Shown here: positions 1 to 64,000 of the stretch, piece by piece
Layout: the number at the start of each line of letters is the position of its first letter
Position numbering within the stretch: the stretch's first letter is position 1
Assembly (NCBI GenBank): GCA_050949055.1
Contig: JBMNFA010000006.1
Coordinates: 11,759-75,758 of the forward strand
Length of the DNA stretch: 64,000 nucleotides
Reading direction: 5' to 3'
Origin: Bacillota bacterium
GTDB taxonomy: Bacteria; Bacillota; UBA994; UBA5500
Translations under genes and position numbers: made by a program
Notes under the pieces: generated by a model
Database searches by the model: none
The model's input: the letters and a program-made list of their open reading frames with translations, nothing else
What the model was told of the DNA's origin: nothing

Positions 1-906
1 GCCCGCTGCGTCCACCGTCTGTCCGACCAATCGTCCGGGAATACGCCGCATCAGCTTCTCTGTGCCAGCCAGGAAGCCTAGGTAGGGGCCGCCGAAGCTG
101 AGCGGCATACCGAGAGCCTGCCCTTCGCCGACCACAATGTCTGCGCCGTATTCTCCCGGCGGCTTGAGCAACCCCAAGGAGATGGGATCTACCACCACGA
201 TCAACAGTGCCTTTTGACTGTGGGCAGTTTCGGCCAGCTGCTCTAGCCCCTGTTCCAGAAGCCCGTAGAAGTTGGGCTGCTGCACAACCACCGCCGCTGT
301 CTCGCGATCGATGGCCTCTTTCAGCTGGGCGGCCGACTGCCCCTCGCTGGTGCTGATCACATTCGTGGCAAAGTTTCCTCCCCGAGCATAGGTCTGCAAC
401 ACCCGTTGATAGGCAGGGTGTAGCGTATCGGGAATGACTATCTTCTTCCGTCGGGTGGCATCGGCGGCCATGTTGCAGGCCTCGGCCAGCGCCGAGGCGC
501 CATCGTAGACGGAAGCGTTGGCTACCTGCATGCCGGTAAGGGCGCAGACTAGGCTCTGGTACTCAAAGATGGACTGCAAAATCCCCTGGCTGATCTCCGC
601 CTGATAGGGAGTGTATGCGGTGTAGAATTCGGACCGCAGCAGCAACTGGTCCAGGGCAGACGGAATGAAATGATCATACGCGCCTGCTCCCAGGAAAGAG
701 GGATATTCCGCAGTGGATTGATTCTTGAGTGCCAACTCAGTCAACCGTTGCTGCACTTCCCACTCCGACTTGCCGTCTGGCAGTTCTAGCGACGGATAGC
801 GCAGGTGGGAGGGAATGTCGTCAAACAGTTGGGACATCCTCTCCAGCCCCAGCGCGCGCAGCATCTCTTCCCTCACCGCTGCCGGGTTGGGAACGTAGCT
901 GGTCAT
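1..906 (-). CDS. gcvPA: glycine dehydrogenase (aminomethyl-transferring) subunit 1, N-terminal part. The gene runs off the window start.
   Basis: Translation of the minus strand from ATG at 904-906 gives MTSYVPNPAAVREEMLRALGLE...SEFYTAYTPYQAEISQGILQ..., the characteristic GcvPA N-terminus. It lies directly downstream of gcvH. Confidence 0.85.
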   Translation of the reverse strand, partial: MTSYVPNPAAVREEMLRALGLERMSQLFDDIPSHLRYPSLELPDGKSEWEVQQRLTELALKNQSTAEYPSFLGAGAYDHFIPSALDQLLLRSEFYTAYTPYQAEISQGILQSIFEYQSLVCALTGMQVANASVYDGASALAEACNMAADATRRKKIVIPDTLHPAYQRVLQTYARGGNFATNVISTSEGQSAAQLKEAIDRETAAVVVQQPNFYGLLEQGLEQLAETAHSQKALLIVVVDPISLGLLKPPGEYGADIVVGEGQALGMPLSFGGPYLGFLAGTEKLMRRIPGRLVGQTVDAAG

Positions 907-918
907 CTCATTACCCCC

Positions 919-1299
919 TTAGAGCTGCTCCAAAAAAGCGCGATATTCCTCGGCCGACATCAGGTCTTCCAGTTCCTTCTTATCGGCAATTTCCAGAACT
1001 GCAATCCACGCCTCATAGGGCTGCTGATTGACCGACTCCGGAGTCGCTTCCAGCTCCTCATTCACTTCCACTACCCGTCCTGCCAGCGGACAGCGGACAT
1101 CGGCCACCGCCTTCACCGATTCAATCACGCCCAGACGGTCATCGGCGGTCAGTTCATCATCAATGTCCGGCAGTTCAACGAAGACAATGTCACCCAGTTG
1201 GTCCTGGGCATAATCGGTGATGCCGACGTAGGCACGGTCGCCCTCTACCTTTGCCCACTCATGTTCTTTGGAGTAGTACAATCCTTCACGAATCTCCAA
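919..1299 (-). CDS. gcvH: glycine cleavage system H protein
   Basis: 126-aa ORF with the lipoyl-lysine context ...[16 protein letters not shown]...; conserved gcvT-gcvH-gcvPA order. Confidence 0.9.
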
Positions 1300-1398
1300 T
1301 TTGATAACCTCCTCTACTTTTTTCCAATGTTCGTGTTCTGAACCTCATCTTCAGCGCGTTTCAGGCTAGCCTGAAGCCGGCGAGTTGACTGGGGCAAC

Positions 1399-2499
1399 CT
1401 ACTTCTTGCGTCGATAGGTGGGTACGTAGAAGAGTCCTTTGCCCACCCTAGCTTCCACCGGACGGTTGCGGATGATGACTTCTATGCGCTGTCCGGGGCG
1501 AGCATACTCTGTCGCCACCAGAGCTAAGCCGATATTCTTGCCCAGACTAGGGGCGAAGGCACCGGTGGTCACCTTTCCTATAGACTGGCCATCAGCCTCC
1601 ACCGGATAGTCCGCACGCGGGATACCCCGGCCTACCATCTCGAACTCCACCAGCTTGCGCGGTATGCCCGCTTGTTTCTGCTGCAGCAGCGCCTCACGGC
1701 CGATGAAATCCCCTTTGTCGAACTTTACAAAGAATCCCAGCCCCGCTTCCAGAGGCGTGATCTCCTCGCTCAGTTCATGACCATAGAGGGGCAGCTTGGC
1801 TTCAAAGCGCAGGGTGTCCCGCGCACCCAAGCCGATGGGGATGACATCATCGCCCCCGGCCTCCAAAATCTGCTCCCACACGAACTGGGCATGCTCCGGA
1901 GCCAGATAGATCTCAAATCCTTGCTCTCCCGTGTATCCCGTGCGAGAGACCAAAGCCGATACTCCTGCAACTTTGGTCTCTGGCAGGAACCAGTAGAACT
2001 TGATCGCACTCAGATCGTCGGGGCAAAGGGGCTGCAGAATTGCCTCGGCCAACGGACCCTGTAGCGCGATTTGGGCGTAACGATCAGATAGGTTGGTCAC
2101 CGTGGCAGCGGGCACCTGGTGCTGCTCAATCCAGGCCATATCCTTGTCTATGTTGGCGGCGTTGACCACCAACAGGAATTTCTGGTCGCTGTACTTATAC
2201 ACCAACAGGTCATCCACCACGCCGCCTTGCTGGTTACACATCAACGTATAGGTGATCTGGCCAGGTGCCAATTTACTGGCGTCGCTGGTGATCAACTTCT
2301 GTACCAGGGCTTCCGCCTGGGCTCCACTGACCTCGATCTCGCCCATATGAGAAACGTCAAACAACCCTGCTCGGCTGCGCACATGCTTATGTTCAGCGAT
2401 AATGCCCGAAAATTCCACCGGGAGTTCCCAGCCGGCAAAATCAACCAACTTCCCCCGATGTTCGACATGTTTATCGTAGAGGGGGGTTCTCTTCAGCAT
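1399..2499 (-). CDS. gcvT: aminomethyltransferase (glycine cleavage T protein)
   Basis: 366-aa ORF typical of the GcvT family; first gene of the operon; SD aaggagag upstream. Confidence 0.9.
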   Translation of the reverse strand: MLKRTPLYDKHVEHRGKLVDFAGWELPVEFSGIIAEHKHVRSRAGLFDVSHMGEIEVSGAQAEALVQKLITSDASKLAPGQITYTLMCNQQGGVVDDLLVYKYSDQKFLLVVNAANIDKDMAWIEQHQVPAATVTNLSDRYAQIALQGPLAEAILQPLCPDDLSAIKFYWFLPETKVAGVSALVSRTGYTGEQGFEIYLAPEHAQFVWEQILEAGGDDVIPIGLGARDTLRFEAKLPLYGHELSEEITPLEAGLGFFVKFDKGDFIGREALLQQKQAGIPRKLVEFEMVGRGIPRADYPVEADGQSIGKVTTGAFAPSLGKNIGLALVATEYARPGQRIEVIIRNRPVEARVGKGLFYVPTYRRKK

Positions 2500-2821
2500 G
2501 ATATCAACACCTCTCCTTCTGAGTTGGGGTTACCTCTAGTCTCTGACTATTGCTGCTGGTTTAACCTCCTTTCTGCTCAGGAAAATGCCCCGTGTTACAG
2601 GATATGCAACTCAAGCGAAAAAGGCAGAGCAGCCGCAGGAGTCGCTCCCGCACCGCTCTGACCACCTCTTGATCTGGCTGCTGGGTTTGCACTATGGCGC
2701 AAGTGGGCATTTCGACGGGCTTTCTGTGCCGCAGCAGTTGGTTCCTGAGTGCTATCTATTGTGCCAGAAAGTTAGGCCATAGTTTATGCCTATATTACAA
2801 TTAAACGAAGCATACTGTCAA
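2500..2821 (-). promoter_or_regulatory. gcvT leader. It has a sigmaA-type promoter (tgtcaa 2816-2821 is the reverse complement of TTGACA, atatta 2793-2798 the reverse complement of TAATAT, 18-bp spacer), a ~290-nt 5' UTR, and an intrinsic terminator at 2618-2660 followed by a U-run. It is a candidate glycine riboswitch or attenuator.
   Basis: Promoter hexamers and terminator hairpin (cagagc...gcucug + UUUUU) read directly from the sequence. The leader contains CUCAGG...GCACAGAA and GGUCAGAG segments resembling glycine-aptamer 3' halves, but the GGAGAG/CCGAAGG cores are not clearly present. Confidence 0.4.
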
Positions 2822-3059
2822 TCGTTCTAGCCGGCGTTCCAGGCAAGCGGATTTGGCTTCTGCATTTTCCTTCCTCCTAGTTTGAGGGAAGGCAAGCGAA
2901 GGCTGTCAGAGGCCGTGAGGATTGCAGCAGAAAGCTACGGTCTCGGCTGGCTGCTGCTGCCGACGGCAACGGCTTCTCATCTCCTTGTGCTTTGCGGTAG
3001 AGCAGGATCGGATTGCAGGATTGACGAAGTAGTCCCTCAGACTTGAGGAGGGATGAACA

Positions 3060-4391
3060 ATGACGTCATTTCGATTTGTTGCTGCCGGCGATGCCATCAT
3101 CACCAAGCGTTGCTCCCAGAAGAAGGACCCAGCCTTTCTGGCTATGGTTGAACTGATCCGTCAGGCCGACGCCGCCTTCGTCAATCTGGAAGTGGTCACA
3201 CCCCGCCCGCCACTGATCCCTTCGGCTGAGCACGGCGGCTCCAATTTGGGGGCTCACGAGTTTGTGCTGGACGAGCTGAAATGGATGGGCTTCAACCTAT
3301 TCAACGTAGCGACCAATCACTCCAACGATTACACATTCCACGGCTTGCTGGATACCATGGACGCCTTGAGGGAGCGGGATATGGTCTTTGCCGGCGGAGG
3401 GCACAACTTAGGCGAGGCCCGTTCGCCTGCATACCTGGATACTGCTGATGGGCGTGTGGGCCTGCTGGGGGCGACTTCCAGCTTCGTTGTCGGTGCTCCA
3501 GCCGGACCTTCCCGGGCAGATATGCCTGGACGCCCCGGCATCAGCCCGTTGCGTGTAGACTACGAATACGCGCTGGATCAGCGCCACTTCGACGCGCTGG
3601 CAGCCATCGACGAAGCTCTTGGGACAGCCCAAGTATCGCGGGAAAGGTTGGCACTGGCGCGGGCGGTGCAGCCGGATGGGGAGATAAACTTTCTGGGACA
3701 ACGTTTCATCAGAGGAGAGGTCACTGCCATCAAGGAACGCGTGAATCAGAGGGATTTGGACGACATCTGCCGCTGGATTCACGACGCCGAGCGCCAGGCA
3801 GAGTTCGTGGTGATGAGTCTGCATGCCCATCAGGGGAAGGGTCGGCGGGGCAACTCGCCATGTTTGGCAGATTTCTTGCCCGAGGTGGCCCATCGTTTCG
3901 TCGATGCCGGTGCCGACGTGGTGGTCGGTCACGGTCCCCACATGCTCAGGGCCATGGAGGTCTATCAGGGGAAGCCGATTTTCTACTCGTTAGGTGATTT
4001 CTACTATGTCAGTTCCGGTATTCAGCGCTATCCAGCCGAGATCTATCAACGGCTGGGATTGCCGGACAACGCTACCCCAGCCGACGTGCAGGACTTCAAC
4101 AACCAGGATAAGGATGGCAATCCCCGGGGATTTGCCGCCGATGAGCGGTTCTGGCAATCGGTGATCCCGGTTTGCCAGTACGAGGATTGGCAGCTGACAT
4201 CGCTGGAGCTGCATCCGATCGAGCTCAACTATCGCGCCCGCCATCGTTCGATGCGCGGCGAGCCTCGTCTGGCTAATGTGGAGATGGGGACCGATATCCT
4301 GCAACAGCTGCAGCGTCTCTCGGAGCCCTTCGGCATCAAGATCGACATCCGTCAGTCCGGCCAGCATGTGATCGGTCACGTCAGCTGGTAA
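3060..4391 (+). CDS. CapA family protein (poly-gamma-glutamate synthesis / metallophosphatase-like)
   Basis: 443-aa ORF, N-terminus FRFVAAGDAIITKR..., metallophosphoesterase-like motifs; paralogue of 11447-12757. Confidence 0.75.
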   Translation: MTSFRFVAAGDAIITKRCSQKKDPAFLAMVELIRQADAAFVNLEVVTPRPPLIPSAEHGGSNLGAHEFVLDELKWMGFNLFNVATNHSNDYTFHGLLDTMDALRERDMVFAGGGHNLGEARSPAYLDTADGRVGLLGATSSFVVGAPAGPSRADMPGRPGISPLRVDYEYALDQRHFDALAAIDEALGTAQVSRERLALARAVQPDGEINFLGQRFIRGEVTAIKERVNQRDLDDICRWIHDAERQAEFVVMSLHAHQGKGRRGNSPCLADFLPEVAHRFVDAGADVVVGHGPHMLRAMEVYQGKPIFYSLGDFYYVSSGIQRYPAEIYQRLGLPDNATPADVQDFNNQDKDGNPRGFAADERFWQSVIPVCQYEDWQLTSLELHPIELNYRARHRSMRGEPRLANVEMGTDILQQLQRLSEPFGIKIDIRQSGQHVIGHVSW

Positions 4392-4403
4392 GAGGATAAG
4401 TAA

Positions 4404-4434
4404 TGCAAAAACGGGGACAGTCCCCGTTTTTGCA
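4404..4434. terminator. perfect 31-bp palindrome tgcaaaaacggggacagtccccgtttttgca (REP family A); bidirectional intrinsic terminator
   Basis: Inverted repeat read directly, flanked by convergent gene ends (4391 + strand, 4445 - strand). Identical copies at 9929-9959 and 24286-24316. Confidence 0.7.
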
Positions 4435-4444
4435 TTCTTGAAGG

Positions 4445-4807
4445 TTAGCAGCGTTCCACGCTCTTGGTGGCGATCACGTCCACACCCAGCCCGGCCACGT
4501 CCCTGATCAGCACTTGGCCGATGGTCACCGGTGCAGCTACCTGCGTTGCTTTGATCGCATCCATCACTTTGAAGATGCTTCGCTTCGGAATCACATCGGT
4601 CAACCGCACGCTGACCAGCGGCAGTTTTCCATCGTTCACCTTGATGGAAGAGGCGATGTTCCGTTTGGGGTCAAGGATCTCTTGGGTGACGTAATCCTTT
4701 CCCCGTTTGCAGAGCGCCCCGCTGATCGAGATGACGCGAGGACCGTCGACCTCAGCGGTGATGTCGCAACCGTTAGGACAGACTATGCAGACGAAGCTTC
4801 TATGCAT
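4445..4807 (-). CDS. DUF1667 domain protein (Cys-rich, predicted metal-binding)
   Basis: 120 aa with CxxCxxGC at the N-terminus; last gene of a three-gene oxidoreductase cluster. Confidence 0.65.
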   Translation of the reverse strand: MHRSFVCIVCPNGCDITAEVDGPRVISISGALCKRGKDYVTQEILDPKRNIASSIKVNDGKLPLVSVRLTDVIPKRSIFKVMDAIKATQVAAPVTIGQVLIRDVAGLGVDVIATKSVERC

Positions 4808-6110
4808 GCTCCAACACCACCTTGATGTTGTTCTTGCTCACCAACTGTTGCTGTTTCAGGTGCAGGTGGATCATTTCGGCCGGCACAGCCTTCGTCAACC
4901 GCTTGCTGGCGACAGTGGTTTCATCTTGCAGCAATCGGATGCGGCAGTCGCGCAGCGGCCTCCTCACCCGCAGCGAGATCTGGCAGTCACCTGTGTCGCA
5001 GATCCTTTGAGGCACGGTGTAGCCAATATTGGCGTCCGTCTCAATCAGAATGGCTGCATCCTCGTCCTGACCCTGCTGCAGCCAATCGGCCACTGCCTTG
5101 GACAATCTCTCTGCCTCCAAAGACACAAAATCTACCAAATCATGCACATGTAGCACGTTGCCGGCGGCGAAGATGCCAGGCACACTAGTCTGATAGCGCT
5201 CGTCCACCAACGCCCCCCTGGTCCGGGGGTCGAGCTGTACGCCAGCCATCAACGACAGTTCATTTTCTGGAATCAACCCGACCGACAGGATCAGCGTGTC
5301 ACAGGCGTAGTGCCGTCCGCTGCCCTTGATCGGCTGCAGCTGTTCATCCACCTGGCTGACGGTCACCCCTTGCAGGCGGCCCTCGCCGTGGATCTCGGTT
5401 ACGGTGTGGCTCAGATACAGTGGTATCTGGTAGTCGTTTAGGCACTGTTCGATGTTGCGTGGCAGGCCGCTGGGATAGGGCAGAATCTCAAACACCGCTT
5501 CCACCTTCATCCCTTCCAGCGTCATCCGTCGAGCCATAATCAAGCCGATGTCCCCCGAGCCCAGGATGACGGCCCGCTTCCCCACCATGATATTCTTCAG
5601 GTTCATGTAGGCCTGGGCTACTCCCGCAGTGTAGACGCCTGCCGGCCGCGAACCCGGTATGCTGATCGCTCCTCGAGTTCTCTCCCTGCAGCCCATGGCC
5701 AGCACCACTGCCTTAGCCTCGTATTCCAACAGCCCTCGCCTGGACGCTGCCAGAACGCGCCTGTTTTGATCCAGCCTGATCACCGTGGCCTCGGTGACAT
5801 ACTCGATACCCAGTTGCTGTACCTGATCGATAAAGCGGGCGGCGTACTCCGGTCCGCTCAGCGCCTGTTGAAAGCGGGTGATGCCGAAGCCGTCATGGAT
5901 GCACTGCCTGAGAATGCCCCCCAAATGCTTTTCCCTCTCCAGGATGACCACGTCGTTCACGCCCAGTTCCTTCAGCTTCACCGCCGCCGCCAGCCCTGCC
6001 GGTCCGCCGCCGATGATCACCACATCGGCTTTAATAGGCGACCTGCAACCTGCAACCATGGGGCCGTAGCTCCCGCAACCGTCGTTATGCATCGATTTGC
6101 TTACTGCCAT
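4800..6110 (-). CDS. NAD(P)/FAD-dependent pyridine nucleotide-disulfide-type oxidoreductase
   Basis: GGGPAGL dinucleotide-binding motif and a second Rossmann motif GSGDIGL. The start is most likely the ATG at 6108-6110, which overlaps the upstream stop (ATGA); the ORF track's longer N-terminus overlaps the upstream gene. Confidence 0.8.
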   Translation of the reverse strand: MAVSKSMHNDGCGSYGPMVAGCRSPIKADVVIIGGGPAGLAAAVKLKELGVNDVVILEREKHLGGILRQCIHDGFGITRFQQALSGPEYAARFIDQVQQLGIEYVTEATVIRLDQNRRVLAASRRGLLEYEAKAVVLAMGCRERTRGAISIPGSRPAGVYTAGVAQAYMNLKNIMVGKRAVILGSGDIGLIMARRMTLEGMKVEAVFEILPYPSGLPRNIEQCLNDYQIPLYLSHTVTEIHGEGRLQGVTVSQVDEQLQPIKGSGRHYACDTLILSVGLIPENELSLMAGVQLDPRTRGALVDERYQTSVPGIFAAGNVLHVHDLVDFVSLEAERLSKAVADWLQQGQDEDAAILIETDANIGYTVPQRICDTGDCQISLRVRRPLRDCRIRLLQDETTVASKRLTKAVPAEMIHLHLKQQQLVSKNNIKVVLEHA

Positions 6111-7567
6111 CAGTTGCGCACCTTCCCTGTGAACATATTTGATCCTGCTCTGGCGTAGGTGAGTTTTTCTACCGGCAGCCCGTGCTTGGCCAGCAGCAGC
6201 TCGGCGATGCGCATTTGGCAGTATCCTCCCTGGCACCTGCCCATCATCGCCCTGGTGCGATTCTTAATCCCCACCACCGTGCTGACCCCCAGGGGGTTGT
6301 TGATGGCGGCCATGATCTCCGCTTTGGTCACCGTCTCGCACCGGCAGATGATTTCGCCGTAATCAGGGTCCGTCGCAATTAGCTGCTGTTGCACTTCTGG
6401 TGGTTGCTCGGCGAAAGGAACGATACCTTTGCGCATCGGGTTGAACGTTTGGTTCTTTTCCAGGGCCATCTCTTCCCCGAGCAGTTCCACCACCCGCCGG
6501 GCGATAGGAACGGCGCTGGTGAGGCCGGGGGACTCGATACCCACCAGATTGATAAAATGGGGAACCTCGGGCCGCTTCTCGATCACGAAGTCGGCGAAGC
6601 CACCTTGTTCCTTGCTGACCAGCTTGGGCCGGATGCCGCAGAAATTGCGGATAAAGAATTCCCGCTTGATATGGGGGAATATTCGGCTGCCATCTTTGAT
6701 CAACAGGTCCATAATCTCCTGGGTGGCCGCATAGTCATCCCGGGCGTCGATGTACTCGGTGCTGGGCCCGATTAACACATTGCCATCGATGGTGGGGGTG
6801 ATGTGTATACCCAGTCCACCCTCTTTGATGTTGGGCACCGGATAGGCAGGGATGTCCAAGTATTCGCCCACCCGCTGATCTAGAATGAAGTACTCTCCTC
6901 GGCAGGGGTAGATGGTATAGTCGTCGATGCCGACCATGCGGCAGATAGTGTCTGCGTGCAGGCCGGCGCAGTTGATCACCCACTGGGCTAGATACTCGCC
7001 CTGAGAGGTGATTACCCGGTAGACGGAGCCTTCCCGCAATATCTGCTGCACCTGGTGGTCGAACTTAAAGGCCACACCATTTTGATAGGCATTCTCAGCC
7101 AGCGCCACCGTATAGATGAACGGGTTGAGAATGGCGGTGGTAGGGGAATAGAGGGCGAACCTGCCGCGGACATGGGGTGCCAGTTGCTGCAGCCTGTCCT
7201 GCCCAATCAACTCCAGCCCGGGCACGCCATTGGCTTCCCCCTGAGCCTTCAGTTCCTCCAGCTTCTTGCGGTCGGCGTTGTCAAACCCAACTACCACCTT
7301 GCCTGTCCTCTTGAAGGGAATGTCCAGCTCTTTGGCTACGGTGTCAAACTCAAGATTTCCCTGCACGCAGTATTTGGCCATCAGCGTGCCCGGCCGGTTG
7401 TTGAAGCCGGCGTGCAGCACCCCAGAGTTGCGCCCGCTGGTCTCGCTACATACGTCCAGCTCCTTCTCCAACACGCAAACCTTCAGTTTGTAGCGGGAGA
7501 TTTCCCGGGCGACTGCGCTGCCTACCACTCCCGAACCGATGATAATTACGTCAAAGTCCTGCCCCAT
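6110..7567 (-). CDS. FAD-dependent oxidoreductase, GlpA/GlpD-like, with C-terminal BFD-like [2Fe-2S] domain
   Basis: N-terminal IIGSGVVGSAVARE FAD motif; C-terminal CRCETVT...CQGGYC BFD-like cysteines. Confidence 0.8.
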   Translation of the reverse strand: MGQDFDVIIIGSGVVGSAVAREISRYKLKVCVLEKELDVCSETSGRNSGVLHAGFNNRPGTLMAKYCVQGNLEFDTVAKELDIPFKRTGKVVVGFDNADRKKLEELKAQGEANGVPGLELIGQDRLQQLAPHVRGRFALYSPTTAILNPFIYTVALAENAYQNGVAFKFDHQVQQILREGSVYRVITSQGEYLAQWVINCAGLHADTICRMVGIDDYTIYPCRGEYFILDQRVGEYLDIPAYPVPNIKEGGLGIHITPTIDGNVLIGPSTEYIDARDDYAATQEIMDLLIKDGSRIFPHIKREFFIRNFCGIRPKLVSKEQGGFADFVIEKRPEVPHFINLVGIESPGLTSAVPIARRVVELLGEEMALEKNQTFNPMRKGIVPFAEQPPEVQQQLIATDPDYGEIICRCETVTKAEIMAAINNPLGVSTVVGIKNRTRAMMGRCQGGYCQMRIAELLLAKHGLPVEKLTYARAGSNMFTGKVRN

Positions 7568-7611
7568 AAGCTGCCTCCTTGTTGTCTGTAGGTCTGTAGA
7601 TTGCGCTACAG

Positions 7612-8082
7612 CTAGTCGCGGCTGTGTTGCTCCAGAATTGTCTTGGCCGGGTAAAAACCGTGCTTGGCGTAGAAACTGAAGACGCGCTCGTTTCCGGCCG
7701 CCACGGATAATCGGGTTCTAGACACGCCTTGTTCCTCCAGCCACTGCAATGACCGCATCAGCAAGCAATCTGCCAATGCCCGGCCGCGCCACGCAGGCAG
7801 CAGGTAAAGGGAGTCGATCTCTCCTACCCCTTGGGCATCTATGCTGCTGATGCAGTAACCGATAACCCTGCCCGAGTCGTCTTTGACCAACTCCACGTGC
7901 AGCTTGCCTGATTGACTCTTCTCCAGCAAGGCTTGCTTTCTTCCCGTGAAAGTCTTGCGTGCATACTCAGCAGCAAAGTGCGGCGAATGCGTGGCATGAT
8001 GTTGATTCAACTTCTCCCATAGCGGTCTCACCAGACCCAACAGCTCGCTACCACCACTGATATGTATGACTTCTGCCTCCAT
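7612..8082 (-). CDS. GNAT family N-acetyltransferase
   Basis: 156 aa; motif A region WRGRALADCLL. Confidence 0.75.
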   Translation of the reverse strand: MEAEVIHISGGSELLGLVRPLWEKLNQHHATHSPHFAAEYARKTFTGRKQALLEKSQSGKLHVELVKDDSGRVIGYCISSIDAQGVGEIDSLYLLPAWRGRALADCLLMRSLQWLEEQGVSRTRLSVAAGNERVFSFYAKHGFYPAKTILEQHSRD

Positions 8083-8279
8083 CGCTGATCACCTCTAATC
8101 CGATTGTACTGCTAACACCAGAGTAGGGATAGCTCCGAATGTCTGACATGCGGGAACTGCCCCCTCGTGCTACTATGCCAGATGATGGATGATAATCTCC
8201 GCGTGACAAATCGGCCACTCTAACGTTATATAGGTGAGTCGACCACTAAATGACCTGCAGGCAACAGGGGGGATGATGA

Positions 8280-8834
8280 TTGCTTTCGCGAGAGCAGAAC
8301 TATTCCCAACTCAGCGACGAGCAACTGGCGACACTGGCTCGCCAAGACAGCCAAGCCTTTGTAGAGATCTATGAACGTTATGTGGACAAGGTCTATAGTT
8401 ACGTCTTCTATCGGATCAAGGACGAGATGGAGGCGCAGGACATCGTTTCCGCCACCTTCATGAAAGCGCTGAATCATATCTCCGGCTGGCGTGCCCGCGG
8501 CGGCGGGCTGGGGGCCTGGTTGCTGCGCATCGCCCGCAACCTGACTATGGACAGTTTTCGCCGCCGCAGCAGAGTGGTGCCATTGGCTGATCAGGCCTTG
8601 GTTTCGGCAGCAGCATCTCCCGAGCAACTGGCGCTGAGTGCCGCCGAAGGGGAGGAACTGAGACGGCTGGTGGAGCAGTTGCCTACCGCTCAGCGAGAGG
8701 TGATTATTCTGAAGTTCACCATCGGCCTTTCCAATCGGCAGATAGCGCAGGTTACGGGCCGCAGCGAAACGGCAGTCAGCAGCTTACAGTATCGAGCCCT
8801 GCAGAATCTGAAGAGTGGAGTGATCAACAGGTGA
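8280..8834 (+). CDS. RNA polymerase sigma factor, ECF (sigma-70 family region 2/4)
   Basis: FVEIYERYVDKVYSYVFYRI (region 2) and QREVIILKFTIGLSNRQIAQVTG (region 4 HTH). Confidence 0.85.
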   Translation: MLSREQNYSQLSDEQLATLARQDSQAFVEIYERYVDKVYSYVFYRIKDEMEAQDIVSATFMKALNHISGWRARGGGLGAWLLRIARNLTMDSFRRRSRVVPLADQALVSAAASPEQLALSAAEGEELRRLVEQLPTAQREVIILKFTIGLSNRQIAQVTGRSETAVSSLQYRALQNLKSGVINR

Positions 8835-9919
8835 AACGTCCTGACGAAAACAATTGGGAGCGTGGCCTGAGGGCCGCCCTTCCGCCCAAGAAAGCATCGG
8901 AGGAATTTAAAATGGAACTCAAACAGCGTTTACTAGACAACTATCCAAACCGCCAACGAAAACAAAGCGGTTGGAAATGGATGGGGCTGGCAGCAGCCCT
9001 GCTGTTGGTCATCGGCAATCTGGTCTGGCAGTCGATGACCCCAGTCGACCTGCCTCTGTTGCCCTCGCTAGCCTCCGCTGACCGGGAGACGCTGGGCGCG
9101 TCGGCCGGGCCGGGATTCACCGTAGAGCTGAGCTATCAACTGCAATCTGGTTTGAAAGATCTGCCGGACCGGGTGGCGGCCCATCGCTACAATGCGGTAC
9201 CCTTTTCGGCTGAGGACGCTGAGGAGCTGGCTGGCAGGCTGGGGGTTGACGGGCAGGCGGTACAGGAGCAATGGCAAGACAGTCACATTTTTGTAGTAGG
9301 TGAAGGGGAGAAGACGCTGGTGGCCTTTCCAGACGGCTTCCGCAACTATTTCAGACACTATCCGGCGACAGAGCATCCCTTTGGCAGTGAGGCGGAGTTG
9401 GTAGCAGCGGCTAAACAGTTCCTGCCGCAACTGGGGATAGACGAGGAGTCGGTGACGTTGCTGAGCGTGGTCCCAGGCAGCGTGGATACTCCTGCAGCGG
9501 TGATGTTTGTGCCAGCGGAGTTCAGCAATCAGGTGAGCGTCGCACCCTACGCGCGCATCTCGGTGGGTGCTGACCAGGAGATTTACGCCGCCGGTTGGGT
9601 CTGGCCAATGGAACGCATCCAAAGTATCGATTATCCCACCCGCACTGTGGAGCAGGCTTGGAACGATGTCTTGGCTGGAAACGCCCGCATTTCCCTGGAT
9701 TACAGCCAGCTGCAGGGGCCGGTCAGCGGCAACGTGCTGGTGGGTGATGCCATGATCAGCGATGTGGCAGTCGGCTATCTGCTCACCTACGATCAAAACG
9801 GGGAGATGGTCATGCAGCCGGTGGCGGCCTTCAGCGGTGAAGCCAGCTTTGCCGACGGCAGCGAATTGCCAGTTACCGTCTACACCGCCTTGATAGCAGA
9901 CAGTTACTACAGCGAATAG
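8831..9919 (+). CDS. putative membrane-anchored anti-sigma factor
   Basis: GTG start overlapping the sigma-factor stop; single TM helix WKWMGLAAALLLVIGNLVW after a short cytoplasmic N-domain. Called as anti-sigma from its position alone. Confidence 0.5.
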   Translation: MKRPDENNWERGLRAALPPKKASEEFKMELKQRLLDNYPNRQRKQSGWKWMGLAAALLLVIGNLVWQSMTPVDLPLLPSLASADRETLGASAGPGFTVELSYQLQSGLKDLPDRVAAHRYNAVPFSAEDAEELAGRLGVDGQAVQEQWQDSHIFVVGEGEKTLVAFPDGFRNYFRHYPATEHPFGSEAELVAAAKQFLPQLGIDEESVTLLSVVPGSVDTPAAVMFVPAEFSNQVSVAPYARISVGADQEIYAAGWVWPMERIQSIDYPTRTVEQAWNDVLAGNARISLDYSQLQGPVSGNVLVGDAMISDVAVGYLLTYDQNGEMVMQPVAAFSGEASFADGSELPVTVYTALIADSYYSE

Positions 9920-9928
9920 CGATAGCCA

Positions 9929-9959
9929 TGCAAAAACGGGGACAGTCCCCGTTTTTGCA
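9929..9959. repeat. REP family A copy 2 (identical 31-bp palindrome); terminator after the anti-sigma gene
   Basis: Exact repeat of 4404-4434. Confidence 0.7.
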
Positions 9960-10533
9960 TTCTGCCAATACTTTGGGTTTCGACCAGCTGGAACAGGGCG
10001 CGTGCCCCATGATTGGAATCAACTACCCCCAGCAGTACCCGCTGCACGCCCCGTTTCCCCAATCTGTTCACGCAAAACTCCTCGAACCAGTCGTCGTCAT
10101 ATGGGTATGCTTCCAGGTTCGGCTCAGGAAATGCGGGCTCCTTGACGGCGTTGCGCGGGAGCGGTGTAGAGCCAAAGATCGATCTGCTTGCCGTGCGCAG
10201 TGGAGCGTACGGCCGTCACTGCTGCACAAGTGGTATCAATGGAGTGCAGTCCGTTTCGCTAAAGGGTCTGATCACTGCAATTCACCTGAACTTTCTGTAG
10301 CACTGCTGGGGGATTGGCGGCTAATTCCTCTTACATGGAATCTTACTGGCATGGAGAGCAGCGGAAAAGGTGTTTTTCTGTTTCATCTGTTTCATCCATG
10401 CCGTCGTCGCTACCTTCCAAGCCGCTGGGCAAGCCCCCCAAAATGTTGATCATGACGCATCTGGCAAAGATAATGTGGTATGATCGATTCGATGAAGCGA
10501 GCGGAGAATCTGGCGAAAGGTGGGCGATAGGTC

Positions 10534-11358
10534 TTGCTGCACGTGGTAACCGACAGCTCCTGCGATCTGCCGCAGGAGATGATTGAGAGCAACAGTATCC
10601 GGATAGTGCCTTTGACCGTCAATATCGATGACCAGAGCTATCGGGAGCGGGTGGACATCACTCCGGAAGAGTTCTATGATCGGATGGCGGCCAGCAGACG
10701 GCTTCCCAAGACTTCCCAGCCATCGCCGGCCGCCTTTAGCGATGTGTTTCGGGAATTGGGCGAGCTGGGACAGGTGCTCTGTCTGACCATTTCCTCCAAA
10801 CTGAGCGGGACGTACCAGTCTGCCCGCTTGGCGCAGGAGATGTCGGGGGCGGACGTAACCGTATTCGACACCCTGGCAGGTTCGCTGGGACACGGTCTAC
10901 AGGTGCTGAGGGCTTGCAGGCTGGCACAAGCAGGGGCTACTGTCAGAGAGATAGTGGGAGAGCTCAGCGAATACCGCCGCAAGATGAAGATTCTGATTCT
11001 GTTGCAGACCTTGGAGAACATAGTCAAAGGGGGCCGCCTGAGCAGATTTCAAGGCAGCCTGGCTAGCATCCTGAACATTAAGCTGATCCTGCACAATGTG
11101 GACGGGGAAGTGCAGTTGCTGGAGAAGGTGAGGGGCAGCAAGCGGTTTCTGCAACGGGTGGTACAGGTGGCTCAGGAATTTTGTACTGACTTGGGCGATC
11201 GGGAAGTGGGCCTGACTCATTTCCGCAATTTAGAGGATGCCGAGCGGATCAAACAGTCACTGAGCGAGCAGTTATCTGCTCAGAGCTTCCTCACCAACAG
11301 CATGGGACCGACCATGGCTACTTACGCCGGCGAAGGAGGCATCATTGTCGCCTTCTAG
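10534..11358 (+). CDS. DegV family fatty-acid-binding protein
   Basis: VVTDSSCDLP N-terminus and overall DegV/EDD-fold pattern, 274 aa. Confidence 0.85.
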   Translation: MLHVVTDSSCDLPQEMIESNSIRIVPLTVNIDDQSYRERVDITPEEFYDRMAASRRLPKTSQPSPAAFSDVFRELGELGQVLCLTISSKLSGTYQSARLAQEMSGADVTVFDTLAGSLGHGLQVLRACRLAQAGATVREIVGELSEYRRKMKILILLQTLENIVKGGRLSRFQGSLASILNIKLILHNVDGEVQLLEKVRGSKRFLQRVVQVAQEFCTDLGDREVGLTHFRNLEDAERIKQSLSEQLSAQSFLTNSMGPTMATYAGEGGIIVAF

Positions 11359-11377
11359 ATGGGGTATAGTCGAAATC

Positions 11378-11410
11378 AGAGACCGCAGTCACCAGATGAC
11401 TGCGGTCTCT
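11378..11410. terminator. bidirectional hairpin terminator agagaccgcagtc-N7-gactgcggtctct
   Basis: 13-bp perfect inverted repeat between convergent degV and the capA paralogue. Confidence 0.6.
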
Positions 11411-11446
11411 GCACGCGCGGGCCAGAAGAAAGGCTGTTACGGTTGA

Positions 11447-12757
11447 CTACTCACCGATGCGTATGTATCCAACCCCATCGCAGACCTCGATCTTTGTGCC
11501 GAAGGGGGCGGACAGCTCCGCCAAGTAGTTGAGCACCTCGTCGTCTTGCAGCAGGGCGGGCAACCCTTTGCGGGAGCGGGGAAGGGTCATGTTCAGCGTG
11601 ATCGGATAGAGCTGAATCCCGGTCAATTTGCCATCCTCCATGGTCCATCCGGCCATGACTGACAGCCAGATGTTCGGCTGCACGCCGTAACCGGTGGTTC
11701 CGTTCTTGCTGCGATTGTCCATATAGGCCCCCACCTTGGTGTCCAGCGGCATGCCTCGGTTGATATAGGCATCGGCCGGTTGCAGGTCGACCGTTTCGGT
11801 CTGGAAGATGAAGTTTCCCAGACTGTAGAAGATGGGCTTGCCAGCGTAGATTTCAATGCCCCGCAACTCGTGGGGCCCATGCCCGATGATCCCGTCTGCT
11901 CCCGCGTCGATGCAGTTGCGGGCGAAGGTGCGCAGAAACTCCGCCGGTTTGGTGATATCTATCCCGTCAGCTTCGTGGGCATGGATGCTGACCAGCACGT
12001 AATCGGCCTGCTTGCGGGCTTCCCTGATCTCGCCCGCGATGCGCTCCATGTCCACCGGCAGCGGATGGGTGTGCATACCGTTTTCTTCGGAACAGACAAA
12101 GCTGAGGCCGCCAAAGGTGAGCGTGCCGGGCGCAGGCGGGTTGCGATAGCCGTTCTTGATGCTGCGCTCAGCGGCAGCGTTGATTGACGTAGCCTTGGCG
12201 ATCTGCTCTAGCGCAGCGAAGTGCTTCTGTTCCACATGGTAGCGGGTGACGTAACGCAGTGGGTTGAGACCGGGGCGACCCTGCATATCCCCACTTTGGG
12301 CGCCAGCGGCCCCTGACTCGTGGAACGATGAGGAGGCTGCAATCAGCGCTATCCTGGCGTTGTCGCACTCCAGGTAAGCGGCACGGGAAGCATCCCCCAG
12401 ATGTTTTCCGGTGCCGGCAAAGACCATCTGGCGGTCTCGCAGGTGCCTAATGGTGGCCAGCACCCCACCGTGGCTGTAATCGTGGGAATGGTTGTTGGCC
12501 GTATTGTAGAGGTTGAACCCGAATTCCTGGATATCGTCCAGAATACTGGGCGAGGCCATCGCCCAAGTTCCCCCGCTGAAGGCCGCCGGATAACCCTCAT
12601 GATCGTGGAACGTCATTTCCAGGTTGGAGAATTTGACATCGTGTTGCTGGATAATTCGTTTCACTTGGGCAAAGCCTGGATAGGCTTTAGGGACGCGGCG
12701 GGTGATGAAGGCGTCCCCGGTAGCGATAAAGGTTGTCTTGCTGGACATTAGGTGCAC
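11447..12757 (-). CDS. CapA family protein, paralogue 2
   Basis: 436 aa, N-terminus FIATGDAFITRR... parallel to 3060-4391; same motifs. Confidence 0.75.
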   Translation of the reverse strand: MHLMSSKTTFIATGDAFITRRVPKAYPGFAQVKRIIQQHDVKFSNLEMTFHDHEGYPAAFSGGTWAMASPSILDDIQEFGFNLYNTANNHSHDYSHGGVLATIRHLRDRQMVFAGTGKHLGDASRAAYLECDNARIALIAASSSFHESGAAGAQSGDMQGRPGLNPLRYVTRYHVEQKHFAALEQIAKATSINAAAERSIKNGYRNPPAPGTLTFGGLSFVCSEENGMHTHPLPVDMERIAGEIREARKQADYVLVSIHAHEADGIDITKPAEFLRTFARNCIDAGADGIIGHGPHELRGIEIYAGKPIFYSLGNFIFQTETVDLQPADAYINRGMPLDTKVGAYMDNRSKNGTTGYGVQPNIWLSVMAGWTMEDGKLTGIQLYPITLNMTLPRSRKGLPALLQDDEVLNYLAELSAPFGTKIEVCDGVGYIRIGE

Positions 12758-13090
12758 CCCTTTCGATTGACTGATGATACGAGCTCGCCACGGCCACCCT
12801 TAAGAAGCAATCAGCGTATTCTAGTAATTTTCTATAACCGTAGCATCTAATTGTTTTGAATTGTAGCATAACTGTTAGTAATTTGCCAGCGCTTTGCACG
12901 TTTTCCAGCTGATATTACCTACAGCCTCTTTTCCAGCCACGGCCATGGCAAATCCCCGCCGCCTAACTTTTCAGATATGAATCTCGAATAACCCAAATCT
13001 TTCGGTACCTGTGATATGATGCATAAAGAAGCATCAATGTCACATAGCGCAATTGATGGGTCAACATTTAACTGAGAAAGGGGTCACAGT

Positions 13091-14668
13091 ATGTACGACT
13101 ATATTCTTAAAGGCGGAACCATCGTTGACGGCAGCGGGGCACCTTCCTACCAAGCAGACGTGGCTATCAAAGATGGGAAGATAGCCAAAATCGCCCCGGA
13201 GATCACCTGCAGCGCAGCGCAAGTAATCGATGTCAGCGGCTTGACGGTAGCGCCTGGCTTCATCGATATCCACTCCCATTCGGACACGATTTTCCTGCTG
13301 GACGACCGTTGCGAAGGAAAGCTCTATCAGGGTGTGACCACCGAGTTGGCCGGCCAGTGCGGTTCTACCATCTATCCCTGCCCGGCGGACCGCATGGAGA
13401 ATATTCGGGGCTTTGCCGGCGCTCGTCTCCAGGAGTTCGCCTCGGCCTCCTTCCAGGAGTTCATGGATAAGGTGAAGGCAGAGGGCAAGCGGATGAGCAC
13501 CAACCTGATTTCGCTGATCGGCCACGGAGCTCTTCGCTGCGGCGTGATGGGCTATGAGAACCGCAAGGCGACCCCCGAAGAATTGCGAGAGATGCAGTCA
13601 CTGCTGGATCGCGACATGCAAGCCGGCGCTTGGGGCCTTTCGCTCGGACTGGGATACACGCCCGGAGTTTCGTCTGACCAGGAAGAGCTGAACGCTCTGG
13701 GTGAAGTGGTGGCCAGATATGACGGCATCATCACTTCGCACATGCGCGACCAGGGAACAAACACGCCCACATCCCTCGAAGAAATGTACGAGATCAACCG
13801 GCAGACAGGGGCGCATGTGCATATCGCCCACTTTAAAGCCAGCGGCAAAGCGAACTGGGGGCGGGCTCCGGAGTTCGTCCAGAACGTCGCCGCTGCTCGC
13901 GAAGCCGGCATCAACGTGACGGTGGACGTTTATCCTTATACCGCGGCCTCTTCCGGCATCACCAACTCCTTCCCTAAGTGGGCCATCCAAGGCGGCAAGG
14001 CGATGGCTATCGCTCGCCTAAAAGGGGAAGAGCGGCAGCAGATCATGGACTACCTGAACGAGCACTTCCAGACCCAGGCTGATGGCGACAGGTTGTATAT
14101 GGTCACCACCAACGGTCGTTATCCCGTCGCCGACGGCAAGACAGTCTGGCAGTTGAGCCAGGAGTTGGGCTTGTCCATGGCCGAGACCATCGCCAAGGTT
14201 ACTCTGGAGACCGACGCCCAGACCACCTGCATCTCCTTTGCGATGAGCGAGGAAGACGTGGATTATATGTTGTCACAGAATGACTATGCCATCGGCAGCG
14301 ACGGTCGGGGCTTACCGCTGGCCGCCGAAGAGAACCAGGGCAAACCTCATCCGCGCAACTTCGGCACTTTCCCGCGCTTCTTGCGCCTGGCCCGCGAGAA
14401 GGGCTACTGCTCCTTGGAGCAAGCGGTGCATCGCATGACCGGGCTGTCGGCCGATATCCTCGGCCTCAGCGACCGCGGTCTACTGCAGGAAGGCAAAGTG
14501 GCGGACATCACCGTGTTCGACCCGGCGAACGTCACCGACAAGGCCACCTTCGCCGATCCTTTCCAAAAGCCAGTCGGTATCGAGCACGTGTTCATCTCAG
14601 GGCAGCCGGCATTGCTCAACGGACAGCAGACAGGAGAACGGCTGGGTCAGTTCATTCTCAAGCAGTAA
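13091..14668 (+). CDS. N-acyl-D-amino-acid deacylase (D-aminoacylase), amidohydrolase superfamily
   Basis: 525 aa; MYDYILKGGTIVDGSG...GFIDIHSHSD metal-binding HxH motif; family-typical length. Confidence 0.8.
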   Translation: MYDYILKGGTIVDGSGAPSYQADVAIKDGKIAKIAPEITCSAAQVIDVSGLTVAPGFIDIHSHSDTIFLLDDRCEGKLYQGVTTELAGQCGSTIYPCPADRMENIRGFAGARLQEFASASFQEFMDKVKAEGKRMSTNLISLIGHGALRCGVMGYENRKATPEELREMQSLLDRDMQAGAWGLSLGLGYTPGVSSDQEELNALGEVVARYDGIITSHMRDQGTNTPTSLEEMYEINRQTGAHVHIAHFKASGKANWGRAPEFVQNVAAAREAGINVTVDVYPYTAASSGITNSFPKWAIQGGKAMAIARLKGEERQQIMDYLNEHFQTQADGDRLYMVTTNGRYPVADGKTVWQLSQELGLSMAETIAKVTLETDAQTTCISFAMSEEDVDYMLSQNDYAIGSDGRGLPLAAEENQGKPHPRNFGTFPRFLRLAREKGYCSLEQAVHRMTGLSADILGLSDRGLLQEGKVADITVFDPANVTDKATFADPFQKPVGIEHVFISGQPALLNGQQTGERLGQFILKQ

Positions 14669-14682
14669 CAGCAACAGCGTGG

Positions 14683-14722
14683 ATCCAAGGGAGCCTGGCG
14701 ATCAAACGGTCGCCAGGCTCCC
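14683..14722. terminator. hairpin gggagcctggcga-N6-tcgccaggctccc between convergent genes
   Basis: 13-bp inverted repeat read directly. Confidence 0.55.
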
Positions 14723-14751
14723 TCATTCCTCATTCCCCATCCCACACTCCC

Positions 14752-15603
14752 CTAACTCCCTTCTCGGCCACGCAGGTATCTCTTCTCTATCCAGGCCACC
14801 AGTTGATACATCAGCGCGGCGGCGATGGATAGCAGGATGACGCTGGTCATCACCAGGTTCATGTTCAACACTTGGCCTCCGTAGATGGCCAGGTACCCCA
14901 GTCCAGCTTTAGAAACCAGGAACTCGCCCACAATTACCCCCACAAAGGACAAGCCAACATTTACTTTCAATGCAGAGATGATGGTGGGGATGCTGGCTGG
15001 AACCACTACCTTGCTCAGGATCTGCCACCTGCTGGCACCGAAAGTCCTTACGAGCTTCACCTGGTTTTGGTCCACTTCTTTGAATCCGGTGAAGACAACC
15101 ATGATGGTGGTGATCAGGGAGATGGCCAAAGCCATGGCCACAATAGCCACCTGAGTCGTGCCCAGCCAGACTATGAACAACGGACCTAACACTATCTTGG
15201 GCAGGCTATTCAGTACCACCAGGTAGGGGTCCATCACTTTGGCCAGAAATTCTGACCACCAGAGCACGATGGCCACGATCGTCCCCACCAAGGTGCCCAA
15301 CAGGAAGCCGATGGCTGTCTCGGTGCAGGTGACTAACAGATGACGATACAGGCTGCCGTCGGTATGTAGCCTGACCATGGTGCTCCAGATGCGGGAGGGT
15401 TGGCTGACCAGGAACGGATCTATCCATTCTTGGTAGGCAGCAATCTCCCAAGCCGCAAAGCAGACCACCAGAATGGCCAGCTGTGTCAGCACGATAGTCA
15501 ATCGACGTTTCCAATGCCGCCAAATGTACTGGGCGTGCTCCGGTGTTTCCGCCGAGCTAGTGATCCTGTTGCGCAACCGAGTCCACGGGTTGTACATGCA
15601 CAT
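14752..15603 (-). CDS. ABC transporter permease (NitT/TauT/Ssu-type)
   Basis: Multi-TM ORF with an EAA-like loop; the start is probably an internal Met (the ORF-track N-terminus overlaps the upstream ATPase). Confidence 0.75.
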   Translation of the reverse strand: MCMYNPWTRLRNRITSSAETPEHAQYIWRHWKRRLTIVLTQLAILVVCFAAWEIAAYQEWIDPFLVSQPSRIWSTMVRLHTDGSLYRHLLVTCTETAIGFLLGTLVGTIVAIVLWWSEFLAKVMDPYLVVLNSLPKIVLGPLFIVWLGTTQVAIVAMALAISLITTIMVVFTGFKEVDQNQVKLVRTFGASRWQILSKVVVPASIPTIISALKVNVGLSFVGVIVGEFLVSKAGLGYLAIYGGQVLNMNLVMTSVILLSIAAALMYQLVAWIEKRYLRGREGS

Positions 15604-16354
15604 CCAACTCCTCCCAGATGCGGTTAAAGAAACGGCCAAAGGCAGGTGACCGGCGAGATTGCATGGGGGTCAGGTGGGCGTCGTCCAGTTCGATGTAGAT
15701 ATCTGCCTTGATTCGACCGGGGCGCTTGGTCAACACAATTACCCGGTCGCACATGGCCACCGCTTCCGGTATGTCATGGGTGACCAGGAGCACCGTTTTT
15801 CCAGCCTTCTTCAAAATCCCTTCCACCTCGTCCTGCATGGTCAGCCGGGTCTGATAGTCCAGGGCGGAGAAGGGTTCATCCAGAAGCAACACGCTGGGAT
15901 TGGTGGCCAGGGTGCGGATTAGCGCTGCCCGCTGTCGCATGCCTCCAGAGAGCTGACTGGGGAAGCGTTGGCGAAAGCCCCCCAGTCCGTAGCCTTGCAG
16001 CATATCGGCCACCGCCTGGACGCTAGTCTGGCTGCATTGTCTGGTCAATTCTAGACCCAGCCGACAATTGCGTTCGATGGTGCGCCAGTCAAACAGATAG
16101 TCCTGTTGCAGCATATAACCTACCTGGGCTGTTGACCCGGTCACCTCTTTGCCATCGATCAACACTTGGCCTGAGGTCGGTTTGAGCATACCAGCAATTA
16201 GGGAGAGCAACGTGCTCTTACCACTCCCACTGGGGCCAACAATGCCGACGAATTGTCCCTTTTCCACTTTCAGGGACAGATTGCTGATGGCATGGGTAAC
16301 TCCAGATAGGGTCATGTACTCCAACGACACATCCCGCAGCTCTATGTGAGCCAT
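15557..16354 (-). CDS. ABC transporter ATP-binding protein (NitT/TauT family)
   Basis: Walker A GPSGSGKST, signature LSGGMRQR, Walker B LLLDEPFSALD. Confidence 0.85.
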   Translation of the reverse strand: MAHIELRDVSLEYMTLSGVTHAISNLSLKVEKGQFVGIVGPSGSGKSTLLSLIAGMLKPTSGQVLIDGKEVTGSTAQVGYMLQQDYLFDWRTIERNCRLGLELTRQCSQTSVQAVADMLQGYGLGGFRQRFPSQLSGGMRQRAALIRTLATNPSVLLLDEPFSALDYQTRLTMQDEVEGILKKAGKTVLLVTHDIPEAVAMCDRVIVLTKRPGRIKADIYIELDDAHLTPMQSRRSPAFGRFFNRIWEELDVHVQPVDSVAQQDH

Positions 16355-16371
16355 TGCCCTCCTCCTTCTCC

Positions 16372-17385
16372 CTATCTGATCGTCTTTACCGCTTCCTCGG
16401 CAAAATCGGTGTTGGCTATGCGGCTATACTCCACTGGTTCGTCCAATTCTCCAGCTTCAATCATGATCCGCTGCAATTGATCAAACCAGGCCTCTGGTAT
16501 GACTGGATTGCTGGCCCAAGCATCTAACTCCTGATATCGCTCTATGACGGTAGTCAAGATGTCCATATTGGCATCTGGGAAAGCAGGGGCGATTACTTCG
16601 GCGATTTCTCTCGGCGTGTGGGACTGCATCCACAGCTGTGCTCGATAGATGGCGTTGGTGAACTTTTGTACCGTATCCGGGTTTTCCTTTATGTAGTTGG
16701 CCGTGGCATGGAAGGTGGTGTAGGGCAGCAACCCACTGCCTTCGCCCAAAGCGGCCACGATCACCCCTGCATTCTCCTGCTCCAGGATGCTGGGGGAGGG
16801 TTCCCAGAGTTGTACGTAGTCCCCCGTACCTTCTTTGAACGCCAGGGCGGTGGCGTCCAGGGCGATGCTCTGGATAATCTCCACATCCTGAAAAGGCACA
16901 ATTCCATCCTGCTTCAAATTCCACTCCAGTACCATCTGCGGCACCCCACCTTTGCGTCCGCCGATGATCACCTTGCCTGCGGTATCCCGCCAGCGGAAGT
17001 CCGGCTCCTCGACCCGGCCTACCAGGAACGAGCCGTCGCGCTGTGTGCAGGCGGCGAAAGCGATAATCGGATTGCTGGCGCCTTGCTTGGTGGCATACAC
17101 AGCCTGTTCGGAACCAAACAGGGCGAACTGGGCACTGCCCGAGAGGATGGCTGCAGCGCCTTTGTCAGCACCCTGAGCCACCTCCAACACCACGTCCAGC
17201 CCTTCATCTTTGAAGAAGCCGTTATGTATCGCTACATATTGTGGACAGTAGAAGATGGAGTGAATAACCTCCGAGAGTACGACCCTCTGCAGCTCGTCTT
17301 CAGTTGCTTCCCGCGGCTTGCATCCTGCCAACGACCCGAGCATCACCAACAGCAGTGCGGCGATAACCAATATGCGACCTTTCAT
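16372..17385 (-). CDS. ABC transporter substrate-binding lipoprotein (NMT1/THI5-like)
   Basis: Signal peptide plus lipobox LAGC; SsuA/NMT1-like periplasmic binding fold. Confidence 0.75.
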   Translation of the reverse strand: MKGRILVIAALLLVMLGSLAGCKPREATEDELQRVVLSEVIHSIFYCPQYVAIHNGFFKDEGLDVVLEVAQGADKGAAAILSGSAQFALFGSEQAVYATKQGASNPIIAFAACTQRDGSFLVGRVEEPDFRWRDTAGKVIIGGRKGGVPQMVLEWNLKQDGIVPFQDVEIIQSIALDATALAFKEGTGDYVQLWEPSPSILEQENAGVIVAALGEGSGLLPYTTFHATANYIKENPDTVQKFTNAIYRAQLWMQSHTPREIAEVIAPAFPDANMDILTTVIERYQELDAWASNPVIPEAWFDQLQRIMIEAGELDEPVEYSRIANTDFAEEAVKTIR

Positions 17386-17634
17386 CTATTGCCCCCCTTG
17401 TCAAGACTGGCGACATCGCTCAGTCTCGCTAGTATGGCAATATATGCTCCTCTGCGTTAAGGCGTGTCAACGAGCAACTTGTCAGCTGCGATCCGCCGCA
17501 GTGCCCTGAGGCAATGTCGCTTTAGGTGTCAGTCGCGCAGGGGACGCTGCAACTTGTCAACAAGCCATGATTAGCCCCAAGCTGCCGCTTGGCGTTAGCA
17601 TAGAAGCAGGCCACAGGAGAGGGGGGAGTTAAGG

Positions 17635-17862
17635 ATGGCAATTACCAAGAATGCCCTATCCAGTCGGCTGCAGCTAGTGGTGCAGACTGGAACAGACGGG
17701 CAAGGCAACCCCACCTTCCGCACCCGCTCGTATAACGGCGTGCGTGTGGATGCCTTAGACGAAGACGTTTACGCAGTAGCGCTGGTGATCGGCTCTCTGC
17801 AAGAGCATCCGCTGTACGCGATCAAGCGAGTGGACGAGGGTGAGCTGACAGAAGAGCTGTAG
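17635..17862 (+). CDS. DUF1659 domain small protein
   Basis: 75 aa; matches the DUF1659 pattern that occurs paired with DUF2922 in Firmicutes; SD ggagag before ATG. Confidence 0.6.
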   Translation: MAITKNALSSRLQLVVQTGTDGQGNPTFRTRSYNGVRVDALDEDVYAVALVIGSLQEHPLYAIKRVDEGELTEEL

Positions 17863-17899
17863 GGACAGCCGAGAGGTAGCAGGAAGGGGGTGAGCAAAG

Positions 17900-18124
17900 T
17901 TGGCGGCAGTAGAGACTCTGCAGATGTCATTTATCAATGCGGAAGGCCGTACCACGTCAATTTCTGTGATCGATCCCAAGGAGGGCCTTACCCCGGCTGA
18001 GGTAGAGGCAGCCATGCAGGAGATTGTCGACAAGAATATCTTCGCCACCAGCGGAGGTGCCTTGGTAAGCATTGCTTCAGCGCGTTTGATCAGCCGGGAT
18101 GTAACTATCTTGGTCGAGTCATAG
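17900..18124 (+). CDS. DUF2922 domain small protein
   Basis: 74 aa; immediately downstream partner of the DUF1659 gene. Confidence 0.6.
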   Translation: MAAVETLQMSFINAEGRTTSISVIDPKEGLTPAEVEAAMQEIVDKNIFATSGGALVSIASARLISRDVTILVES

Positions 18125-18271
18125 AGCTGGGCCGCTTGGACTTGATCCAGGCGGCCTGACTATACCGAGGTGAACGCGGGGTTTTCTTCTTGCCGTGATG
18201 GGGTATCTGATAGGAAGAATGGCGGTGAATAGAGAAGTGATCTGGCAGCAAAGGGTGAGAGGAGGCATCTG

Positions 18272-19444
18272 ATGAAGATCAAAGTGGAAGAAATGGTTGC
18301 TGTTCTGCAGCAACAAATGCTCAGCTTCGCCAGTGACTTGGTCCGAATTGAGAGCCGCACCGGGCAGGAAGAACAGATAGTCAAGAGAATTGCTGAGGAG
18401 ATGCGTGGTCTCGATTACGATCAGGTGATCATCGATCGTACCGGAAACGTGATCGGGATCATCGGTAACGGTAGCGAGCGGCTGTTGTTTGACAGTCATA
18501 TCGATCACGTGGCCGTCAATGACGCAGATCAGTGGCAGTTCGATCCCTACGGCGGTGTGATCGCTAATGGTAAGCTATATGGCAGGGGCGCATCCGACAT
18601 GAAGGGGTCGGCTGCAGCCACTGTTTATGCGGGCGCGATCATCAAGCGGTTGGGCCTGGCCCAAGGCAAGACCATCTATGTCTGCTGCTCCGTCATGGAG
18701 GAGGATTACGACGGGGAAGGCCTTTACCGGGCAATCGTCGACAACCGGCTGGATCCCAACTATGTGGTCATCTGTGAACCTAGCCACCTGCAGATCTCCT
18801 TGGGACACTTGGGGCGTGCTATCTACAAGATCACCATGCCGGGAATCTCCGCCCACGGAGCTGCCCCAGAAAAGGGTGTGAATGCCGTCTATAGAATGGC
18901 CGAGGTCATATCCCGGATAGAGGCGTTGGCGGAGAAGTACATGCAGCTTCCCGGGGAGCGTCCCTCTATTGCCCTCTCCAAGATCGAGAGTACTGCAGTC
19001 TCTTTGAATGCAGTTCCCGATACCTGCACCGTCTACATAGACCGCCGCATGACTATGGGGGAGACTGAAGCGACTGTCGGCAAGGAGATGGATGCATTGG
19101 TGGCCGGGACCGAGGCCACTTGGTCGATCCACAACGCGCGGGGCGTCAGTTGGACGGGGGAGGAGATCGTGCTGCGCTCCTTCCTTCCCGCCTGGGAGAT
19201 TTCCCTGGAACACAAGCTGACCAAAAGCTGTATCTCGGCCTATTGGCTACTGAACAATGTTGAACCGAAAATGTATAAATGGGACTTCTCTACCAATGGT
19301 GTCGCTTCGGCAAGACTAGGAATACCTACCATCGGTTTTGGTGCCGGCATTGAGAAAATGGCTCACATGACCAACGAATACTGTCCTGTATCGGATATTG
19401 TCGCTGCGTGTAAATTCTATGTGATGCTGGTGCACTGTCTCTAG
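18272..19444 (+). CDS. M20 family metallopeptidase (ArgE/DapE/YgeY-like)
   Basis: HIDHVAV...GRGASDMKG metal-binding motifs, 390 aa. Confidence 0.8.
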   Translation: MKIKVEEMVAVLQQQMLSFASDLVRIESRTGQEEQIVKRIAEEMRGLDYDQVIIDRTGNVIGIIGNGSERLLFDSHIDHVAVNDADQWQFDPYGGVIANGKLYGRGASDMKGSAAATVYAGAIIKRLGLAQGKTIYVCCSVMEEDYDGEGLYRAIVDNRLDPNYVVICEPSHLQISLGHLGRAIYKITMPGISAHGAAPEKGVNAVYRMAEVISRIEALAEKYMQLPGERPSIALSKIESTAVSLNAVPDTCTVYIDRRMTMGETEATVGKEMDALVAGTEATWSIHNARGVSWTGEEIVLRSFLPAWEISLEHKLTKSCISAYWLLNNVEPKMYKWDFSTNGVASARLGIPTIGFGAGIEKMAHMTNEYCPVSDIVAACKFYVMLVHCL

Positions 19445-19505
19445 CTGAATCCTGGCTGGAGGCGGTGTGGAATATTCTGGGCATCACGTGGCCGGAACAT
19501 AAAAA

Positions 19506-19545
19506 TAAGCCTGGACTGCAATCAGCCAGGCTTGTTTTGTTCACG
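19506..19545 (+). terminator. intrinsic terminator aagcctgg-N11-ccaggctt followed by gttttgtt
   Basis: Hairpin plus T-run after the M20 gene; the convergent MATE gene ends at 19547. Confidence 0.6.
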
Positions 19546-19546
19546 G

Positions 19547-20938
19547 CTAGACCTTCGTGGCCTTCCAGTGGCCAGATCTGAAACGGAAGTAGATGAACGC
19601 GGAACGGGTGCACTGATCGATGGACATAGCTGCCCAGGCACCGACCAAACCCCAATGAAAGACGGTGACAAACAGGAATGCTAACGCAATGCGCACTCCG
19701 ATGGTGCCAACAAAGGTGGAGATCAGCGGCCAGCGGGTGTCACCGGCCCCCCGTAGAGCCCCGGCCAGGATGAACTGGGTGGACTGCAGGGGCTGTACCA
19801 GAGCGATGATCTTCAGGGCCAAAGCCGCATTGGCGATCACATTCGGATCGTCTGTGTAGAGGGAGGCGATCAAGCCGCCTCCGAAGAAGAAGATCACGCC
19901 CATGGTTGTGGCGACGATCATGCCGATGCGACGCGTTTGCCACCCATAAATCTCAGCCCAGTCAGGACGCTTGCGTCCGAGACTGCGCCCTACCAGCGAG
20001 GTGGCGGCCATGCCGAAGCCCATGCCCGGCGAGAAGGACAGGCCCATGATGTTCATTCCGATCTGATGCGCAGCAAACACCATCGTGCCCAGCCCAGAGA
20101 CAACCCGGGTAAAGGTGACCATGGCAAAGCGCATGATCACCTGTTCCAGCATGGCGGGAGCACCGATGTTGATCACTCTCTTCATCAGATCCCAGCGGGG
20201 AGTGAACTTATCCTTGATGGAGATGTGCAGCACTGTATTTCCGTGCTGGGTCACCGCCCTGAGCGCTAGGATCATGCCCACCACCCGGCTGATGGAGGTG
20301 GCCAGGGCAGCCCCGAATACGCCCCAGCGGGGGAACCCGAACAATCCGTTGATCAGGATGGCGTTGCCGACGACGTTGACCACGTTGGCGATGATGTTGT
20401 AGCGCATCGGTGTCTTGGAGTCGCCGGCGCCGCGCAACATTGCCGTAATTGCCATACCGATGGTTTGAGGGATAAAGCCCAGAGCGATCGTTCTCAAATA
20501 AGTGATTGCATAGCCCAGTGAGTCTGCCTCGGCGCCCATGAACAGGACAACCGGTTCAGCGAATACATAGAGCGCTAGAGTAGCCAAACCACCCAGCGTG
20601 CCGATGATCAGCAATGATTGTCGAGCGGCCGCATTCGCTTCTGCTACGTTTTGTGCTCCGATGAAACGCGCCACCAGAGCGGTTGTCCCGACGTTCAGCG
20701 CCATGAACGCCGCCATAGCTAAGAAAAGCGGCTGTGTGGTCAAGCCAATAGCAGCGATTGCAGCCGGCCCCACTCCGCCCACCATCATCATGTCTACCAT
20801 ATTAAACAACTGAATCAGTAGTTGTTCAACCACTGATGGCCAAGCCAAACTAATGACATCCTTGCGAGCCTGGGGAACCGTCAGTTCTTCCCTTTGCTCC
20901 AGGCCGACTGCCTGAGGTACCGCGGCCATCCTCACCAA
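19547..20938 (-). CDS. MATE family efflux transporter
   Basis: 463 aa, 12 predicted TM helices, MATE-typical N-terminus. Confidence 0.85.
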   Translation of the reverse strand: MVRMAAVPQAVGLEQREELTVPQARKDVISLAWPSVVEQLLIQLFNMVDMMMVGGVGPAAIAAIGLTTQPLFLAMAAFMALNVGTTALVARFIGAQNVAEANAAARQSLLIIGTLGGLATLALYVFAEPVVLFMGAEADSLGYAITYLRTIALGFIPQTIGMAITAMLRGAGDSKTPMRYNIIANVVNVVGNAILINGLFGFPRWGVFGAALATSISRVVGMILALRAVTQHGNTVLHISIKDKFTPRWDLMKRVINIGAPAMLEQVIMRFAMVTFTRVVSGLGTMVFAAHQIGMNIMGLSFSPGMGFGMAATSLVGRSLGRKRPDWAEIYGWQTRRIGMIVATTMGVIFFFGGGLIASLYTDDPNVIANAALALKIIALVQPLQSTQFILAGALRGAGDTRWPLISTFVGTIGVRIALAFLFVTVFHWGLVGAWAAMSIDQCTRSAFIYFRFRSGHWKATKV

Positions 20939-21152
20939 CTCCTAACTAGTTCTAATTGCTAATTTTTTTGTACCCGTTTAATATACCACCTGTCACCGGT
21001 GCAAGTCAATTCTATATATTTACTACTACGGTCAAAATGCTGCATAAACAGAGAGTCCTGGCGGTTGTGACGAGGCAACAGACTAATGCATCAGGTGCGC
21101 AAAAAGCGCCACTGCCGGCTAATGCCAGCAATGGCGCTTGGTCGCGAACGGG

Positions 21153-22229
<1,077 letters not shown>

Positions 22230-22360
22230 CTACTCAGGTCCGCTTCAACATCTATTCTCACTTGGCCGCCGTTTTCCTGCTTGCGGTTCATTTTATCTTG
22301 CCCAAATGCTGACTCTTACGCAGCACCAAACCCTTGGTTAGGCCAGCCGTCAGCTACAGG

Positions 22361-22975
22361 TCACTTGCAGACCGGCTGACGAATGATCGTCTTCAGCTTC
22401 TCCGGGGCTGTGCGGCGGGGGTCACTGAGATAGATCTCATGGTGCTTGCCGCTGAGCGTCAGTCCTTGCTCTGAGATGAACTCGTGCAGCGACTTGATGG
22501 TTGGACCTTCAGTATCGTAGGGCCCCAAATGCAGGACTTGTGCTGCTGCCCCCTCCTCAAACCGTTCCAGGCGCATGAAGGGCAGGGCAGGTAGGTCTTT
22601 GCCCTTTTTCTGCAGCCGCTCCTTGGCCAGCTCGAAATCATCCTCGGTGATGAAATCCGGCTGCACGATCATGACCGTCCAGCACCAGGCGTCTTTGTCC
22701 TGCAGGCTGAACTTGGTCATGTCAGGAACCCACCAGTGAGCCTCCAAAGGCAGCACAGTGTAGTCGTGGCTGTCTAGGCGCTGCTTGTGCATGAACTTCA
22801 GCGTGTAGGAAACGCTGTACAGCGCTTCCACTGCCTGTTGATACCCGATGGAGGTGTTGGGGTTGCCTTGACCGTCTATGGCCAGTATGTTCAGCGGCGG
22901 TACCTGCACCAGCTGCGGCGAACGGGTGGCATGATAGAGAAATCTCATCTCTTTTTTCAAGTCCAGTTTGGTCAT
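22361..22975 (-). CDS. GyrI-like small-molecule-binding domain protein
   Basis: 204 aa with the duplicated GyrI-like fold pattern; no DNA-binding domain attached. Confidence 0.55.
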   Translation of the reverse strand: MTKLDLKKEMRFLYHATRSPQLVQVPPLNILAIDGQGNPNTSIGYQQAVEALYSVSYTLKFMHKQRLDSHDYTVLPLEAHWWVPDMTKFSLQDKDAWCWTVMIVQPDFITEDDFELAKERLQKKGKDLPALPFMRLERFEEGAAAQVLHLGPYDTEGPTIKSLHEFISEQGLTLSGKHHEIYLSDPRRTAPEKLKTIIRQPVCK

Positions 22976-23164
22976 CCACAGTCCTCCTCAAGTGCTTGTT
23001 ACTTTCTTCCTGAGTTCTTGATCGCAGTCTATCACATCAGCCCGTGCGCGAGAAGCAGCCAGCAATTCTGAGCTGTGGAGTACAGCTCGCATTGCAGTCT
23101 ACGCAGCTATTGGCTCCAGTTTGACGCAGGGAGCAGGAAAATCAGGTCAAGCAATTGTACTGAC

Positions 23165-23195
23165 GAAACAGATGGGGACAGTCCCCATCTGTTTC
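23165..23195. terminator. palindrome gaaacagatggggacagtccccatctgtttc (REP family A variant with the same ggggacagtcccc core)
   Basis: Perfect 31-bp palindrome immediately after the splB stop. Confidence 0.65.
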
Positions 23196-23200
23196 TAGTT

Positions 23201-24235
23201 TCAGACCAGGTAATCGATCACCGCTTGGGGAAAGAGTTCTGCGATCGTCGTTTGAAAGAACTGCCGGACTTGATCATAGGTATCCTGGGGGTAGACATAC
23301 TTGCCATAGCCGAATTGGCCATACTTGTATCTGCGCTCCTCATCCAGCATCGGCAGCCTGCTGTTCGGATTGCGGTCTAGTATGTTGCTTCTTGCCCTGG
23401 CGGTGTACCTGTGGGTGATCAACTCAAAGGTAATATCAGGGTTTTCTGAGCCCATCTGCTCGGCCAGCCCCGTGAGCATCTGCCGATAGTCATCCTGCCA
23501 GCCTGGGTAGATGAAGATAGGGGCTATCAGGAACCCGAGGGGATAGCCTGCCAACCCTGCCTTCCGCGCGGCTCGGATACGATCCACCAGTCTTGGCGTG
23601 CCACGCTCGAATCGCCCGATGATTTGCTCCGTGTTTAGGCTGAAGCGAAAGCGAGTGTGTCCGCTATGCTCAATGTCCAGCAGCGAATCGACATTGGTGA
23701 ACTTGGTGACAAAGCGGAAACGCCCGTTAGGCTGATCGGCGAAATAGGCGATGGCAGTCTTCAGCGCGTCGCTGTAGTCCTCTACGGCCAAAGGGTCGCC
23801 GGTAGCAGCTCCCTCGAAGATGGTCTGTTCCGGGAGACTTGCCTGGATGTATTCGCCTGCTTTCCCCAGCACTTCCTCGATGTTTACGTAGATCCGCACG
23901 TAGGGCTTCTTGCCTAAGGTGGTGTTTAGGTAGCAGTACTCGCACTTCCCCGGACAACTGGTGCTTAGCGGTAATTGAAAATGAGCGGATGGCTTGCAGG
24001 TGGCGAACTCCTTGCTCTTTCGTACTCCCACCACCAGCGTTCGTTTGGCTTCCTCGTACATTTCCCAGGCTGTCTTCCCGGGGATCCCAGTTACCCGATT
24101 ATGGGAAGACGTCTTGCCCAGTTCCACCCCTGATTGCTGAGAAAACAAGCGATATAGTCGCTGTCCTCGCTCATACTCCAGAGCCTGAGGTTCGAAGATC
24201 ACTCGCTTCGGCTTCCATTGATACATCCAGCTCAC
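23201..24235 (-). CDS. splB: spore photoproduct lyase (radical SAM)
   Basis: CPGKCEYC radical-SAM cluster motif and conserved SplB family sequence along the full 344 aa. Confidence 0.85.
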   Translation of the reverse strand: MSWMYQWKPKRVIFEPQALEYERGQRLYRLFSQQSGVELGKTSSHNRVTGIPGKTAWEMYEEAKRTLVVGVRKSKEFATCKPSAHFQLPLSTSCPGKCEYCYLNTTLGKKPYVRIYVNIEEVLGKAGEYIQASLPEQTIFEGAATGDPLAVEDYSDALKTAIAYFADQPNGRFRFVTKFTNVDSLLDIEHSGHTRFRFSLNTEQIIGRFERGTPRLVDRIRAARKAGLAGYPLGFLIAPIFIYPGWQDDYRQMLTGLAEQMGSENPDITFELITHRYTARARSNILDRNPNSRLPMLDEERRYKYGQFGYGKYVYPQDTYDQVRQFFQTTIAELFPQAVIDYLV

Positions 24236-24285
24236 CTCAGGATCTAATCTTATCTCCGATCGGGCTGTTTACTCCCATCCCAGTA

Positions 24286-24316
24286 TGCAAAAACGGGGAC
24301 AGTCCCCGTTTTTGCA
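24286..24316. repeat. REP family A copy 3 (identical 31-bp palindrome)
   Basis: Exact repeat of 4404-4434. Confidence 0.7.
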
Positions 24317-24393
24317 TCCTCCTTGTGTGGTGCGACCAGATAAGAAGATAAGCAGCGTTCTCTCCCTAGGCCGGGGATAACCGAACCAGTATA

Positions 24394-24948
24394 ATGGAAT
24401 CACCGGATGAAGAGAGGAGGAGCCTTGTGTTACGTCTGCGACACTTGTTCCATGATCCCGATTTGGCTAGAGACATCCTTTCCCGCTGGGATTGCGATCA
24501 TCGGCCAGATTTGCTGGAGCGATTTCGCATTTCTGCCAACGCCATCTATCCCTTCGTCTGGCAAGGACAGTTGCGGTACCTGCGCTTCGCTCCTCAAGGG
24601 GAGAAGCAGGCAGAATCGATCCTGGCAGAGCTGGAATTCCTCCATTATCTGCAGAAAAATGACTACCCCTGCTTGAAACCGGTCCCATCGAAGCGGGGAG
24701 ACGAACTGGAGACAGTGGAGACGCAGCAGGGGACATATTACGCCACCGTGTTTGACGCGGTGCCAGGCAAGAGCTTAAACCCCGAGACGATGAGTGATGA
24801 GATGCTTGTCGGCTGGGGCAAGGCTCTGGGTAGACTGCACCACTTGAGCTCCAGTTACCAACCCGTCAGGCACCGGCGCCTTGATCACCTGGGGCAGCTG
24901 TTGCAGCGGCGCAGGGTCCACTTCGGTCAGTCCATTCAGCTTCCCTAA
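24394..24948 (+). CDS. phosphotransferase (APH/choline-kinase fold) N-terminal lobe only; probable 3'-truncated remnant
   Basis: 184 aa that end before the catalytic HxDxxxxN/DxG motifs. The C-terminal 25 residues are Arg-rich and look out of frame. Confidence 0.45.
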   Translation: MESPDEERRSLVLRLRHLFHDPDLARDILSRWDCDHRPDLLERFRISANAIYPFVWQGQLRYLRFAPQGEKQAESILAELEFLHYLQKNDYPCLKPVPSKRGDELETVETQQGTYYATVFDAVPGKSLNPETMSDEMLVGWGKALGRLHHLSSSYQPVRHRRLDHLGQLLQRRRVHFGQSIQLP

Positions 24949-24976
24949 GGGGTTGCTTGCCTGGCGTCAACACAAT

Positions 24977-25020
24977 ACAGCGGGACGTGTACCTATTGCG
25001 TACACGTCCCGCTCTGCTGT
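24977..25020. repeat. REP family B hairpin acagcgggacgtgtacc-N6-ggtacacgtcccgct
   Basis: 17-bp inverted repeat; other copies at 44939-44997 and 54634-54687. Confidence 0.7.
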
Positions 25021-26898
25021 GTGCCCGGCATGGGCGCTATCTACTAGGTGAAAGTCCTAAGCGGTGAAGGTAGCAGTAGCCGTAGCCTAAGGCAAGGGTG
25101 TCCACCGCGAGGTGGAATCTGAAGGAAGCCGGCGGCAAACTTCCGGCCTGAGGAACACATATCAGCTCATATGAGGCCAGTGACAGTTGGATGAGTCTGC
25201 AGCACAAGGCAAAGTCCATGCTACCGAAGGTTGTTGCTGGTAAATGAGACGGGTAGATGGAAGGAAAGATAGCGCTCTTACCCGGGGAGGCCTGCCAGGT
25301 ACGCCGACAGAGTTGGCAACCCAGACAGTGATGCCTGGCTGAACTGGCAGGAGTCAGCAGAGGCCATAGTACCTGAAGAGATATCGCTTCAGGGAAGGGC
25401 CGAACGCGAAGAAAGGAGAGCAACCGATGAGCTCGCATGGGAAGCAACGACAGCAGAAAATCCCGCAAGGGAGCTACCAGCAGGAGGAAGCAGTGAATCT
25501 GCAGGGGACTGCCGGAGCGCCTAGTTTCCCGACGGCGCGAATCGAGGAGCAATCCTGCCGGAACTGGACACATCTGATGGAGAACGTCGTATCAGAACGG
25601 AATATGAGAGAAGCGTACAAACGCGTCCTTCGGAACAAAGGAGCGGCCGGGATTGACGGAGTGGAGGTTCAGAACCTGAAACCATACCTCTGGGAACACT
25701 GGCCGCGCGTTAAGCAGGAACTGCTCGCGGGAACCTACAAGCCAAGCCCAGTCCGTCGGGTCGAAATCCCGAAACCAGACGGCGGAGTAAGGCTGCTAGG
25801 GATACCCACCGTCCTGGACCGGCTGATCCAACAAAGCCTACTACAAGTAATGAACTTCATCTTCGATCCTGACTTCTCTGAATACAGCTTCGGCTTCCGC
25901 CCTCGCCGCAGCGCGAGACAGGCGGTAACCAAAGCTAAGCAATATATCAACGAAGGCTACCGCTATGTTGTGGACATGGACCTGTCTAAGTTCTTCGACA
26001 GAGTCAACCATGACATATTGATGGCAAAGGCGGCCCGTGTAATCGGAGATAAACGAGCCCTGAAAGTTATCCGCGCATACCTCGAAGCCGGAGTCATGGT
26101 CAATGGCGTGGTACAGGAGACTGAAGAAGGGACACCTCAAGGTGGCCCGCTCAGTCCACTCCTGGCAAACATCATGCTGGATGAACTGGACAAAGAGCTA
26201 GAGAAACGGGGACACAGGTTCGTCCGTTACGCAGATGACTGCAACATTTATGTCAGAAGCAAACGGGCAGGAGAGCGAGTGATGAAGAGCATTCGCAACT
26301 TCGTGGAAGGCAAGCTTAAGCTGAAAGTCAACGAGGAGAAAAGCGCTGTTGACCGACCTTGGAAGCGCAAGTTTCTGGGGTTCTCATTCACTTCTCAACG
26401 CGAAGCCCGTATCCGAATAGCTCCTAAAACCAAACAGAGAGTCAAGGACAAAATACGGGAACTAACCAGCAGGCGCAAAAGTATGAGCATGGAAGCTCGA
26501 ATCATATCGCTAAACATGTACCTGCGTGGATGGATGGGATACTTCAAGTTGGCCGAAACTCCAAGTGTGTTCCGCGAACTTGATGAGTGGATTCGACGCC
26601 GCTTGCGCATGTGCTTGCTGAAGCAGTGGAAGAAGCCGAAAACCAGGAGGAGCGAGCTGATTAAGCTTGGCATCTCACCAGAGTCAGCTAAGAAGATTAG
26701 CGGATCACGCAAAGGTTACTGGCGACTCGCACTCACTCCACAACTAAACAAAGCCTTAGGCCTCCAGTACTGGAAGGCCCAAGGCTTATTCAGCTTAACT
26801 TCAGCATTGCCCAAAGGTTAAACTTCGCGAACCGCCGTATACCGAACGGTACGTACGGTGGTGTGAGAGGACGGGGGTTAGTCACCCCCTCCTACTCG
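25021..26898 (+). mobile_element. bacterial group II intron, class C-like (inserted directly 3' of a hairpin; RT/maturase without endonuclease domain)
   Basis: Starts GUGCCCGG right after REP-B. It contains the RT/maturase ORF. Domain V-like gaaccgccgtataccgaacggtacgtacggtgg lies at 26829-26863 and a domain VI hairpin with a bulged A at 26863-26897. The 3' boundary is approximate. Confidence 0.7.
25427..26821 (+). CDS. group II intron reverse transcriptase/maturase
   Basis: RT motifs 0-7 (...RVEIPKPDGGVRLLGIPTVLDRLIQ..., YADDCNIYV) plus the maturase X domain; 464 aa. Confidence 0.9.
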   Translation: MSSHGKQRQQKIPQGSYQQEEAVNLQGTAGAPSFPTARIEEQSCRNWTHLMENVVSERNMREAYKRVLRNKGAAGIDGVEVQNLKPYLWEHWPRVKQELLAGTYKPSPVRRVEIPKPDGGVRLLGIPTVLDRLIQQSLLQVMNFIFDPDFSEYSFGFRPRRSARQAVTKAKQYINEGYRYVVDMDLSKFFDRVNHDILMAKAARVIGDKRALKVIRAYLEAGVMVNGVVQETEEGTPQGGPLSPLLANIMLDELDKELEKRGHRFVRYADDCNIYVRSKRAGERVMKSIRNFVEGKLKLKVNEEKSAVDRPWKRKFLGFSFTSQREARIRIAPKTKQRVKDKIRELTSRRKSMSMEARIISLNMYLRGWMGYFKLAETPSVFRELDEWIRRRLRMCLLKQWKKPKTRRSELIKLGISPESAKKISGSRKGYWRLALTPQLNKALGLQYWKAQGLFSLTSALPKG

Positions 26899-26914
26899 AT
26901 ATTCGGTCGGTTTA

Positions 26915-28531
26915 CTACCAGGCGGCTACTTGGCCATCGGTGCGCGGCTCAGTGGCCGCCGCCAGCACTCCTGTCTCGGGATCGCGCCAGATGATCTCGC
27001 CGCGGCCGAAGCTGCCGGTCTCCAGCGTGCGCTGGATAACGTGGCCCTTGCGTGCCAAGGCTTGCGCGATATGGTTGGGGAAGCTGGGCTCAACCAGCAC
27101 CGTCTTGTCCTTCGTCCACTGCCAACGAGGGGCATCCAAAGCAGCCTGTGGGTTCAGATGGAAGTCAATGGTATTCATGATCACTTGCAGATGACCCTGG
27201 GGCTGCATGAACCCACCCATCACACCAAACGGGCCCACCGCTTGCTTGCCCTTGGTCAGGAAGCCAGGAATGATGGTATGGTAAGTGCGTTTGCCAGGCG
27301 CCAAAGCATTGGCATGGTCTTTGTCTAGGGAGAAGTTGTGGCCGCGGTTCTGCAATGCTATGCCGGTGCCCGGGATAACCACGCCGGAGCCAAAGCCCAT
27401 GTAGTTGCTTTGAATGTAAGAGATCATGTTGCCTTCACCGTCGGCCGCGGCCAGATAGACCGTGCCACCCTGCGGCGGATCGCCGGGTTCAGGCTGCAAC
27501 GCTGTATCTCCGATCAGCTGACGGCGCGTTTCGCCGTAGGACTCGGACAGCAGCGATTCCACGCTGACCCGCATGTGCTTGGGATCCGTAATCTGCTTCA
27601 AACCGTCTGCAAAGGCCAGCTTCAGGGCTTCGATCTGTTTGTGGTACCTTTCCACGCTGTCCATGTCCCTGAAATCCCAGCCCTTGAGGATGTTCAGCGC
27701 CATCAATGCGATCATGCCTTGTCCGTTTGGCGGAATTTCCCAAATATCGTAGCCTCGGTAATTGACACCCACCGGCGTTACCCAGTCGGCTTGATGAGCG
27801 GCCAGGTCTTCCGCCGTCAAGAAACCGCCATGCTCGGCCATGAAAGCGGCGATCTTTTCGGCTAGCTCCCCCCGGTAGAACGATTCGGCGTTGGTTTCGG
27901 CTATGGAGCGCAAAGTGGCTGCATGGCCAGGCGAACGCCACATCTCGCCGATGCCGGGAGCGTTGCCGCCGGGAGCAAAGGTATCTAGCCAAGGCTGGAA
28001 TACCGGATCCTCCAGGCTGCTGTAGCGGTTGTATCCGGCTGCCCAGGCCCGGCCCAGGGTGGGGGACAGCGGATAGCCGTTTTCTGCGTAGTAGATGGCT
28101 GGCTGCAGCACTTCTGTCAGCGGCAGACGGCCAAAGCGCTGGGAGAGGGCTGCCCAGGCGCTGGGTGCTCCGGGCACTGTCACAGGAATGGGGCCGAAGC
28201 GGGGCATCTCCTCATGGCCCAGTTCTTTCAGCTTATCGATGGATATGTTTTTCGGGGCGCGTCCGCTGGCATTCAGGCCGTGCAACTCGCCATTCACCCA
28301 GACCAGGGCAAAGGCATCACTGCCGATGCCGTTGGCAGTGGGCTCAACCACGGTCAGGCAGGCAGCTGTGGCGATGGCAGCGTCGATGGCGTTGCCGCCT
28401 TTCTTCAGGATCTCAAGTCCCGCCTGCGCTGCCAAGGGCTGTCCAGTACATACGGCGCCGTTGCGCGCGTAGACCACTGTTCTCTGCGATGGGTAGGGGT
28501 AAAACAGCGGATCATAGGTCACATTCGTCAT
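26915..28531 (-). CDS. ggt: gamma-glutamyltransferase
   Basis: GGT family throughout, including TVYLAAADGEGNMIS and the catalytic Thr region. The start is taken at the ATG at 28529-28531, which has SD ggagg 8 nt upstream. Confidence 0.85.
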   Translation of the reverse strand: MTNVTYDPLFYPYPSQRTVVYARNGAVCTGQPLAAQAGLEILKKGGNAIDAAIATAACLTVVEPTANGIGSDAFALVWVNGELHGLNASGRAPKNISIDKLKELGHEEMPRFGPIPVTVPGAPSAWAALSQRFGRLPLTEVLQPAIYYAENGYPLSPTLGRAWAAGYNRYSSLEDPVFQPWLDTFAPGGNAPGIGEMWRSPGHAATLRSIAETNAESFYRGELAEKIAAFMAEHGGFLTAEDLAAHQADWVTPVGVNYRGYDIWEIPPNGQGMIALMALNILKGWDFRDMDSVERYHKQIEALKLAFADGLKQITDPKHMRVSVESLLSESYGETRRQLIGDTALQPEPGDPPQGGTVYLAAADGEGNMISYIQSNYMGFGSGVVIPGTGIALQNRGHNFSLDKDHANALAPGKRTYHTIIPGFLTKGKQAVGPFGVMGGFMQPQGHLQVIMNTIDFHLNPQAALDAPRWQWTKDKTVLVEPSFPNHIAQALARKGHVIQRTLETGSFGRGEIIWRDPETGVLAAATEPRTDGQVAAW

Positions 28532-28693
28532 GGCATAACCTCCATCATCTGTAGGGAATAGTTCAGCCACTGTTGGCTGCTGGTGAAGATTTCTCGCTGA
28601 GCGCAAGGATCTCCTGCATCCTGCATACAGGATAAGGCGTTTTGCCTCCTGCATATTCTGCTCCATGCGAGGCTGCCATACTATGAGGAAGGA

Positions 28694-28740
28694 GACAGGG
28701 GGACGTACAAAGTGTCTCCTCGCGAGAGCGTCCCCCTGTC
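28694..28740. repeat. REP family C hairpin gacagggggacg...cgtccccctgtc
   Basis: 12-bp arms read directly; second copy at 37385-37446. Confidence 0.65.
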
Positions 28741-28759
28741 TCGGGCTGCCAGCCGCCCG

Positions 28760-29770
28760 TTACCTCCAGCGTTTGTACAACTCGGCCACAATCTGCTCGA
28801 TGGGGGCCTTACGGATTTCGATATCGATTACACCATCCAGTTTCGCTATTTCCGCCAGCACTAGTCTCACCGGGATGACAGCCGTATCGAACTCGTATTC
28901 ACTGTTGCTTCGTTCGCTATGGAGTAGTCTACCGCAGGGGAGAGGCTGGGCTTCGCCCCTAAAGGTCAGGCGCAATCGGCAAAGGCCACCTGTCAGCTGA
29001 CGCAGCTCTTCGAAGCTTCCGTCAAAGGCTATCTGCCCGTGGGACAGCAACACGATTCGCTGGGCCATTTCCTCCAGGTCGTCCATGTCGTGGCTGGTGA
29101 CGACGATAGTGGTTCCTTGCTCTCGGTTGATTTGCTTCAGAAAGTCTATCATCTGGCGCTTGGCCAACACATCCAGCCCCAGAGTGGGTTCGTCTAGGAA
29201 GATCAACTCCGGGTCATGCAACAGCATCAAACCCAAGTCGGCCCGCATGCGCTGCCCCAAGCTGAGTTCCCGGGCGAAAGTGTTCATCAAGTCAGATAGC
29301 TCCAGCAGTTCGCTAACCATAGCCAAGCGGCGTTGGTAGACAGACTGTGGGATGTTCCAGACAACCCGCTTCCATTCATAGCTGACCGCGACCGGGTGAT
29401 CCCACCAGAGCTCGGTGCGCTGCCCGAAGATAACCCCGATCCGTTTCATCAGATCCACTCGGGACTGCTCCGGTCTTAGCCCCAAAACGTAGACTTCGCC
29501 GCTGCTCGGCTGCATAATCCCCGCCAGGATTTTTATGGTGGTGCTCTTGCCTGCGCCGTTTGCCCCCGCATAGGCCACAAACTCTCCGCGCCCGATTTCC
29601 AGAGAGACGTCTTTCAGGGCGTCGACAGTTCTCTTCTCCGGCTTAACCAGGTTACGCAGGATGTCTTTCACGCTTCCGGATCGCTGCCATTGCACAAACT
29701 GCTTGCAGACGTTGTTCAGGCTAACTGCGATGTCCCCGGTCGTGATATCTAATTGAGCCCCGTTTGGCAT
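28760..29770 (-). CDS. ABC transporter ATP-binding protein (ABC-2 exporter type, with C-terminal extension)
   Basis: Walker A GANGAGKST, signature LSLGQRMR, Walker B LIFLDEPTLGLD. Confidence 0.85.
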   Translation of the reverse strand: MPNGAQLDITTGDIAVSLNNVCKQFVQWQRSGSVKDILRNLVKPEKRTVDALKDVSLEIGRGEFVAYAGANGAGKSTTIKILAGIMQPSSGEVYVLGLRPEQSRVDLMKRIGVIFGQRTELWWDHPVAVSYEWKRVVWNIPQSVYQRRLAMVSELLELSDLMNTFARELSLGQRMRADLGLMLLHDPELIFLDEPTLGLDVLAKRQMIDFLKQINREQGTTIVVTSHDMDDLEEMAQRIVLLSHGQIAFDGSFEELRQLTGGLCRLRLTFRGEAQPLPCGRLLHSERSNSEYEFDTAVIPVRLVLAEIAKLDGVIDIEIRKAPIEQIVAELYKRWR

Positions 29771-30566
29771 AATGTTTCATCCCTCTCTTAAACAACTTGG
29801 TGGCGATAAAAGCCAATGCAATGGTCACCATCAGTAAGAGAACTCCCGGCATGTCGCTTGGTGTCTGCCCGAGCAGTACATTGGCTGGGAACCATGCTGC
29901 TAGCCCTACCGGAACAACGGTACAGAGTATTGCCCGGGTGACCAGCGCCAGCCCTCCGATGGGGAACGTCTTGAGGGCACCAAACAGACCTATGGCCGTG
30001 GTGCTGATCTCTTCGCCTGCCACCGGGGCGTAAAAGGCGACGCTGCCTGCGATGTATGAGCAACTGAGGATGACTGCCACTGAGCAAAGGAGGCTGAACA
30101 GGAGGCTGCCAATCCACAGGCCGCTGACCGTCAGGGTCAATCGGCTGATTGCTGCCATAGTGATAGCGATGCCATAGAGCAGCGTGCTGTTGCCGGACAC
30201 AGGCAAGAAGCCCTCGCTGGCTAGCTGCATCCACAGCGGCACCGGTTGAATCAAACGATGATCAAGCTGCCCTCGGCCGATCAAGCGGCTGATCCAGGCC
30301 ACGTTGTTCATGCCAAAGAACATCGATATCACCCCATCTACTGTGCAGGCGTACCCCAGCATGAACAGCACTTGATCGGCGTTCATCCCGCCTATATTGT
30401 CAAACCGTTCTGCCAACAAGTAGACACCCAATGTGCTAGCTAAACTTGACGTAACATCAGCCAGAATACAGGCAACGCAGTATTTTGTATCCCGCAGGAA
30501 CCAGAGTAGGTCCATCTTGGCATAGATGCCCCAAAGCTGCCAGAGGCGTTTCATGCTAGCCACCAT
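29721..30566 (-). CDS. ABC-2 type transporter permease
   Basis: 281 aa, 6 predicted TM helices; operon with the ATPase. Confidence 0.7.
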   Translation of the reverse strand: MVASMKRLWQLWGIYAKMDLLWFLRDTKYCVACILADVTSSLASTLGVYLLAERFDNIGGMNADQVLFMLGYACTVDGVISMFFGMNNVAWISRLIGRGQLDHRLIQPVPLWMQLASEGFLPVSGNSTLLYGIAITMAAISRLTLTVSGLWIGSLLFSLLCSVAVILSCSYIAGSVAFYAPVAGEEISTTAIGLFGALKTFPIGGLALVTRAILCTVVPVGLAAWFPANVLLGQTPSDMPGVLLLMVTIALAFIATKLFKRGMKHYAKRGSIRYHDRGHRS

Positions 30567-31338
30567 AGGACACCATCCTTTCCTCGCTGCCCCGAAACGC
30601 CCAGATGGTGACGGGCCAGAACACCAAATTCCAGATTAGCTGCAATCCAATCAGTCGTAGCGGATCGCTGACGCCCACCAGAACCAGCAAAGGCGCGCTG
30701 GCCACTGAGCCGAAGGGTAGCATCTCCAGCGCCCGGCCCAAGCCCCAGGGCAGCAGGGCGAAGGGAATTACGGCTCCCGAGAACAGACTGGTGATCGCCT
30801 GCCTGATGGTGTAGGCTTGATAGCTGGCATTCTTCACGTAGATCACCAGGGAGGCGTATAGGAAGTCTAGGGCAAAGCCGAGGGAAACGGCTAGCAGTAG
30901 GCTGCACAAGAACAACGGGCCGTTGGTCGCTAGTATTGGCAGCAGATTGATGCCCAATAGGCCAGCGATACAGATCATCGGTAACGTATAGAGCGCCAGC
31001 CCCGGCAGCCAGCCGCCGACGGTCTCGGCTATCATTTGGCCTAACACCGGCAGCGGTCGCAGGTAGCGGGAGATGATCGAGCCTTCCCAAAAGGCGGTGG
31101 TGGCCGGTGTGATCACACTCAGTTGTTCCCTCAGTATGGATGCCAGCAGCGTATAGGCCAGTAGCTGCTCCAGGGTGAACCCGCCCAAATCTGCCCCCTG
31201 AGCGGCCAACGAGCGCCACAGGAGCAGCAGTATGACTAGGCTGGCCAGCTTCAACAGGTGGCCGCCAAGCATGTACAGCAGTCCCCCGTCAAAAGCCCGC
31301 GTAGCCGAGAGCTGTGTAGTAGTCAGGTATCTTTTCAC
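30556..31338 (-). CDS. ABC-2 type transporter permease (second)
   Basis: Multi-TM ORF. The preferred start is the GTG at 31336-31338, which has a strong SD gaaggagg 7 nt upstream; the ORF-track start at 31479 would begin inside the terminator. Confidence 0.65.
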   Translation of the reverse strand: MKRYLTTTQLSATRAFDGGLLYMLGGHLLKLASLVILLLLWRSLAAQGADLGGFTLEQLLAYTLLASILREQLSVITPATTAFWEGSIISRYLRPLPVLGQMIAETVGGWLPGLALYTLPMICIAGLLGINLLPILATNGPLFLCSLLLAVSLGFALDFLYASLVIYVKNASYQAYTIRQAITSLFSGAVIPFALLPWGLGRALEMLPFGSVASAPLLVLVGVSDPLRLIGLQLIWNLVFWPVTIWAFRGSEERMVSYGG

Positions 31339-31391
31339 CTGAATGTCCTCCTTCAGTTTTACAAGTCGTCCGCAAGCATATAGCCCTGGGC

Positions 31392-31507
31392 AGACAAAAG
31401 CCCGCGGGCTGTTGGTTCGCCCGCGGGTATCTGTGCGCAAGTCTAATACCACAATCCTGGTACATGACCAAAGGCACACAAAAAACCGCGGGCAGCAACA
31501 CCCGCGG
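31392..31507 (-). promoter_or_regulatory. two tandem intrinsic terminators in the 5' leader of the ABC-2 operon (T1 31480-31507, CCGCGGGUGUUGCUGCCCGCGG + U6; T2 31392-31427, CCCGCGGGCGAACCAACAGCCCGCGGG + CUUUUG)
   Basis: Hairpins read directly. All four arms share the self-complementary CCCGCGGG, which allows alternative pairings. Confidence 0.55.
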
Positions 31508-31551
31508 TCTATCGATAGCTTTAGCTGTTCGGCGAAATGATCACCTCATGC

Positions 31552-31674
31552 TCAGCTGATCGCAGGGACCCCAGATGCTGCAAAAGGGCATACTACTCCC
31601 TTGGGGGTGCTCCTGAATCCTACGATCCGATGCATGATCATGAAGTAATCGGTGTTGTAGCCTTTTGTCTGCAC
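31552..31674 (-). CDS. candidate 40-codon leader/small ORF (GTG start; VQTKGYNTDYFMIMHRIVGFRSTPKGVVCPFAASGVPAIS)
   Basis: Near-consensus promoter (-35 ttgccc, -10 tataat, 17-bp spacer, at 31709-31737) and SD GGAGGG 7 nt before the GTG. The ORF ends 45 nt before terminator T1. Confidence 0.35.
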   Translation of the reverse strand: MQTKGYNTDYFMIMHRIVGFRSTPKGVVCPFAASGVPAIS

Positions 31675-31878
31675 TGCAAGTCCCTCCTTTATCACAGATT
31701 CACTAACGATTATAATCTGGCAGCGAGCATGGGGCAAGGGGTAATTTGGTATCAGGCTAAAGATTGCACGCCAGCAGGGAGGCCCCCAGAGCGCCGGTGA
31801 ACTGGCAGTCGGAGGTGAGTTGGTGGCGCTGGTGGAACACCGCGACGGCACGTTGATCGATGTGGTGCGGAGGGTGGT

Positions 31879-31986
31879 ATGGGGAACAGCTTGTTGGCGG
31901 TGAAGGAAAAGCTTTATCAACTGCAGCTGGAATTGCTGCAACAAGCCACGGGGACGGTTCGGCTGACTCATCGCAACGAGTCATGA
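31879..31986 (+). CDS. Spo0E-like small ORF truncated by IS insertion (MGNSLLAVKEKLYQLQLELLQQATGTVRLTHRNES)
   Basis: SD GGAGGG 5 nt before the ATG. The helical LxxLxxEL...G.LTH pattern is like Spo0E-family phosphatases. Its stop codon is the terminal TGA of the IS. Confidence 0.3.
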   Translation: MGNSLLAVKEKLYQLQLELLQQATGTVRLTHRNES

Positions 31987-32258
31987 GGTGCCCCCTGTCG
32001 AGTTGACAAACGAAATAATGAAAGCGTTTGCTCCTTAGGAATGACCCTGAGGAGCCTTCTTTCTTGGGATGTCTTAAGCAATACAGCCAATGGTTGCTGG
32101 CCACGGCTCTCCCTGTCGGAGCCCTGAGCAGTACCACAGGGTGAGTCCCTTGACCCCTGTGCTACAATTTTGTGCGCAGAGGGGCGATGAGGTATCTGCT
32201 GTGCTCTCCCTACCATCGCCCCTCGCACCTTCGTTAAGCACAGGGAGTCAAGGGCGAT

Positions 32259-33017
32259 TTATGCACACATTCTGTACTCCATCGGGGTCAGACCAGAAAA
32301 CTTCCTTTGCGGTCGTTCTTCGTTGTAGAAGCGTATATAGTCACTTACGTCGGCTACCAGATCTTCGTAGCTCTCGTAATACTTTCTTAGGTTGTAGCGC
32401 TCTGCTTTGGGCTTGCCCCAAAATCCTTCCATGGGGCCATTGTCAATGCAGCGGCTTACTCTTGACATGCTTTGGATCATGCCCTGATTCGTGATAATCT
32501 TGGCAAAACCATAGGAAGTATATTGGAAGCCTCTATCGCTGTGAATGAGGGGCTGTGCTTCTGGATTGGCCTTCAAGGCTGCCTGCAATGTGCTAAAGAC
32601 AAGCTTGTTGTTATTCCTCTTACCAATGACATAGGCAACAATACTGTTGTCGTAAAGGTCGAGAATGGCGCTCAGGTATGCTTTCTGACCGTCGCCATAC
32701 TTGAACTCGGTTACATCTGTAAGCCATTTCTGGTTCTTCCTCAAAGCTGTGAACTTTCTGTTCAGCAGGTTCTCAGCAACATGTCCAGGCGAAGACTTTT
32801 TGTATTGTCTGCGTTTCTTTCGAGTGACCGATTTCAGACCCATAAGTCGCATCAACCGATAGATTCGTTTGAGGTTGTACGTTGCCTGTAGCCTCCGGTT
32901 CACGACCAGTTGCATCATCCTGTAGCCGTAGATACCCTTGACCTCCAGGTAGATACCAGCTATTGTGTCAGCGATTAACTCGTTTGTCCGCTCTCGCTCA
33001 CTTGGTTCCTTCTTCAA
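32259..33017 (-). CDS. IS3-family transposase OrfB (DDE integrase core); expressed as an OrfAB fusion by -1 frameshift
   Basis: IHSDRGFQYTS DDE-core motif; -1 frame relative to orfA. Confidence 0.85.
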   Translation of the reverse strand: MKKEPSERERTNELIADTIAGIYLEVKGIYGYRMMQLVVNRRLQATYNLKRIYRLMRLMGLKSVTRKKRRQYKKSSPGHVAENLLNRKFTALRKNQKWLTDVTEFKYGDGQKAYLSAILDLYDNSIVAYVIGKRNNNKLVFSTLQAALKANPEAQPLIHSDRGFQYTSYGFAKIITNQGMIQSMSRVSRCIDNGPMEGFWGKPKAERYNLRKYYESYEDLVADVSDYIRFYNEERPQRKFSGLTPMEYRMCA

Positions 33018-33133
33018 ATAATTGTAGTGCGCCTGGCGGCTGATGTTGGCAACCCTGCATAACTCAGAGATAGAGTGGCCTTTGCTGTGCAGTTCGTGGA
33101 TTGCCTGATGGAGTTTAAATCGTGGAACTCGGC

Positions 33134-33811
33134 CTAGCGATACCTCTTCTCGAGTTCCTCCAATTTTTTTAGGAATGCGTTCTCCACGCTCAGTCTGCGA
33201 ACTTCCTTCTGCAGATTACGAAGCTCAATCTTCAGCCGATCGGCCTCTGTCAACTCAGTTTCCTCTTTGGCTTTGCCTCGGCGGTCAACAAGTGCCTTCT
33301 CTCCGCCTTTGTTATACTTACTAACCCAAGAGTGAACCTGCTGGTAGCTGACCTTATAGAGCTCCGCTGCCTCCCGGTAGTTACAGTCATTGGCTATACA
33401 ATGTTGGACAATCTCTATACGCTCATCGTAGGTGGTTCTCCGCCCTTTGTTCATGTCTCTGGATTCCCCTCCTGGAGAAGACTTGAGTTCTTCTCCTTGA
33501 GTATACTTGAAAATCCAGCGCCGAAGTTGCGTTTCCTCCCTTATGCCGTACCTAAGGCAGATGTCCATTTGAGAGCCTTCTCCCGTCAGGTAGGCTTGTA
33601 CAGCTTGCATCTTAAGCTCAGCAGGATAATGATTACTACTCAATTGCCCGACCAGGGAGTCTATACCATATTCCTGTAACCTAATACGCCATCGACGTAT
33701 TGTACTCTTGCCTACGTTGAACCTGGAAACTGCCTCTTTGACTGGATGCCCTTCATCAATCCATGCAAGTATTCGTAGCTTCTCTCCCAAAGTGAACTTG
33801 CGTCCGGACAA
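33134..33811 (-). CDS. IS3-family transposase OrfA (HTH)
   Basis: HTH-rich 225 aa ending ...FLKKLEELEKRYR just after the AAAAAAA frameshift site. Confidence 0.85.
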   Translation of the reverse strand: MSGRKFTLGEKLRILAWIDEGHPVKEAVSRFNVGKSTIRRWRIRLQEYGIDSLVGQLSSNHYPAELKMQAVQAYLTGEGSQMDICLRYGIREETQLRRWIFKYTQGEELKSSPGGESRDMNKGRRTTYDERIEIVQHCIANDCNYREAAELYKVSYQQVHSWVSKYNKGGEKALVDRRGKAKEETELTEADRLKIELRNLQKEVRRLSVENAFLKKLEELEKRYR

Positions 33812-33916
33812 AAGAATGCCCCCCCCCTCAGCGACTGATGAATTTTCGTTATTTCATCTGTCAACTTTGGGGGGAGCACATCAGTCGGACCGTCCCCGTG
33901 GCTCAATTTCAGGCTA

Positions 33917-35317
33917 TTAGCAGACCTTGCCCGGGTTCAGGATTTGCTGGGGGTCGAAGACCTGTTTGATCCCGCGCATCAGCTCCATGGTGGTCGCGCC
34001 GATGGACTGTTCCAGATAGCTGCGTTTGGCGTGGCCGATGCCATGTTCCCCCGAGACCTGTCCGCCCATTTCCTTGGCTCGCCGATAGAGCTCATCCATC
34101 ACTGCCGCGTTAGTCTGTTCCCAGGCCTCCTGCGGCAGCTGGTCCCGGCAGATGTAGATATGGATGTTGCCATCCCCCGCATGGCCGAAGGAGCGGATCC
34201 GAATCCGATATTTCCGCTCCAATTGGCTGACGAACTTGACGAAGGAGGCGATGGCGCTTTGGGGCACCACCACGTCACATTCATCCATGCCGGACATGGT
34301 GGAGCTTTTGATCGCCTCCAGGAAGGCTCCGCGCGCATTCCAGATGGACTCCTGTCGTTCTGCGGTGTTGGCGATCAACACATCTATCGCACCGGCTTCC
34401 AGGCAGAGCCGGGCTACCTGCTCGTAGATGGTCTCGATCTCCGCAGCAGAATTGCCGTCGAAGGACAGCAGCAGGTAGGCATCGGCACTCTTATCCGGGA
34501 ACTGCTTGCCCAGATACTCCTCCGCCGCCTCGATCACTTCCCGCTGCATGAATTCCACCGCACAGGGCACCACTCTGGATTTGATGATCTTGGGCACCGT
34601 CTCGATGCACTGCTCAAGGGTAGTGAAGGGCACCAGCAGGCTGATTACCTGACTGGGGGCGGCGAGCAGCTTGAGCACCAGTTTGGTGACGATTCCCAGC
34701 GTGCCTTCCGAACCGATCATCAGATCCAGCAGGCTATAGCCAGAACTGTTCTTGGCCAGCTTGCCTCCCAGTTCGACGACCCGACCATCGGGCAGCACCA
34801 CTTCCATGCCCAACACATAGTCCCTGGTCACGCCGTATTTGATCGCCCGCATGCCGCCGGCATTGGTCATCACATTGCCGCCGACGGTGGCACTCTTCTC
34901 ACCCGGATCCGGCGGATAAAACAGCCCGTAGTTGGTCAGCAGTTGGTTAAACTCCATTAGCAGCACACCGGGCTCGATGGTGGCTGTCAGGTTCTCTTCA
35001 TCAATCTCCAACACCCGGTTCATTCTGGCCAGGGACAGCAGGATCCCGCCGTGGATCGCCACTGCCCCGCCGCAGAGGCCGGTGCCCGACCCCCGGGGTG
35101 TGACCGGAATGCGCTGGGTCGAGGCATAGCGCATTACCTCGGCTACCTCCTCGGTACTGATCGCTTCCACTACCACGTCCGGGGTGAACTTGCCGTATTC
35201 CACCATCTCATCGTGGGTGTAGTCATCGTGAATGGACTGGCCAAAGAAGACCCGCTCCGGGGTACAGATAGCTTGCAGCGCCGCGATGTCCTCGGCAATA
35301 ATCTGTTTATAGGTCAC
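33917..35317 (-). CDS. FAD-linked oxidase, GlcD/LctD-like (2-hydroxyacid dehydrogenase)
   Basis: FAD_binding_4 motifs (VTPRGSGTGLCGGAV) and a C-terminal FAD-oxidase domain. The start is the GTG at 35315-35317 (SD ggagg 8 nt upstream), which overlaps the etfA stop; the ORF-track N-terminal extension overlaps etfA. Confidence 0.8.
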   Translation of the reverse strand: MTYKQIIAEDIAALQAICTPERVFFGQSIHDDYTHDEMVEYGKFTPDVVVEAISTEEVAEVMRYASTQRIPVTPRGSGTGLCGGAVAIHGGILLSLARMNRVLEIDEENLTATIEPGVLLMEFNQLLTNYGLFYPPDPGEKSATVGGNVMTNAGGMRAIKYGVTRDYVLGMEVVLPDGRVVELGGKLAKNSSGYSLLDLMIGSEGTLGIVTKLVLKLLAAPSQVISLLVPFTTLEQCIETVPKIIKSRVVPCAVEFMQREVIEAAEEYLGKQFPDKSADAYLLLSFDGNSAAEIETIYEQVARLCLEAGAIDVLIANTAERQESIWNARGAFLEAIKSSTMSGMDECDVVVPQSAIASFVKFVSQLERKYRIRIRSFGHAGDGNIHIYICRDQLPQEAWEQTNAAVMDELYRRAKEMGGQVSGEHGIGHAKRSYLEQSIGATTMELMRGIKQVFDPQQILNPGKVC

Positions 35318-36507
35318 TTTGGCAGTCCTCCTTTCAGTTTGGCCAGCAGCGCGGGTAATACTTCGTAGAGATCTCCCACCAGACCATAGTGTGCTACCTT
35401 GAAGATCGGTGCCGCGGGGTCTTTGTTGATGGCAACGATGCAATCGGCCCCCTGCATGCCGGCTGTGAATTGCACTGCGCCGGATACCCCGCAGGTGATG
35501 ATCAGTTTGGGCTTCACTGTTCGTCCTGACAATCCGATCTGCCGCTGGTGTTCTAGCCATCCGGCTTCCACCACGGCCCGGGTAGCAGCCACTTGCCCTC
35601 CCAACAGATCAGCCAGTTCCTGCAGCAGGGAAAGACCCTTGCTGTCTTTCAGGCCTTTTCCAGCCACTACCAACACATCCGCATCGGTGATGGATAGGCT
35701 TTTCTCCCGAGGCTGGCAGCTGACAATCTCAACCTGCGACTGCAACTGACCTGGCTGCAGGGCGCAATGGACCGCCGTGCCGCGCACGCAGTCGACCGGC
35801 TGGGCTGGGTTCATGACTTTGTAACGAACCGTGGCAAATTGGGGGCGTGAGTGGGGGGTGACGATTTGCGCCATGATGTTGCCGCCAAAAGCAGGGCGAA
35901 TCTGCACCAGATCGCCGTTGTCCCTGAGCTCCAGTTGGGTGCAGTCTGCCGTCAGTCCCGTGCGGAAGCGGGCTGCCACCCGCGGGGCCAATGAGCGCCC
36001 GATGGAGGTGGCTCCCACCAGCACCACTGCCGGTTTGGCGTTCCGGATGCAGTCGGCAAAGGCATTGGCGTAAGTGTCTACCCGGAAATGTTCCAGTTCT
36101 GGGTAGTCATAGCAGAAGACCTGATCCACGCCATAGCGTAGCAGTTCGTCCGCCCACCGTCCCACTTCCTTTCCTACCAACAGCACAGAGATGGGATGGG
36201 GCACCCTTTGGGCCAAGCGGGTCGCCTCTCCGATCAGCTCTATGGTCACCGGGTGGACTTCACCCGCAGTCAGTTCCGCATAAACCAAGATGCCCTGCCA
36301 GTCCTGCCGGTCAGCCTGGGTAGGGGCGGATTCCGTTGTCAAGGAAATGGCGCTCACCGGACATTGTTTAATGCATAACCTGCACAAGCGACAATTGTCA
36401 TTGATCTGCAGTGAACCGGCAACCTCAATGATGGCCCCAAACGGACAGGCAGTGATGCAGGCATCGCAGCGAATGCATCTATTCTGATCGATGATCGGCA
36501 GCGCCAT
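35314..36507 (-). CDS. etfA: electron transfer flavoprotein alpha subunit with N-terminal 2x[4Fe-4S] ferredoxin domain
   Basis: CIRCDACITACP and CRLCRLCIKQCP cluster motifs followed by the ETF-alpha FAD-binding domain. Confidence 0.85.
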   Translation of the reverse strand: MALPIIDQNRCIRCDACITACPFGAIIEVAGSLQINDNCRLCRLCIKQCPVSAISLTTESAPTQADRQDWQGILVYAELTAGEVHPVTIELIGEATRLAQRVPHPISVLLVGKEVGRWADELLRYGVDQVFCYDYPELEHFRVDTYANAFADCIRNAKPAVVLVGATSIGRSLAPRVAARFRTGLTADCTQLELRDNGDLVQIRPAFGGNIMAQIVTPHSRPQFATVRYKVMNPAQPVDCVRGTAVHCALQPGQLQSQVEIVSCQPREKSLSITDADVLVVAGKGLKDSKGLSLLQELADLLGGQVAATRAVVEAGWLEHQRQIGLSGRTVKPKLIITCGVSGAVQFTAGMQGADCIVAINKDPAAPIFKVAHYGLVGDLYEVLPALLAKLKGGLPK

Positions 36508-37310
36508 CAGTGGTCACCTCCCACATAGCGCATCTCCTGCAGCAGCTGATGCAGCTTGTCTGCCAGTGCTTCGCCTTTCCCCGTCCACAGCACCTGACTG
36601 TCGTTGACGGCAGGAGGAAAGATGCGCTCCACCTGGGTGGCTGAGCCGGTGAGGCCATAGCGGCCGGGATTGGGATCGGCCAGGTGATCCAACGTCAGTA
36701 CGCTGATCTGACGCTCCGCGGTGGCGAGCTTTCTTCTAAAGGAAGGTAACCTGGGCTGGGCTGCCTCCTTTTCCACAGTGATCAGGCAGGGATAGGGCAA
36801 GCGGGCTATCTGAGTTAGATCCTGCAGTTCCTGTCTGACCCGTATCGCCTGCGGCGTCACCGATTCGACCTGCGAGACCCAGGTAACATGGGGGATGCCC
36901 AGCAACTCCGCCAGCTCCGGACCCACCTGGGCGGTGTCGCCATCGGTGGTCTGCTTGCCGCAGATGATCAGGTCGAACTGTCCGATGGCGGCTATGCCCT
37001 GGGCCAAAGTGTAGGCGGTGGCCAGCACATCGGCACCGGCAAACCGCCGGTCGGATAGCAGATACCCCTCGTCTGCACCCATCATAAACGCCTCGCGGAT
37101 AATCGCTTCCGCTTGCGGAGGGCCCATGGAGAGCACCGACACCGATGTGCCTGCAAGACGCTCCTTGATGCGCACCGCTACCTCCAGCGCCGTCAGGTCG
37201 AACGGATTGAGCTTGCTGGACACGCCCTCCCGCTTGAGCACGCCGGTATCCGGGTCAATCTGCACCGCCGTTGTCCCAGGTACTTGTTTAATGCATACTA
37301 ATATCCTCAT
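36507..37310 (-). CDS. etfB: electron transfer flavoprotein beta subunit
   Basis: MRILVCIKQVP... ETF-beta family, 267 aa. Confidence 0.85.
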   Translation of the reverse strand: MRILVCIKQVPGTTAVQIDPDTGVLKREGVSSKLNPFDLTALEVAVRIKERLAGTSVSVLSMGPPQAEAIIREAFMMGADEGYLLSDRRFAGADVLATAYTLAQGIAAIGQFDLIICGKQTTDGDTAQVGPELAELLGIPHVTWVSQVESVTPQAIRVRQELQDLTQIARLPYPCLITVEKEAAQPRLPSFRRKLATAERQISVLTLDHLADPNPGRYGLTGSATQVERIFPPAVNDSQVLWTGKGEALADKLHQLLQEMRYVGGDH

Positions 37311-37384
37311 CGTTGCGCTCCCATCTCCTCATGGAGAAATATCTTCTGAATTATCATACCACGTTGGGCCGGGCTGTGGGGGAA

Positions 37385-37446
37385 GACAGAGGGACGTACA
37401 ATTCGTCCCCAATGAAAGAGCGAGACCAACTGTACGTCCCCCTGTC
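37385..37446. repeat. REP family C copy 2 (gacagagggacgtaca ... tgtacgtccccctgtc)
   Basis: 16-bp arms around a 30-nt spacer that itself contains a small hairpin. Confidence 0.65.
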
Positions 37447-38084
37447 CTGTGCTGCGCTACCTGTGCCCGGCCTTCTCCGGATCGGGCCAGATCGCCATTT
37501 CCTCGATCATCCCGTCGGCGTATTCTACCTTCAAGATAATGTCCGTGGCCGTTACATCATCCAGGTGCAGTTGCCAGCTATGCGCAGTTGTCTGCGTGAG
37601 ACTGAGAGTGTGTCAGTTCCTGGTTGACATATATCCTTGCTTCCGCTGACACTATCCTCTGAAAATCGTAGTATCCGCCCGCCTTCTGTTCAAACTCCAG
37701 GGTTAAGTCCCATAGCGTCAAGGCCAAGACCAACTATTCATCTATTATCCCACACTACTCCCTATGGTCTTAGGCTTGACTCCCTACTATACTTAGTACG
37801 GGCCCCCAAGCAAGGAGTTGTACTTTAGCCGGGAGCTGCACGCTAGTGTCGGAGACAGCAGGTGGGGCTGGCTGTTGACCCTCCTAAGCACGCCGCCCGG
37901 CCGAGTCGAGCCCATACATCAATTCTGGTTGGCAGCCAGCGTCGGGGCGCCAGTCTGGCCAAACACCACCCCCATGGCTCTCATCCATGATTCCCGCATC
38001 ATGACTGTATTGTTGCGCTGGGGAGGTAAGGGACAGACAGACTGGGCTAGTCGCTGTTTGATGAAGAGGGTTAAGGAGGTAACC

Positions 38085-39320
38085 ATGTACAGTATCTTTA
38101 ATGCCATTCAGACCCGTCACTCCGTGCGCAAGTACAAGAGCGATCCGATTCCCGAACAGGTGCTCCAACAGATCATGGAGGCAGCGCGTTGGGCACCGTC
38201 TGGTGGAAACGGGCAGACGCACATCTTTGGTGTCGTCAAGGATCCAGACAAGCGGCAGGCGCTGGCGCAGGCCGCTGGCGAACAACTGTGGATAGCCGAC
38301 GCTCCTGTAGTCATCGCCTGTTGCGCCCGCCTATACAAGTCGGAAGAGGAAAGCGACTTCTCTCGACAGGTGAATTACCTGCGCTGGGGCAAAGAGGCGT
38401 ATGATTGGTTCCGCAGTTGCCCCAACCCCTATCACCTGGCTTTGTTGTTCCAGAACTCGGTTCCACTGATCCCAGGGGCCCATATTCAGCTGGCTGCGGC
38501 TGCCCATGGGCTGGGTACCTGCTGGATTGGCCATCTGGACATAACCAAGGCCAGCAACATCCTGGGACTGCCTGAGGACGTGCGCTGCTACTTCCTTATG
38601 CCCCTGGGGTATCCGGCCGAGGAGAAGAGACGGCCAAGAAAGCCACTGCGTGAGATAACCTTCGCCGATGAATGGGACCAAGAATGGCTGCCAGCTCGCA
38701 CTGCAGCACCCTTCGGAGAGCTGGTCTTGCGGTCCTATAAGGAAGCGGATGAAATAGCCTGGTTGAATATCTGGGGGCAGACTGCGGTGGGCTCAGATGC
38801 CTGGGTAGCCCTGCATCACCGTAAGCCACGTTATCAGCGTCCTGCTCTGGAGTTGGTGGCAGAGATGAACGGCGAGCTGGTGGGCTTTATGGATGTGGAA
38901 GTGGAAACGGAGCCGGAGCAATTGGGATACGCACAAGATAGCTGCTGCGGCTTCGTTTGGGAGTTGGGGGTGCACCTCAGCTATCGGCGGCGCGGCATCG
39001 CCAGAGCGATGATCGAGCGGGCGCAGAGGTGGCTAACCGAGCTCGGGATCAGGCGCATGGAATTCTGGTCCATGGATGAGGGCGCCCAAGGCTTCTATCG
39101 CCACCTCGGCATGCAGGAGATGGAGCGGCACTGGCAGTTCCATTTGCGCTTGCCCGAGGGAGTTGCTGATGCCATGCGCAAGCAGGATCGGGTGGGGTTA
39201 CAGTTGGCCTTCGGCACGTGTCCCATCGATTCTTTGGAGAAACTGCAGCAACCCTATCGAATCGAGGCTGACGGTGTAAGACAGCCTAAGGTCTGCATCG
39301 GCTACGATTATCGCTGGTAG
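38085..39320 (+). CDS. fusion protein: nitroreductase-family domain followed by a GNAT N-acetyltransferase domain
   Basis: N-terminal half RHSVRKY...APSGGNGQTHIF (nitroreductase); C-terminal half HLSYRRRGIARAMIERA (GNAT motif A). The start is the ATG at 38085, with SD aaggagg 7 nt upstream. Confidence 0.7.
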   Translation: MYSIFNAIQTRHSVRKYKSDPIPEQVLQQIMEAARWAPSGGNGQTHIFGVVKDPDKRQALAQAAGEQLWIADAPVVIACCARLYKSEEESDFSRQVNYLRWGKEAYDWFRSCPNPYHLALLFQNSVPLIPGAHIQLAAAAHGLGTCWIGHLDITKASNILGLPEDVRCYFLMPLGYPAEEKRRPRKPLREITFADEWDQEWLPARTAAPFGELVLRSYKEADEIAWLNIWGQTAVGSDAWVALHHRKPRYQRPALELVAEMNGELVGFMDVEVETEPEQLGYAQDSCCGFVWELGVHLSYRRRGIARAMIERAQRWLTELGIRRMEFWSMDEGAQGFYRHLGMQEMERHWQFHLRLPEGVADAMRKQDRVGLQLAFGTCPIDSLEKLQQPYRIEADGVRQPKVCIGYDYRW

Positions 39321-39421
39321 TCTACAGCAGGCCACCTCTGGTACATGTCCGGAGCATAGTCTGCCCGGTTTGGGAATAGAACAAGGTCTGGCACCCGTAA
39401 TCAGTTTGGGAGGGATGAGAA

Positions 39422-40408
39422 GTGAATCATTACTTAGGTCAGCCGGTCCATAAACGGCTGCGATTGCTGCTCCTAGCATTGGCGATCGTCTTTGTCGCGG
39501 TCGGATGCCACTCCAGCGCCCAGCAGCGCAACTGGCTGGAAGTGAGCGAAGATGACATGGAGCATCTGCTCAGTCTGCATGATCACGATATGATGATGTC
39601 ATGGGTGGAGGAACTTACTGGGGAGAAATACGGCGGGCGGGAGGCTGGCACTGAGCACGAGGACTTGGCTGGTGACTATATCGTTCAGGTGCTGCAGTCA
39701 CTAGGTCTACAGCCTTGGCGGGAGGCTGGGCTGGAAGAATACCGCCACTCCTTTCAACTCCCTCGCAGGAGCGAGCCCTCGGAGAACATCGTCGCGGTAT
39801 TGCCCGGCAGGAGCAAGGACGAGTTTCTATTGATCGGCGCTCACTATGATCACATCGGGATTATTGATGGTGTCTATCATCCTGGTGCGGATGACAACGC
39901 GGTCGGGACAGCCGCAGTTCTGGAGCTGGCGCGCATCTTTAGCCAATGCGAACTGACGCCGGAGCGGACCATTGTCTTTGTGCTCTTCTCAGGCGAGGAG
40001 AAGGGTATGATCGGCAGCCAGGCTCTGGTGGAGCATCTGCGGCAGCAAGCACTGGATGACCAGGTGATGTTGCTGAATTTGGACGTGATCGCAGGAGTTG
40101 AGGGCGACACGTTGGTGGTCTTTGACGGCGGGTTTAGAATCAATCAGCCCTGGTCAAACCGGGCGGAGTTGGAGGCCGAGGCCGCTGGTGTCGAGGCGGA
40201 GATTTCCAGGCAACTGGCAGGTGGGGTGGATAGCATGCGGTTCACTGAGAAGAAGATTCCAGGCATCACCCTAGTTTGGGGAGACCTGAGAGAGAATCAT
40301 CCGCATCTACATTTGCCCACGGATACTGTAGAGAACCTCAATCAGGAAATCGTGGCCGCCGCCACCCGCGCCGCCATTCGCATTGCTTGGGCATTCGCCA
40401 TGAGGTAG
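39422..40408 (+). CDS. M28 family zinc aminopeptidase, lipoprotein
   Basis: Signal peptide plus lipobox VAVGC; GAHYDH...DDNAVGTA...SGEEKGMIGS metal ligands. Confidence 0.8.
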   Translation: MNHYLGQPVHKRLRLLLLALAIVFVAVGCHSSAQQRNWLEVSEDDMEHLLSLHDHDMMMSWVEELTGEKYGGREAGTEHEDLAGDYIVQVLQSLGLQPWREAGLEEYRHSFQLPRRSEPSENIVAVLPGRSKDEFLLIGAHYDHIGIIDGVYHPGADDNAVGTAAVLELARIFSQCELTPERTIVFVLFSGEEKGMIGSQALVEHLRQQALDDQVMLLNLDVIAGVEGDTLVVFDGGFRINQPWSNRAELEAEAAGVEAEISRQLAGGVDSMRFTEKKIPGITLVWGDLRENHPHLHLPTDTVENLNQEIVAAATRAAIRIAWAFAMR

Positions 40409-40481
40409 GATGGGCGCAGGTCGGGAACCTAATCCTGGGGGGGGATTGCGATTGCAGCAGTGGAGAGCGATTGAGCGGGTG

Positions 40482-41234
40482 ATGGAGGCGGCGAAGTCGT
40501 GCGCGGAGGTAAAGGCGATCTTTCTCAAGGGTTCTCTGGCCACCGGTAGGACTGATCAATACTCGGACGTGGACTTTTATTGTCTGGTTAGTGATACCGA
40601 TCTGGCAGCCTTCTTGGACAAACGCCTTGACCTGCTGCGCTCTTATCGCCCGTTGTTGTTTTATAGCCATTCCGATTTTGTCGGTCCGCAAATCGTGGCG
40701 GTTTTCGACGACGGGTTGCACTTCGACCTATACACGGTTACCGAACAGCGCTTTCCGCTAGCGGGACCTATGCGTGTACTGTACGATCCGCACGGTCTGC
40801 TTAGCCAGTACCTGGCACGGCAGCAAACACACGCATTGTCTCCGGCTGACCTGATCGAGAACTTTAACTCTTTCACTTTCAGTCTGCTGGAGTTCGTGAC
40901 CGCATGGCAGCGCGGCGATCGCTGCTGGGCCTACCGCTTGGCCAGCCACCTGTCCGGTCACCTGGCCTTAGCCCTCAGGCATCGCTACGATCCCGACCAG
41001 GGGCAACTGGGAATGAAGCGCCTGGAACCAGTACTGCCTACCGCTATCCGGCGGGTTTTTCGCCATGCAGTCAGCCAGGCTGCCAGTGATAGCAGCCCGC
41101 ACGCTGTGGGTACATTCAGCCGCCTGATGGCGAGTGCAATGCGTGAACTGGAGGCGAGTGGCCAGTTGGCTGTGGATTGGCGTTTCTTCAACTTCATGCA
41201 ACGGGAGCTGGAGCGAATAAAGGCCAGGCGGTAG
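40482..41234 (+). CDS. nucleotidyltransferase, aminoglycoside 6-adenylyltransferase (ANT(6)/AadK)-like
   Basis: GSLATGRTDQYSDVDFYCLVSD parallels the ANT(6) N-terminal motif; the start is approximate. Confidence 0.55.
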   Translation: MEAAKSCAEVKAIFLKGSLATGRTDQYSDVDFYCLVSDTDLAAFLDKRLDLLRSYRPLLFYSHSDFVGPQIVAVFDDGLHFDLYTVTEQRFPLAGPMRVLYDPHGLLSQYLARQQTHALSPADLIENFNSFTFSLLEFVTAWQRGDRCWAYRLASHLSGHLALALRHRYDPDQGQLGMKRLEPVLPTAIRRVFRHAVSQAASDSSPHAVGTFSRLMASAMRELEASGQLAVDWRFFNFMQRELERIKARR

Positions 41235-41292
41235 CAGGAGGCGACGCTGGCTGCAGAGAAGTCTCTATTAGAGAAGTCTCTACTTTGGAGGT

Positions 41293-42489
41293 GTGACAGC
41301 GATGCAAGCAGCCTTATCCGGAATTCGGGTACTCGACTTGACCAGGGTCTTGGCGGGCCCCTATGCCACAATGATTCTGGCGGATATGGGAGCAGATGTA
41401 ATCAAGATTGAGCGGCCAGGCACAGGCGATGACTCGCGCAGCTACGGCCCCTACCAAAACGGCGAGAGCGCCTATTTCATGAGTCTCAACCGCAACAAGC
41501 GCAGCATCACCCTGGACCTAAAGCAGCAACCTGGGAAAGAGATCTTTCTAGCCCTGGTCAAGCAGGCGGATGTGGTGGTGGAGAACTATCGGCCGGGCAC
41601 CATGGAACGCTTAGGCCTGGGATATGAGACTTTGCGGGATATCAACCCCCGCCTGGTGTATGCAGCTGTTTCCGGATTCGGGCACAGCGGGCCCTATAGC
41701 CAGCGGGCAGCCTATGATGGAGTGGTGCAGGCTATGGGCGGCATCATGAGCATCACGGGTAGCGAAGACGGCCGTCCCACCCGAGTAGGACCCTCCATCG
41801 GCGACTTAGCTGCCGGGCTGTTTTGCACCATCGGCATCCTTGCCGCTTTGGAAAGTAGACACCAAACAGGCTGTGGGCAGAAAGTGGATGTAGCCATGCT
41901 GGACTGCCAAGTGGCCTTGCTGGAGAATGCGATTGCCCGCTACGTGGTAACCGGGGAAGTGCCTCGCCCGGCGGGTAACCGTCATAGCTCCATTGTCCCG
42001 TTTGAACCATTTCAAACCAGCGACGGTGAAATAATGGTGGCGGCCGGCAACGACGCCCTCTGGGGCAAGCTTTGCCTGGCAATCGGCCGGCCAGAATTGG
42101 CGCACGACCCACGCTTCATTACTAATCCGCTGCGCAATCAATACTATGCCGAGCTGAAGCCACAGCTGGACGCGGTGTTCGCTGAGCGTAACACAGCTGA
42201 GTGGCTACAGATTCTGGAACAAGCGGGGGTACCAAACGGGTCGATCAACAGCATAGATCAGGTGATCAGAGATCCCCAAGTACAAGCCCGGGAGATGATT
42301 GTGGACATGGATCATCCGGTGGCCGGCAAAGTGACCATGCCGGGCATCCCGGTGAAGCTGAGTGAGACGCCTGGTAGCATCCGCATCCCGGCGCCAGTGC
42401 TGGGGCAGTCGACAGCGGAGATCCTGCGGGAACTGTTGGGGTACAGCGAGCAGCAGATCGCAGCGCTAAGGCATAAAGGGGTGGTCTAG
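41293..42489 (+). CDS. CoA transferase, family III (CaiB/BaiF)
   Basis: GIRVLDLTRVLAGPYATMILADMGADVIKIE N-terminus characteristic of family III CoA-transferases. Confidence 0.85.
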   Translation: MTAMQAALSGIRVLDLTRVLAGPYATMILADMGADVIKIERPGTGDDSRSYGPYQNGESAYFMSLNRNKRSITLDLKQQPGKEIFLALVKQADVVVENYRPGTMERLGLGYETLRDINPRLVYAAVSGFGHSGPYSQRAAYDGVVQAMGGIMSITGSEDGRPTRVGPSIGDLAAGLFCTIGILAALESRHQTGCGQKVDVAMLDCQVALLENAIARYVVTGEVPRPAGNRHSSIVPFEPFQTSDGEIMVAAGNDALWGKLCLAIGRPELAHDPRFITNPLRNQYYAELKPQLDAVFAERNTAEWLQILEQAGVPNGSINSIDQVIRDPQVQAREMIVDMDHPVAGKVTMPGIPVKLSETPGSIRIPAPVLGQSTAEILRELLGYSEQQIAALRHKGVV

Positions 42490-42637
42490 CTCAGGTTTCG
42501 CGAATGTGCAGAACCGCCGTTCCAGGCGATGGCAGGGCTGGACATTCCCGTCGTGTCACTGCAGAAGGGCAGCCATATTGCCCGGGAAATCAAGGTCAGG
42601 CGCATCGCTGCAGGGGATGTGATACGCGCACGGGCAA

Positions 42638-43660
42638 TTGCAGTTGCAGAGTAGAGGAGGTAGAGCGTTGACCATAGAGACGTTCGCAAACACTCTAGCC
42701 GGCTTGGGTGGGCAGCGTATCCTGGTGCTCTGCCACGACTATGCAGACGCGGATGCCATCGGTTCGGCGCTGGCGTTGGCAGAACTGGTAGGTGGCAGCC
42801 CTGGCGTTCCTAACTGTATAGCTGAACATACCCTCTCGTTCTATCATTTCTTGGACGGAGGCTTCTGCATCGGGCCGGATCCCGCCAACTACGATCTGAC
42901 CATAGTGGTGGACTGCGCCAGTGAGGACCAGCTGCCTGGGATCCGCCTCCCGAGCAAGTTCTTATTGATAGACCATCATCGGTGGAATTCACTACAGGCG
43001 GCTGCGGCGCTGGCCTTGCACCAGATAGAAGACTCCACCTGCCAACTGGTGTATCGTATCTATCAGGCTCTCGGGCATGGGCTCAGCCGACGAACCGCGC
43101 TCGCTTTGGCTGGCGGCATCGCCACCGACACAGTCAATCTGAAGCGAGCGGGCAACCGGACGTTGATGGAACTGGCTACGATTATGCAGCAGGGTGGAAT
43201 CACGCTGCAGGAAGTGCTCCACCAGCTGCGCTACAGCGGCCAGATGGAGAAGATGCAGCGGCTGCAGATAGCTGGGCAGAGTGTGGCCTGCGCTGTCGGA
43301 GACTTGGTCTTTGCGTTCGTGCGGGTGGAGCCAGGCAACGAGTACTACGGCACCATGCTGCTCACGGAGTTGGGAGCGGACGTTGCCCTCGCTCACAGCC
43401 AACACGCAGGAACGGTGGCCGCCCGCCTGGCGGTCGGTGCCGATACCAACACTATCGACGCCCAGCTGCTGCTGGCTCGGGCGATCGGCCCAGATGCTGT
43501 TGGTCGGGTGTGGGGGCACCGTCGGTTCGCTGGACATAACGGTGACATGGACCCCGAGTTGCTGGTTCTGGCCGTGAGAGAGCAGCTTGAGCACTGGGCG
43601 AAGCACAGCGGACGCCAGCGGCCATCGCAGCCAAAGGATGGTCAAGGTTGCCAGGGCTAA
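42638..43660 (+). CDS. DHH family phosphoesterase (NrnA-like oligoribonuclease/pAp phosphatase)
   Basis: DHH motifs HDYADADAIGS ... LIDHH. Confidence 0.7.
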   Translation: MQLQSRGGRALTIETFANTLAGLGGQRILVLCHDYADADAIGSALALAELVGGSPGVPNCIAEHTLSFYHFLDGGFCIGPDPANYDLTIVVDCASEDQLPGIRLPSKFLLIDHHRWNSLQAAAALALHQIEDSTCQLVYRIYQALGHGLSRRTALALAGGIATDTVNLKRAGNRTLMELATIMQQGGITLQEVLHQLRYSGQMEKMQRLQIAGQSVACAVGDLVFAFVRVEPGNEYYGTMLLTELGADVALAHSQHAGTVAARLAVGADTNTIDAQLLLARAIGPDAVGRVWGHRRFAGHNGDMDPELLVLAVREQLEHWAKHSGRQRPSQPKDGQGCQG

Positions 43661-43735
43661 ATCCAGTCGTGCGGCAGGTAGTCTGTGCTTTTTGTCGAAC
43701 TCTCATCTGGAAGACAAACGAGAGGAGTGCTTTGT

Positions 43736-44902
43736 ATGTGGGATATCAAAGCAAGTATAGAGGCCGTATTGCCGCAAGTGATCAACTGGCGTAGACACCT
43801 ACACCAACACCCGGAACTGGGATTGATGGAGCAGAACACCACCAAATTCGTGGCTGATGTGTTGACCAGCCTGGATATCGAAGTGAAGACCTTTGACGGT
43901 GTTACTGGCGTACTGGGCACCCTGAAGGGTGGTCTGCCCGGCAAAACCATTGCTCTCAGGGCAGACATGGACGCGCTGCCGATTGTAGAGGATAGCGACT
44001 GCGCATTCCGCTCCGTCAATCACGGAGTGATGCACGCTTGCGGTCATGATCTACACACGGCCAACCTGTTGGGTGTGGCCAGTGTCTTGGCAGCCCATCG
44101 GGAGGAAGTGCCTGGCACCGTCAAGTTCCTGTTCCAGCCCGGAGAGGAAGGCTACAACGGGGCTTCCCTGCTGATCGCGCAAGGGGTGATGGAGGGCATC
44201 GACCAGATCTACGCCCTACATGTCCAACCCGAGATTGCCACTGGACAGGTGAGCATTACTCCTGGATATTGTACCGCCAACTCCGACAGCGCGGTGATCA
44301 CCGTGTTGGGCAAAGGTGGGCACGGCGCTCATCCCGAGACAACGATTGACGCCGTGGTGGTGGGAGCAGAGATTGTCGGTGCTCTGCAGACCATCGTCAG
44401 CCGCAACCTGCCTGCTCAGGAAGCTGGCGTGGTTACTATTGGCACCTTCCACGCTGGTACGGTGCAGAACATTATCGCAGAGAGAGCGGAGATGCGGCTG
44501 TCGCTGCGCAGTCTCACGCCTGAGACCCAGACCAAGCTGCGGGAGCGCATCGAGGCGGTAGTTAAGGGTATCACTATGGCTCACGGTGCTGATTATGACT
44601 TCCAGTACAAGCTGGGCTACCCTGGCGTCAAGAACCATGAGATGGCCTTCGCCATCACCCAAAGGGCAGCCGCGCAGGTGATCGGCGAGGACAACGTGTT
44701 GATCCACCCCAAGGCTACCATGGTGGGGGAGGACTTCGCATACTACGGGCACCACGTTCCGGCCACGCTGTTTTGGCTGGGAGCTGCCGTAGATGACAAG
44801 ACGAAGCGGCGTCCGTTGCATAACCCAGGGGTGTTGTTTAACGAGGATTGCCTGCCTATCGGCATAGAAATAATGGTCAATCTGGTGCTTGGGGCGCAAT
44901 AG
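43736..44902 (+). CDS. M20D family amidohydrolase (N-acyl-L-amino acid amidohydrolase / hippuricase-like)
   Basis: LHQHPELG...MHACGHD metal-binding motifs; start at ATG 43736, with SD gagaggag upstream. Confidence 0.85.
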   Translation: MWDIKASIEAVLPQVINWRRHLHQHPELGLMEQNTTKFVADVLTSLDIEVKTFDGVTGVLGTLKGGLPGKTIALRADMDALPIVEDSDCAFRSVNHGVMHACGHDLHTANLLGVASVLAAHREEVPGTVKFLFQPGEEGYNGASLLIAQGVMEGIDQIYALHVQPEIATGQVSITPGYCTANSDSAVITVLGKGGHGAHPETTIDAVVVGAEIVGALQTIVSRNLPAQEAGVVTIGTFHAGTVQNIIAERAEMRLSLRSLTPETQTKLRERIEAVVKGITMAHGADYDFQYKLGYPGVKNHEMAFAITQRAAAQVIGEDNVLIHPKATMVGEDFAYYGHHVPATLFWLGAAVDDKTKRRPLHNPGVLFNEDCLPIGIEIMVNLVLGAQ

Positions 44903-44938
44903 GCGAAATAGGGAAGCTATATTCCCACTCTTTCGATG

Positions 44939-44997
44939 ACACAGCGGGAGTGTACCTGGTAACACAGCCATGTTACAGGGTACACGTCCCGCTGTAT
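44939..44997. repeat. REP family B copy 2 (acagcgggagtgtacc...ggtacacgtcccgctgt)
   Basis: 16-17-bp arms with a palindromic spacer. Confidence 0.7.
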
Positions 44998-45175
44998 CAT
45001 TTCGAAGGACGTTGATCTTGCAGCCAGTGCTTTTAGGTGAAGGGTATCTGCCTACTGGTGGAGAATGAAGATGCCCGAACGGTCTTGGAGGATCGACGAA
45101 ACTTGTTTGTGGGAGGGTGATACGCATGCGTCCGGAAGTAGTTCAGTTCAGACCAGGAATGCCAGTACGAGCAAG

Positions 45176-46198
45176 ATGTCTAATAAGCCGCCGTATACCA
45201 TAACGAACTAGCCGCCGATTACCTGGCAAGAATCGTTGAAGCCGTGACCAGGCTTGAGTACGGCACGGAGTTTAAGCGTGACATCCGACTGCATAGGGAG
45301 AACCGGGTGCGAACTATCCACTCGTCTTTGGCCATTGAGGGAAATTCTTTGACGCTCAACGAAGTAACCGCTGTGATTGAGGGAAAGGCAGTAGCGGGCA
45401 AGCAGACGGAAATTAATGAGGTCAAGAACGCTTACGAAGCCTACGACAGGATTATGGCGTTTGACCCCTACTCCGTTAAGGACTTTCTAGAAGTCCATAG
45501 GCTGATGACGGACGGACTGGTTGAAGAGGCCGGTAGATTCCGCAGTGGTGACGTTGGTGTGTTTGCTGGCGATGTGGCGGTTCATATAGGTGCACGTCCG
45601 CAGTTCGTGCCTCGGCTTGTGGCAGAGTTGTTCGCTTGGGCGAAAGAGTCAGAACTACACCCCGTACTGAAGAGTGCGATACTGCATTAGGAAATCAAAA
45701 CCATTCACCCGTTTGCAGATGGTAATGGACGCATGGGGCGGTTGTGGCAGACGCTACTTCTTGACAAATGGAACGCCCTTTTGCCTGGATTCCGATGGAG
45801 TCGGCGCATTATCAAAACAGACCGCAGTATTATCAGGCGATCGAGGAAGCAACGAAAGCGAACGACTCGGGCGTGTTTATCGAGTTCACGCTTTCGGCGC
45901 TCTATGGCATCATTACGGCACAGGAAAAGCATCAAGTTAAGCACGAGGATAAGCACCAAGTCGATTTGAGCGACACGCAGATCGCCGTGCTGAAGGCACT
46001 TGAAGGTGAAACGCTGTCGCTCAAAGATATTTTTGAGGCAATCGAAATTCACGGCGATTCGCGCTCGTTTAAGCGAATGCCGAACCGCTTCTGACAGAGG
46101 GTTTCATCGAAATGACCGTTCCTGATAAGCCGAACAGCAGACTGCAGAAGTACAGGCTGAGCGAAAGCGGTGAAGCGTTTATTAGCGAAAGGCGCTGA
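45176..46198 (+). pseudogene. Fic/Doc family protein gene disrupted by at least four lesions
   Basis: The MSNKPPYTIT start is followed by a frameshift, then the IEGN motif region, then an in-frame TAG at 45688-45690 immediately before the intact Fic motif HPFADGNGR. Further frameshifts lie near 45770 and near 46085 before the C-terminal ...PNSRLQKYRLSESG. Confidence 0.55.
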
Positions 46199-46328
46199 AG
46201 CAGCCCGCCAGGCTTCTTAATATTGTGACAGGAGAGTCCGGGCATTAAGGCCTGAGCAGAGGAGACGAGTCATTGCTGAAGGAGCACACCGCAGACAGGC
46301 GGTGTGCTCTTTTCGAGTCCAGTCTCGA

Positions 46329-46766
46329 CTAACGCTTGCCTGTTCTAACCATCATCAGGCCGATTAAGAAGACCACTAGCATGATGCCGCCAGCTCTCAA
46401 CAGACGTGATGGGTCGCTAAGGGATTGCTCCATTAAGGATACAAGGATGGCGACGATCAACACCAACAGATAGAGACCAGCGCCCACCATCAGCATCAAT
46501 CCGTACATCCGGCGCAGGCGGCCCCGCTCGAATATGGGGTGGCGGCGCTTGCCTCCCAGGTAGTGTCCCGGGTCATACTGGTGGCGCTGCCACTCTTCCA
46601 GCTCTTCCAGATATTCTTCTGCCGGCGAATCCGGCTTGCGTTCCTCTGACAAACCATTCTCTCCTCTCTGTTTGGCGGTGGCGGTTCGTAGGGGCGGGTC
46701 GATTGAGCCCGTCGTTCGCTCACAGTCGGTGATGGCAATAGAACAGTTCTGGGTCGCCTGGGTCAA
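46329..46766 (-). CDS. hypothetical membrane protein (acidic N-terminal region plus 2 TM helices)
   Basis: ORF with two hydrophobic helices; the start is uncertain because the track start overlaps the upstream GNAT gene. Confidence 0.4.
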   Translation of the reverse strand: MTQATQNCSIAITDCERTTGSIDPPLRTATAKQRGENGLSEERKPDSPAEEYLEELEEWQRHQYDPGHYLGGKRRHPIFERGRLRRMYGLMLMVGAGLYLLVLIVAILVSLMEQSLSDPSRLLRAGGIMLVVFLIGLMMVRTGKR

Positions 46767-47154
46767 GCTGGTCGACCCAGCCGCACCGCCAAAACCCGCA
46801 GCTCTCCAGCAGACGTTGCATGGGCAGGTTGGAGCTGTTGGTGGAGGTAAACAGTTTCTCTGTCCGGCAGATCCCCTTCAGTTCTTTGAGCATGAACTTA
46901 CCTATGCCCTGGCGGCGTCTATGCTCCTGCACCACCAGCAACTCTATAAACCCATTTCCGAAGAAGTGATAGTGCAGGATGCCGTAGGCCACCATTTCCC
47001 GACCAAGCATGACCACATAGCATTGCTCCTGCTCAATGGCTCCTTGGATCAGCTGCTTGCGCGTCGTTGAGCCAGTGGCGGTATGGTCCAGCATAGCAAC
47101 TTGCCCCAGTTCTTCCACAGTGGCTAGACGCATCCGGCATTCGATTAAGGACAT
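46720..47154 (-). CDS. GNAT family N-acetyltransferase
   Basis: HRRRQGIGKFML motif A; start at ATG 47152-47154, with SD ggagggag upstream. Confidence 0.7.
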   Translation of the reverse strand: MSLIECRMRLATVEELGQVAMLDHTATGSTTRKQLIQGAIEQEQCYVVMLGREMVAYGILHYHFFGNGFIELLVVQEHRRRQGIGKFMLKELKGICRTEKLFTSTNSSNLPMQRLLESCGFWRCGWVDQLDPGDPELFYCHHRL

Positions 47155-47574
47155 CTTTAGCTCCCTCCCGCTGGCTTCCACGGAGGTTCCACGAGCGCCA
47201 GCGCTGCTCAGTGTGTTGTCACTGACCAACAAGTTCGCGGTTTGAAGTTGGCGTTCCTGCCTTGCTGGCAAACTCCATTTCGCCGTGGGGGAGCAGGAAA
47301 GTTCTCCAGGTAAGCAGAACAGTGGAGTCGGGGAGGAGGGGGTGATGCGGCACTAGATCTGGCCACACGCAAGATCTGATAGGGAACACGAGGGGACTAG
47401 GACATGCTGGAGGCCTGCGATGCCTGTTTGGCAGAAGACCAAGTGGGCGCCTTTGACATGGTTTCCTGGTTCCCCCAAGAAATATCCTTCGCATGGCGGA
47501 AATGTCAGTCAATAACATCCCCTGGAATGCGATATAATGAGATCAGCCACCACTAAGAACAAGGAGGTATCGGA

Positions 47575-48597
47575 GTGGACAGACAGCAGATAGAGTGGAG
47601 CAAACTCGGCTTCAGCTATGTGAACACCGAGTACCGTTATCGCTCCTATTGGAAGGATGGACATTGGGACGAAGGGGCCCTGACTACGGACAACCAACTA
47701 CATATTAGCGAGGGCTCTACGGCGTTACACTACGGCCAAGCATGTTTTGAGGGCTTGAAGGCCTATCGGAATAAGGATGGTCAGGCGCAGCTGTTCCGTC
47801 CAGATAGAAATGCCATCAGAATGCAGGAGAGCTGCCGCCGACTGTTGATGCCCGAATTCCCGGTAGAACGGTTCATCGATGCCTGCTTCCAGGTGATCAA
47901 GGCCAACGAAGCCATGGTGCCACCCTATGGGAGCGGCGCGACTCTATACCTAAGGCCTTTTATGATCGGTGTAGGCGACAACCTGGGCGTGCGCCCGGCA
48001 CAGGAGTACATCTTCTCGTTGTTCTGTTCACCGGTAGGGCCCTACTTCAAAGGCGGCATGAAGCCGGTCAACTTTATCGTTACTGATTATGACCGGGCAG
48101 CTCCCTACGGCACCGGAGCCGCTAAGGTAGGCGGAAACTACGCAGCCAGCCTGCTGCCCCATGAATTGGCTGTCAAGCAGGGATTTGCCGATTGCATCTA
48201 CTTGGATCCGGCAACCCATACCCTGATCGAAGAGGTGGGAGCAGCCAACTTCTTTGGTATCACCAAAGACAACAAGTTTGTCACCCCCAAGTCACCTTCC
48301 ATTCTGCCCAGCATCACCAAGTACTCGTTGCTCCAGGTGGCCAAAGACTATCTGGGAATGGAAGTGGAGGAAAGGGACGTACCCATCGACGAACTGGACC
48401 AGTTCGTGGAGGCGGGAGCCTGCGGTACTGCTGCGGTGATCACTCCCATCGGCGGTATCGAATACAAGGGCAAGCTGCATGTCTTCTACAGCGAGACAGA
48501 AGTCGGACCAGTGACGAAGAAGCTGTATGAGACGCTGGTTGGCATTCAGTTTGGCGATATCCCCGCCCCTGAGGGCTGGATCGTCCCGGTGAAGTAG
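47575..48597 (+). CDS. ilvE: branched-chain amino acid aminotransferase (class IV PLP enzyme)
   Basis: 340 aa; BCAT family pattern including the EGLKAYR and the C-terminal [12 protein letters not shown] region. Confidence 0.88.
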
Positions 48598-48689
48598 ATA
48601 GATTCTCGGAATTTATCGAACTCGATGCTATCGAGTTTCCACACCTCCGGGAGCGACGGCTACGTCCCATTCTTTTGCGATGAAAGTAG

Positions 48690-50548
48690 CCCTTTCCGCA
48701 CATCAAACTGGAAATTCACTCAAGGTTTTTCGGTAATCCACAAAAATAAGACAATAGAAATCAAAAAAAGACTTGACTTCTTCAGGATCACCCCAACAAT
48801 TTGTCAGAAGGAATTATTTTCCTTAATGACTAAGTTTGGGGTGATGCTTTATGAAACCCGTCGTTGTTACGCATCAAGAATACCAAGAATCTGTCCGCAC
48901 TCGATTGAGGCAGTACTACTCGGGGAGTCCACTGCTTTTGCTTCGTGAAGATTGGCCTCTTCTCGCCAAGTTCTGGATTACCGATTTGTCCGGTGTCACC
49001 GCCTTGATGCGAGACTCCTACGGCTTTCGCGGTCCCAAACCCCGCGACCCTTCCTCTATGCTGCGCTCTTTCTTGCTGCTCCTATCGACTAAACCAGAAA
49101 TGAGCATTACTGGTTGGGTAAGTGAGCTGAAAAGAATCCCTCTTTATGCCATCTTGAGCGGTTTTGAGCCTGGATGTGTGCCAGGAATCGGCACCTTCTA
49201 TGACTTCTTTGCCCGCTTGTGGAATGCCACAAGCGCTAATATCCGTTCTCCCATACAGAGAAGAGGACCCAAATCCAAGAAGGGGAGGAAAGGCCAAAAG
49301 GCTGACACATCTTCCCCAGGCCGTGTGAAACGGTTGGTCAATTGGATGAAGCGGCATTCAGAGAAGCGGACGCAATTGCCTATAGATCGGCTTTTTGGTC
49401 TCTTTCAGTCTGAATTCCTAGCTGTATCGGCTACGCTTGGCTTGCTTGGGGATACGAAGTCTCTTGCCGTCGCAGGTGATGGTACTCCTGTAGAGACCGC
49501 AGCATATCCCCGCAGCAAACCTGCCTGTAATTGTCGTGCCCAAGGCCTTGCTGACTGCAACCACCCTCGCATCTATTCTCAGCCTGACTGCGACGTCGGC
49601 TGGGATAGCTCGAGAGAGAAATACTTCGACGGGTACCACATGTACACCCTGACCGCCGCCAACAGTCCTCATGATCTACCGTTGTACCAGCGCCTGTATC
49701 CTGCTTCCCGACACGATGCTGTAAGCTTCGTGTTAAGCTCGGTTGAGTTCATGCAACGTTTCACCTTGGGCACGGTGAAGAGAGTCTTGCTCGACTCTGC
49801 GCACGATGCCAAACCCATCTATGACTTGTTGCTTGACCAGGATATTAATCCATTGATTGATCTCAACTTACGCACTTCCGCCAGCCCTAAGGCAATTCGC
49901 AATCTGAAAGTCTCGTATAACGGTAGGCCTATCTGCGCTGCTGGCCTGGAAATGAAGCATCATGGCTCAGATCGTGCCCGCATGGTAGACAAGTGGTTGT
50001 GTCCCAGAATGACAGGCAGGACGACTCACAACTGCCCAACTCCTTGTACCACCGCCCGTTACGGGAAAACGTGTCGTACCTACCGCAAGGACAATCCCAG
50101 ACTGTTCACTGACCCTCCTCGCGACTCGGATCAATGGAACCTTCTCTACAAGAGGCGCACCTCCGTCGAGCGCACTAACAAACGTGAGAAAAGAGACTAC
50201 AAGCTTCAGTCTGGGCAGCATCGTTCTTCTCGCATGTGGTACATGCGTACTTACGGCATCATGATGTGCCAGCACATTGACGCTTGGTACGTCCATCGAC
50301 GAACGGAGCTTGAAGAACTAATGCCTCTCTTCCCACATCTGTCAGCCTAAGCCCGAGCTACTCTCGTTGCTTCTAGGTTTCTTCGGCATGCCCTTCGTTT
50401 CTACCTGCCTGAAGTCTCTCTTCTACTCATTTGAGTAGCTCGCTTTCCCAGTTGTTTTCCTCCATGCATGGAAATTATTGCTTCGAAACTCCGAGAGGAT
50501 ACGTAGCAGCGGCAAACACCAACACGGCAAGAAGTGCGGAAAGAGGCT
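48690..50548 (+). mobile_element. possible extent of the IS carrying the 48851-50350 transposase; boundaries are weak
   Basis: Only a 10-12-bp inverted match (ctttccgcac) was found, at 48693-48704 and 50533-50548. It lies between the ilvE terminator and the proC T-box leader. Confidence 0.25.
48851..50350 (+). CDS. IS4/IS5-superfamily DDE transposase (IS1182-like)
   Basis: C-terminal YKRRTSVERTNKREK fits the Y-(2)-R-(3)-E-(6)-K signature; DDE region GDGTPVE...LLDSAHD. Confidence 0.75.
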   Translation: MKPVVVTHQEYQESVRTRLRQYYSGSPLLLLREDWPLLAKFWITDLSGVTALMRDSYGFRGPKPRDPSSMLRSFLLLLSTKPEMSITGWVSELKRIPLYAILSGFEPGCVPGIGTFYDFFARLWNATSANIRSPIQRRGPKSKKGRKGQKADTSSPGRVKRLVNWMKRHSEKRTQLPIDRLFGLFQSEFLAVSATLGLLGDTKSLAVAGDGTPVETAAYPRSKPACNCRAQGLADCNHPRIYSQPDCDVGWDSSREKYFDGYHMYTLTAANSPHDLPLYQRLYPASRHDAVSFVLSSVEFMQRFTLGTVKRVLLDSAHDAKPIYDLLLDQDINPLIDLNLRTSASPKAIRNLKVSYNGRPICAAGLEMKHHGSDRARMVDKWLCPRMTGRTTHNCPTPCTTARYGKTCRTYRKDNPRLFTDPPRDSDQWNLLYKRRTSVERTNKREKRDYKLQSGQHRSSRMWYMRTYGIMMCQHIDAWYVHRRTELEELMPLFPHLSA

Positions 50549-50865
50549 TCCGGCGGAAGCCTCTTTTGTCGTCTTGTTGCCAACTGCTAGCTGCAGAGCT
50601 GCGCACTAAAGCTGCCGTCCCAGTGAAGGTTCTCGCAAATAGGAGACAAGTCTCTCAGGCCAGAGTCCAAGTTGGAACGACCGCGAGCCTCAGTTTCCTC
50701 CAGACTGGCCGCAGCCTGCTTCATTCGGGCTGTGGTCGCTAACCGCACCGTATTGCCACTTTGCTTGGGGATGGGAGGCTGGACAGTGGAAACTGGTACC
50801 ATTGATCTCTAGTCTGCATTGCAGCATAATGATTGACATGCGATGAAGGGAACGAGTAAGCCCTG

Positions 50866-51068
50866 CCGCTGGTAGCAGAGAGTGACATCCAAAGGCTGAA
50901 AGATGTCTCCGCCATGCAGGACCGAAACCTACTCCCCGAGCACCTGGGAAAACCAGGCGCGGCCATGCGTTAACTGGCTTGAGTGGGATATGCTTATCCA
51001 AGTTAGGTGGTACCGCGGAAGACTGGCTCTTTCGTCCTTTCTTAGGGACGAAAGAGCCTCTTTTGATC
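50866..51068 (+). promoter_or_regulatory. T-box leader upstream of proC: AGAGAG/UGA stem I start, T-box sequence aGGUGGUACCGCGg at 51004-51018, overlapping terminator hairpin 51020-51066 plus U-run
   Basis: Conserved T-box motif and a mutually exclusive terminator read directly. The specifier codon was not resolved (candidates CCU, ACC, GGC). Confidence 0.65.
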
Positions 51069-51184
51069 CAATAACTGGTATCTGAAGCCGCCACTGCTAC
51101 TCCCTAGTGCTTGTTGACTGCGTAAGGTCGAATGGTGAAGTAACTGTGTGAGTTGCCAACTTGACAGATTGAGGAGGAGTGAAC

Positions 51185-52054
51185 ATGTGCACAGATGATA
51201 GCGAAATCCGCAGCACCTTGGTTGATAAACACATTTGTTTTCTCGGTGCGGGGGCGATGGCGGAGGCGATAATCAAAGGGATCCTGGCCAAGCGAGTAGT
51301 AGTGCCGCAGAATCTATGGACGGTGGATATCTCGCCGGAGCGCAATCATCGTTTACAGGTGAGCTATGGGGTGAAGGCAATTGACCCTAGTCAGGCAGCG
51401 GCTCCGGTATCGAGGGCCGAGATCTTGGTGTTGGCGGTCAAACCGCAGCAGCTTCTGACTGCGGCTTCACACTATCGCCGGCACCTAAGCAGTGGGCAGA
51501 CGCTCGTCTCCGTATTAGCCGGGGTATCCACCAAAACCATCGAGAGCTTACTGCCGCATGGCGTGGAGGTAGTGCGGGCGATGCCGAATACATCGGCTGC
51601 CGTCGGTTCAGCTGCCACTGCTATTTGTGCCGGTCGATCCGTGATCGGCCCCGGGCTGGACTGGGCGGAAGAGCTGTTTCAGTCGGTAGGGACAGTAGTC
51701 CGCGTGGCCGAGGAGGAGATGGATGCGGTTACTGCGCTTTCAGGAAGCGGGCCAGCCTACATCTATGCGCTGGTTGAGGCAATGGAGCAGGGTGGGGTGG
51801 CTGCTGGCTTGGACGCAACCACAGCCAGGCAGTTGACCGTGCAGACGCTGCTGGGCGCGGCTCGCATGCTACAATCTGCCACCGAGCCGGCCGCTCACCT
51901 GCGCCGCCAAGTGACCAGCCCTGGCGGAACCACGATGGCTGGGCTGCAGGTGCTGGAACAGCGCCATTTCGCGGAGATGATGCAAGAGGCTATCCTCAAG
52001 GCGGCTGCACGTTCCAGAGTTCTTGCCCAGCAAGCAGAGGCTGCGTCCAATTGA
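51185..52054 (+). CDS. proC: pyrroline-5-carboxylate reductase
   Basis: FLGAGAMAEAI NADP motif and the P5CR dimerisation domain; SD ggaggag before ATG 51185. Confidence 0.85.
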   Translation: MCTDDSEIRSTLVDKHICFLGAGAMAEAIIKGILAKRVVVPQNLWTVDISPERNHRLQVSYGVKAIDPSQAAAPVSRAEILVLAVKPQQLLTAASHYRRHLSSGQTLVSVLAGVSTKTIESLLPHGVEVVRAMPNTSAAVGSAATAICAGRSVIGPGLDWAEELFQSVGTVVRVAEEEMDAVTALSGSGPAYIYALVEAMEQGGVAAGLDATTARQLTVQTLLGAARMLQSATEPAAHLRRQVTSPGGTTMAGLQVLEQRHFAEMMQEAILKAAARSRVLAQQAEAASN

Positions 52055-52373
52055 GATGCTTTGTGCGAGAGCAAAGGTGCCAAGCCGCTCCCTTGTCGGA
52101 GCAACCCCAGCGTAGCCATAAGTCAGGACGTTCGCAAATCCTGAGCCAGCCGATCTTGCGGACCGGGGAATGAACCCACAAGCGGTCCAGTTGGAGGAAG
52201 ACACATATAGCACACGAGATAATCTGCGCAGCAGCCTGGGGCTAACTGGTGTTGTCACCGGGCTCCTCTTCCGTGAGAGGACGGTTGCGATGGCGCATGT
52301 TGGCCAGAGAAGCGTTGGCAGTATGGAAGGACCTAGCGTTTCTGCCCTGACACGGGGGGAAAGTCCCCTCGTG

Positions 52374-53264
52374 TCACTCGCTATACATCTCCTCGGCATC
52401 TTGGGGCAAGGCGCGTACATGTCGTAAGTGGGCACTCACCCGGCGGTCGTCCTCCAGCGGATAGGTGAAATTGAAGTGTGCAGCCACGGTTTGGGCCGTG
52501 TCGCGGAACAGATCGCCAGCCGCAAACAGTGCCTCCCAAGTAGCCTGGTAACTGCCCTCGGCATAGGTGGTCAGCAGGCGATTCCAACTGTCGGGCGAGA
52601 TGTGCTGGTCGAGATACTTATAGCCCTTGCCCACACTGAGCGAGAAATTGCTGTTGATGCCAGCTTGCCACTCCAGCATCCGGAGCAGCATGTCGCGCAC
52701 CAAGTCCAGCATCTGTTTGGCGTAGATCAGTTCCTGGCGCCAGAGGCCCTTGGCTACATAGGGTGACACCCACCAGAACTCGTTACAGCAATCGGCGAAT
52801 TGTCGAGCAGTCGGGGGCTTGACCCAGTAGTCTTCATCGGAAGGCGGGGGAATCTCCGGCAGCCGGTTATCTTTGTCCAGCAGTGCGACGGTCAGCTTAT
52901 CTTCCTGCAAATAGTCATCCTTCAGTTCCAGCCGGAGCAGGCTCAGGTCTATCCGGTTGCCATCCATGAATTGCATCAGGTATGTGAAGCGGCCCTTGTC
53001 CAGCGGGGGAACCAGGCCCATCGCTTCCGGCATCTGCATGATCATCCGCTCGCCAAAGACATCCACCCAGCTGTGATCTCGGAGGAAGGATTCCAGTTCC
53101 GTTACCAGGTAGACAACGTCATAGTCTTGAAAGCAGTCCTTGGGGACGTTAGGATTGGTGCGCGAGCCATTCATCAACACCGCCCGCACCCGCTCGTCCC
53201 GCCTAGCAACGCCCAGTATCAGTTGCATCATCTCTCGTTCGGTTCTCATGATCATCATCCTCAT
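52374..53264 (-). CDS. aminoglycoside 6-adenylyltransferase, ANT(6)/AadK family
   Basis: MRTEREMMQLILGVARRDERVRAVLMNGSRTNPNVPKDCFQDYDVVYLV closely parallels the AadK/AadE N-terminus. Confidence 0.8.
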   Translation of the reverse strand: MRMMIMRTEREMMQLILGVARRDERVRAVLMNGSRTNPNVPKDCFQDYDVVYLVTELESFLRDHSWVDVFGERMIMQMPEAMGLVPPLDKGRFTYLMQFMDGNRIDLSLLRLELKDDYLQEDKLTVALLDKDNRLPEIPPPSDEDYWVKPPTARQFADCCNEFWWVSPYVAKGLWRQELIYAKQMLDLVRDMLLRMLEWQAGINSNFSLSVGKGYKYLDQHISPDSWNRLLTTYAEGSYQATWEALFAAGDLFRDTAQTVAAHFNFTYPLEDDRRVSAHLRHVRALPQDAEEMYSE

Positions 53265-53402
53265 TTCGTTGGTGGGGCAGGGGGATGGGTATTCTGTTAC
53301 GCTCTTCGGAACGGGACTGACTACTGTCCCCGCTGTCCCTTTCTGGGAACAACGTCCAGTCCTTGGCGTCCAATTAAGAAAGGAAAGCGGGAGGTGCTAT
53401 GC

Positions 53403-54614
53403 ATGCGCAAAGTGCTGTTTGTACTCTTGACGCTGACACTGCTCAGTGGGTGCACCCAAGCCACCCTGCCGCCAAACATGAGCCTGTTGTCCGAGCTAGC
53501 GGAACAGGGGGCAGGCGTTGGGTTGTACCAGCAGTTTGGTTTCGACCTCTATCACCAGCTGAACAGCGGTAGCCTGGAGAATCTGCTGATCTCACCTACC
53601 AGCATCGCCTTGGCTGTGTCCATGACCCTAAATGGAGCCGACGGGGGCACCCGGCAGCAAATGTTGGAGGCTTTGGGGTTGGGGGATTGTGACCTGCAAC
53701 AGCTGAACGAGGCCAATCAGTTGCTGATCAGGCGTTTGCAGGACTCGGACGTAACCCTGTCCATAGCCAATTCTCTATGGATGCGGCAGGGTATCGAATT
53801 CAACCAGGATTTCGTACAGAGCAATCAGACCTACTATGACGCAGCGGCGCACAACCTGGACTTCAGTTCTGATGCCGCGGTGGAGACTATCAACAACTGG
53901 GTAAAGGAACAGACTAACGATCTGATCGACGGCATTATTGAGGGTCCCATCCATCCTCTAACGCTGATGTTCCTGATCAACGCGATCTATTTCCAGGGCG
54001 ATTGGGGCATGCCTTTTGATCCGGACCGCACCAAGGAGGGTCTATTCCATACACCACAGGGGACGGTCAATGTGCCCTTCATGCGGCAGACCGACAAGTT
54101 TGACTATCTGTATCAGGATGGCCTGCAGGCGCTGCGCTTGCCCTATGCCGATGAAGAGCTGGCTATGTATCTCTTCTTGCCTGAGGATTGGGAGGCCTTC
54201 CAGCAGCAACTGACGGCCGAACAGTGGCAGGGTTGGCTGGGCGACTTCCGGTCTGAGCGGGTGCAGCTGGAACTGCCCAAGTTCGAGTTCGCCTATGAAG
54301 AGCAGCTAAACGATGCCCTGCAGGCACTGGGCATGACCCTGCCCTTCGCCGCCGGGCAAGCCGATTTTCACCTGATAGCAGATATCGAACAGGATATCTA
54401 CATCAGTGAGGTCAAACACAAGTCTTTCATTGCCGTGGATGAGGTGGGGACAGAAGCCGCTGCAGTCACTTCCGTGGAGATGGTGGCGACTGGCATGCCA
54501 GTGGAGCCCATCCAGCTGAAGTTTGATCGGCCGTTCTTCTTCGTCATTCACGACCGGATGACCGACACTGCGCTATTCATGGGCCAGGTGATGGATCCTG
54601 CGCGCACAGAGTGA
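53403..54614 (+). CDS. serpin (serine protease inhibitor) lipoprotein
   Basis: Signal peptide plus lipobox LLSGC. Serpin fold motifs (NAIYFQGDW, the hinge/reactive-loop region EVGTEAAAVTSVEMV and the C-terminal FDRPFFFVI) are present. The ORF-track N-terminal 200 aa is antisense to the neighbouring gene. Confidence 0.8.
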   Translation: MRKVLFVLLTLTLLSGCTQATLPPNMSLLSELAEQGAGVGLYQQFGFDLYHQLNSGSLENLLISPTSIALAVSMTLNGADGGTRQQMLEALGLGDCDLQQLNEANQLLIRRLQDSDVTLSIANSLWMRQGIEFNQDFVQSNQTYYDAAAHNLDFSSDAAVETINNWVKEQTNDLIDGIIEGPIHPLTLMFLINAIYFQGDWGMPFDPDRTKEGLFHTPQGTVNVPFMRQTDKFDYLYQDGLQALRLPYADEELAMYLFLPEDWEAFQQQLTAEQWQGWLGDFRSERVQLELPKFEFAYEEQLNDALQALGMTLPFAAGQADFHLIADIEQDIYISEVKHKSFIAVDEVGTEAAAVTSVEMVATGMPVEPIQLKFDRPFFFVIHDRMTDTALFMGQVMDPARTE

Positions 54615-54633
54615 AGGGCGCGGGAATGGCAGA

Positions 54634-54687
54634 GACAGCGGGACGTGTACCTCGTATCATCGCGTGATACAAGGTACTCGTCCCGCT
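54634..54687. repeat. REP family B copy 3; bidirectional terminator
   Basis: acagcgggacgtgtacc ... ggtactcgtcccgctg between convergent genes. Confidence 0.7.
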
Positions 54688-54710
54688 GCATCATGCGGTC
54701 TGCTTGTTGC

Positions 54711-55856
54711 TTATTGACTGGTCACCAACAGGTAGATGGCGGCTACCAACAACAAGCCGAGCGCTATGCAGGCCGTCACTTTCAAAGCACTTACCGGAGC
54801 TTCCCCATGCACTTCACCGGTCTGGCCGTTGACGATGAAGCTATACGCCTTTCCCTGGTAGTTGTACGACGACATCCAGAGCGGTAGCAACAGATGCTTG
54901 AAAGCGATCTTTTGGAACGAGGTGGTGAACTGCAGAGCCCGCACCTCGTCGCCGTTAATCTGCCGCACGATCCCCTGGGCAATCTTCTGTTTGATGGCTG
55001 CCTTGGCCCGTTCCCATCCCTGCTTGACGCCGATGGTGTACTTCTCGGCGGCGAAGCCGGAAAGGTATTCTGGCCGGTACTCTGTCAATTGAGCCAGATC
55101 GTAGTGGCCAAAGGTGCCGGCCAACACTTCGTCCAGGCGCTGCGATGCGTGCACCAGTTCGTCATCGTAATACTTGGCGTAGGTGCCGCTGACCGGTCGC
55201 CAGCTGGTGCGCCGCTCCTGTCGATGCTCGGTGACCGTCTTGCCGTTCCTGGTCACCGTTACTGGCACCGTTACCCAATAGTAGGTGCCCTTTTGTGCCC
55301 GATAGGCGGAGTAGGTGTCCGCGTCGTAGGTCCAAAAGGGGATGTAGATCCCCTGCAATTGTTTTGCCTGGTAGCTGTGTTTCAGATCGCTGGGCGCGAA
55401 GAAACGGCTACTGACCCACTTCCTGAATGCTTGCTCTGCGGCCGACTGGGTGATCTTGAACGGAATCAACGATTCAGGCTTGATGCCGGGCAACTGATCC
55501 AGTTGCACCACCTGGGCCGAGCCGCAGAACGAGCAGTTCTGGGCAGCGCGATTGGCTTCCAGCACCGTCTCAGCTCCGCAGTTATCGCAGCGGATCACTT
55601 TGGTGACCTGCCCCCAGTCGGTAGAACATTGCAGCTCTCCCTCGGCCAGGTCGTATTCTTTCACTTCGCCGCCCTCACTGCTGATTTCCACCTGATGGCG
55701 GCAGTAGGGGCAGGCCAAAGCTTGCGTCTCGGGGTCGAAGACCATATCGGCACCGCATTGCGGACAGGGGAAGCGGTCGACAGCCGTGATTTCATGAGTT
55801 TCGTTCGGGATCTGCTGTTCCATCGCCCCGTCCTCCGTCATAGCTTCTGGCCACAC
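54711..55856 (-). CDS. zinc-ribbon protein with C-terminal TM anchor (YdjG-like?)
   Basis: Three CxxC pairs (CPQCG, CPYC, CDNCG...CSFCG) and a C-terminal hydrophobic helix; co-operonic with the SPFH protein. Confidence 0.55.
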   Translation of the reverse strand: MWPEAMTEDGAMEQQIPNETHEITAVDRFPCPQCGADMVFDPETQALACPYCRHQVEISSEGGEVKEYDLAEGELQCSTDWGQVTKVIRCDNCGAETVLEANRAAQNCSFCGSAQVVQLDQLPGIKPESLIPFKITQSAAEQAFRKWVSSRFFAPSDLKHSYQAKQLQGIYIPFWTYDADTYSAYRAQKGTYYWVTVPVTVTRNGKTVTEHRQERRTSWRPVSGTYAKYYDDELVHASQRLDEVLAGTFGHYDLAQLTEYRPEYLSGFAAEKYTIGVKQGWERAKAAIKQKIAQGIVRQINGDEVRALQFTTSFQKIAFKHLLLPLWMSSYNYQGKAYSFIVNGQTGEVHGEAPVSALKVTACIALGLLLVAAIYLLVTSQ

Positions 55857-56929
55857 TCAGGGCAGAATTTCATATTGCGGTCAGCCTCAAATCCGCATGA
55901 GCTGCACTTCTTAGTGGTCGCCAGACTGTTACCGCACCCAGGGCAGAACTTGAATGACTCGGGCACAGCCATGCCGCACTCAGGACAAAAGCGCTTTCCC
56001 AAAGTGTCGGTTTGGGGAGCAGGCTGGCTGACAGGTGCTGCAGGTGCTGGTGTGGGAGTTGGCGCTGGCTCTCCGCTCATCGCCTGGGTCAGTGCCTTTC
56101 CTAGCGCGGCACCGGCACCCAGGCCTACGCCTGCAGCAGCCACCCCTCCACCCTCGTTGTTGGCCGCTTCGCGCAGTGCTTCCGCCGCCTGATACTGGGC
56201 ATAGCGGCCGAGATCGCCAACGATGCCCATAGAGGTGCGTTTATCCAGTACCGCTTCCACTTCCTTAGGCAGGGAGACATTCTCAATAGTAAACGAAGTG
56301 ATGTCCAAGCCATACTCAGCGAAGCGGGGGCGCAGCTTGTGCGCTGCCTGCTCGCTTAACTCGTCATAATGCATGGAGATATCCAGCGCCGCGATCTGCG
56401 ACTCAGCCAGCAGATCGCTCAGCCCGGAGATGGCAGTGGATCGCAGTTGACCCACTATCTCTTCGCTGGTGAAATGGCCGCTGGTGCCGAAGACTTCCTT
56501 GAGCAGTTTCGCCGGATCGACCGCTCGGAAGGCAAATACCCCGTAGGCGCGTAGCCGCAACATGCCGAACTCCCGGTCACGCATGATGATCGGATTGGCT
56601 GTGCCCCATTTCTGCTGGGTGAATTGCTTTGTGTTGACGAAATAGACTTCTGCCTTAAAAGGCGAATTGAAGCCATATTTCCAGGACTTCAGCTTGGTCA
56701 ATATCGGCAAGTTGGCGGTGGACAGCTGATAGCGTCCTGGGCTGAACACGTCTGCTATCTGTCCCTCGTTTACGAAGACCGCATTCTGTGCCTCCCTTAC
56801 CGTCAGCTGCGCCCCCATCTTGATCTCTTTGTTGGCTACCGGGAATCGGTAGACCAGGGTGTCACTGCTGTCGTCTGTCCACTCGATTACCTCGATGAAC
56901 TGGCTCTTGATGAAGCCAAACAATCCCAC
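55838..56929 (-). CDS. SPFH/band-7 domain protein with C-terminal tandem zinc ribbons
   Basis: SPFH core followed by a Gly/Ala/Pro-rich linker and CPECG...CPGCG...CSSCG...CPECG. Confidence 0.7.
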   Translation of the reverse strand: MGLFGFIKSQFIEVIEWTDDSSDTLVYRFPVANKEIKMGAQLTVREAQNAVFVNEGQIADVFSPGRYQLSTANLPILTKLKSWKYGFNSPFKAEVYFVNTKQFTQQKWGTANPIIMRDREFGMLRLRAYGVFAFRAVDPAKLLKEVFGTSGHFTSEEIVGQLRSTAISGLSDLLAESQIAALDISMHYDELSEQAAHKLRPRFAEYGLDITSFTIENVSLPKEVEAVLDKRTSMGIVGDLGRYAQYQAAEALREAANNEGGGVAAAGVGLGAGAALGKALTQAMSGEPAPTPTPAPAAPVSQPAPQTDTLGKRFCPECGMAVPESFKFCPGCGNSLATTKKCSSCGFEADRNMKFCPECGQKL

Positions 56930-57002
56930 CGGTCATCCCCTCCACATACGAATTTCTAAGATAATTATATCAGCACTGATGCGGGGGGATAGCCCTTGCC
57001 TA

Positions 57003-57809
57003 TCACTTTTTGACCAGCCAATACTTGCGTTTCCAGCCGGCGCCTATGCTGGGGCCGGGCTCCTCAAAACGCGACCAGCAAAATCCATGCTCCACTAGCC
57101 AATGATGCACGGCATCGTCTTTATCCGCGTTGCCTGGGCAAAGGATGATCATGCCACCTGGCTTGACGACTCGGCGCATCTCAGTCAGTTCGGCTTCCAA
57201 ATGGTCGCCAAATACGTGTCCGGCGACAAGCACGTCCGCAAAGGCATCCGGGAAAGGAATGGCGCACAGCTCTCCGTCTACCACAAAGATGTTGCTATGA
57301 CCCCGTTGCCGCGCGCGGCGGCGGATGAACTGGCGTAGGTTGCCGATCGGTTCGACTGCATAGATGGTCCTGGCCAACGGTGCCATGCGGAAAGTCTGGC
57401 TGCCTGTTCCGGCACCGACATCAATCACCACTGTGCCACGAAAATCGGTCAGACCGAGCAGTTCCTGATCGTCCCAGCGGTTGAACGATTGTCGATCGTA
57501 GGCCTCCGGCTCGGTGACGTAGATGATCCAGTCCTCCATACTACCCAGTACCGCCTGTTCGAGTTGGCGCAGTTCCTCCCCTGAAGGCAACGGTTCGTGG
57601 GCGTATTCGGCCAACAGCTCGTTCAGCCAGGATTCGATCGATGGACACTTATGCTTCATAAACCAGGCGACGTCAGGGTTGGCGCGTAGAGTGAGCGCCA
57701 GCTCGCGCCGCCGCCCATGCCTGGGCAGCCAGGAAAGCTGGATTTCCTCCAGCAGGGTCAGTGCGCAAAAGGGGAGCTGAGATAGGTCTTTCCATCCAAA
57801 CGGGCTCAT
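57003..57809 (-). CDS. class I SAM-dependent methyltransferase
   Basis: VIDVGAGTG motif I; start at ATG 57807-57809, with SD ggaggtg upstream. Confidence 0.75.
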   Translation of the reverse strand: MSPFGWKDLSQLPFCALTLLEEIQLSWLPRHGRRRELALTLRANPDVAWFMKHKCPSIESWLNELLAEYAHEPLPSGEELRQLEQAVLGSMEDWIIYVTEPEAYDRQSFNRWDDQELLGLTDFRGTVVIDVGAGTGSQTFRMAPLARTIYAVEPIGNLRQFIRRRARQRGHSNIFVVDGELCAIPFPDAFADVLVAGHVFGDHLEAELTEMRRVVKPGGMIILCPGNADKDDAVHHWLVEHGFCWSRFEEPGPSIGAGWKRKYWLVKK

Positions 57810-58119
57810 TAGACACCTCCGCATACTCTTTCTAGTTAACAATACCAGACGCGTCTGAGCAGCGACTATGGTAATAAAGCGTGTGACCAATTCTTGCCCG
57901 CTGTGACAGGAAGGACCCGCCTTGTCACTTTGTATAGCATTGATGATAGCCAGCTTGTCTATCATAGCATTACATATTGTTCAGCAATGATTTGGGGAAG
58001 CGGTCTCGTCGGTCAAGTCTTGTGGCTGGGTAGGTCCGGCAAGGAAGCTGGGAGAAGGGTAAGGGACCACACGTGCCGAACATCGGTTAGTGAACAAGCT
58101 AGAAGAAAGAGGGGATCCC

Positions 58120-59241
58120 ATGAACTACAGCGCCAGATGGCGGCGATTGCAGAGCGCCATGCAACGCGAGCGATTGGATGGCATCGTCTATGGCAGCGGT
58201 GCCAACTTCCAGTATCTGAGTGGCCTGCAGCAAACCTGGCAGCGAGAACATGAGCCGGCCGAACCAGACTGCCTGCTGGCTTTGACGGCCAGCCAACCGC
58301 CGCTGGTGGTCTGCAGGCGGTATCCGGGTGTAAACCCGGCCAACCTGCGAATAGAGGCGGCCGCATCGCTGCAAGAGGCCGTCGCTTTGCTGCGCAATTA
58401 CCTGAATGGGCAGAGGGTTGGCGTCAGCAGCCAGGCGGCCGCCTATCTGAGCGAGCTGGTTGGGCAAGCACTGCCTGGAGCCGTTTGCCCCGTGGCGGAA
58501 GAGATGGGCGCAGAGCTGCGCCAGGTCAAAGACGCCGACGAAGTTGAGCGCATCCGAAAAGTGGTAAACTTGACCGACCGGGTGATGGCACAGGTGCTCC
58601 CATTGATCCGCCCCGGTATCACCCAGCCCGAGCTGCAACAGCAGATTGCCCAAGCAGGGCTGGCCCTCGGTGCCCAGGACGTTTCTTTTACGCCCGCGGC
58701 CCTTTATGTCAAGTCGGGTACTACACCCACTGCAGAGCCATTCGTTTATCCACAGGACCAAGGCTTGGTGCCAGGCACCTCCATCGCCCTTGACTTCGGT
58801 TTTGTGCTCGATGGCTACTGTTCGGATTTCGGGCGTTCCTTCTACTGCGGGCCGGCTCCCGAACATATCTCCGGTGCCTACCGGACCCTACAAGCCGGCC
58901 AGTGCCATCTGATCAGCCAGCTACGCCCAGGCATGCGCATCAGCCAGCTATACGGCATACTGGAAGCTTTCCTCGACGAACACGGCTATGGCGATCGCCT
59001 GCGTGCCCGCCTTCCCGACGGTACCTTAGGTCACCAGATCGGCGTTGGCCTACACGAGGACCCCTGGCTGAGGCCGACCAGCGAGCGACAGTTGCAGCCC
59101 GGCATGGTGATGGCTATCGAACCAAAGTTGTGGTTCCCAGGGGAGTATTATCTGCGTGTGGAGGATATCGTCGTGATCACCGAAAACGGTGCAGAGGCGC
59201 TGACCAAGTTTGACCGGGAAACATTTGAGTTGCCGCTATGA
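58120..59241 (+). CDS. M24 family metallopeptidase (Xaa-Pro aminopeptidase-like)
   Basis: Creatinase N-domain plus the pita-bread fold with metal ligands (D..D..H..E..E pattern: IALDFGFVLDGYCSDF, HQIGVGLHE, AIEP, RVED). Confidence 0.8.
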   Translation: MNYSARWRRLQSAMQRERLDGIVYGSGANFQYLSGLQQTWQREHEPAEPDCLLALTASQPPLVVCRRYPGVNPANLRIEAAASLQEAVALLRNYLNGQRVGVSSQAAAYLSELVGQALPGAVCPVAEEMGAELRQVKDADEVERIRKVVNLTDRVMAQVLPLIRPGITQPELQQQIAQAGLALGAQDVSFTPAALYVKSGTTPTAEPFVYPQDQGLVPGTSIALDFGFVLDGYCSDFGRSFYCGPAPEHISGAYRTLQAGQCHLISQLRPGMRISQLYGILEAFLDEHGYGDRLRARLPDGTLGHQIGVGLHEDPWLRPTSERQLQPGMVMAIEPKLWFPGEYYLRVEDIVVITENGAEALTKFDRETFELPL

Positions 59242-59490
59242 TCAGCGGAGGGGCCTTGCTCTTGACCTTACCGGCTCAACGGCCAGCCATTGATTGACCA
59301 GTAGCTCGGATTCGGACTTAACTGCGCTGTAGACCGCCGAGAGCGCGCACCACCTCTTCCGCAGGCTCAATCCCAGCAAAGGCCAACGCAGATAGCTTGT
59401 GACGCGCGCGGCACCGTGCCTGGCAGACTGGTCTTCGTGCTTCATAGAGTCTATAATGGTGGCAACAGCTGCAACTTTGGAGGGGATGAA

Positions 59491-60198
59491 ATGATACCAA
59501 CGCCACACATCGCCGTTTCCGAGCAGGGGATCATCGCTGAGACCATTTTGCTGCCAGGAGATCCGCTGCGCGCCAAGTTCATTGCTGACAAATACCTGGA
59601 GGGGGTTGTTCAGTTTAACGGCACCAGAAACATGCTCGGCTTCACAGGTACCTACCACGGTAAACGAGTTTCAGTGATGGGGACCGGCATGGGCATGCCT
59701 TCCATCGGTATCTATTCTTACGAGCTGATCCACTTCTATGGGGTGAAGAACTTGATCCGCGTCGGTTCCTGCGGGGCTTTCCAGCCAGATATCAAGGTGC
59801 GAGACATCATCGTCGGCATGTCTGCTTCCACTGACTCCAATTTCGCAGAGCAGTATGCCTTGCCTGGCACCTATGCTCCCACCGCCTCCTGGTCGTTGCT
59901 CAAGCGGGCTGTGGATGTGGCCGAGAGCAAAGGGATCCCAGTCAAAGTAGGCAACATCCTATCTTCGGACGTCTTTTACGGCGATGACCCCGAATCATGG
60001 AAGAGATGGGCCAAGATGGGCGTGCTGGCGGTGGAGATGGAAGCGGCTGCGCTGTACATGAATGCCGCCCGTGCCGGCGTCGACGCCCTCTGCATTCTCA
60101 CAGTGTCCGACTCGCTGGTCTCCCATCAGCTGGTCAGCGCTGAGGAAAGGCAGAACACGTTCACGCAGATGATGGAGATAGCGCTGGAGTTGGCATAG
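59491..60198 (+). CDS. deoD: purine nucleoside phosphorylase, DeoD type
   Basis: 235 aa; conserved DeoD family sequence ([10 protein letters not shown]..., [19 protein letters not shown]); SD ggagggg before the ATG. Confidence 0.9.
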
Positions 60199-60264
60199 TG
60201 TGACAGAGGGACGGATCTTTTGTCACACGCGGCGTGTGACAAAAGATCCGTCCCTCTGTCACAT
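60198..60264. repeat. REP family D: intact 67-bp palindrome gtgtgacagagggacggatcttttgtcacacg-cgg-cgtgtgacaaaagatccgtccctctgtcacat
   Basis: Near-perfect 30-bp arms; the same element is split by IS copy 2 at 61726-61765 / 63664-63689. Confidence 0.8.
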
Positions 60265-60293
60265 CGCGAGACGAAAACGAGGAGGTTCATCTA

Positions 60294-60956
60294 ATGAAGA
60301 TACGAACAAGTCGATTATTGCTCCTGTTATTGCTGGTGGCGGGTTTGTTGCTGGCAGGCTGTGCAGACCAGACGGGGATGCAGCAGCAGTTGCAGGAAAA
60401 GGACGCCCGCATTGCTGAACTGGAGGAACAACTGGCCGGGTGGGAACGGCTGAGCGATCAGCAACCGCTACCGAGCGCATTGAAAGTGATCCGCTTGCTG
60501 CGGGATAAGGACTTTGCGGGTGTCGCGGATTGGGTCCACCCTGACAAGGGCTTGCGCTTTACACCCTATGCCTTCATTGAAGTGGAGAAGGACCGCCGCT
60601 TCAGCGCCGAGGAAGTTGCCGGCCTGATGGGAGATGAAACCGTCTACGAATGGGGATTCTATGACGGCTCGGGTGAACCGATCGAGCTCACCTTTGCGGA
60701 TTACTACCAGCGGTTCGTCTACGATCAGGACTTTGTCAACGCCCAGGTAATTGGAAACAACTACTCCGTCAGTTATGGTAATACCATCGACAACATCGGT
60801 GAAGCATATCCTGATGGCAAGTACATCGAGTTCTATTTCCCAGGCCTTCACCCCGAGTATGGCGGTGCTGATTGGCGCAGCCTGAGGACGGTGTTTGAGC
60901 AGGAGAACGACACTTGGTATTTGGTGGGCATTGTGCACAGCGAGTGGACGATTTAA
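60294..60956 (+). CDS. hypothetical lipoprotein
   Basis: Signal peptide plus lipobox LLAGC, then a coiled-coil segment. Confidence 0.6.
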   Translation: MKIRTSRLLLLLLLVAGLLLAGCADQTGMQQQLQEKDARIAELEEQLAGWERLSDQQPLPSALKVIRLLRDKDFAGVADWVHPDKGLRFTPYAFIEVEKDRRFSAEEVAGLMGDETVYEWGFYDGSGEPIELTFADYYQRFVYDQDFVNAQVIGNNYSVSYGNTIDNIGEAYPDGKYIEFYFPGLHPEYGGADWRSLRTVFEQENDTWYLVGIVHSEWTI

Positions 60957-61032
60957 AACTGGAACGAAGGGACAGTCACCGCGTGCCAAACTGGCAGCGG
61001 ACATCAGGCAAGTCACTGATCCGAGATGCCAA

Positions 61033-61068
61033 ACGGGGAGTGGCCAAGGGCCACTCCCCGTGATATTT
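61033..61068 (+). terminator. intrinsic terminator cggggagtggcc-N5-ggccactccccg followed by a T-run
   Basis: 12-bp stem read directly, between convergent genes. Confidence 0.6.
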
Positions 61069-61076
61069 TCCACCGG

Positions 61077-61712
61077 CTAAACGAGGCCAGATCGTGCGTG
61101 TTGCTGTGCTGCCCTTTCCGGCTTCCACTCCTGCCAGATGCGTCCTGCCGTCTGCAGGTCCCCAGACAAGGCGCTGTCTCCGGGTTGCCAACCGGCGGGT
61201 ATGGAAGCCCCGCTGCTCTGTTGCTCTTGGCAGGCCTGGATGATCCTGATCAATTCATCCACGTTGCGGCCAACCGAAGAGGGCAGGACCTCCACCAACT
61301 GCACCACTCCTTGGGGATCTATCAGGAAGTGCGCCCGTTGATTTACTCCCTGCTGCTGGTCGTAGGTGCCGAACATGCTGCCCAACTTCCCACCGCGGTC
61401 TGCCCCTAGTGGGAAGGGTACCGCTGCGCCGATCAATTCCTTCAGTTCAACCTCGTCCCACAGCTTGTGTGCGTTGACGCTGTCCACGCTGACACCAATT
61501 ACCTCGACGCCCAGCTCCTGCAGTTTGGGATAGCGCACGGCCATCATGGCTATCTCGGTCGGTCAGACTGGCGTGAAGTCTCCGCTATAGAAGTGCAACA
61601 CATGCCAGCGCCCGCTCAGTTCAGACGAGTGCATCTGGCGACTGCCGCCTTCTTGGTACACTTCCAACGACCAGCTGGGCGAGGCCGATCCCACGGTGGG
61701 AAACATAGGCAT
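61077..61712 (-). CDS. peroxiredoxin (AhpC/Prx1 subfamily) with an in-frame TGA at the peroxidatic-Cys position; candidate selenocysteine peroxiredoxin, about 211 aa
   Basis: The reading frame is continuous from ATG 61710-61712 (SD ggagg) through the TGA at 61563-65 (minus strand): ...VLHFYSGDFTPV-U-PTEIAMMAVRY...GVEVIGVSVDS, which matches FYPLDFTFVCPTE of Prx. A hairpin lies 9 nt downstream of the UGA (61529-61554). The resolving Cys is absent (SIPAGW instead of VCPAxW). Confidence 0.6.
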
Positions 61713-61725
61713 ACCTCCAATCGTA

Positions 61726-61765
61726 TGTGACGGAGGGACGGATCTTTTGTCACACGCGTGTGACA
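61726..61765. repeat. REP family D left half, interrupted by IS copy 2
   Basis: tgtgacggagggacggatcttttgtcacacgcgtgtgaca abuts the IS terminus. Confidence 0.75.
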
Positions 61766-62040
61766 TGAGGTGCCCCCTGTCGAGTTGACAAACGAAATAA
61801 TGAAAGCGTTTGCTCCTTAGGAATGACCCTGAGGAGCCTTCTTTCTTGGGATGTCTTAAGCAATACAGCCAATGGTTGCTGGCCACGGCTCTCCCTGTCG
61901 GAGCCCTGAGCAGTACCACAGGGTGAGTCCCTTGACCCCTGTGCTACAATTTTGTGCGCAGAGGGGCGATGAGGTATCTGCTGTGCTCTCCCTGCCATCG
62001 CCCCTCGCACCCTCGTTAAGCACAGGGAGTCAAGGGCGAT

Positions 62041-62799
62041 TTATGCACACATTCTGTACTCCATCGGGGTCAGACCAGAAAACTTCCTTTGCGGTCGTTC
62101 TTCGTTGTAGAAGCGTATATAGTCACTTACGTCGGCTACCAGATCTTCGTAGCTCTCGTAATACTTTCTTAGGTTGTAGCGCTCTGCTTTGAGCTTACCC
62201 CAAAATCCTTCCATGGGGCCATTGTCAATGCAGCGGCTTACTCTTGACATGCTTTGGATCATGCCCTGATTCGTGATAATCTTGGCAAAACCATAGGAAG
62301 TATATTGGAAGCCTCTATCGCTGTGAATGAGGGGCTGTGCTTCTGGATTGGCCTTCAAGGCTGCCTGCAATGTGCTAAAGACAAGCTTGTTGTTATTCCT
62401 CTTACCAATGACATAGGCAACAATACTGTTGTCGTAAAGGTCGAGAATGGCGCTCAGGTATGCTTTCTGGCCGTCGCCATACTTGAACTCGGTTACATCT
62501 GTAAGCCATTTCTGGTTCTTCCTCAAAGCTGTGAACTTTCTGTTCAGCAGGTTCTCAGCAACATGTCCAGGCGAAGACTTTTTGTATTGTCTGCGTTTCT
62601 TTCGAGTGACCGATTTCAGACCCATCAGTCGCATCAACCGATAGATTCGTTTAAGGTTGTACGTTGCCTGTAGCCTCCGGTTCACGACCAGTTGCATCAT
62701 CCTGTAGCCGTAGATACCCTTGACCTCCAAGTAGATACCAGCTATTGTGTCAGCGATTAACTCGTTTGTCCGCTCTCGCTCACTTGGTTCCTTCTTCAA
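62041..62799 (-). CDS. IS3-family transposase OrfB (copy 2)
   Basis: Near-identical to 32259-33017 (one P/L difference). Confidence 0.85.
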   Translation of the reverse strand: MKKEPSERERTNELIADTIAGIYLEVKGIYGYRMMQLVVNRRLQATYNLKRIYRLMRLMGLKSVTRKKRRQYKKSSPGHVAENLLNRKFTALRKNQKWLTDVTEFKYGDGQKAYLSAILDLYDNSIVAYVIGKRNNNKLVFSTLQAALKANPEAQPLIHSDRGFQYTSYGFAKIITNQGMIQSMSRVSRCIDNGPMEGFWGKLKAERYNLRKYYESYEDLVADVSDYIRFYNEERPQRKFSGLTPMEYRMCA

Positions 62800-62915
62800 A
62801 TAATTGTAGTGCGCCTGGCGGCTGATGTTGGCAACCCTGCATAACTCAGAGATAGAGTGGCCTTTGCTGTGCAGTTCGTGGATTGCCTGATGGAGTTTAA
62901 ATCGTGGAACTCGGC

Positions 62916-63659
62916 CTAGCGATACCTCTTCTCGAGTTCCTCCAATTTTTTTAGGAATGCGTTCTCCACGCTCAGTCTGCGAACTTCCTTCTGCAGATTA
63001 CGAAGCTCAATCTTCAGCCGATCGGCCTCTGTCAACTCAGTTTCTTCTTTGGCTTTGCCTCGGCGGTCAACAAGTGCCTTCTCTCCGCCTTTGTTATACT
63101 TACTAACCCAAGAGTGAACCTGCTGGTAGCTGACCTTATAGCGCTCCGCTGCCTCCCGGTAGTTACAGTCATTGGCTATACAATGTCGGACAATCTCTAT
63201 ACGCTCATCGTAGGTGGTTCTCCGCCCTTTGTTCATGTCTCTGGATTCCCCTCCTGGAGAAGACTTGAGTTCTTCTCCTTGAGTATACTTGAAAATCCAG
63301 CGCCGAAGTTGCGTTTCCTCCCTTATGCCGTACCTAAGGCAGATGTCCATTTGAGAGCCTTCTCCCGTCAGGTAGGCTTGTACAGCTTGCATCTTAAGCT
63401 CAGCAGGATAATGATTACTACTCAATTGCCCGACCAGGGAGTCTATACCATATTCCTGTAACCTAATACGCCATCGACGTATTGTACTCTTGCCTACGTT
63501 GAACCTGGAAACTGCCTCTTTGACTGGATGCCCTTCATCAATCCATGCAAGTATTCGTAGCTTCTCTCCCAAAGTGAACTTGCGTCCGGACAAAAGAATG
63601 CCCCCCCTCAGCGACTGATGAATTTTCGTTATTTCATCTGTCAACTTTGGGGGGAGCAC
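62916..63659 (-). CDS. IS3-family transposase OrfA (copy 2; N-terminally extended reading frame from a GTG near the IR because of a 7-C rather than 9-C tract)
   Basis: Same protein as 33134-33811 with 22 extra N-terminal residues. Confidence 0.8.
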   Translation of the reverse strand: MLPPKLTDEITKIHQSLRGGILLSGRKFTLGEKLRILAWIDEGHPVKEAVSRFNVGKSTIRRWRIRLQEYGIDSLVGQLSSNHYPAELKMQAVQAYLTGEGSQMDICLRYGIREETQLRRWIFKYTQGEELKSSPGGESRDMNKGRRTTYDERIEIVRHCIANDCNYREAAERYKVSYQQVHSWVSKYNKGGEKALVDRRGKAKEETELTEADRLKIELRNLQKEVRRLSVENAFLKKLEELEKRYR

Positions 63660-63663
63660 ATCA

Positions 63664-63689
63664 ACAAAAGATCCGTCCCTCCGTCACAC
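63664..63689. repeat. REP family D right half
   Basis: acaaaagatccgtccctccgtcacac immediately after the IS. Confidence 0.75.
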
Positions 63690-63778
63690 TGAGATGTACA
63701 TTATTACTATCACCGCTGCGGAGGATGGTAATGCGGACAGCCTGTTTCGGGGCGGGGGAGGTAGCCTATAGTTCTACT

Positions 63779-64000
63779 CTAGTACTTGCCCAGCGCCTTG
63801 GCCTTCTCCAGCATCTTGGCGCTGGTCTCGGGTACGATTTTGGTCAGGGGTAGGTTGTAGGGGCAACGGCTCTCGCACAGCCGGCAGCCAGCGCAGTCAA
63901 GCCCTTTCAGGAAGGCCTGCACATGTCCTTCATCCAACTTGTGCCAGCCAGAGCGATTGAAGAACAGCTCGGCAGAGGCGAGAAAATTCACCGGAATCCC
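63779..64000 (-). CDS. C-terminal part of an Fe-S cluster-containing oxidoreductase; the gene continues beyond the window end
   Basis: CAGCRLCESRCPYNLP 4Fe-4S-type motif; the reading frame stays open to position 64000. Confidence 0.5.
   Translation of the reverse strand, partial: GIPVNFLASAELFFNRSGWHKLDEGHVQAFLKGLDCAGCRLCESRCPYNLPLTKIVPETSAKMLEKAKALGKY

Follow-up and report, generated by a model that had tools for sequence, protein, structure and literature searches.

The question raised by this locus is whether the palindromes scattered along it are hairpins of separate origin or members of one population of REP-like mobile repeats, and which enzyme would then move them. In the window, by which we mean the whole 64,000-nt stretch of Bacillota DNA analysed in this study, an earlier note had listed seven palindromes of three families (B, C and D), one of the D copies being split by an insertion sequence (IS). 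All seven, including the split copy, were found where they had been placed, far above chance, and every window copy is extragenic as described (Table 1). The statement that they lie mostly between convergent genes applied, however, to only two of the seven, B1 and B3; B2 (flanked by M20 peptidase and Fic genes after Pfam search), C1, D1 and D2 lie between co-directional genes, and C2 between divergent genes. The motif ACAGNGGGACG, allowing up to one mismatch, was detected 17 times in the window versus 4.3 +/- 2.0 times in shuffled sequences, none of 100 shuffles attaining 17, and 13 of these 17 matches fall within the reported palindromes. C1 is located 19 nt past the stop of an ABC ATPase gene and upstream of ggt (Pfam), while D1 begins directly after the TAG stop of a PNP_UDP_1 gene, with 29 nt left between the palindrome and the gene that follows. 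The predicted RNA folds reached -27.6 kcal/mol (z -7.1) for B1, which is, like C1, a shortened form, -39.3 kcal/mol for B3 and -61.2 kcal/mol (z -13.8) for D1. An additional palindrome of the B/C/D kind, absent from the earlier list and herewith called element E, was noticed around the first IS copy, and its core variant ACGGGGACGG also adjoins transposase genes at two other loci. Two short forms carry the same outer motif as the B, C and D palindromes, so that 40 kb of the window hold 8 elements, full or split, and 2 short forms.

Table 1. Palindromic elements of the window and the mobile DNA inserted in or next to them.
Feature	Position	Strand	Description
Short-form palindrome	23165-23195	.	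GAAACAGATGGGGAC-A-GTCCCCATCTGTTTC; outer motifs only
B1	24970-25022	.	shortened palindrome ACAGCGGGACGTGTAC-CTATTGC-GTACACGTCCCGCTCT; 3′ of truncated APH-family gene
Group II intron	25019-26900	+	GTGTG...CGAT, 1,882 nt; Rfam, Pfam
Intron reverse transcriptase/maturase ORF	25427-26821		1,395 nt; RVT_1 and GIIM only, without endonuclease domain
C1	28692-28742	.	complete left unit GGAGACAGGGGGACGTACAAAGTGTCTCC plus truncated right unit
Element E, left	31944-31983	.	left unit AGCCACGGGGACGGTTCGGCT and spacer, up to the insertion of IS copy 1
IS3-family IS copy 1	31984-33883	-	inside element E
Element E, right	33884-33903	.	right arm GTCGGACCGTCCCCGTGGCT, past IS copy 1
C2	37385-37446	.	imperfect doublet; divergent region, ETF-beta versus nitroreductase/GNAT genes
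B2	44936-45000	.	head-to-head doublet; 1-nt deletion in left core
Short-form palindrome	52349-52378	.	TGACACGGGGGGA-AAG-TCCCCTCGTGTCA; weak, model 14.1 bits, E 0.1
B3	about 54632-54692	.	head-to-head doublet; convergent serpin (+) and zinc-ribbon (-) genes
D1	about 60197-60265	.	canonical doublet; 32-nt arms, 100% complementary
D2, left part	61724-61765	.	left unit, spacer and start of right unit, up to IS insertion
IS3-family IS copy 2	61766-63663	-	inside D2; OrfA 62916-63659, OrfB 62041-62799
D2, right part	63664-63689	.	remainder of right unit, past IS

The basic unit was found to be a hairpin of ~31 nt, nnTGAGACAGGGGGACGGTTCTyTTGTCTCAnn, in which a stem of 7-9 bp, consisting of 4-5 variable pairs plus ACA/TGT, encloses a purine-rich arm, and the long palindromes of the window are two such units head to head. 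The arm core, G-GGGACG, is nearly invariant, while the stem varies and covaries. Covariance of the arms, a check proposed in the earlier note, was indeed observed: in 145 of 299 units the 5′ flank plus ACA formed six or more of the seven possible Watson-Crick pairs with the 7-mer at a fixed offset, as compared with 37 units in the flank-shuffled control, and each of the four outer stem pairs showed 35-56 double-sided changes. The consensus unit starts with nnTGAGACAGGGGGACGG, and units tend to open with TG and to close with CA; the 5′ flank is part of the stem, and no unpaired GTAG tetranucleotide is present in the consensus unit. The B and C cores read GGGACGT, and gene-adjacent units read nearly always GGGGACGG. 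As for arrangement, the matches listed comprised head-to-head doublets (77), tandems (8) and tail-to-tail pairs (3) besides about 20-30 singlets; these frequencies, like the copy numbers per genome, are biased because the foreign loci were selected for head-to-head palindromes.

For the relationship between families, we used a covariance model, R1, that was built from foreign genomes only and includes zero window sequence. R1 gave 44.2 and 43.8 bits (E 6e-11) on D1, 34.2 and 15.2 bits on the left and right parts of D2, 31.5 bits on C1, 19.8 and 16.1 bits on C2, 25.8 bits on B2, and 17.1 and 13.2 bits on B3, with all the window doublets head to head, and no match with E < 0.05 was obtained in the window outside the reported sites. 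The common origin suggested for B, C and D is supported by the recognition of all three by a single foreign-built model, and the shuffle excess of ACAGNGGGACG together with these matches excludes chance. We consider it likely that B, C, D and element E represent subfamilies within a single superfamily of miniature repeats, mobile and non-coding. In Rfam, no family reached the gathering score in the window and 10 foreign loci, save for the intron, tRNAs and riboswitches, and generic miRNA-hairpin models alone matched at lax thresholds.

After scanning public contigs, hundreds of units were identified at no fewer than 117 foreign loci, most of them in the canonical form of 50-60 nt. The unit is shared by many Clostridia, Bacilli, Coriobacteriia and Prevotella, a host range that comes in part from metagenome-assembled genomes, possibly mis-binned, and the claim that the repertoire is unusual for a Firmicute could not be maintained. 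Some of the public matches of 30-36 nt (Streptomyces, Nocardia, Deinococcus, Gemmatimonadota) resemble generic GC-rich hairpins; by our own estimate, chance alone would yield about 20-30 matches to the 20-base pattern in 596 Gb. Copies of one genome are near-identical, including the variable stem, and B2 is 88% identical to an element from uncultured Clostridia. Since three relatives (80-88% GGT identity, 45 kb in all) carry a single weak copy, the density in the source organism may reflect a species-level expansion.

At one of the foreign loci, a unit adjoins an ORF with the Pfam domain Y1_Tnp, for which 4,750 homologues were retrieved, mostly of 252 aa and 60-75% identical across Clostridia; some of these are named 'REP element-mobilizing transposase RayT' in the source, and over-extended calls of the gene translate the unit as QGDGSFV. 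We then analysed 80 metagenome loci chosen solely for encoding the 252-aa RayT-like HUH-Y1 transposase, and R1 detected the unit on the plus strand upstream and on the minus strand downstream of the gene. Upstream of the gene, 57 of 70 loci carried the core, the median distance to the ATG being 64 nt (10-90%: 60-74); downstream, 46 of 69 carried its reverse complement, a median 15 nt past the stop; and both were present in 37 of 59 loci. The background was 32 of 1,241 segments. The inverted repeats are cognate within the transposase loci, and in one contig the gene lies between full doublets whose subfamily is also that of the copies dispersed along this contig. The REP-like nature proposed for the palindromes is supported by this flanking at fixed distances in most of the 80 loci. 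The search for a RAYT/IS200-like gene, also proposed in the earlier note, was accordingly positive for the superfamily and negative for the window, as neither a transposase gene nor a remnant was detected in the window and contigs L118-L121; none of the 80 transposase loci carried B-, C- or D-type variable segments.

Among NCBIfam models, NF047646 (REP_Tyr_transpos) gave the best match to the transposase, 64.1 and 79.5 bits with E values of 1e-17 to 2e-22, just under its cut-off of 80, while the IS200 model gave at most 19 bits (E 1e-3) or no match. Invariant HUH, Y and WSS motifs were recognized in the alignment together with a C-terminal segment, GLSIRQIERLTG.SFGVIR; the C-terminal HTH is read from this alignment, without model support, because Pfam gives Y1_Tnp only. 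Compared with the Desulforudis TIRYT of Di Nocera et al. 2013, the protein shows 37% identity (E 4e-33). Judged from its sequence, the transposase is a RayT-like HUH-Y1 protein of the 'TIRYT' type, resembling RAYT subclass 2.1.

Mobility of the repeats is indicated by orthologous genes that carry the element at different sites. The genomes L034 and L109 both possess one rsmF-like gene with an element in frame, each at a site that is empty in the other genome, albeit not as a clean insertion because other sequence fills the site; likewise an in-frame copy is present in the N-terminus of an ABC ATPase in L018 and absent in L029. Given the inverted arrangement of units at fixed distance around the transposase gene, the dispersed palindromes look like joined gene ends. 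In many Firmicutes the unit constitutes both terminal inverted repeats of a 252-aa RayT-like transposase cassette, and a dispersed doublet would therefore represent the left end plus the right end minus the gene, in the same manner as REPINs relate to RAYT genes. The transposase, encoded once elsewhere in the genome, would recognize the folded unit on single-stranded DNA, cut and rejoin it, and thereby spread singlets and doublets in trans. We infer that the RayT-like transposase moves the repeats, and the source genome presumably encodes one or more cognate copies.

The earlier note had also described the repeats as insertion targets for both the IS and the group II intron, and this was borne out. 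The intron is inserted 3 nt past B1, its target hairpin, and is absent from L121, a 99.9%-identical contig of another sample that retains the empty site. Its maturase matched NCBIfam TIGR04416 at 437 bits, and as in class IIC the ribozyme is small, an endonuclease domain is absent and the insertion lies directly 3′ of a stem-loop; the intron is classified as probably IIC-like from its size, domains and target. Bacterial class C introns insert just past terminator-like stem-loops or attC sites. The present intron resembles these in its non-ORF RNA of about 490 nt and its position next to a stable hairpin, but the hairpin used here is a REP-like repeat without T tract.

Both IS copies reside near the centre of a palindromic repeat, copy 2 with a 3-bp ACA duplication (61763-61765 and 63664-63666) and copy 1 without a clean one (GTCA/GTCG). 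The IS, with ends TGAGG...CATCA, possesses the IS3-family features, OrfA with HTH and OrfB with rve/DDE (Pfam: rve/HTH_21 and HTH_28/HTH_Tnp_1; NCBIfam: NF033516, 255 bits versus a cut-off of 160). The IS3-family elements IS1397 and ISKpn1 reportedly insert specifically into enterobacterial REP/PU palindromes. The IS of the window is similar in its location, but differs in host phylum and repeat, and with just two insertions its specificity for palindromes is suggested rather than demonstrated.

Among other explanations, the elements could be fixed functional hairpins instead of mobile DNA, namely terminators, protectors of mRNA 3′ ends or binding sites of a conserved host protein, with their similarity maintained by selection. 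In agreement with such functions, copies lie very near stop codons (median 13 nt, by crude gene calls) and in two genomes after tRNA genes, the folds are very stable, some foreign copies, for instance at three loci, are accompanied by A and T runs as in bidirectional terminators, and in one relative another hairpin, tipped by GGGGAC/GTCCCC, takes the place of C1 at the orthologous site. However, the B-D copies of the window lack a T tract, and the terminator scan called only B1, marginally and on the minus strand; C2 is located between divergent genes, and singlets show no bias in orientation to the upstream gene (9 versus 6). In addition, selection for hairpin function fits poorly with in-frame copies within genes at different sites in orthologues, with near-identity within one genome that extends to the variable stem, and with units framing a transposase gene at fixed distances. 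We regard this explanation as unlikely, even though the elements likely play a secondary role as hairpins in transcripts, where structures of -28 to -61 kcal/mol may affect 3′-end stability or read-through. As a separate observation, family A of the window does exhibit terminator anatomy, a GC-rich hairpin followed by a T tract.

An origin as MITEs from a DDE-type IS such as the IS3-family element of the window, moved by the IS transposase, appears very improbable. The TG...CA tendency of the units is like that of IS3 ends, the left inverted repeat of the IS, TGAGGTGCCCCCTGTCGAG, has the 9-mer CCCCCTGTC in common with the element core, and both IS copies are physically tied to elements, but the likeness to the IS ends does not extend beyond this 9-mer. 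No target-site duplications were detected at the elements, the flanks being complementary or unrelated rather than direct repeats, more than 100 genomes carry elements without any link to this IS, and the gene framed by units is of the Y1 and not the DDE type. The IS is therefore a guest of the elements, in which it lies flanked by a 3-bp duplication of its own.

Even less credit is given to recombinase sites, integron attC-like or other, that would draw the intron because IIC introns also use attC: imperfect palindromes measuring about 55-70 nt, conserved in their outer and variable in their inner parts, with a IIC-like intron next to one of them, would be as expected, but the R″/R′ boxes (RYYYAAC / GTTRRRY) are absent, neither an integrase gene nor a cassette array is present, and the copies are scattered among housekeeping genes and associated with a Y1 transposase gene. 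Chance palindromes or unrelated terminators sharing a G-rich motif, for which only the generic hairpins among the short public matches and their expected number speak, are refuted by the motif excess, the perfect 32-nt arms of D1, the E values down to 6e-11 from a model blind to the window, and the foreign loci in canonical form. The explanation as a whole, a superfamily of repeats linked to a RayT-like transposase and spread by it, is in our judgement probable.

REP/REPIN-RAYT systems are the textbook example of a domesticated transposase living with its own miniature repeat population, and to our knowledge they have been studied almost only in Proteobacteria. Two further accounts, of 2010 and 2012, reportedly describe such REPtrons as well, and binding and cleavage of the repeat on single-stranded DNA by the transposase is said to be established for E. 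coli TnpA_REP only. Like the REPtrons of E. coli, Pseudomonas and Stenotrophomonas, composed of REP/REPIN elements plus RAYT (TnpA_REP) (Bertels and Rainey 2011, PMC3116915), the system described here includes a short hairpin unit, singlets and inverted doublets that fold into long hairpins, extragenic dispersal near gene ends, several families per genome, repeats as targets for insertion sequences, and, in other genomes, a RAYT-clade HUH-Y1 gene flanked by its own repeats. Unlike REPtrons, the unit lacks the conserved 5′ GT[AG]G tetranucleotide at the hairpin foot, its conserved part is the purine-rich arm (G-GGGACGG) instead of the GC-rich stem of REPs, the stem differs between families with compensating changes, the transposase, at 252 aa, exceeds RAYT in length and carries a C-terminal HTH, and the hosts are Firmicutes, Coriobacteriia and Prevotella instead of Proteobacteria.

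TIRYT, the transposase of TIRtrons (Di Nocera et al. 2013, PMC3733652), corresponds to TnpA_REP subclass 2.1 (Quentin et al. 2018, PMC6006769) and probably to RAYT Group 1 of Bertels et al. 2017 (PMC5581495). The present protein shares with it the signatures MPR..., AYCLMxNHxHLL, GHLxQxRYKS and RYIxxNP and the C-terminal HTH extension. As in TIRtrons, the gene is framed by inverted repeats, and repeats are dispersed also as singles, dimers and clusters, some of them self-complementary. The motif of the inverted repeats is mostly GGGGACGG, one mismatch away from the published TIRtron consensus GGGG[AT][CG]A[CG]; the motif GGGGACAG is present in two foreign loci and in family A of the window. 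No REP-like sequences were reported near subclass 2.1 genes (Quentin et al. 2018, PMC6006769), and for Group 1 the repeat association was weak, the flanking 16-mer occurring 12 times (Bertels et al. 2017, PMC5581495), whereas here about 80% of loci show the association and the repeats lie densely. In the literature consulted, we found no description of the 252-aa Firmicute clade and the hairpin unit as a repeat family. With IS200/IS605 and the gene-less PATEs the system shares the HUH-Y1 enzyme, subterminal hairpin ends and the lack of target duplication, but the RAYT model fits the protein far more closely than the IS200 model does, the ends are true mutual inverted repeats, the short derivatives are perfect palindromes, and tnpB is absent. 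Tolerance of in-frame copies in genes is known from Rickettsia palindromic elements (RPE) and intragenic REPs; RPE differ in sequence and hosts, and the window copies are all extragenic.

The dispersed repeats are therefore best described as a likely Gram-positive counterpart, of the TIRYT ('TIRtron') type, of the REP/REPIN elements of E. coli and Pseudomonas, indicating that REPIN-type logic may operate with a different hairpin in Gram-positives, among them gut and rumen anaerobes, and the 252-aa Y1 protein and the 31-nt unit with fixed GGGACGG core form a candidate enzyme-substrate pair. For annotation, the palindromes of the window should be entered as repeats and neither as terminators nor as RNA genes. 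Such repeats would explain recurrent assembly breaks in Firmicute genomes and metagenome-assembled genomes as well as small spurious ORFs, with peptides like QGDGSLVS and TREPSPCL, and they provide landing pads for the IS3-family IS and for a IIC-like intron with a natural empty site. Only tentatively, and with the odds somewhat against it, do we propose that the 252-aa RayT-like transposase and the ~31-nt unit represent an undescribed Firmicute-wide partnership of the REPIN-RAYT type, reaching Coriobacteriia and Prevotella. If so, its recognition element would be a purine-rich hairpin arm that is conserved while the stem covaries freely, partial duplications of the ends would break at the hairpin tip, the left end would provide the -35 box of the transposase promoter, and copies would be tolerated in frame inside proteins, where they read as ...QGDGSFV.... 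Subfamilies B, C, D and E would then coexist in one Bacilli-like genome, implying either several cognate transposases or one relaxed enzyme.

All seven palindromes of the families B, C and D were recovered by an inverted-repeat scan at the positions proposed in the earlier note, and are listed below together with features absent from that note, namely two short forms and the further palindrome E, and with other sites referred to in the text. The sequence ACAGNGGGACG, allowing up to one mismatch, matches 17 times in the window against 4.3 +/- 2.0 in dinucleotide-preserving shuffles, none of which attained 17, and 13 of the 17 matches lie inside the reported elements. Upon RNA folding the window elements gave -28 to -61 kcal/mol (z -5.5 to -13.8), and the hairpins may influence transcripts; an intrinsic-terminator T tract was found at none of the B-D copies in the window. 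The earlier note had placed the palindromes mostly between convergent genes, which turned out to be wrong: with Pfam-supported gene calls, convergent flanks are found only for B1 and B3, while B2, C1, D1, D2 and E have co-directional neighbours and C2 divergent ones. Since the arms of D1 are perfect and D2 is 97% identical to D1, D is the youngest of the window families.

Features of the window and of related loci, with arm pairing from the inverted-repeat scan and scores of the covariance model R1 (window positions unless a locus is named)
Feature	Position	Arms (length; complementarity)	R1 score (bits)	Remark
B1	24977-25020	23 nt; 87%		
B2	44939-44997	14 nt; 93%	25.8	
B3	54634-54687	24 nt; 92%	17.1 + 13.2	
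C1	28694-28740	14 nt; 100%	31.5	
C2	37385-37446	23 nt; 87%	19.8 + 16.1	
D1	60198-60264	32 nt; 100%	44.2 + 43.8	
D2	61726-61765 / 63664-63689		34.2	split by IS copy 2
E	31944-31983 / 33884-33903			GGGGACGG core; split by IS copy 1 at 31984-33883
Short forms	23165-23195; 52349-52378			outer motifs only
Family A	4403-4438; 9928-9963; 24285-24320			three copies, 97-100% identity
Piece absent from L121	25019-26900			
IS left inverted repeat	61766-61790			
Difference between IS copies	33815-33830 vs 63601-63610			C run near OrfA start
499-aa ORF	48851-50350			
APH-family ORF	24394-24948			
AhpC/TSA gene	61077-61919			profile positions 48-122 in ORF 61077-61547
Zinc-ribbon genes	54711-56929			minus strand; 54711-55856 and 55838-56929
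Hairpin in a relative	L119 8139-8190			
In-frame copies	L018 3000-3110; L034 2640-2720; L109 1060-1150			
Partial end duplications	L030 229-300; L031 100-170; L104 4395-4445; L115 1-60; L124 1890-1960			examples

With each bacterial species represented by one genome, a scan for ACAGNGGGACG-N8-38-CGTCCCNCTGT gave at least 117 loci, the chance expectation being about 20-30 matches by our own estimate. Among the matches listed, most are 50-60 nt long and similar well beyond the search pattern, the common form being xxxxACAGGGGGACGGTTCTyTTGTx'x'x'x' - short spacer - xxxxACAArAGAACCGTCCCCCTGTx'x'x'x'; the shortest ones (Streptomyces, Nocardia, Deinococcus and others) seem to be GC-rich hairpins without relation to the element. 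The hosts include many Clostridia (Lachnospiraceae, Oscillospiraceae, Syntrophomonadaceae, Pelotomaculum, Sedimentibacter and Desulfosporosinus), Bacilli (Bacillus litorisediminis, Mesobacillus, Virgibacillus and Pallidibacillus), Coriobacteriia (including isolates of Olsenella and Thermophilibacter) and metagenome-assembled genomes of Prevotella, a host range that comes partly from metagenome-assembled genomes and that mis-binning could have distorted. Counterparts of B-type and D-type copies in two foreign loci (L051 and L109) are 85-88% identical. A repertoire of this kind had been taken as unusual for a Firmicute, but the same element is present in many Clostridia and Bacilli. Phage carriage was rejected, as a viral collection contained no match for the element.

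Each palindrome arm is itself a hairpin, in which the 4-5 bases 5' of ACAG pair with bases 3' of TTGT. Of 299 arms chosen regardless of structure, 145 have 6 or all of the 7 possible Watson-Crick pairs when read at a fixed offset, compared with 37 in a control with flanks exchanged among arms. The covariance analysis of the arms proposed in the earlier note indicates that the outer stem pairs covary: in an alignment of 148 distinct units, which is biased towards structure by pre-filtering for at least 5 of 7 pairs, the four outer pairs showed 35, 33, 47 and 56 double-sided changes. The covariance model R1, built exclusively from foreign units, detects B, C and D elements in the window and gave no match of E < 0.05 outside the listed B/C/D elements. 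Detected by a model without any window sequence, B, C and D are thus subfamilies of one superfamily together with the foreign units, differing mainly in the segment after GGGACG (B, TGTACC; C, TACAA; D, GATCT). The foreign loci, selected for head-to-head palindromes and thus biased in their proportions, contain 77 head-to-head doublets, 8 tandems, 3 tail-to-tail pairs and 20-30 clean singlets. Partial end duplications (xACAGGGGGACG | xACAGGGGGACGG...) are frequent, with the breakpoint near the tip of the unit hairpin; such tandem duplications were observed in many genomes, and their breaks could mark a cleavage/rejoining point or a template-switch site. The G-rich strand of the unit forms one uninterrupted hairpin of 15 bp that includes G-U pairs (-22 kcal/mol), while on the C-rich strand the outer stem alone folds (-13 kcal/mol). 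Despite this folding advantage of the G strand, singlets occur in both orientations with respect to the upstream gene, without preference (6 against 9, with crude gene calls), and a primary role as strand-specific RNA is thus disfavoured.

Clustering of neighbouring ORFs across the 117 foreign loci gave no clue to an associated gene, the only recurrent products being ABC ATPases, two-component systems and Fe-S proteins, and the ORFs between closely spaced elements encode toxin-antitoxin pairs, rlmN and similar. When RAYT and IS200 sequences were used as probes against all ORFs of the foreign loci, a single weak match was obtained, in L104; the ORF was assigned to Y1_Tnp by Pfam, and a unit is located about 35 nt past its stop codon. 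This protein has 4,750 database homologues, the majority with a length of exactly 252 aa and 60-75% identity across Clostridia; 'REP element-mobilizing transposase RayT' is the source name of some of them. Many homologues are on contigs just 1-2 kb long, which would be consistent with repeat-bracketed genes, and three gene calls started too far upstream translate the unit as ..QGDGSFV.. in the homologue alignment. We then searched with R1 a set of 80 metagenome loci (L122-L201) chosen by protein similarity alone. Most of these carry a + strand unit ending 40-75 nt 5' of the ATG and a - strand unit starting 0-30 nt 3' of the stop codon. By motif count, 57 of 70 loci have the core 5' of the gene, at a median distance of 64 nt to the ATG (10th-90th percentile 60-74), 46 of 69 have its reverse complement 3' of the gene (median 15 nt past the stop), and 37 of 59 have both, the background elsewhere in the same loci being 32 of 1,241 windows. 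The two ends of each transposase locus are mutual inverted repeats, variable stem included. The left unit leads into a TTGACA box with a -10-like box behind it, so that the -35 element of the transposase promoter appears to come from the repeat; in the 80 loci TTGACA is at the 3' end of the left unit, about 45 nt 5' of the ATG, with a TGnTATAAT-like box about 17 nt further on. In L056, a foreign locus, a 41%-identical gene lies between complete doublets of the same subfamily as the other copies on that contig. As inverted unit ends frame the transposase gene, the dispersed head-to-head doublet would correspond to the left end plus the right end of a transposase cassette. The RAYT/IS200-like gene suggested as a check in the earlier note is therefore found, flanked by units, in other genomes, but neither a transposase gene nor a remnant was detected within the window, and among the 80 loci none had ends of the B, C or D type.

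Differences between genomes at individual sites speak for mobility of the element. In two Prevotella metagenome-assembled genomes (L034 and L109) the element is in frame in the same rsmF-like gene at different positions, each position being without the element in the other genome, although filled by other sequence and not cleanly empty. In Pelotomaculum (L018) a copy is in frame within the N-terminal codons of an ABC ATPase gene and is missing from L029. The in-frame copies add about 19-25 residues, for example GAQGDGSFVSSSTTQKNRPPVLP, and spurious ORFs translating the repeat are common in the foreign loci (RQGDGSLVS, TREPSPCL, ETGGRFSCL). In contigs of three relatives (GGT 80-88% identical; 45 kb in total) there is a single weak copy of the element. 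Synteny of these contigs (L118-L120) is too poor to score the presence of C1 or B1 except in L119, where the C1-orthologous site carries a different hairpin, still with a GGGGAC/GTCCCC tip. This palindrome, GAGGGTGGAACGCGGGGACTGTCCCCCCGTTCCACCCTC, lies 3' of the orthologous ABC ATPase gene of the 88%-identical relative and has a GGGGAC-N-GTCCCC tip. Because the relatives are nearly devoid of the element, its abundance in the window seems to stem from a recent expansion specific to this lineage.

The elements had also been described as landing targets for an insertion sequence and a group II intron, and this description holds. A near-identical contig from another sequencing run (L121) is 99.9-100% identical to window 24288-32011, without a piece that starts with GTGTG, finishes with CGAT and contains group II D1-D4 domains (Rfam). 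The intron is placed 3 nt past hairpin B1, the empty site being ...CGTCCCGCTCTGCT|ATTCGG. Its reverse transcriptase/maturase is without an endonuclease domain and its non-ORF RNA is only about 490 nt, properties that would place it among the class C group II introns, which reportedly insert after stem-loops. The interrupting insertion sequence is of the IS3 family, and both copies are within elements: copy 2 duplicates ACA within the right unit of D2, and copy 1 occupies the equivalent place in E, without a clean target duplication (GTCA/GTCG). In enterobacteria the IS3-family elements IS1397 and ISKpn1 target REP palindromes, and the two insertions observed here are suggestive of a specificity of the IS for such palindromes. 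The 9-mer CCCCCTGTC is common to the IS left end, within the left inverted repeat TGAGGTGCCCCCTGTCGAG, and the core of the target repeat; it might underlie the target choice, or may be a coincidence. The two copies differ by 2 nt (copy 1, 1,900 bp with an OrfA of 225 aa; copy 2, 1,898 bp with an OrfA of 247 aa). The 499-aa ORF gives a weak DDE_Tnp_1/IS1182-family match and lies where the GC content of the window, the IS copies aside, is lowest (0.51 at 48-50 kb); it may represent the degenerate remains of a third insertion sequence.

Some genes next to the repeats are of note in themselves. The APH-family phosphotransferase ORF matches its 239-position profile only over 24-134 and ends 22 nt short of B1, and the remaining gene cannot fit ahead of ggt; it looks truncated, with the break coinciding with the repeat, and is in the same shortened state in L121. 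A frameshift seems to divide the AhpC/TSA peroxiredoxin gene, and a plausible start with a GGAGG ribosome-binding site is found near 61708 in another frame, 17 nt from D2. Of the two adjacent zinc-ribbon protein genes, one (55838-56929) encodes a double zinc ribbon along with an SPFH/Band-7 domain and the other several N-terminal zinc ribbons; a 432-aa plus-strand ORF that overlaps the two matches no family and probably does not represent a gene.

As to known repeat systems, Rfam gave no family for the elements, either at gathering thresholds (window and 10 foreign loci) or in E-value mode on D1, where generic miRNA-hairpin models alone matched. The core sequence was found in literature text only as unrelated eukaryotic primers, and a keyword search gave general REP papers, none on this element. 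The reading as a DDE-type MITE was rejected, since target duplications were not found. Classical REPs tagged with GTAG or CGTC consist of the tag, an 8-9 bp stem, a 4-5 nt loop and CCA (Di Nocera 2013, PMC3733652), and were not reported from Firmicutes; the window element differs in this anatomy, and identity with tagged REPs was rejected. The interpretation as REP-like stands as far as the REPIN-like arrangement and the link to a Y1 gene are concerned, and fails for classical REPs in that the element lacks their GTAG signature.

TIRYTs, RAYT-like proteins framed by long inverted repeats in cassettes called TIRtrons, carry the motif GGGGWSAS in many of their repeats, and the dispersed repeat families are moderately abundant (Di Nocera et al. 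2013, PMC3733652). They correspond to TnpA_REP subclass 2.1, with a C-terminal HTH, and REP-like sequences were not found beside subclass 2.1 genes (Quentin et al. 2018, PMC6006769). Group 1 RAYTs extend to Clostridia, with weak repeat association (Bertels et al. 2017, PMC5581495). The present transposase is 37% identical (E 4e-33) to the TIRYT of Desulforudis, a Firmicute, described by Di Nocera et al. 2013, and its best match is the NCBIfam RAYT model, with a score just under the cut-off. From these similarities it probably belongs to the described class TIRYT, and the present repeats match the published TIR motif approximately. Family A, ATGCAAAAACGGGGACAGTCCCCGTTTTTGCAT(T/C)CT, is built like a bidirectional intrinsic terminator; its centre GGGGACAG fits GGGG[AT][CG]A[CG], the motif published for TIRYT-flanking repeats, and GGGGAC/GTCCCC is common to family A and families B-D, so that the system may include family A as a second repeat family. 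The relation of doublet to cassette matches that of REPIN to RAYT gene, and the window repeats would represent a Firmicute family with its own hairpin unit, within the REP/REPIN-RAYT kind and on its TIRYT branch.

Follow-up and report, generated by a model that had tools for sequence, protein, structure and literature searches.

The exporter operon and its leader region

The window, a stretch of 64,000 nucleotides of Bacillota DNA, carries on its minus strand an operon of three genes, which was delineated by profile matches of the gene products and shows the following features:

28760..31338, minus strand: regulated operon of three genes
31338-30556, minus strand: first PF06182 permease gene, GTG start at 31338
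30566-29721, minus strand: second PF06182 permease gene
29770-28760, minus strand: ABC ATPase gene
31336..31351, minus strand: Shine-Dalgarno (SD) sequence GGAGG (31351-31347) and GTG start of the first permease gene, the same start being called on public contigs

The permeases match PF06182 (ABC2_membrane_6) with 31.4 and 89.1 bits at a cutoff of 22, and the ATPase scores 82.2 bits on ABC_tran. With two permeases above the gathering score plus an ATPase, the operon is of the PF06182 ABC-2 type and, in agreement with an earlier note on this DNA, features a strong SD of its own. Its content is restricted to the two permeases and the ATPase; neither a modification enzyme nor a peptidase-domain exporter is encoded. 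In the neighbourhoods inspected, no dedicated regulator gene was found to be conserved upstream of the orthologous loci, and nothing relevant to the regulation of PF06182/DUF990 was found in the literature.

Upstream of the first permease gene, all elements that the earlier note had listed for the minus strand were recovered in the same order, namely a promoter, an SD, a 40-codon ORF, a terminator with a U6 tract (T1) and a second terminator (T2):

31709..31737, minus strand: sigma-A-type promoter, TTGCCC / 17 nt / TATAAT, from consensus score and conservation in relatives
31682..31690, minus strand: SD of the leader ORF, AAAGGAGGG, a strong SD being present in all relatives
31552..31674, minus strand: leader ORF of 40 codons, GTG start, TGA stop, with homologous ORFs upstream of orthologous operons
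31480..31510, minus strand: terminator T1 (segments 3 and 4), stem 31510-31483, U6 at 31485-31480, from a terminator scan
31394..31427, minus strand: terminator T2 (segments 5 and 6), CCCGCGGGC / GCCCGCGGG, tail CUUUUGU, from reading of the sequence, conserved

The promoter comprises a -35 element TTGCCC (31737-31732), a spacer of 17 nt and a -10 element TATAAT (31714-31709) and scores 10/12; it is one of two promoter-like sites within 1.6 kb as opposed to 1.0 expected. The leader ORF is promoter-proximal and equipped with its own SD, the core of which, GGAGGG (31687-31682), lies 7 nt ahead of the GTG at 31674. Translation up to the TGA at 31554-31552 yields the product VQTKGYNTDYFMIMHRIVGFRSTPKGVVCPFAASGVPAIS, for which no match in Pfam or NCBIfam was found. 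As a whole, the leader RNA folds 3.9 standard deviations better than shuffled sequences.

The stem of T1, formed by the arms ACCGCGGG and CCCGCGGU, contains 12 pairs, 7 of them G-C. T2 features a 9-bp stem of G and C (31427-31419 with 31409-31401) and a loop of 9 nt, and it was missed by the terminator scan solely through the loop limit of 8. Its tail, CUUUUGU, is a weaker U tract, which in the window counts against a reading of the region as an attenuator. All four arms of T1 and T2 share the self-complementary sequence CCGCGG and hence arm 2 can pair with arm 3, as the earlier note had pointed out; the longer octamer CCCGCGGG, in contrast, occurs exactly only twice, in both arms of T2, so that the claim of a self-complementary sequence common to all four arms holds for CCGCGG but not for the octamer.

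Conservation of the leader in orthologous loci

Dozens of uncultured Bacillota possess orthologous operons in which a strongly signalled leader ORF is followed by an intrinsic terminator. Conservation of the small ORF and the hairpins upstream of such operons had been proposed as a check in the earlier note, and both are indeed present: in the clade of the window, whose permeases are 55-78% identical, promoter, SD and an ORF of 34-55 codons are kept in 13/13 loci. The public contigs L001-L003 are identical to the window and add nothing to this comparison. Throughout the relatives the position of the promoter is unchanged, with TTGCC or TTGAC as -35 and TATAAT, TAATAT or TAAAAT as -10 element. 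The leader frame is open in all 13 loci of the clade, whereas the other frames hold 0-7 stops, third codon positions are the most variable ones, and the distance from the start to a conserved nucleotide motif, which is described below, is constant at 27 codons (81 nt) in 11 of the 13.

Nearly all other clades display a different leader ORF, which is equally well signalled; among the relatives the ORF spans 30-85 codons, and the peptide sequences differ between clades of the same operon. An intrinsic terminator, T1 in the window, separates the upstream ORF from the regulated gene in nearly all relatives and is situated 5-52 nt past the leader stop, mostly about 20-25 nt in clades other than that of the window. 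The T1 helix is 94.9% paired in 11 relatives compared with 33-52% for slid controls, two of its pairs show double changes (GC<->AU and CG<->UA), and none of 500 shuffles reached its score. Moreover, the T2 stem co-evolves with the T1 stem genome by genome.

These observations bear on two further explanations of the locus. An IS3-family element (32259-33811) lies 520 nt upstream of the leader, and the interval 31757-32258 contains only ORF fragments that defy annotation, which would fit a chance arrangement of a spurious ORF and a T1 that once terminated a gene destroyed by the IS3 insertion. Promoter, SD, ORF, T1 and T2 are, however, retained in relatives that lack the IS and have quite different upstream genes, and such an accident is therefore scarcely credible.

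Alternatively, the 40-residue product could be a functional small protein, such as a peptide exported by the ABC-2 system, a pheromone or a bacteriocin, with the hairpins setting the stoichiometry of peptide and transporter. The strong signals and the conservation of the ORF within the clade speak for this, and genes for small peptides at times accompany those of ABC-2 exporters, as in the phenol-soluble modulin system Pmt. On the other hand, neither a signal peptide nor a double-glycine leader nor a hydrophobic helix was found in the leader peptides of the window's clade, the above-mentioned absence of a modification enzyme and a peptidase-domain exporter sets the operon apart from peptide-plus-exporter cassettes (bacteriocin, RiPP, modulin), and cytoplasmic ABC-F proteins are encoded behind the same type of leader. 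Since the peptide is not conserved between clades and even the frame over the most conserved stretch changes, the small secreted substrate that the earlier note had offered as an alternative finds no support, and a small protein is considered very improbable.

Predicted alternative pairings in the leader RNA

When applied to the MAFFT-aligned ORF region, RNAalifold returned almost no consensus structure, and pairings were therefore sought in each sequence and subsequently tested. This approach distinguished three further features within the leader ORF and its immediate downstream region:

31608..31651, minus strand: segment 1, 5' strand of a predicted anti-antiterminator hairpin, codons 8-23 of the ORF, from predicted pairing and comparison
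31581..31602, minus strand: conserved nucleotide motif AAGGGAGUAGUAUGCCCUUUUG, apical loop between segments 1 and 2, from comparison of leaders
31539..31580, minus strand: segment 2, 3' strand of the anti-antiterminator, from predicted pairing and comparison

In the window, segment 1 is predicted to pair with 31579-31539 at -42 kcal/mol. The 5' part of segment 2 (31580-31560) is predicted to double as the 5' strand of an antiterminator, which pairs with the 5' arm of T1 (31510-31497). In the window's clade, the best partner of this arm resides at motif positions +12 to +34; for the terminator 5' arms of two further clades it resides at +10 to +40. In one fixed register the antiterminator is 78.8% paired, with its first six pairs at 100%, and its score was attained by 1 of 500 shuffles. 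The bulges in its lower half differ between genomes. Use of the terminator's 5' arm by an antiterminator is hence backed by both prediction and covariation.

Pairing within a genome exceeded pairing between genomes in three comparisons, all of which are inflated by differences in G+C content and by the shared ancestry of the loci: for pre-motif with post-motif sequence in 65 leaders (own -22.2 versus cross-locus -18.1 kcal/mol, no permutation being as low), for the antiterminator (own-genome pairs stronger than cross-genome ones, again with no permutation as low), and for a relay pairing of the T1 3' arm (31492-31483) with the T2 5' arm (31427-31419; own -15.9 versus cross -12.6 kcal/mol). The pairing of arms 2 and 3 that CCGCGG permits corresponds to this relay and fits the disabling of both terminators by one upstream decision.

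The window's leader was also folded with a ribosome footprint of 27 nt. With the P-site at codons 1-25, the minimum free energy (MFE) structure contains neither terminator and the 4:5 pairing is present, whereas both terminators form with the P-site at codons 28-37 or, in the MFE structure of the full leader, with no ribosome at all. The anti-antiterminator is thus predicted to be meltable by a ribosome on the upstream ORF. When the transcript ends at T1, however, the MFE structure retains T1 at almost every ribosome position (the predicted stabilities being -19 kcal/mol for the antiterminator and -22 kcal/mol for T1), and antitermination at T1 consequently would have to be kinetic. Taken together, these predictions and comparisons support a leader with attenuator pairings of the 1:2, 2:3 and 3:4 kind plus a relay from T1 to T2.

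A conserved 20-nt motif between segments 1 and 2

The apical loop harbors a motif of about 20 nt with the family consensus GGGRNAAGUCUGCCCUUUUU, which is 90-fold enriched upstream of PF06182 operons. It is conserved at the level of nucleotides yet read in three frames, depending on the clade (32, 13 and 11 distinct leaders), and the frame used by the window's clade is closed by a stop codon in many other loci. A purely peptide-based sensor gives no account of such a frame-independent motif. At the same time, every operon-linked copy is located inside an ORF with a strong SD, and a segment reading DCFECLSP downstream of the motif in another clade shows synonymous changes. A partial second copy of the motif core is found further downstream:

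31388..31395, minus strand: GUCUGCCC, immediately past T2, repeating part of the motif core, from reading of the sequence

In many relatives, and likewise in ABC-F leaders, sequences resembling AUGCCC/GUCUGCCC are found past the terminator.

Neither databases nor literature assign the motif to a known element. Rfam 15, searched at gathering score with the whole window and 14 related loci, as well as with the leader at E-value level, returned nothing relevant; the sole weak match, ncr1575 on L151 (22.9 bits, gathering 60, E 0.35), disappeared in a joint search of five loci at E <= 0.01. No paper was found for the motif string. Several candidate functions were rejected. As a local hairpin or mini-terminator the motif reaches -2.7 to -7 kcal/mol and does not outperform shuffled sequences, its A-U pairs show no covariation and GGG is missing in one clade. 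A general peptide arrest sequence (KGVVYPF) is discounted by other leaders, which read KSALF or SLPFL or run into a stop. An anti-SD function towards the leader's own SD is strong in one clade only (z -2.5 to -4.1; overall mean -0.57), and an internal SD-like sequence is missing in the CCGUGCAUUCGUAUGCCC clade. Any resemblance to MOBQ oriT nick sites or to the ops element is a partial one. We take the motif to be a nucleic-acid element of these leaders, at the level of either RNA or DNA.

Its nucleotide-level conservation across three frames, one of them often closed, its position in the apical loop of a covarying helix and its occurrence elsewhere apart from any evident ORF would suit an RNA that is itself the sensor. 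The 20-nt loop on a long, variable helix would then bind a trans-acting factor (a protein, small RNA, rRNA segment or small ligand) that selects antiterminator or terminator, and translation of the ORF would be secondary, resetting the structure for instance. This explanation, which we judge unlikely, is opposed by the confinement of operon-linked copies to strong-SD ORFs, by peptide-level and wobble variation in the window's clade together with the synonymous changes in the DCFECLSP segment elsewhere, and by the failure to match any Rfam family or to find a conserved partner gene nearby; furthermore, a loop of 20 nt that no tertiary structure supports is small if it is to form a ligand pocket.

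The motif also fits the generic pause pattern G-11 G-10 ... Y-1 G+1 (GGGnnAAGUCU|G). It might serve as a loading or pause site for NusG or an RfaH/LoaP-like paralogue, such that T1 and T2 would be bypassed by processive antitermination instead of alternative pairing. In addition to the pause pattern, the presence of the motif on mobile elements and ahead of two successive terminators is in line with this proposal, as is the T-run of most copies (CCCTTTTTT), which fits the TTNTTT motif described for vmlR (PMC9226507). TTNTTT is, however, missing in the window (CCCTTTTGCA) and in several other copies (CCCAAAAA), with the loci L006/L018 and L045/L054 lacking it. Likewise, antiterminator and anti-antiterminator covary, which processive antitermination would not need, no NusG paralogue was seen beside the inspected loci, and the likeness to ops is only partial, all of which renders this scenario distinctly improbable.

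Occurrence of the motif in ABC-F leaders and mobile elements

The exact motif also occurs in leaders of ribosomal-protection-like ABC-F genes, where it is again combined with a leader ORF and a terminator; the products of these genes score 393-495 bits (cutoff 380) on NF000355, the NCBIfam model for ribosomal protection-like ABC-F. Motif-bearing leaders are distributed across many gut and sediment Clostridia, and further copies directly follow ParB-like genes. Two types of mobile element, IS110-like and IS4-like, likewise carry the exact motif in their non-coding 3' ends. The IS110-like ends carry the motif without an evident leader ORF, an observation that counts against ribosome-mediated attenuation. 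In the IS4-like element, 113 nt separate the motif from the right end, and an inverted near-copy 1.9 kb upstream is unrelated; a function as terminal inverted repeat was therefore rejected.

A ribosome-mediated attenuator as the preferred model

The region is probably a ribosome-mediated transcription attenuator, a leader-ORF switch that controls the three-gene ABC-2 exporter operon, and we assign this model a probability of roughly 70%. The conserved ORF, the terminators and the covarying alternative pairings thereby lend weight to the leader-peptide attenuator that was suspected in the earlier note. From the observed elements, their conservation and the covarying pairings we infer the following order of events. 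Transcription would start about 7 nt past the TATAAT box and yield six interacting RNA segments, with segment 1 corresponding to codons 8-23, segment 2 to the last third of the ORF, and segments 3/4 and 5/6 to the arms of T1 and T2, respectively. If no ribosome is present, or if translation proceeds unhindered across segment 2 as far as the ORF's stop, segment 2 would be paired with segment 1 or covered, T1 (3:4) and T2 (5:6) would form, and transcription would terminate. If, on the other hand, the leading ribosome is delayed within the first approximately 25 codons while RNA polymerase proceeds, segment 1 would be masked and segment 2 free to pair with the 5' arm of T1 (2:3). The released 3' arm of T1 would in turn pair with the 5' arm of T2 (4:5), which would prevent both terminators and let transcription proceed into the exporter genes.

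Impaired translation, as caused for instance by antibiotics that target the ribosome, is the most likely signal, since the same type of leader precedes ribosomal-protection-like ABC-F genes. Regarding the motif, our preferred though tentative inference is a timing or checkpoint site, which would bring polymerase and ribosome into step immediately ahead of the decision segment. A more far-reaching and tentative proposal, which may well prove wrong, is that the motif defines an undescribed, widespread group of translation-status attenuators in Clostridia and Bacillota. Therein it would act as a sensor at the nucleic-acid level, i.e. as a frame-independent ribosome/polymerase checkpoint or a docking site, it would co-regulate ABC-F and ABC-2 genes, and two or more unrelated IS families would have acquired it and would carry the stress-responsive switch to new genes.

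If the attenuator model is true, a widespread and uncharacterised family of PF06182 exporters is switched on by the same leader as ribosomal-protection-like ABC-F genes and would belong to the response of uncultured gut and sediment Clostridia to ribosome-targeting compounds. The compact signature, a 20-nt motif in an upstream ORF followed by a terminator, could then help to locate inducible resistance determinants in metagenomes. Nucleotide conservation combined with translation in three frames is not predicted by current peptide-centred models of antibiotic-sensing leaders and raises the question of whether the ribosome, the polymerase or a factor reads the motif, while its presence in the 3' ends of IS elements suggests a route by which such switches may spread.

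Comparison with known attenuation systems

In attenuators of the trp/his type, the position of the leading ribosome decides between 1:2, 2:3 and 3:4 pairings, and termination ensues both with no translation and with unimpeded translation. The leader described here shares the alternative pairings and, according to the model, the decision by ribosome position. Nevertheless, its ORF extends beyond segment 2 where that of trp/his leaders stops between segments 1 and 2. The leader peptides of the window's clade show no run of codons for a regulating amino acid, and the downstream genes are not biosynthetic, which sets it apart from the leader peptides of amino-acid biosynthesis.

An upstream ORF with its own SD, an intrinsic terminator in front of the regulated gene, and predicted antiterminator and anti-antiterminator pairings are traits that the leader has in common with ribosome-mediated transcription attenuators of resistance or efflux genes (vmlR, cplR, msrD and bmrB type). 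The bmrB-bmrCD system of Bacillus subtilis comprises a translated leader ORF of several tens of codons in front of ABC exporter genes, and ribosome-targeting antibiotics allow transcription to pass its terminator. Unlike the ABC-2/PF06182 exporter in the window, BmrCD is a heterodimeric exporter of type I, and the resemblance to bmrB is functional only. To our knowledge, no conserved nucleotide motif has been reported for bmrB-bmrCD.

The leader of vmlR, which encodes an ABC-F resistance factor of B. subtilis, senses initiation-arresting drugs by means of a 3-codon uORF, MIN (PMC9226507). Like the cplR leader (PMC10201436) it has been dissected by experiment, and the arrangement in the window runs parallel to both. 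The vmlR leader and that of the window feature a promoter-proximal uORF with its own SD that overlaps an anti-antiterminator, competition of an antiterminator with an intrinsic terminator, and a regulated gene in the sphere of drug resistance; in vmlR, polymerase additionally pauses at an element located past the anti-antiterminator and ahead of the antiterminator's 3' part (PMC9226507). In contrast to vmlR, the ORF presented here comprises 40 codons, with 30-85 among relatives, and extends across segment 2, two terminators are linked by a relay, membrane permeases are regulated, the window's motif lacks TTNTTT, and there is no sequence similarity. The cplR leader of Clostridioides difficile is likewise a clostridial case of attenuation by a uORF and an intrinsic terminator, and the start codon of its uORF was experimentally shown to be needed for induction; it differs in that the uORF, MR[I/M], has 3 codons, the terminator also sequesters the main SD and the 20-nt motif is absent (PMC10201436). 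In general, the known ABC-F leaders that sense lincosamide-type compounds employ uORFs of 3-4 codons (PMC10201436) as opposed to 30-85 codons here, and the leader family of the window consequently falls outside this short-uORF subtype of initiation-arrest sensors (MIN, MRI, MAGN).

Finally, the term mobile attenuators has been applied to conserved sequences resembling terminators or attenuators, which reside at IS 3' ends and come to precede unrelated genes (PMC2965389). The motif copies at the IS110-like and IS4-like non-coding 3' ends are reminiscent of these sequences; while the cited study dealt with terminators alone (PMC2965389), the IS sequence considered here shares a 20-nt motif with vertically conserved chromosomal leaders.

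Leader and operon elements

The promoter, SD, 40-codon ORF, T1 with its U6 tract, T2 and ABC-2 exporter operon described in an earlier note, which proposed a leader-peptide attenuator, were all confirmed on the minus strand. In window coordinates, these elements, together with a nucleotide motif lying inside the ORF, are:

31737-31709, minus: promoter-like site TTGCCC, 17 nt, TATAAT, scoring 10/12
31690-31682, minus: SD of the leader ORF, AAAGGAGGG
31674-31552, minus: leader ORF of 40 codons with GTG start
31602-31581, minus: window copy of the motif, AAGGGAGTAGTATGCCCTTTTG
31510-31480, minus: T1, 12-pair hairpin followed by U6, detected by the terminator scan
31427-31401, minus: T2, G+C-rich hairpin with 9-bp stem and tail CUUUUGU
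31351-31336, minus: SD GGAGG and GTG of the first operon gene

According to the family search, the operon comprises two PF06182 (ABC2_membrane_6) permeases and an ABC ATPase, and the GTG start of its first gene is matched by the gene calls on public contigs. As mechanically listed, the operon genes overlap by 11 nt (30556-30566, minus) and 50 nt (29721-29770, minus), which suggests either translational coupling or a true ATPase start further downstream. The window leader folds 3.9 sd better than shuffled sequences. An octamer claimed for all four terminator arms, CCCGCGGG, is present only in both T2 arms, the T1 arms being ACCGCGGG and CCCGCGGU; nevertheless, the palindrome CCGCGG is common to all four arms, so cross-pairing between T1 and T2 is still possible. 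In addition, 11 nt at the 5' end of the leader ORF (31672-31662, GCAGACAAAAG) form a perfect complement to the T2 tail CUUUUGUCUGC (31400-31390, minus), a match that encloses the whole leader and has a chance expectation of about 0.1 in that stretch of the window.

The leader promoter has an IS3-family element (32259-33811, minus; two ORFs, 33134-33811 and 32259-33017) about 520 nt upstream of it; public contigs from the same strain are interrupted near 32010, probably at this repeat. Between 31757 and 32258, the family search met only ORF fragments, none with a family match. Elsewhere, a group II intron (25101-26821, plus) comprises Rfam D1-D4 domain matches (25101-25276, 25317-25400) and, downstream of them, an ORF for a 464-aa reverse transcriptase/maturase (25427-26821, plus).

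Conservation of the leader among relatives

Three public metagenome contigs are identical to the window and thus carry no comparative information. The first permease has hundreds of relatives in uncultured Bacillota/Clostridia, and through it 80 loci of species-representative genomes were fetched. In the nearest relatives (55-78% permease identity), tblastn with the 40-residue peptide located small ORFs homologous to the leader ORF in the corresponding position ahead of the operon, for instance MAMKGFDTEAFLIMHRRTGFKVSAKGVVYPF... The window's clade consists of 13 loci (the window and the related loci L004-L013, L015 and L018), all of which feature the promoter, the SD, an ORF of 34-55 codons and the T1 core GCC-R-Y-GG-GUG, while T2 is kept in all but L006 and L018. 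The leader ORF is very probably translated, since its frame is stop-free in 13/13 loci (other frames contain 0-7 stops), the distance from the start codon to the most conserved stretch is exactly 27 codons in 11 of the 13, and third codon positions are the most variable over that stretch (0.33 versus 0.10 and 0.18).

Conservation of a small ORF ahead of orthologous ABC-2 operons, which supports the earlier note's reading by its own check, extends to almost all clades compared. In the other clades, leader peptides are unrelated or only distantly related to that of the window, yet almost all of these clades possess a leader ORF of 30-85 codons with strong signals and an intrinsic terminator past its stop, at a distance of about 20-25 nt in most of them and of 5-52 nt in the window's clade. 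Upstream genes vary from locus to locus, and hence no dedicated regulator gene conserved upstream of the leader was found. In L036, a divergent 326-aa ORF with an N-terminus resembling, by eye, a MerR-type helix-turn-helix lies on the opposite strand about 110-1090 nt upstream of the leader; since L036 is the sole locus in which this ORF was seen, and the only one of its clade inspected, the ORF does not constitute a conserved leader partner.

A frame-independent nucleotide motif inside the leader ORF

At the DNA level, the stretch K-G-V-V-[Y/C]-P-F of the window's clade represents a motif with the consensus GGGRNAAGTCTGCCCTTTTT, which is a new and unexplained feature of the leader. Its core occurs within 500 nt upstream of 52/78 PF06182 operons, at a density of 1.44 per kb upstream of operons versus 0.016 per kb in the rest of these loci. 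At PF06182 operons the motif is always inside the leader ORF, yet its frame varies: it is translated as …K-S-A-L-F or S-Y-A-L-L in 32 distinct leaders, as V-[Y/C]-P-F in the 13 leaders of the window's clade and as S-L-P-F-L in 11 leaders. G-run differences of one base shift the frame between otherwise homologous leaders, and the frame used in the window is stopped in many loci (GGA TAA GTC). Hence, the constraint acts on nucleotides. Within the window's clade, wobble positions still take the changes in the motif region, and in another clade the post-motif segment DCFECLSP displays synonymous changes.

In some leaders, a single longer ORF of about 85 codons holds the motif twice in tandem, 51-74 nt apart (63 nt in L062, L065, L068 and L075; 74 nt in L067 and L081; 51 nt in L048; 68 nt in L031), apparently because a unit with SALL/SALF at its end was duplicated internally. 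Moreover, a partial copy (U-tail plus AUGCCC/GUCUGCCC) is often found past the terminator, in the window at 31395-31388.

Alternative pairings and the proposed switch

Comparative and covariation evidence supports the leader-peptide attenuator reading. With segment 1 denoting ORF codons 8-23, segment 2 the last third of the ORF, and 3/4 and 5/6 the arms of T1 and T2, respectively, the predicted folds support a 1:2 / 2:3 / 3:4 attenuator to which a 4:5 / 5:6 relay is added. In the window's clade, the best upstream partner of the T1 5' arm and first loop bases (…GGGUG) lies 12-34 nt past the motif (GCACCCAnGG…), and two further clades show matching geometry at +10 to +40. The antiterminator partners co-vary: CACCCAUGGUC with GGCCACGGGUG, GCAUCUAU with AUGGAUGC, and AAUGAU with GUCAU. 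Pairs were counted in an alignment of two native blocks, the variable spacer being replaced by a fixed linker and only native columns being scored. The T1 helix is 94.9% paired versus 33-52% in slid controls, with two pairs switching GC to AU and CG to UA or the reverse and a covariation score reached by 0/500 shuffles. For the antiterminator in one fixed register, the values are 78.8% versus 31-47%, with 1/500 shuffles reaching the score and the first six pairs intact in 11/11 sequences.

The post-motif strand also pairs with the pre-motif ORF segment, as assessed in 65 distinct leaders, ten of which precede ABC-F genes. In the window, the apical loop of the predicted hairpin (31651-31608 with 31579-31539, -42 kcal/mol) contains the motif. 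Pairing of arm 2 with arm 3 via CCGCGG, as noted earlier, is possible, and genome by genome the T1 3' arm complements the T2 5' arm: both stems shift jointly, being CCGCGG/CCACGG in genomes rich in G+C and CCAUGG in those rich in A+T. Own pairings exceed cross-locus ones for the pre/post-motif helix (mean -22.2 versus -18.1 kcal/mol; 0/5000 permutations as low) and for T1:T2 (-15.9 versus -12.6 kcal/mol), although base composition and common descent inflate both comparisons to some extent, which makes them consistent rather than conclusive. The relay would give a concrete role to the arm 2-arm 3 pairing.

When a ribosome was simulated as a blocked 27-nt stretch in the window leader, P-site positions at codons 1-25 yielded an MFE without T1 and T2 in which 4:5 forms, whereas with codons 28-37 in the P-site, or without a ribosome (unconstrained full-leader MFE), both terminators form. 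In a transcript ending at T1, nearly every ribosome position leaves this hairpin in the MFE (predicted energies: antiterminator -19 versus T1 -22 kcal/mol), so that the antiterminator must win kinetically, which is common to many attenuators.

Occurrence and possible role of the motif

An exact-pattern scan of metagenome contigs yielded at least 120 motif loci. Among the matches listed, at least 13 precede a PF06182 operon and at least 18 precede two-domain ABC ATPases, nearly all 110-350 nt downstream; four representatives of the latter score 393-495 bits against NCBIfam NF000355 'ribosomal protection-like ABC-F family protein', above its cutoff of 380. Most inspected ABC-F leaders comprise an SD, a 30-75-codon ORF with the motif in any frame, and a terminator, and a DCFECLSP-type tail is common to some ABC-F and PF06182 leaders. 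From this leader shared with ABC-F genes, an antibiotic or translation-stress signal may be inferred.

The same leader signature accompanies two unrelated mobile elements. An IS110-family element (DEDD_Tnp_IS110 plus Transposase_20; e.g. L171, L199) carries the motif in its 3' non-coding end, within its last ~90 nt, in at least about 30 copies. At least about 12 further copies belong to an IS4-like DDE element (L095, L089, L118 and others), 113 nt inward from its right end and within a small SD-led ORF; owing to this internal position, an IS terminal repeat was rejected as an explanation of the motif. A general proposal that new genes may acquire attenuator-like sequences from IS 3' ends exists already (PMC2965389). 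The remaining listed loci are located past ParB-like genes or ahead of ParA, RidA-like, SPFH and other genes. Among the examples (L133, L147 and relatives; L088, L145), the motif lies 6 nt past the stop of a ParB-like gene, and an inverted motif directly precedes the ATG of a small ORF adjoining a ParA-like gene. The ParA/ParB neighbours point to plasmid or ICE contexts; in L133, two genes each for 5S rRNA and tRNA are close by as well. No Rfam family matches the window leader or the motif-bearing loci searched, and a literature text search for the motif string found no paper containing it.

As general explanations of the motif, a local hairpin and a peptide arrest sequence were rejected, as was an internal SD-like sequence, which is missing in one clade. 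An anti-SD for the leader's own SD was likewise rejected because it holds in one clade only (L064, L069, L071, L076-L079, L082), where the SD-to-AUG stretch AAAGGGGGGACUUCCAUG and the motif GAUGGGAGAAGUCUGCCCUUUUUG are complementary over their full lengths (-21 to -26 kcal/mol, z -2.5 to -4.1); there, the motif loop could sequester the ribosome-binding site of the leader. Recognition of the loop by a trans-acting factor is one idea. Another is a polymerase pause site: the motif matches the G-11 G-10…Y-1 G+1 pattern and most copies match the TTNTTT NusG motif, which acts in the vmlR leader (PMC9226507), but the window's copy is devoid of TTNTTT. In the folding model, termination is favoured when the motif is occupied by a ribosome, and the inducing stall should thus lie upstream of it; a timing or checkpoint role would fit better than that of an arrest site.

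Comparison with known systems

The likeness of the window leader to bmrB is functional. The defining features of the short-uORF subtype and of amino-acid leader peptides are absent from the leader, as is that of peptide-plus-exporter cassettes from the locus. Its logic follows the ribosome-mediated attenuation of the resistance genes vmlR and cplR, for which the uORF start codon, terminator and pause element were experimentally tested (PMC9226507, PMC10201436), and also matches that of classical trp-type attenuators. In contrast to both, the window ORF is long and runs through segment 2, the leader features two linked terminators and a frame-independent motif, and the regulated genes are ABC-2 permeases.

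Follow-up and report, generated by a model that had tools for sequence, protein, structure and literature searches.

What lies at positions 61077 to 61712 of the Bacillota DNA analyzed here (a stretch of 64 kb, hereafter the window)? On the minus strand, a single reading frame, MFPTVGSASPSWSLEVYQEGGSRQMHSSELSGRWHVLHFYSGDFTPV-TGA-PTEIAMMAVRYPKLQELGVEVIGVSVDS..., ends at a TAG at 61077–61079 and contains one internal stop, a TGA at 61563–61565. Read through that codon, the frame is a coding sequence of 209 codons (61077–61706), with the TGA as codon 48, and it is preceded on the same strand by a Shine-Dalgarno motif, GGAGG, at 61714–61718. Two ATG codons are candidates for the start: the one at 61712 leaves 1 nt between itself and the GGAGG, and the one at 61706 leaves 7 nt. 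The homologue L001 (79% amino acid identity) has an identical layout, GGAGGAATGTCTATG, and its N terminus, MFPTVG, is that of the window protein when translated from 61706. Because of this spacing and the shared N terminus, the ATG at 61706 is the likelier start. Public annotation holds a 158-aa “redoxin domain-containing protein” (MGI6358555.1; 61077–61550 in the window), and the NCBI, JGI, and Logan gene calls all cover the part after the TGA alone (156–158 aa).

The gene is flanked by a terminator-like structure on one side and by repeats and a mobile element on the other. A GC-rich hairpin with a 13-bp stem (61033–61061) follows closely after the stop codon, in the gap between two convergent genes. 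Upstream, 47 nt from the Shine-Dalgarno motif, is an IS3-family insertion sequence (IS; 61766–63663) that, like the peroxiredoxin gene, is oriented along the minus strand; it carries orfA (62916–63659) and orfB (62041–62799) and has a 3-bp ACA target duplication. A second copy at 31982–33883, again with orfA and orfB on the minus strand, is 99.3% identical. The upstream IS, inserted into one of the arms, splits a 62-nt palindromic element, whose gene-proximal part (61726–61765) ends 7 nt before the Shine-Dalgarno motif and whose remainder lies at 63664–63688. We considered whether the 25-nt inverted repeats at 61726 and 63664 could be the termini of the IS and rejected the idea, because the second IS copy shows that they are palindrome arms split by the insertion. 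An intact, perfect 65-nt palindrome with 32-nt arms (TGTGACAGAGGGACGGATCTTTTGTCACACGC) is found at 60199–60263, between a PNP gene and a 220-aa gene, and it resembles repeats of the REP or MITE type. No sigma-70-like promoter was found between the IS and the peroxiredoxin gene, so the gene would need transcripts that start in the IS or pass through it to be expressed. The arrangement of IS and gene is the same in independent samples.

Two further features of the window deserve mention in their own right. A group II intron occupies 25101–26821 on the plus strand: Rfam places its D1–D4 domains at 25101–25400 (126 and 76 bits), and these are followed by a 464-aa ORF (25427–26821) that we take to be the reverse transcriptase/maturase of the intron. 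There are also two paralogous CapA-family proteins, at 3060–4391 (plus strand) and 11447–12757 (minus strand), whose best NCBIfam match is MslH, the lasso-peptide C-terminal Trp epimerase, at ~290–300 bits against a cutoff of 700.

With Cys put in place of the stop, the product of the frame matches Pfam AhpC-TSA (PF00578) at 1.9e-29 over residues 5–136, and the nearest solved structures, at ~1e-31 across the whole domain, are typical 2-Cys Prx/AhpC enzymes (PDB, e.g., 6j13, 4o5r, and 1qmv). When the product is aligned with homologues of both the Sec and the Cys type, the TGA occupies the column of the invariant peroxidatic Cys, with T45-P-V-U48 in the place of TxxC, and the invariant residues D43, F44, T45, V47, E51, and R124 are all retained. 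The initial annotation had described a single minus-strand frame with a Shine-Dalgarno motif, a TGA exactly at the peroxidatic Cys of AhpC/Prx1 enzymes, conserved residues on both sides of it, and a replaced resolving Cys (SIPAGW), and all four observations hold. The classical resolving position is Ile, and the VCPxxW motif of typical 2-Cys Prx is therefore absent. The full PxxxTxxU motif is also incomplete: Thr45 and Arg124 are present, and position −7 is Ser, as it is in L001. C159, the sole Cys of the window protein, lies in a helix motif, QACQ. As an alternative resolving Cys it is unsupported, since it aligns with the Phe of a QAFQ helix motif and since the same position is Cys in a Cys-form homologue already equipped with a resolving Cys of its own.

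Is the interrupted frame real, and is it maintained? Across the whole gene, and at the TGA as well, contigs from three JGI samples and one Logan assembly match the window at 100% identity. Since four independent assemblies agree, the TGA is not a sequencing error; none of them has TGC or TGT in its place, a possibility that the initial annotation had raised. TGA also ends 9 of the 38 well-formed genes of the window, among them splB, etfA, and etfB, so the standard code applies and TGA is a normal stop here. When the gene is compared with that of L001, synonymous sites are saturated (pS of 0.95 on the upstream side of the TGA and 0.80 on the downstream side), whereas pN is only 0.12 upstream and 0.11 downstream. 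With pN far below pS on both sides of the codon, a pseudogene and the annotated truncated product are ruled out, and on this comparison both halves are kept as protein under purifying selection. Together with the conserved position of the TGA in relatives, this bears out the earlier proposal of recoding rather than decay.

How widely is the TGA conserved? The five closest proteins (P0001–P0005) in a database of ~5.8 billion sequences are all ~150-aa calls that comprise only the part after the TGA, and on each of their contigs the truncated call is preceded by a short N-terminal AhpC-TSA ORF. Translated through, these loci contain exactly one stop, always TGA and always at the same codon, at identities to the window protein of 79% down to 44%. 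More broadly, every close homologue, from 79% down to 41% identity and in several phyla, has TGA at this codon. The codon is TGA in all of L001–L011, and in the TGA-form contigs whose gene calls were looked up (L001–L006) the gene is split into two ORFs. When one genome per species was scanned, the five best relatives—an unclassified metagenome-assembled genome (MAG), Desulfothermobacter acidiphilus, two Anaerolineae MAGs, and one Spirochaetes MAG—were all TGA forms, the best at 43% identity, and the remoter genome matches that were read (L012–L014 and L017) had TGT or TGC. Stops or frameshifts at varied positions in relatives would have marked the gene as a pseudogene, as the initial annotation pointed out; every one of them has instead a single TGA at the identical codon.

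The TGA form is also abundant. A TGA-specific DNA pattern (DFTxV-TGA-xTE) scanned against metagenomes gave at least 90 matches, and 90 of the 90 listed are true peroxiredoxin frames, representing 80 distinct sequences. Moreover, Prx (TxxU) is listed among the prokaryotic selenoprotein families with experimental verification and ranks among the prominent ones in (marine) metagenomes (PMC13188914, PMC9312934), and a PrxU-annotated protein has been reported in Sulfobacillus proteomics (PMC7409299). The initial annotation, which confined the known Sec-containing peroxiredoxins to a handful of anaerobic Firmicutes, is thus wrong on this point: they are common, not rare, and most of the claimed rarity is gone. 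What is uncommon is the residue at position −7. Among the 80 distinct TGA forms listed, it is Pro in 77, Arg in one, and Ser only in the window and L001, the latter being the one further member of the window's subclade among these forms.

How does the window protein compare with peroxiredoxins already described? A Sec-containing peroxiredoxin, PrxU, was reportedly described by Soehling et al. in 2001 from Eubacterium (Peptoclostridium) acidaminophilum. Like it, the window protein has an AhpC/Prx1-type fold, a UGA at the peroxidatic position (TxxU) predicted to specify Sec, and a candidate SECIS inside the coding sequence just after the UGA. Its best NCBIfam model is also PrxU (NF040737, peroxi_PrxU; 222.7 bits, 5e-66). 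The score nevertheless lies under the equivalog cutoff of 270 bits; the match covers profile positions 37–232 of 233 and leaves 1–36 unmatched, and Ser stands for the Pro of PxxxTxxU. Typical 2-Cys Prx (AhpC, Prx1/Prx2) share with the window protein the active-site Thr and Arg and the PAGWxPG motif. Unlike them, it has the putative Sec for the peroxidatic Cys and Ile for the resolving Cys, and the 2-Cys intersubunit disulfide cycle therefore cannot operate.

A more extensive likeness is to the group that we call class A, which includes D. acidiphilus, Anaerolineae, Spirochaetes, and many JGI contigs (64 sequences within L002–L011 and L094–L173). Its members are 41–50% identical to the window protein over the whole domain and carry TGA at this codon too. 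In these forms, as well, the C-terminal resolving position usually holds a residue other than Cys (Thr occupies the classical position in 47 of 64), and the GxVWxxWKP tail is shared. Class A differs in that at least 36 of its 64 sequences carry an N-terminal extension of ~35–45 aa with a conserved GC(V/A)(K/R)P motif, whose Cys may be the resolving residue of these forms; the window protein has no such extension. Position −7 is Pro in 63 of 64 class A members and Ser in the window protein.

Does the RNA after the UGA carry a signal of its own? Codons 54–62, at +19 to +45 after the UGA (61521–61547, minus strand), are the only nine-codon stretch without a nucleotide difference between the window and L001: all seven degenerate codons in it are unchanged, against a background in which 63% change (P ~9e-4). 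This invariant stretch is the probable core region of a SECIS. Within it, the window and L001 have in common a hairpin at +21 to +37 (61529–61545, minus strand), GAUGGC-CGUGC-GCUAUC, with a six-bp stem and a loop in which G at position 2 is followed by U. The criteria for bacterial SECIS elements (bSECIS; PMC13188914) are a loop of 3–9 nt on a stem of 4–16 bp, a G in the first two loop positions, a spacing of 16–37 nt, and a minimum free energy of at most −7.5 kcal/mol. The shared hairpin agrees in loop size, stem length, loop G, and spacing (23 nt), and its energy is −5.4 to −6.2 kcal/mol rather than the −7.5 kcal/mol called for. It thus resembles the Escherichia coli fdhF-type SECIS and the bSECISearch consensus in being a coding-sequence hairpin 16–37 nt after the UGA (here 23 nt) whose small apical loop (CGUGC) contains G followed by U, and departs from that consensus in being weaker and in being represented by two sequences only, the window and L001 (PMC13188914).

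A larger, bulged hairpin, GAUAGCCAUGAUGGCCGUGCGCUAUC, had been put forward in the initial annotation as lying in the position of a bacterial SECIS (61529–61554, minus strand; +12 to +37). It can indeed form, at −10.5 kcal/mol with the loop AUGGC, and its 3′ arm is shared with the +21 to +37 hairpin. It is not conserved, however: of the four synonymous differences from L001, two fall in its 5′ arm and a third changes the inner stem, and in L001 the structure does not form. With respect to the bSECIS criteria its energy fits, but the first two loop positions lack a G. Neither candidate hairpin therefore combines all four features, and Rfam gave no SECIS or other family at the locus, whether in a gathering-threshold scan of the whole window or in a permissive scan (E ≤ 10) of 61450–61650. 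The hairpin energy is not beyond chance in dinucleotide shuffles of the 66-nt region (z = +0.8), and we therefore dropped energy as evidence for the window gene; several Cys-form peroxiredoxins fold about equally well at the corresponding place. Overall, an RNA constraint after the UGA is well supported by the comparison of the two genes; its exact structure is not settled, and the +21 to +37 hairpin is the likeliest candidate for the core of the SECIS.

Among the relatives, the region after the codon is on average more stably folded in TGA forms than in Cys forms (mean −11.5 vs. −7.1 kcal/mol, p = 5e-4), and the 64 class A sequences have in common a SECIS of the form stem-(A/G)GU(U/C)-stem, with its loop at +21 to +24. 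Across 59 distinct rows of the class A alignment, 92.5% of cells are paired and 62 cells show double changes, compared with 20 ± 3 in shuffles; none of 500 shuffles reaches the observed value. When the 3′ partner was slid as a control, the covariation signal was lost, with a score of at most 0.154 compared with 0.390 in the true register, and pairing fell to 32–46% at every slide but one (81.6%). Because the covarying positions are synonymous third positions, protein constraint does not explain the pattern. A SECIS in the relatives is thus proven by covariation. A second class of 11 sequences (L094, L097, L098, L104, L108, L118, L125, L127, L141, L142, and L149) has a different element, GCUGCUC-UGGCA-GAGCAGC, with a 7-bp stem, a loop at +23 to +27, and the peptide ATEFAALAEQ; the stem is paired in all of them, with a few compensatory changes. 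The window gene differs from the common Sec-peroxiredoxins in its SECIS sequence and does not have the class A element; together with L001 it makes up a third class of its own, of two sequences.

Where is the machinery for Sec insertion? Three loci with homologues (L004, positions 1045–6495; L100, 1284–4627; and L123, 1180–5238) have selA and selB immediately next to the Sec-peroxiredoxin gene and a tRNA-Sec gene within the cluster, an operon-like association of a selenoprotein gene and the genes needed to decode it. The L004 cluster additionally carries a selD-like gene with an AIRS domain. In the 64-kb window itself, tblastn with the SelA, SelB, and SelD of L004 and a search with ARAGORN found no selA, selB, selD, or tRNA-Sec gene, and a search of the window for other TGA-split genes, as a proxy for Sec use, gave none that was convincing. 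The window does encode a YgeY-family “selenium metabolism-linked hydrolase” (18272–19444, plus strand; 406 bits against an NCBIfam cutoff of 321), which suggests selenium metabolism, though not specifically Sec decoding; no selD or molybdenum hydroxylase genes were seen near it. Also in the window is an ABC transporter (permease, ATPase, and binding protein; 14752–17385, minus strand) whose best NCBIfam matches are SaoP, SaoA, and SaoX, models of the Sec-assisted organometallic system. Because these scores are far under cutoff (e.g., 98 vs. 295 bits), the transporter is probably an ordinary one of the sulfonate/taurine type.

We therefore read the gene as a Sec-containing peroxiredoxin of the AhpC/Prx1 type, PrxU-like in a broad sense, in which UGA48 is decoded as Sec, and give this reading a probability of roughly 85%. 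The initial annotation had proposed the same recoding in a PrxU-like enzyme, and the proposal is upheld for the gene by a TGA conserved across phyla, selection on both sides of it, an invariant stretch of RNA after it, and PrxU being the best NCBIfam model; for the family it is upheld by SECIS covariation and selA/selB/selC adjacency in relatives. Actual Sec insertion in this organism, and expression of the gene despite the upstream IS, are predictions of this reading.

Three other explanations were weighed. The one that survives best, though we hold it to be improbable, is that the gene is a selenoprotein by descent that is now silent or decaying, either because the IS3 insertion separated the gene from its promoter or because the machinery for Sec was recently lost from the lineage. 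The IS at 61766–63663 is inserted in the palindrome directly upstream, a promoter-like site is absent between IS and gene, and sel genes were not seen in the 64-kb window, all of which would fit. Yet the ORF is fully intact, the stretch in the SECIS region is identical to that of L001, and independent samples show the same arrangement. Furthermore, the native immediate neighbor of the Shine-Dalgarno motif is the palindrome, not the IS, and the transposase genes are co-oriented with the peroxiredoxin gene, such that read-through or an outward promoter could drive expression. The intact ORF and the conserved RNA element, as judged from the aligned sequences, argue against long-standing silencing.

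It is considerably less probable that the UGA is read through without Sec, by near-cognate tRNAs that insert Cys or Trp, to give a low level of a Cys or Trp peroxiredoxin. This would accord with a Sec machinery that is presumed for this genome and with a +21 to +37 hairpin that is weak by the bSECIS energy criterion, but it leaves unexplained the strict conservation of TGA at one catalytic codon over dozens of lineages, the conserved or covarying RNA downstream of it, and the adjacency of selA, selB, and selC in relatives; moreover, a change from TGA to TGC or TGT is a single step that would be favored were Sec unavailable. Least probable of the three is that the public annotation is right and the locus encodes a truncated 156–158-aa redoxin-domain protein starting after the TGA, or is a pseudogene or an assembly error: the NCBI and JGI gene callers do mark the C-terminal ORF alone, but such a product would be missing its active-site residue along with the N-terminal strands of the fold, constraint on the first 47 codons is as strong as on the rest (pN 0.12 vs. 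pS 0.95), nothing else disrupts the frame, four assemblies agree on the TGA, and the same “truncation” recurs in all TGA-form homologues.

If the gene is a Sec-peroxiredoxin, as we favor, how would the enzyme be made and how would it work? SelB and Sec-tRNA(Sec) would decode UGA codon 48 under the direction of an RNA element that lies in the coding sequence at approximately +19 to +45. The Sec48 selenolate would then attack the peroxide, helped by the conserved Thr45 and Arg124. Because both the C-terminal resolving Cys (here Ile) and the N-terminal Cys extension are absent, an external thiol, for example that of thioredoxin, would probably reduce the resulting selenenic acid directly, in a cycle of the 1-Cys type.

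The gene is a somewhat divergent addition to a known enzyme class that public annotation has overlooked. MGI6358555.1, at present a protein of 158 aa, is most likely a 209-residue selenoprotein, and its sequence would mark this spore-forming Bacillota MAG as a probable user of Sec. Knowledge of Sec-peroxiredoxins dates back to 2001, and metagenomes contain them in abundance; the finding adds no new biology beyond these points of annotation and those that concern the subclade, a divergent one that curated PrxU models and SECIS rules miss. More tentatively, and with some doubt on our part, the window gene and L001 may represent a distinct short-form subfamily of Sec-peroxiredoxins—without the N-terminal Cys extension, with Ser for Pro, and with a SECIS class of its own that is weaker than the two common ones and unlike them in sequence—that escapes Rfam, rules of the bSECISearch type, and the PrxU cutoff of NCBIfam. 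In that case, surveys of the Bacillota selenoproteome would undercount such forms, and the replacement of Pro by Ser might show the active-site pocket adapting to a selenol.

Follow-up and report, generated by a model that had tools for sequence, protein, structure and literature searches.

Several IS3-family elements insert into REPs with a 3-bp repeat, and one report (PMC1525189) states that the transposase sets this specificity. The same report describes IS1397 of Escherichia coli and ISKpn1 of Klebsiella, both IS3-family members, as REP-specific with transposase-determined insertion, and it describes IS621, ISPpu9 and ISPpu10 of the IS110 family as inserting into REPs at a fixed site. In Pseudomonas syringae, the five genomic copies of ISPsy8 all occupy REPs, with a single insertion position and a direct repeat of 3 bp (PMC1525189). 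Target choice by IS110/IS1111-type elements has been reported to involve an RNA guide (bioRxiv 2024.04.26.591405). Within the Firmicutes, IS1272 / TnSha1 of Staphylococcus (IS1182 family) targets hairpins, including proven terminators, with no primary-sequence consensus (PMC4923244). The IS1447 subgroup is a Firmicutes-enriched group of IS3 elements with an A-run at the orfA/orfB junction, TA ends and a +1 shift (PMC6211511).

We analysed a 64,000-nt stretch of DNA, referred to here as the window, and observed behaviour of the IS1397/ISKpn1/ISPsy8 kind in an uncultured Bacillota. The host had been predicted to be a Firmicute, and identical housekeeping proteins are indeed labelled 'MAG: Bacillota bacterium'. 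The element is likened to IS1397 and ISKpn1 by its behaviour, as all three belong to the IS3 family and insert in palindromic repeats. IS1397 and ISKpn1 are about 1.43 kb long and insert into the loop of short palindromic units of about 35 nt. Their hosts are Gammaproteobacteria, whereas the element described here is found in Bacillota, is 1.9 kb long, carries an extra helix-turn-helix unit in OrfA, and is inserted in the arm of 56-67 bp palindromes at a fixed distance from a box. ISPsy8 differs in being inserted on the symmetry axis of the predicted hairpin, and in its host phylum and REP family. IS1272 belongs to another family, and its insertion removes part of the stem without any duplication, in contrast to the clean 3-bp duplications seen here, and the IS110-family elements use a DEDD transposase whereas the present element has a DDE one. 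The REP in the published flanks of IS1397 in E. coli CFT073 is highly repetitive and matched about 197,000 places in the sequences searched.

The features of copy 2 of the element and its surroundings are listed below, with the basis of each where relevant.

60198-60264, no strand: intact, unoccupied palindrome 'REP-D', between a purine-nucleoside phosphorylase stop codon and a lipoprotein gene (sequence)
61726-61765, no strand: first part of the split palindrome, with the left arm, the centre and 9 nt of the right arm; 13 nt upstream of a peroxiredoxin start codon
61763-61765, no strand: target-site duplication ACA, first copy (alignment)
61766-63663, minus strand: IS copy 2, IS3 family, 1898 bp, with the transposase on the minus strand
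61766-61805, no strand: terminal inverted repeat at the orfB-distal end, TGAGGTGCCCCCTGTCGAGTTGACAAACGAAATAATGAAA (end-to-end alignment and pattern matches)
61929-62036, minus strand: hairpin of about 108 nt inside the element, in a 275-bp non-coding stretch 3' of orfB (fold)
62041-62799, minus strand: orfB, DDE catalytic part, its frame open upstream up to the slippery run (Pfam and frame check)
62916-63593, minus strand: orfA, 225 aa, initiating at TTG; contains three helix-turn-helix units and ends in a leucine-zipper-like stretch (Pfam)
62946-62952, minus strand: A7 slippery run (CTA AAA AAA TTG), close to the orfA end (frame check)
63624-63663, no strand: terminal inverted repeat at the orfA-proximal end, reverse complement TGATGTGCTCCCCCCAAAGTTGACAGATGAAATAACGAAA (end-to-end alignment and pattern matches)
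63664-63689, no strand: second ACA (63664-63666), then the remainder of the palindrome arm (alignment)

REP-D has perfect 32-nt arms at 60199-60230 and 60232-60263. The original prediction held that a second occurrence of this 67-bp palindrome is split by an IS with ends at 61766 and 63663 and a 3-bp ACA target-site duplication. Reading and alignment confirmed all coordinates of REP-D and of the split palindrome, and the reconstruction held when 61726-61765 and 63664-63689 were aligned base by base to 60198-60264. The element sequence starts with TGAGGTGCC after 61765 and ends with GAGCACATCA at 63663, and ACA is found on both sides. When the IS and one ACA were removed, joining 61726-61765 to 63667-63689, a perfect 62-bp palindrome was obtained, with a folding energy of -37.5 kcal/mol as single-stranded DNA (z = -14 vs shuffles). 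The split and its restoration were as predicted. Compared with the intact copy, the restored form has a centre 3 nt shorter (ACGCGT vs ACGCGGCGT) and one terminal difference, and one A-to-G change is matched by a compensating change in the opposite arm, which maintains pairing. The predicted ends were fixed by the other copy in the window, which has exactly the same span, by two metagenome contigs (L007 and L008) that are exactly 1898 bp long from TGATGTGC to CCTCA, and by the inverted repeat of about 40 bp. The junction of copy 2 with the first part of the palindrome was also present in JGI and Logan contigs (L091, L092 and L006), and in a related species the equivalent spacer also carries REP-D (contig L100). 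Several metagenome contigs terminate inside REP-D. A search of the palindrome against Rfam returned sub-threshold hairpin look-alikes only.

Pfam analysis of orfB gave rve (E = 9.6e-19) as well as HTH_21, rve_2 and rve_3, and orfA matched HTH_28 in three stretches, plus HTH_23 and HTH_Tnp_1. The element ends are of the TG...CA type (TGAGGTGC... and ...GCACATCA), and alignment showed an imperfect inverted repeat of about 40 bp between them. orfB lies in the -1 frame relative to orfA, this frame is open across the A7 run, and in the relatives the corresponding position is occupied by an A6G or A7 run. With the rve domain, the two-ORF -1 layout, the TG...CA ends and the 3-bp duplication all present, the 1898-bp element is an IS3-family insertion sequence with intact orfA and orfB, as had been predicted. 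A -1 shift at the A7 run would join orfA (DNA binding) to orfB (DDE) to give the transposase. As other IS3 members, the element presumably leaves by copy-out as a circle, and pasting in would presumably proceed with a 3-bp staggered cut.

The comparison with IS150 of E. coli showed OrfB to be 40% identical to InsK (E = 2e-55) and OrfA to be 28% identical to InsJ, with an extra N-terminal unit in OrfA; the ends and the two-ORF -1 frameshift layout are also similar. IS150 differs in its length of 1443 bp, its two-unit OrfA and the lack of a long 3' tail, and its K-12 copy lies in the hokA locus, not in a REP. The element is a candidate member of the IS150 group, with IS150 as the one reference to which transposase and ends were compared. 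Membership of the IS1447 subgroup was considered on account of the A-run and the Firmicutes host, and was ruled out because the element has TG...CA ends and a -1 shift instead of TA ends and a +1 shift. The 280-nt tail 3' of orfB folds with -117.5 kcal/mol (z = -4.8). Within the window, the hairpin of about 108 nt in this tail occurs inside the two IS copies only, and it is conserved in the relative L012 (75% identical). The Rfam search of the 3' tail gave no match, and neither did exact-product look-ups of copy 2 orfA and copy 1 orfB.

Copy 1 splits a different palindrome of the same superfamily and comprises the following features.

31946-31983, no strand: part of the palindrome split by copy 1 (CCACGGGGACGGTTCGGCTGACTC-ATCGCAAC-GAGTCA) (sequence comparison)
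31984-33883, minus strand: IS copy 1, 1900 bp, distinguished from copy 2 by 11 substitutions and by a homopolymer run longer by 2 G
33884-33901, no strand: remaining arm of the copy 1 palindrome (GTCGGACCGTCCCCGTGG), 15 nt past a FAD-linked oxidase stop codon

The restored copy 1 palindrome forms a 56-nt hairpin of -34.6 kcal/mol (z = -12). At this locus the window retains only one copy of the TCA/TGA duplication. Contig L107 retains ...GGTTCGGC-TGA followed by TGATGTGC, whereas the window and contig L108 read ...GGTCCGAC followed by TGATGTGC, and L107 thus resolved TGA as the duplication at copy 1. Metagenome contigs carrying an element at least 99.5% identical added three more loci, one of them again in REP-D and the other two in further palindromes; a 3-bp duplication TGT was found in L004. 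The flanks vary between copies while the 1898 bp are constant. An oxidase ortholog with 80% identity has no palindrome downstream, so it provides no empty site for copy 1. A degenerate pattern of the two ends, searched over metagenome contigs, matched five contigs, all with other related elements that have similar tips.

The palindromes in question are 56-67 nt long, and their copies in the window are all intergenic and adjoin gene ends. They are thus REP-like: REPs are extragenic palindromes of 21-65 nt that usually number more than 100 per genome and are associated with a RAYT (tyrosine transposase) gene. Chance is excluded as the origin of their coincidence with the IS, because the 19-nt palindrome core occurs three times in the window as compared to 0.00 expected in shuffles, because the 64 kb hold only three GGGACGGWTC-box palindromes and both IS copies sit in them, and because two random insertions on box palindromes have, by rough arithmetic, a probability of about 1e-5. 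Besides the three copies in the 64 kb, four further loci were seen on contigs. At five loci the duplication lies 6, 6, 6, 7 and 6 nt past the GGGGACGG box, while the dyad is at a less constant distance of 5.5 to 10.5 nt. The orientation was alike in all five, with the orfA-proximal end toward the box. The full register comes from these five loci only, two of which were assembled from contigs of different samples. Counted over the window and the metagenome contigs, at least six of seven distinct loci are in GGGGACGG-box palindromes. In L010 the palindrome bears the box and the insertion is apparently at another position, and the single flank at hand for L009 has no box.

Taken together, we hold with good confidence that the element targets long hairpin-forming palindromes with a GGGGACGG(A/T)TC box in each arm. 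In the element of the window the duplication lies inside the stem, separated from the loop by 2 to 8 bp, and not in the loop or on the symmetry axis. The REP-targeting resembling that of IS1397, as proposed in the original prediction, was thus borne out. In contrast to the loop insertion of IS1397, the site here is in the arm, about 6-10 nt from the dyad. REP-D as the target was correct for the REP-D loci and too narrow as a sole target, since other box palindromes were also hit; the other copies surveyed were in palindromes of the same superfamily and in the same register. The targeted palindromes form a superfamily that shares the box and is broader than REP-D. The cut is placed such that the 3-bp duplication starts 6 nt, at one locus 7 nt, from the box in the direction of the dyad, and the orfB-distal end faces the dyad and the orfA-proximal end the box. 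The N-terminal DNA-binding part of the transposase would dock on the box, on the extruded hairpin or on both, and this docking would set register and orientation. The anatomy of the element, its ends, the duplication and the register at five loci were observed directly, whereas the circle intermediate, the part of the protein that reads the target and the reading of sequence or of structure are inferred.

Related elements in other Firmicutes, Bacillus, Clostridium and Erysipelothrix among them, with transposases 50-60% identical, were also compared. In 29 of 40 relatives (72%) the duplication fell in the apical loop of a hairpin whose stem has 6 bp or more, as compared to 282 of 2100 random control positions at a hairpin tip (13%; binomial p = 2.6e-17). 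A perfect 3-bp duplication was present in 27 of the 40 complete relatives. Their hairpins are mostly terminator-like, and 14 of 30 sites lie between convergent gene ends. The B. thuringiensis plasmids pCT281 and pHD120345 provided a pair of occupied and empty sites. The hairpins targeted by the relatives share no sequence and have no likeness to the elements' own ends. The closest relative, L012 (86% OrfB identity, a MAG), is not visibly in a palindrome. Orientation relative to the terminated gene (2 co-directional, 7 opposite, 14 convergent) gave no usable bias, and counts of A-runs and T-runs at the relatives' sites were indecisive.

The insertions of the relatives, at the dyad of hairpins sharing no sequence, would also fit a purely structural targeting, in which the transposase recognises any extruded hairpin or cruciform and the constant distance to the box follows from host palindromes being built alike. 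This is possible, though we consider it rather unlikely. In its favour, all the reconstructed targets are very stable hairpins (-29 to -40 kcal/mol); however, the duplication lies in the stem and not at the tip, the distance to the box is much tighter than that to the dyad, and the window has ordinary hairpins of terminator type without an IS, for example at 50540-50570. It is doubtful, to a greater degree, that the transposase binds the box as a false end because the box is like the element termini (GGGGGCACCTCA and GGGAGCACATCA vs GGGGACGGWTCT). Insertion beside an end-like sequence has been described for IS911, and the fixed orientation sets the real end 5-6 nt from the false one. However, the likeness is short, at about 7-8 of 12 positions seen by eye, and the targets of the relatives bear no resemblance to their own ends.

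All sites are intergenic, and surviving insertions are biased toward harmless intergenic sites. That the insertions were random and survived only in harmless intergenic palindromes is nevertheless very improbable, as survival bias cannot yield equal base-level register and orientation at five loci, and the enrichment of hairpin tips in the relatives was found against controls that include other intergenic DNA. Assemblies do break at palindromes, but it is hardly credible that the palindrome arms are an assembly artefact at a repeat, or a part of the element in the form of longer terminal repeats. The loop and part of the second arm are found on one side only, and the arms are therefore not symmetric ends; moreover, the flanks differ between copies of a constant element, the same junctions occur in NCBI, JGI and Logan assemblies, and intact palindromes occur without the element.

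Targeting of box-bearing palindromes at a set register is thus the reading we prefer for the element of the window. As the relatives are at the tips of sequence-unrelated hairpins, recognition of hairpin structure is suggested as the ancestral trait, to which the lineage of the window would have added a sequence register. A wider reading, which we put forward tentatively as plausible rather than probable, is that a Firmicutes clade of the IS150 group with a three-HTH OrfA and TGATATGCTCCCC...GACAGGGAGCAGTTCA ends reads hairpin structure and not sequence, and that its members enter intrinsic terminators and REP-like palindromes at the dyad, with a clean duplication of 3 bp; the element of the window would be a derivative with the box and the 6-nt register. 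If true and unreported, this clade would be a natural system for studying how a DDE transposase detects a palindrome, and it could possibly serve as a 'safe-site' insertion tool for Gram-positive bacteria.

REP-type targeting by IS3 elements is known in enterobacteria and Pseudomonas, and here it was found in an uncultured member of the Bacillota, where the repeat family is another one and the insertion site lies off-centre, at a set distance from a box. In the literature searched, the coverage of which is incomplete, we found no earlier report of palindrome-targeting of the IS3 kind in Firmicutes. Nothing relevant on IS3-family insertion into terminators was found there either, which given the same coverage is not proof of novelty. 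The behaviour is common to many related elements in terminator hairpins across Firmicutes. These insertions leave coding sequence intact but interrupt terminators and 3' hairpins, and read-through into neighbouring genes may therefore change; the copy 2 site lies just upstream of the peroxiredoxin gene. For annotation, the element ends can be predicted from split hairpins, and the pattern accounts for the breaks at palindromes in metagenome assemblies of such organisms.

Insertion sequence (IS) copy 2 and the palindrome REP-D were compared by direct reading and alignment. The inserted 1898 bp begins TGAGGTGCC and finishes GAGCACATCA at 63663, ACA is found on both sides of it, and removal of 61766-63663 together with one ACA restored a perfect 62-bp palindrome. 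Folded as single-stranded DNA, the rebuilt palindrome gave -37.5 kcal/mol (z = -14). It differs from the intact palindrome by one A-to-G change mirrored on the other arm, by one terminal base and by a centre that is 3 nt shorter, and the window holds three occurrences of the palindrome's 19-nt core where none would be expected. As the reconstruction, the three small differences and the core count agree, the original prediction of an IS that splits the palindrome with ends at 61766 and 63663 and a 3-bp ACA duplication is exact. The features concerned are the following.

60198-60264: intact palindrome REP-D, perfect 32-nt arms
61726-61765: first part of the split palindrome (one arm, centre and 9 nt of the other arm)
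After the IS end at 63663, to 63689: ACA and the remainder of the arm
62916-63593, minus strand: orfA, 225 aa, TTG start, three helix-turn-helix stretches and a leucine-zipper-like tail
62946-62952, minus strand: A7 run, -1 frame open across it
To 62041, minus strand: orfB, HTH_21 and rve domains
61929-62036 (copy 2) and 32147-32254 (copy 1): hairpin of ~108 nt in the element's tail; ~6780-6900 in the nearest relative (L012)
31984-33883: IS copy 1, flanked by a palindrome other than REP-D

The assignment to the IS3 family was confirmed by the rve domain of orfB, the A7 run with its open -1 frame and the similarity to IS150. OrfB was 40% identical to InsK (E = 2e-55) and OrfA 28% identical to InsJ, with one additional N-terminal unit in OrfA. 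The termini of the element (TGATGTGCTCCCCCCAAAGTTGACAGATGAAAT...) are similar to those of IS150 (TGTACTGCACCCATTTTGTTGGACGATGAAAT...), and its two ends align across ~40 bp. An IS1447 type was rejected, as elements of that type end in TA and need a +1 shift (PMC6211511). The element is intact and generates a 3-bp duplication. Its 275-bp tail 3' of orfB, which folds as a whole at z = -4.8, holds the ~108-nt hairpin. This hairpin is confined to the element, is kept in its nearest relative and is missing from shorter relatives (~1.67-1.72 kb); no Rfam family matched it. It may have been captured as a palindrome, or may act as an RNA stabiliser or small RNA. A G run directly 5' of the orfA start has, in the transposase sense, 7 G in copy 2 (63602-63608) and 9 G in copy 1 (33820-33828). 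It coincides with the likely ribosome-binding site and alters which start codon opens orfA, and may modulate expression.

Exact-product look-ups yielded ten short contigs with the element at at least 99.5% identity, and two of them were exactly 1898 bp, which fixes the element ends independently. The proposed association with REP-D flanks held at a second REP-D locus in one contig, with insertion at the identical base, but copy 1 and others lie in different box-bearing palindromes. The copy 1 palindrome reads CCACGGGGACGGTTCGGCTGACTC, loop and GAGTCA, then the IS, then GTCGGACCGTCCCCGTGG. Two contig pairs rebuilt two more, GGACATGGGGACGGTTCTTG[GTG]TCCGG... and GGACATGGGGACGGTTCTGTT[TGT]CC..., both very stable hairpins on folding. 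From the box (GGGGACGG, one per palindrome arm) to the start of the duplication the distance at the five loci was 6, 6, 6, 7 and 6 nt, whereas that from duplication to dyad, the symmetry centre, ranged between 5.5 and 10.5 nt. At all five, the element had its orfA end toward the box. Two further loci are represented by single flanks: one (L010) has a box-bearing palindrome with insertion apparently at a different position, and in the other (L009) the box was not found. In the whole window only three palindromes carry the box, and two of these are occupied. Copies of the element occupy one palindrome superfamily at fixed register and orientation.

Copy 1 taken in the window alone has no evident duplication. 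In the Logan contig L107 its site reads ...GGTTCGGC-TGA, IS boundary, TGATGTGC, and in the window and contig L108 it reads ...GGTCCGAC, IS boundary, TGATGTGC. Since L107 keeps a TGA that the other two lack, the original duplication was TGA. Compared with L107, the window (33884-33890) has lost one TGATGA tandem unit and has two substitutions in the adjacent arm. The junction has decayed in the window lineage and persists in pristine form in another population, which indicates that the insertion is common to diverging strains. No palindrome was found downstream of the oxidase gene adjoining copy 1 in a more distant relative.

A protein-guided scan of reference genomes gave 80 loci of relatives, almost all from Firmicutes, whose OrfB is 50-60% identical. 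Ends were called from conserved tips in 41, and 40 of these had usable flanks. A perfect 3-bp duplication was present in 27 of the 40. The rebuilt sites had a median folding energy of -12.3 kcal/mol, compared with -4.0 at random positions (Mann-Whitney p ~1e-17). With a hairpin stem of at least 6 bp required, the duplication lay at the apical loop in 29/40 relatives and at 282/2100 random positions (binomial p = 2.6e-17), and the offsets in these 29 centred on zero. Same-genome copies differ in their flanks (Erysipelothrix, an Acholeplasmataceae MAG, Sporomusa, Lederbergia), which shows that the hairpins belong to the target and not to the element. In Bacillus thuringiensis the occupied site on plasmid pCT281 reads TTC, IS, TTC, and the matching empty site on pHD120345 has TTC only once, at the base of the hairpin GAATCCTTATAATAAGGATTC. 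Relatives of the element occupy hairpin tips. Many of their sites look like intrinsic terminators (A-run, stem, loop, stem, T-run), and 14 of 30 are flanked by genes that converge on them. A few relatives lie in long REP-like palindromes. For two of them, from a Syntrophomonadaceae MAG (L016) and a Clostridiales MAG (L073), the site is a long perfect palindrome, not a terminator; one of these palindromes (AAGTCCGGGGACAG/CTGTCCCCGGACTT) has a GGGGAC motif like the window box. An IS200/IS605-family tnpA ~350 bp upstream of the pCT281 insertion site (L110, 884-1288) may be coincidental.

By analogy with the IS3 family, the element would move by copy-out and paste-in via a circle, with OrfAB made by a -1 shift, and the DNA-binding N-terminal region of its transposase would choose the target. 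PMC1525189 cites this conclusion on target choice for IS1397 and ISKpn1. The hairpins targeted by the relatives have symmetry in common and not sequence, and for the clade the simplest reading is therefore some recognition of structure, as an extruded hairpin or cruciform. The narrow spread of box-to-cut distances at the loci of the window element favours a sequence component added to structure recognition in this element. The box weakly resembles the tips of the element itself. This raises end mimicry as a possible variant, in which the box would pass for those tips.

The proposed IS1397-like targeting was borne out in behaviour, which matches that of IS1397, ISKpn1 and ISPsy8, likewise REP-targeting members of the IS3 family (PMC1525189). 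However, the element inserts in the arm and these at the loop or axis. It also differs from them in host phylum, in palindrome length and family, and in size, with a three-unit OrfA. IS1272 targets hairpins and terminators in Firmicutes, but it is of a different family, and its insertion removes some of the stem and leaves no duplication (PMC4923244). The observation is real, and the earlier interpretation is supported with these refinements. Clade-wide hairpin targeting is the more interesting lead, if not already described; in the literature covered, which is incomplete, we found no account of IS3-family insertion into terminator loops.

Proteins identical to the window's phosphorylase and oxidase carry the label of a Bacillota MAG. 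In a related species with an 89% identical phosphorylase (L100), REP-D is found in the corresponding spacer. Several assemblies terminate inside REP-D, as expected of repeated or palindromic sequence. In one contig (L102, JGI 3300060804) the first REP-D bases (...tagtgtg, window 60204) are followed by the reverse complement of window 50501-50469, which suggests a ~9.7 kb inversion with one breakpoint at the REP-D edge, or else that the assembly folded back on itself at the palindrome.

The split palindrome adjoins a peroxiredoxin gene (61077-61712, minus strand) with an in-frame TGA at the expected catalytic cysteine (DFTPV*PTEIA), which gene callers cut into products of 47 and 156 aa. Rfam reported no SECIS family for it, and it may encode a selenocysteine peroxiredoxin or else be a pseudogene. 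Elsewhere in the window lies a group II intron (25101-26821, plus strand), in which Rfam detects domains D1-D4 (25101-25400) with scores well over the threshold. A 464-aa ORF 3' of these domains (25427-26821) may encode its putative reverse transcriptase.
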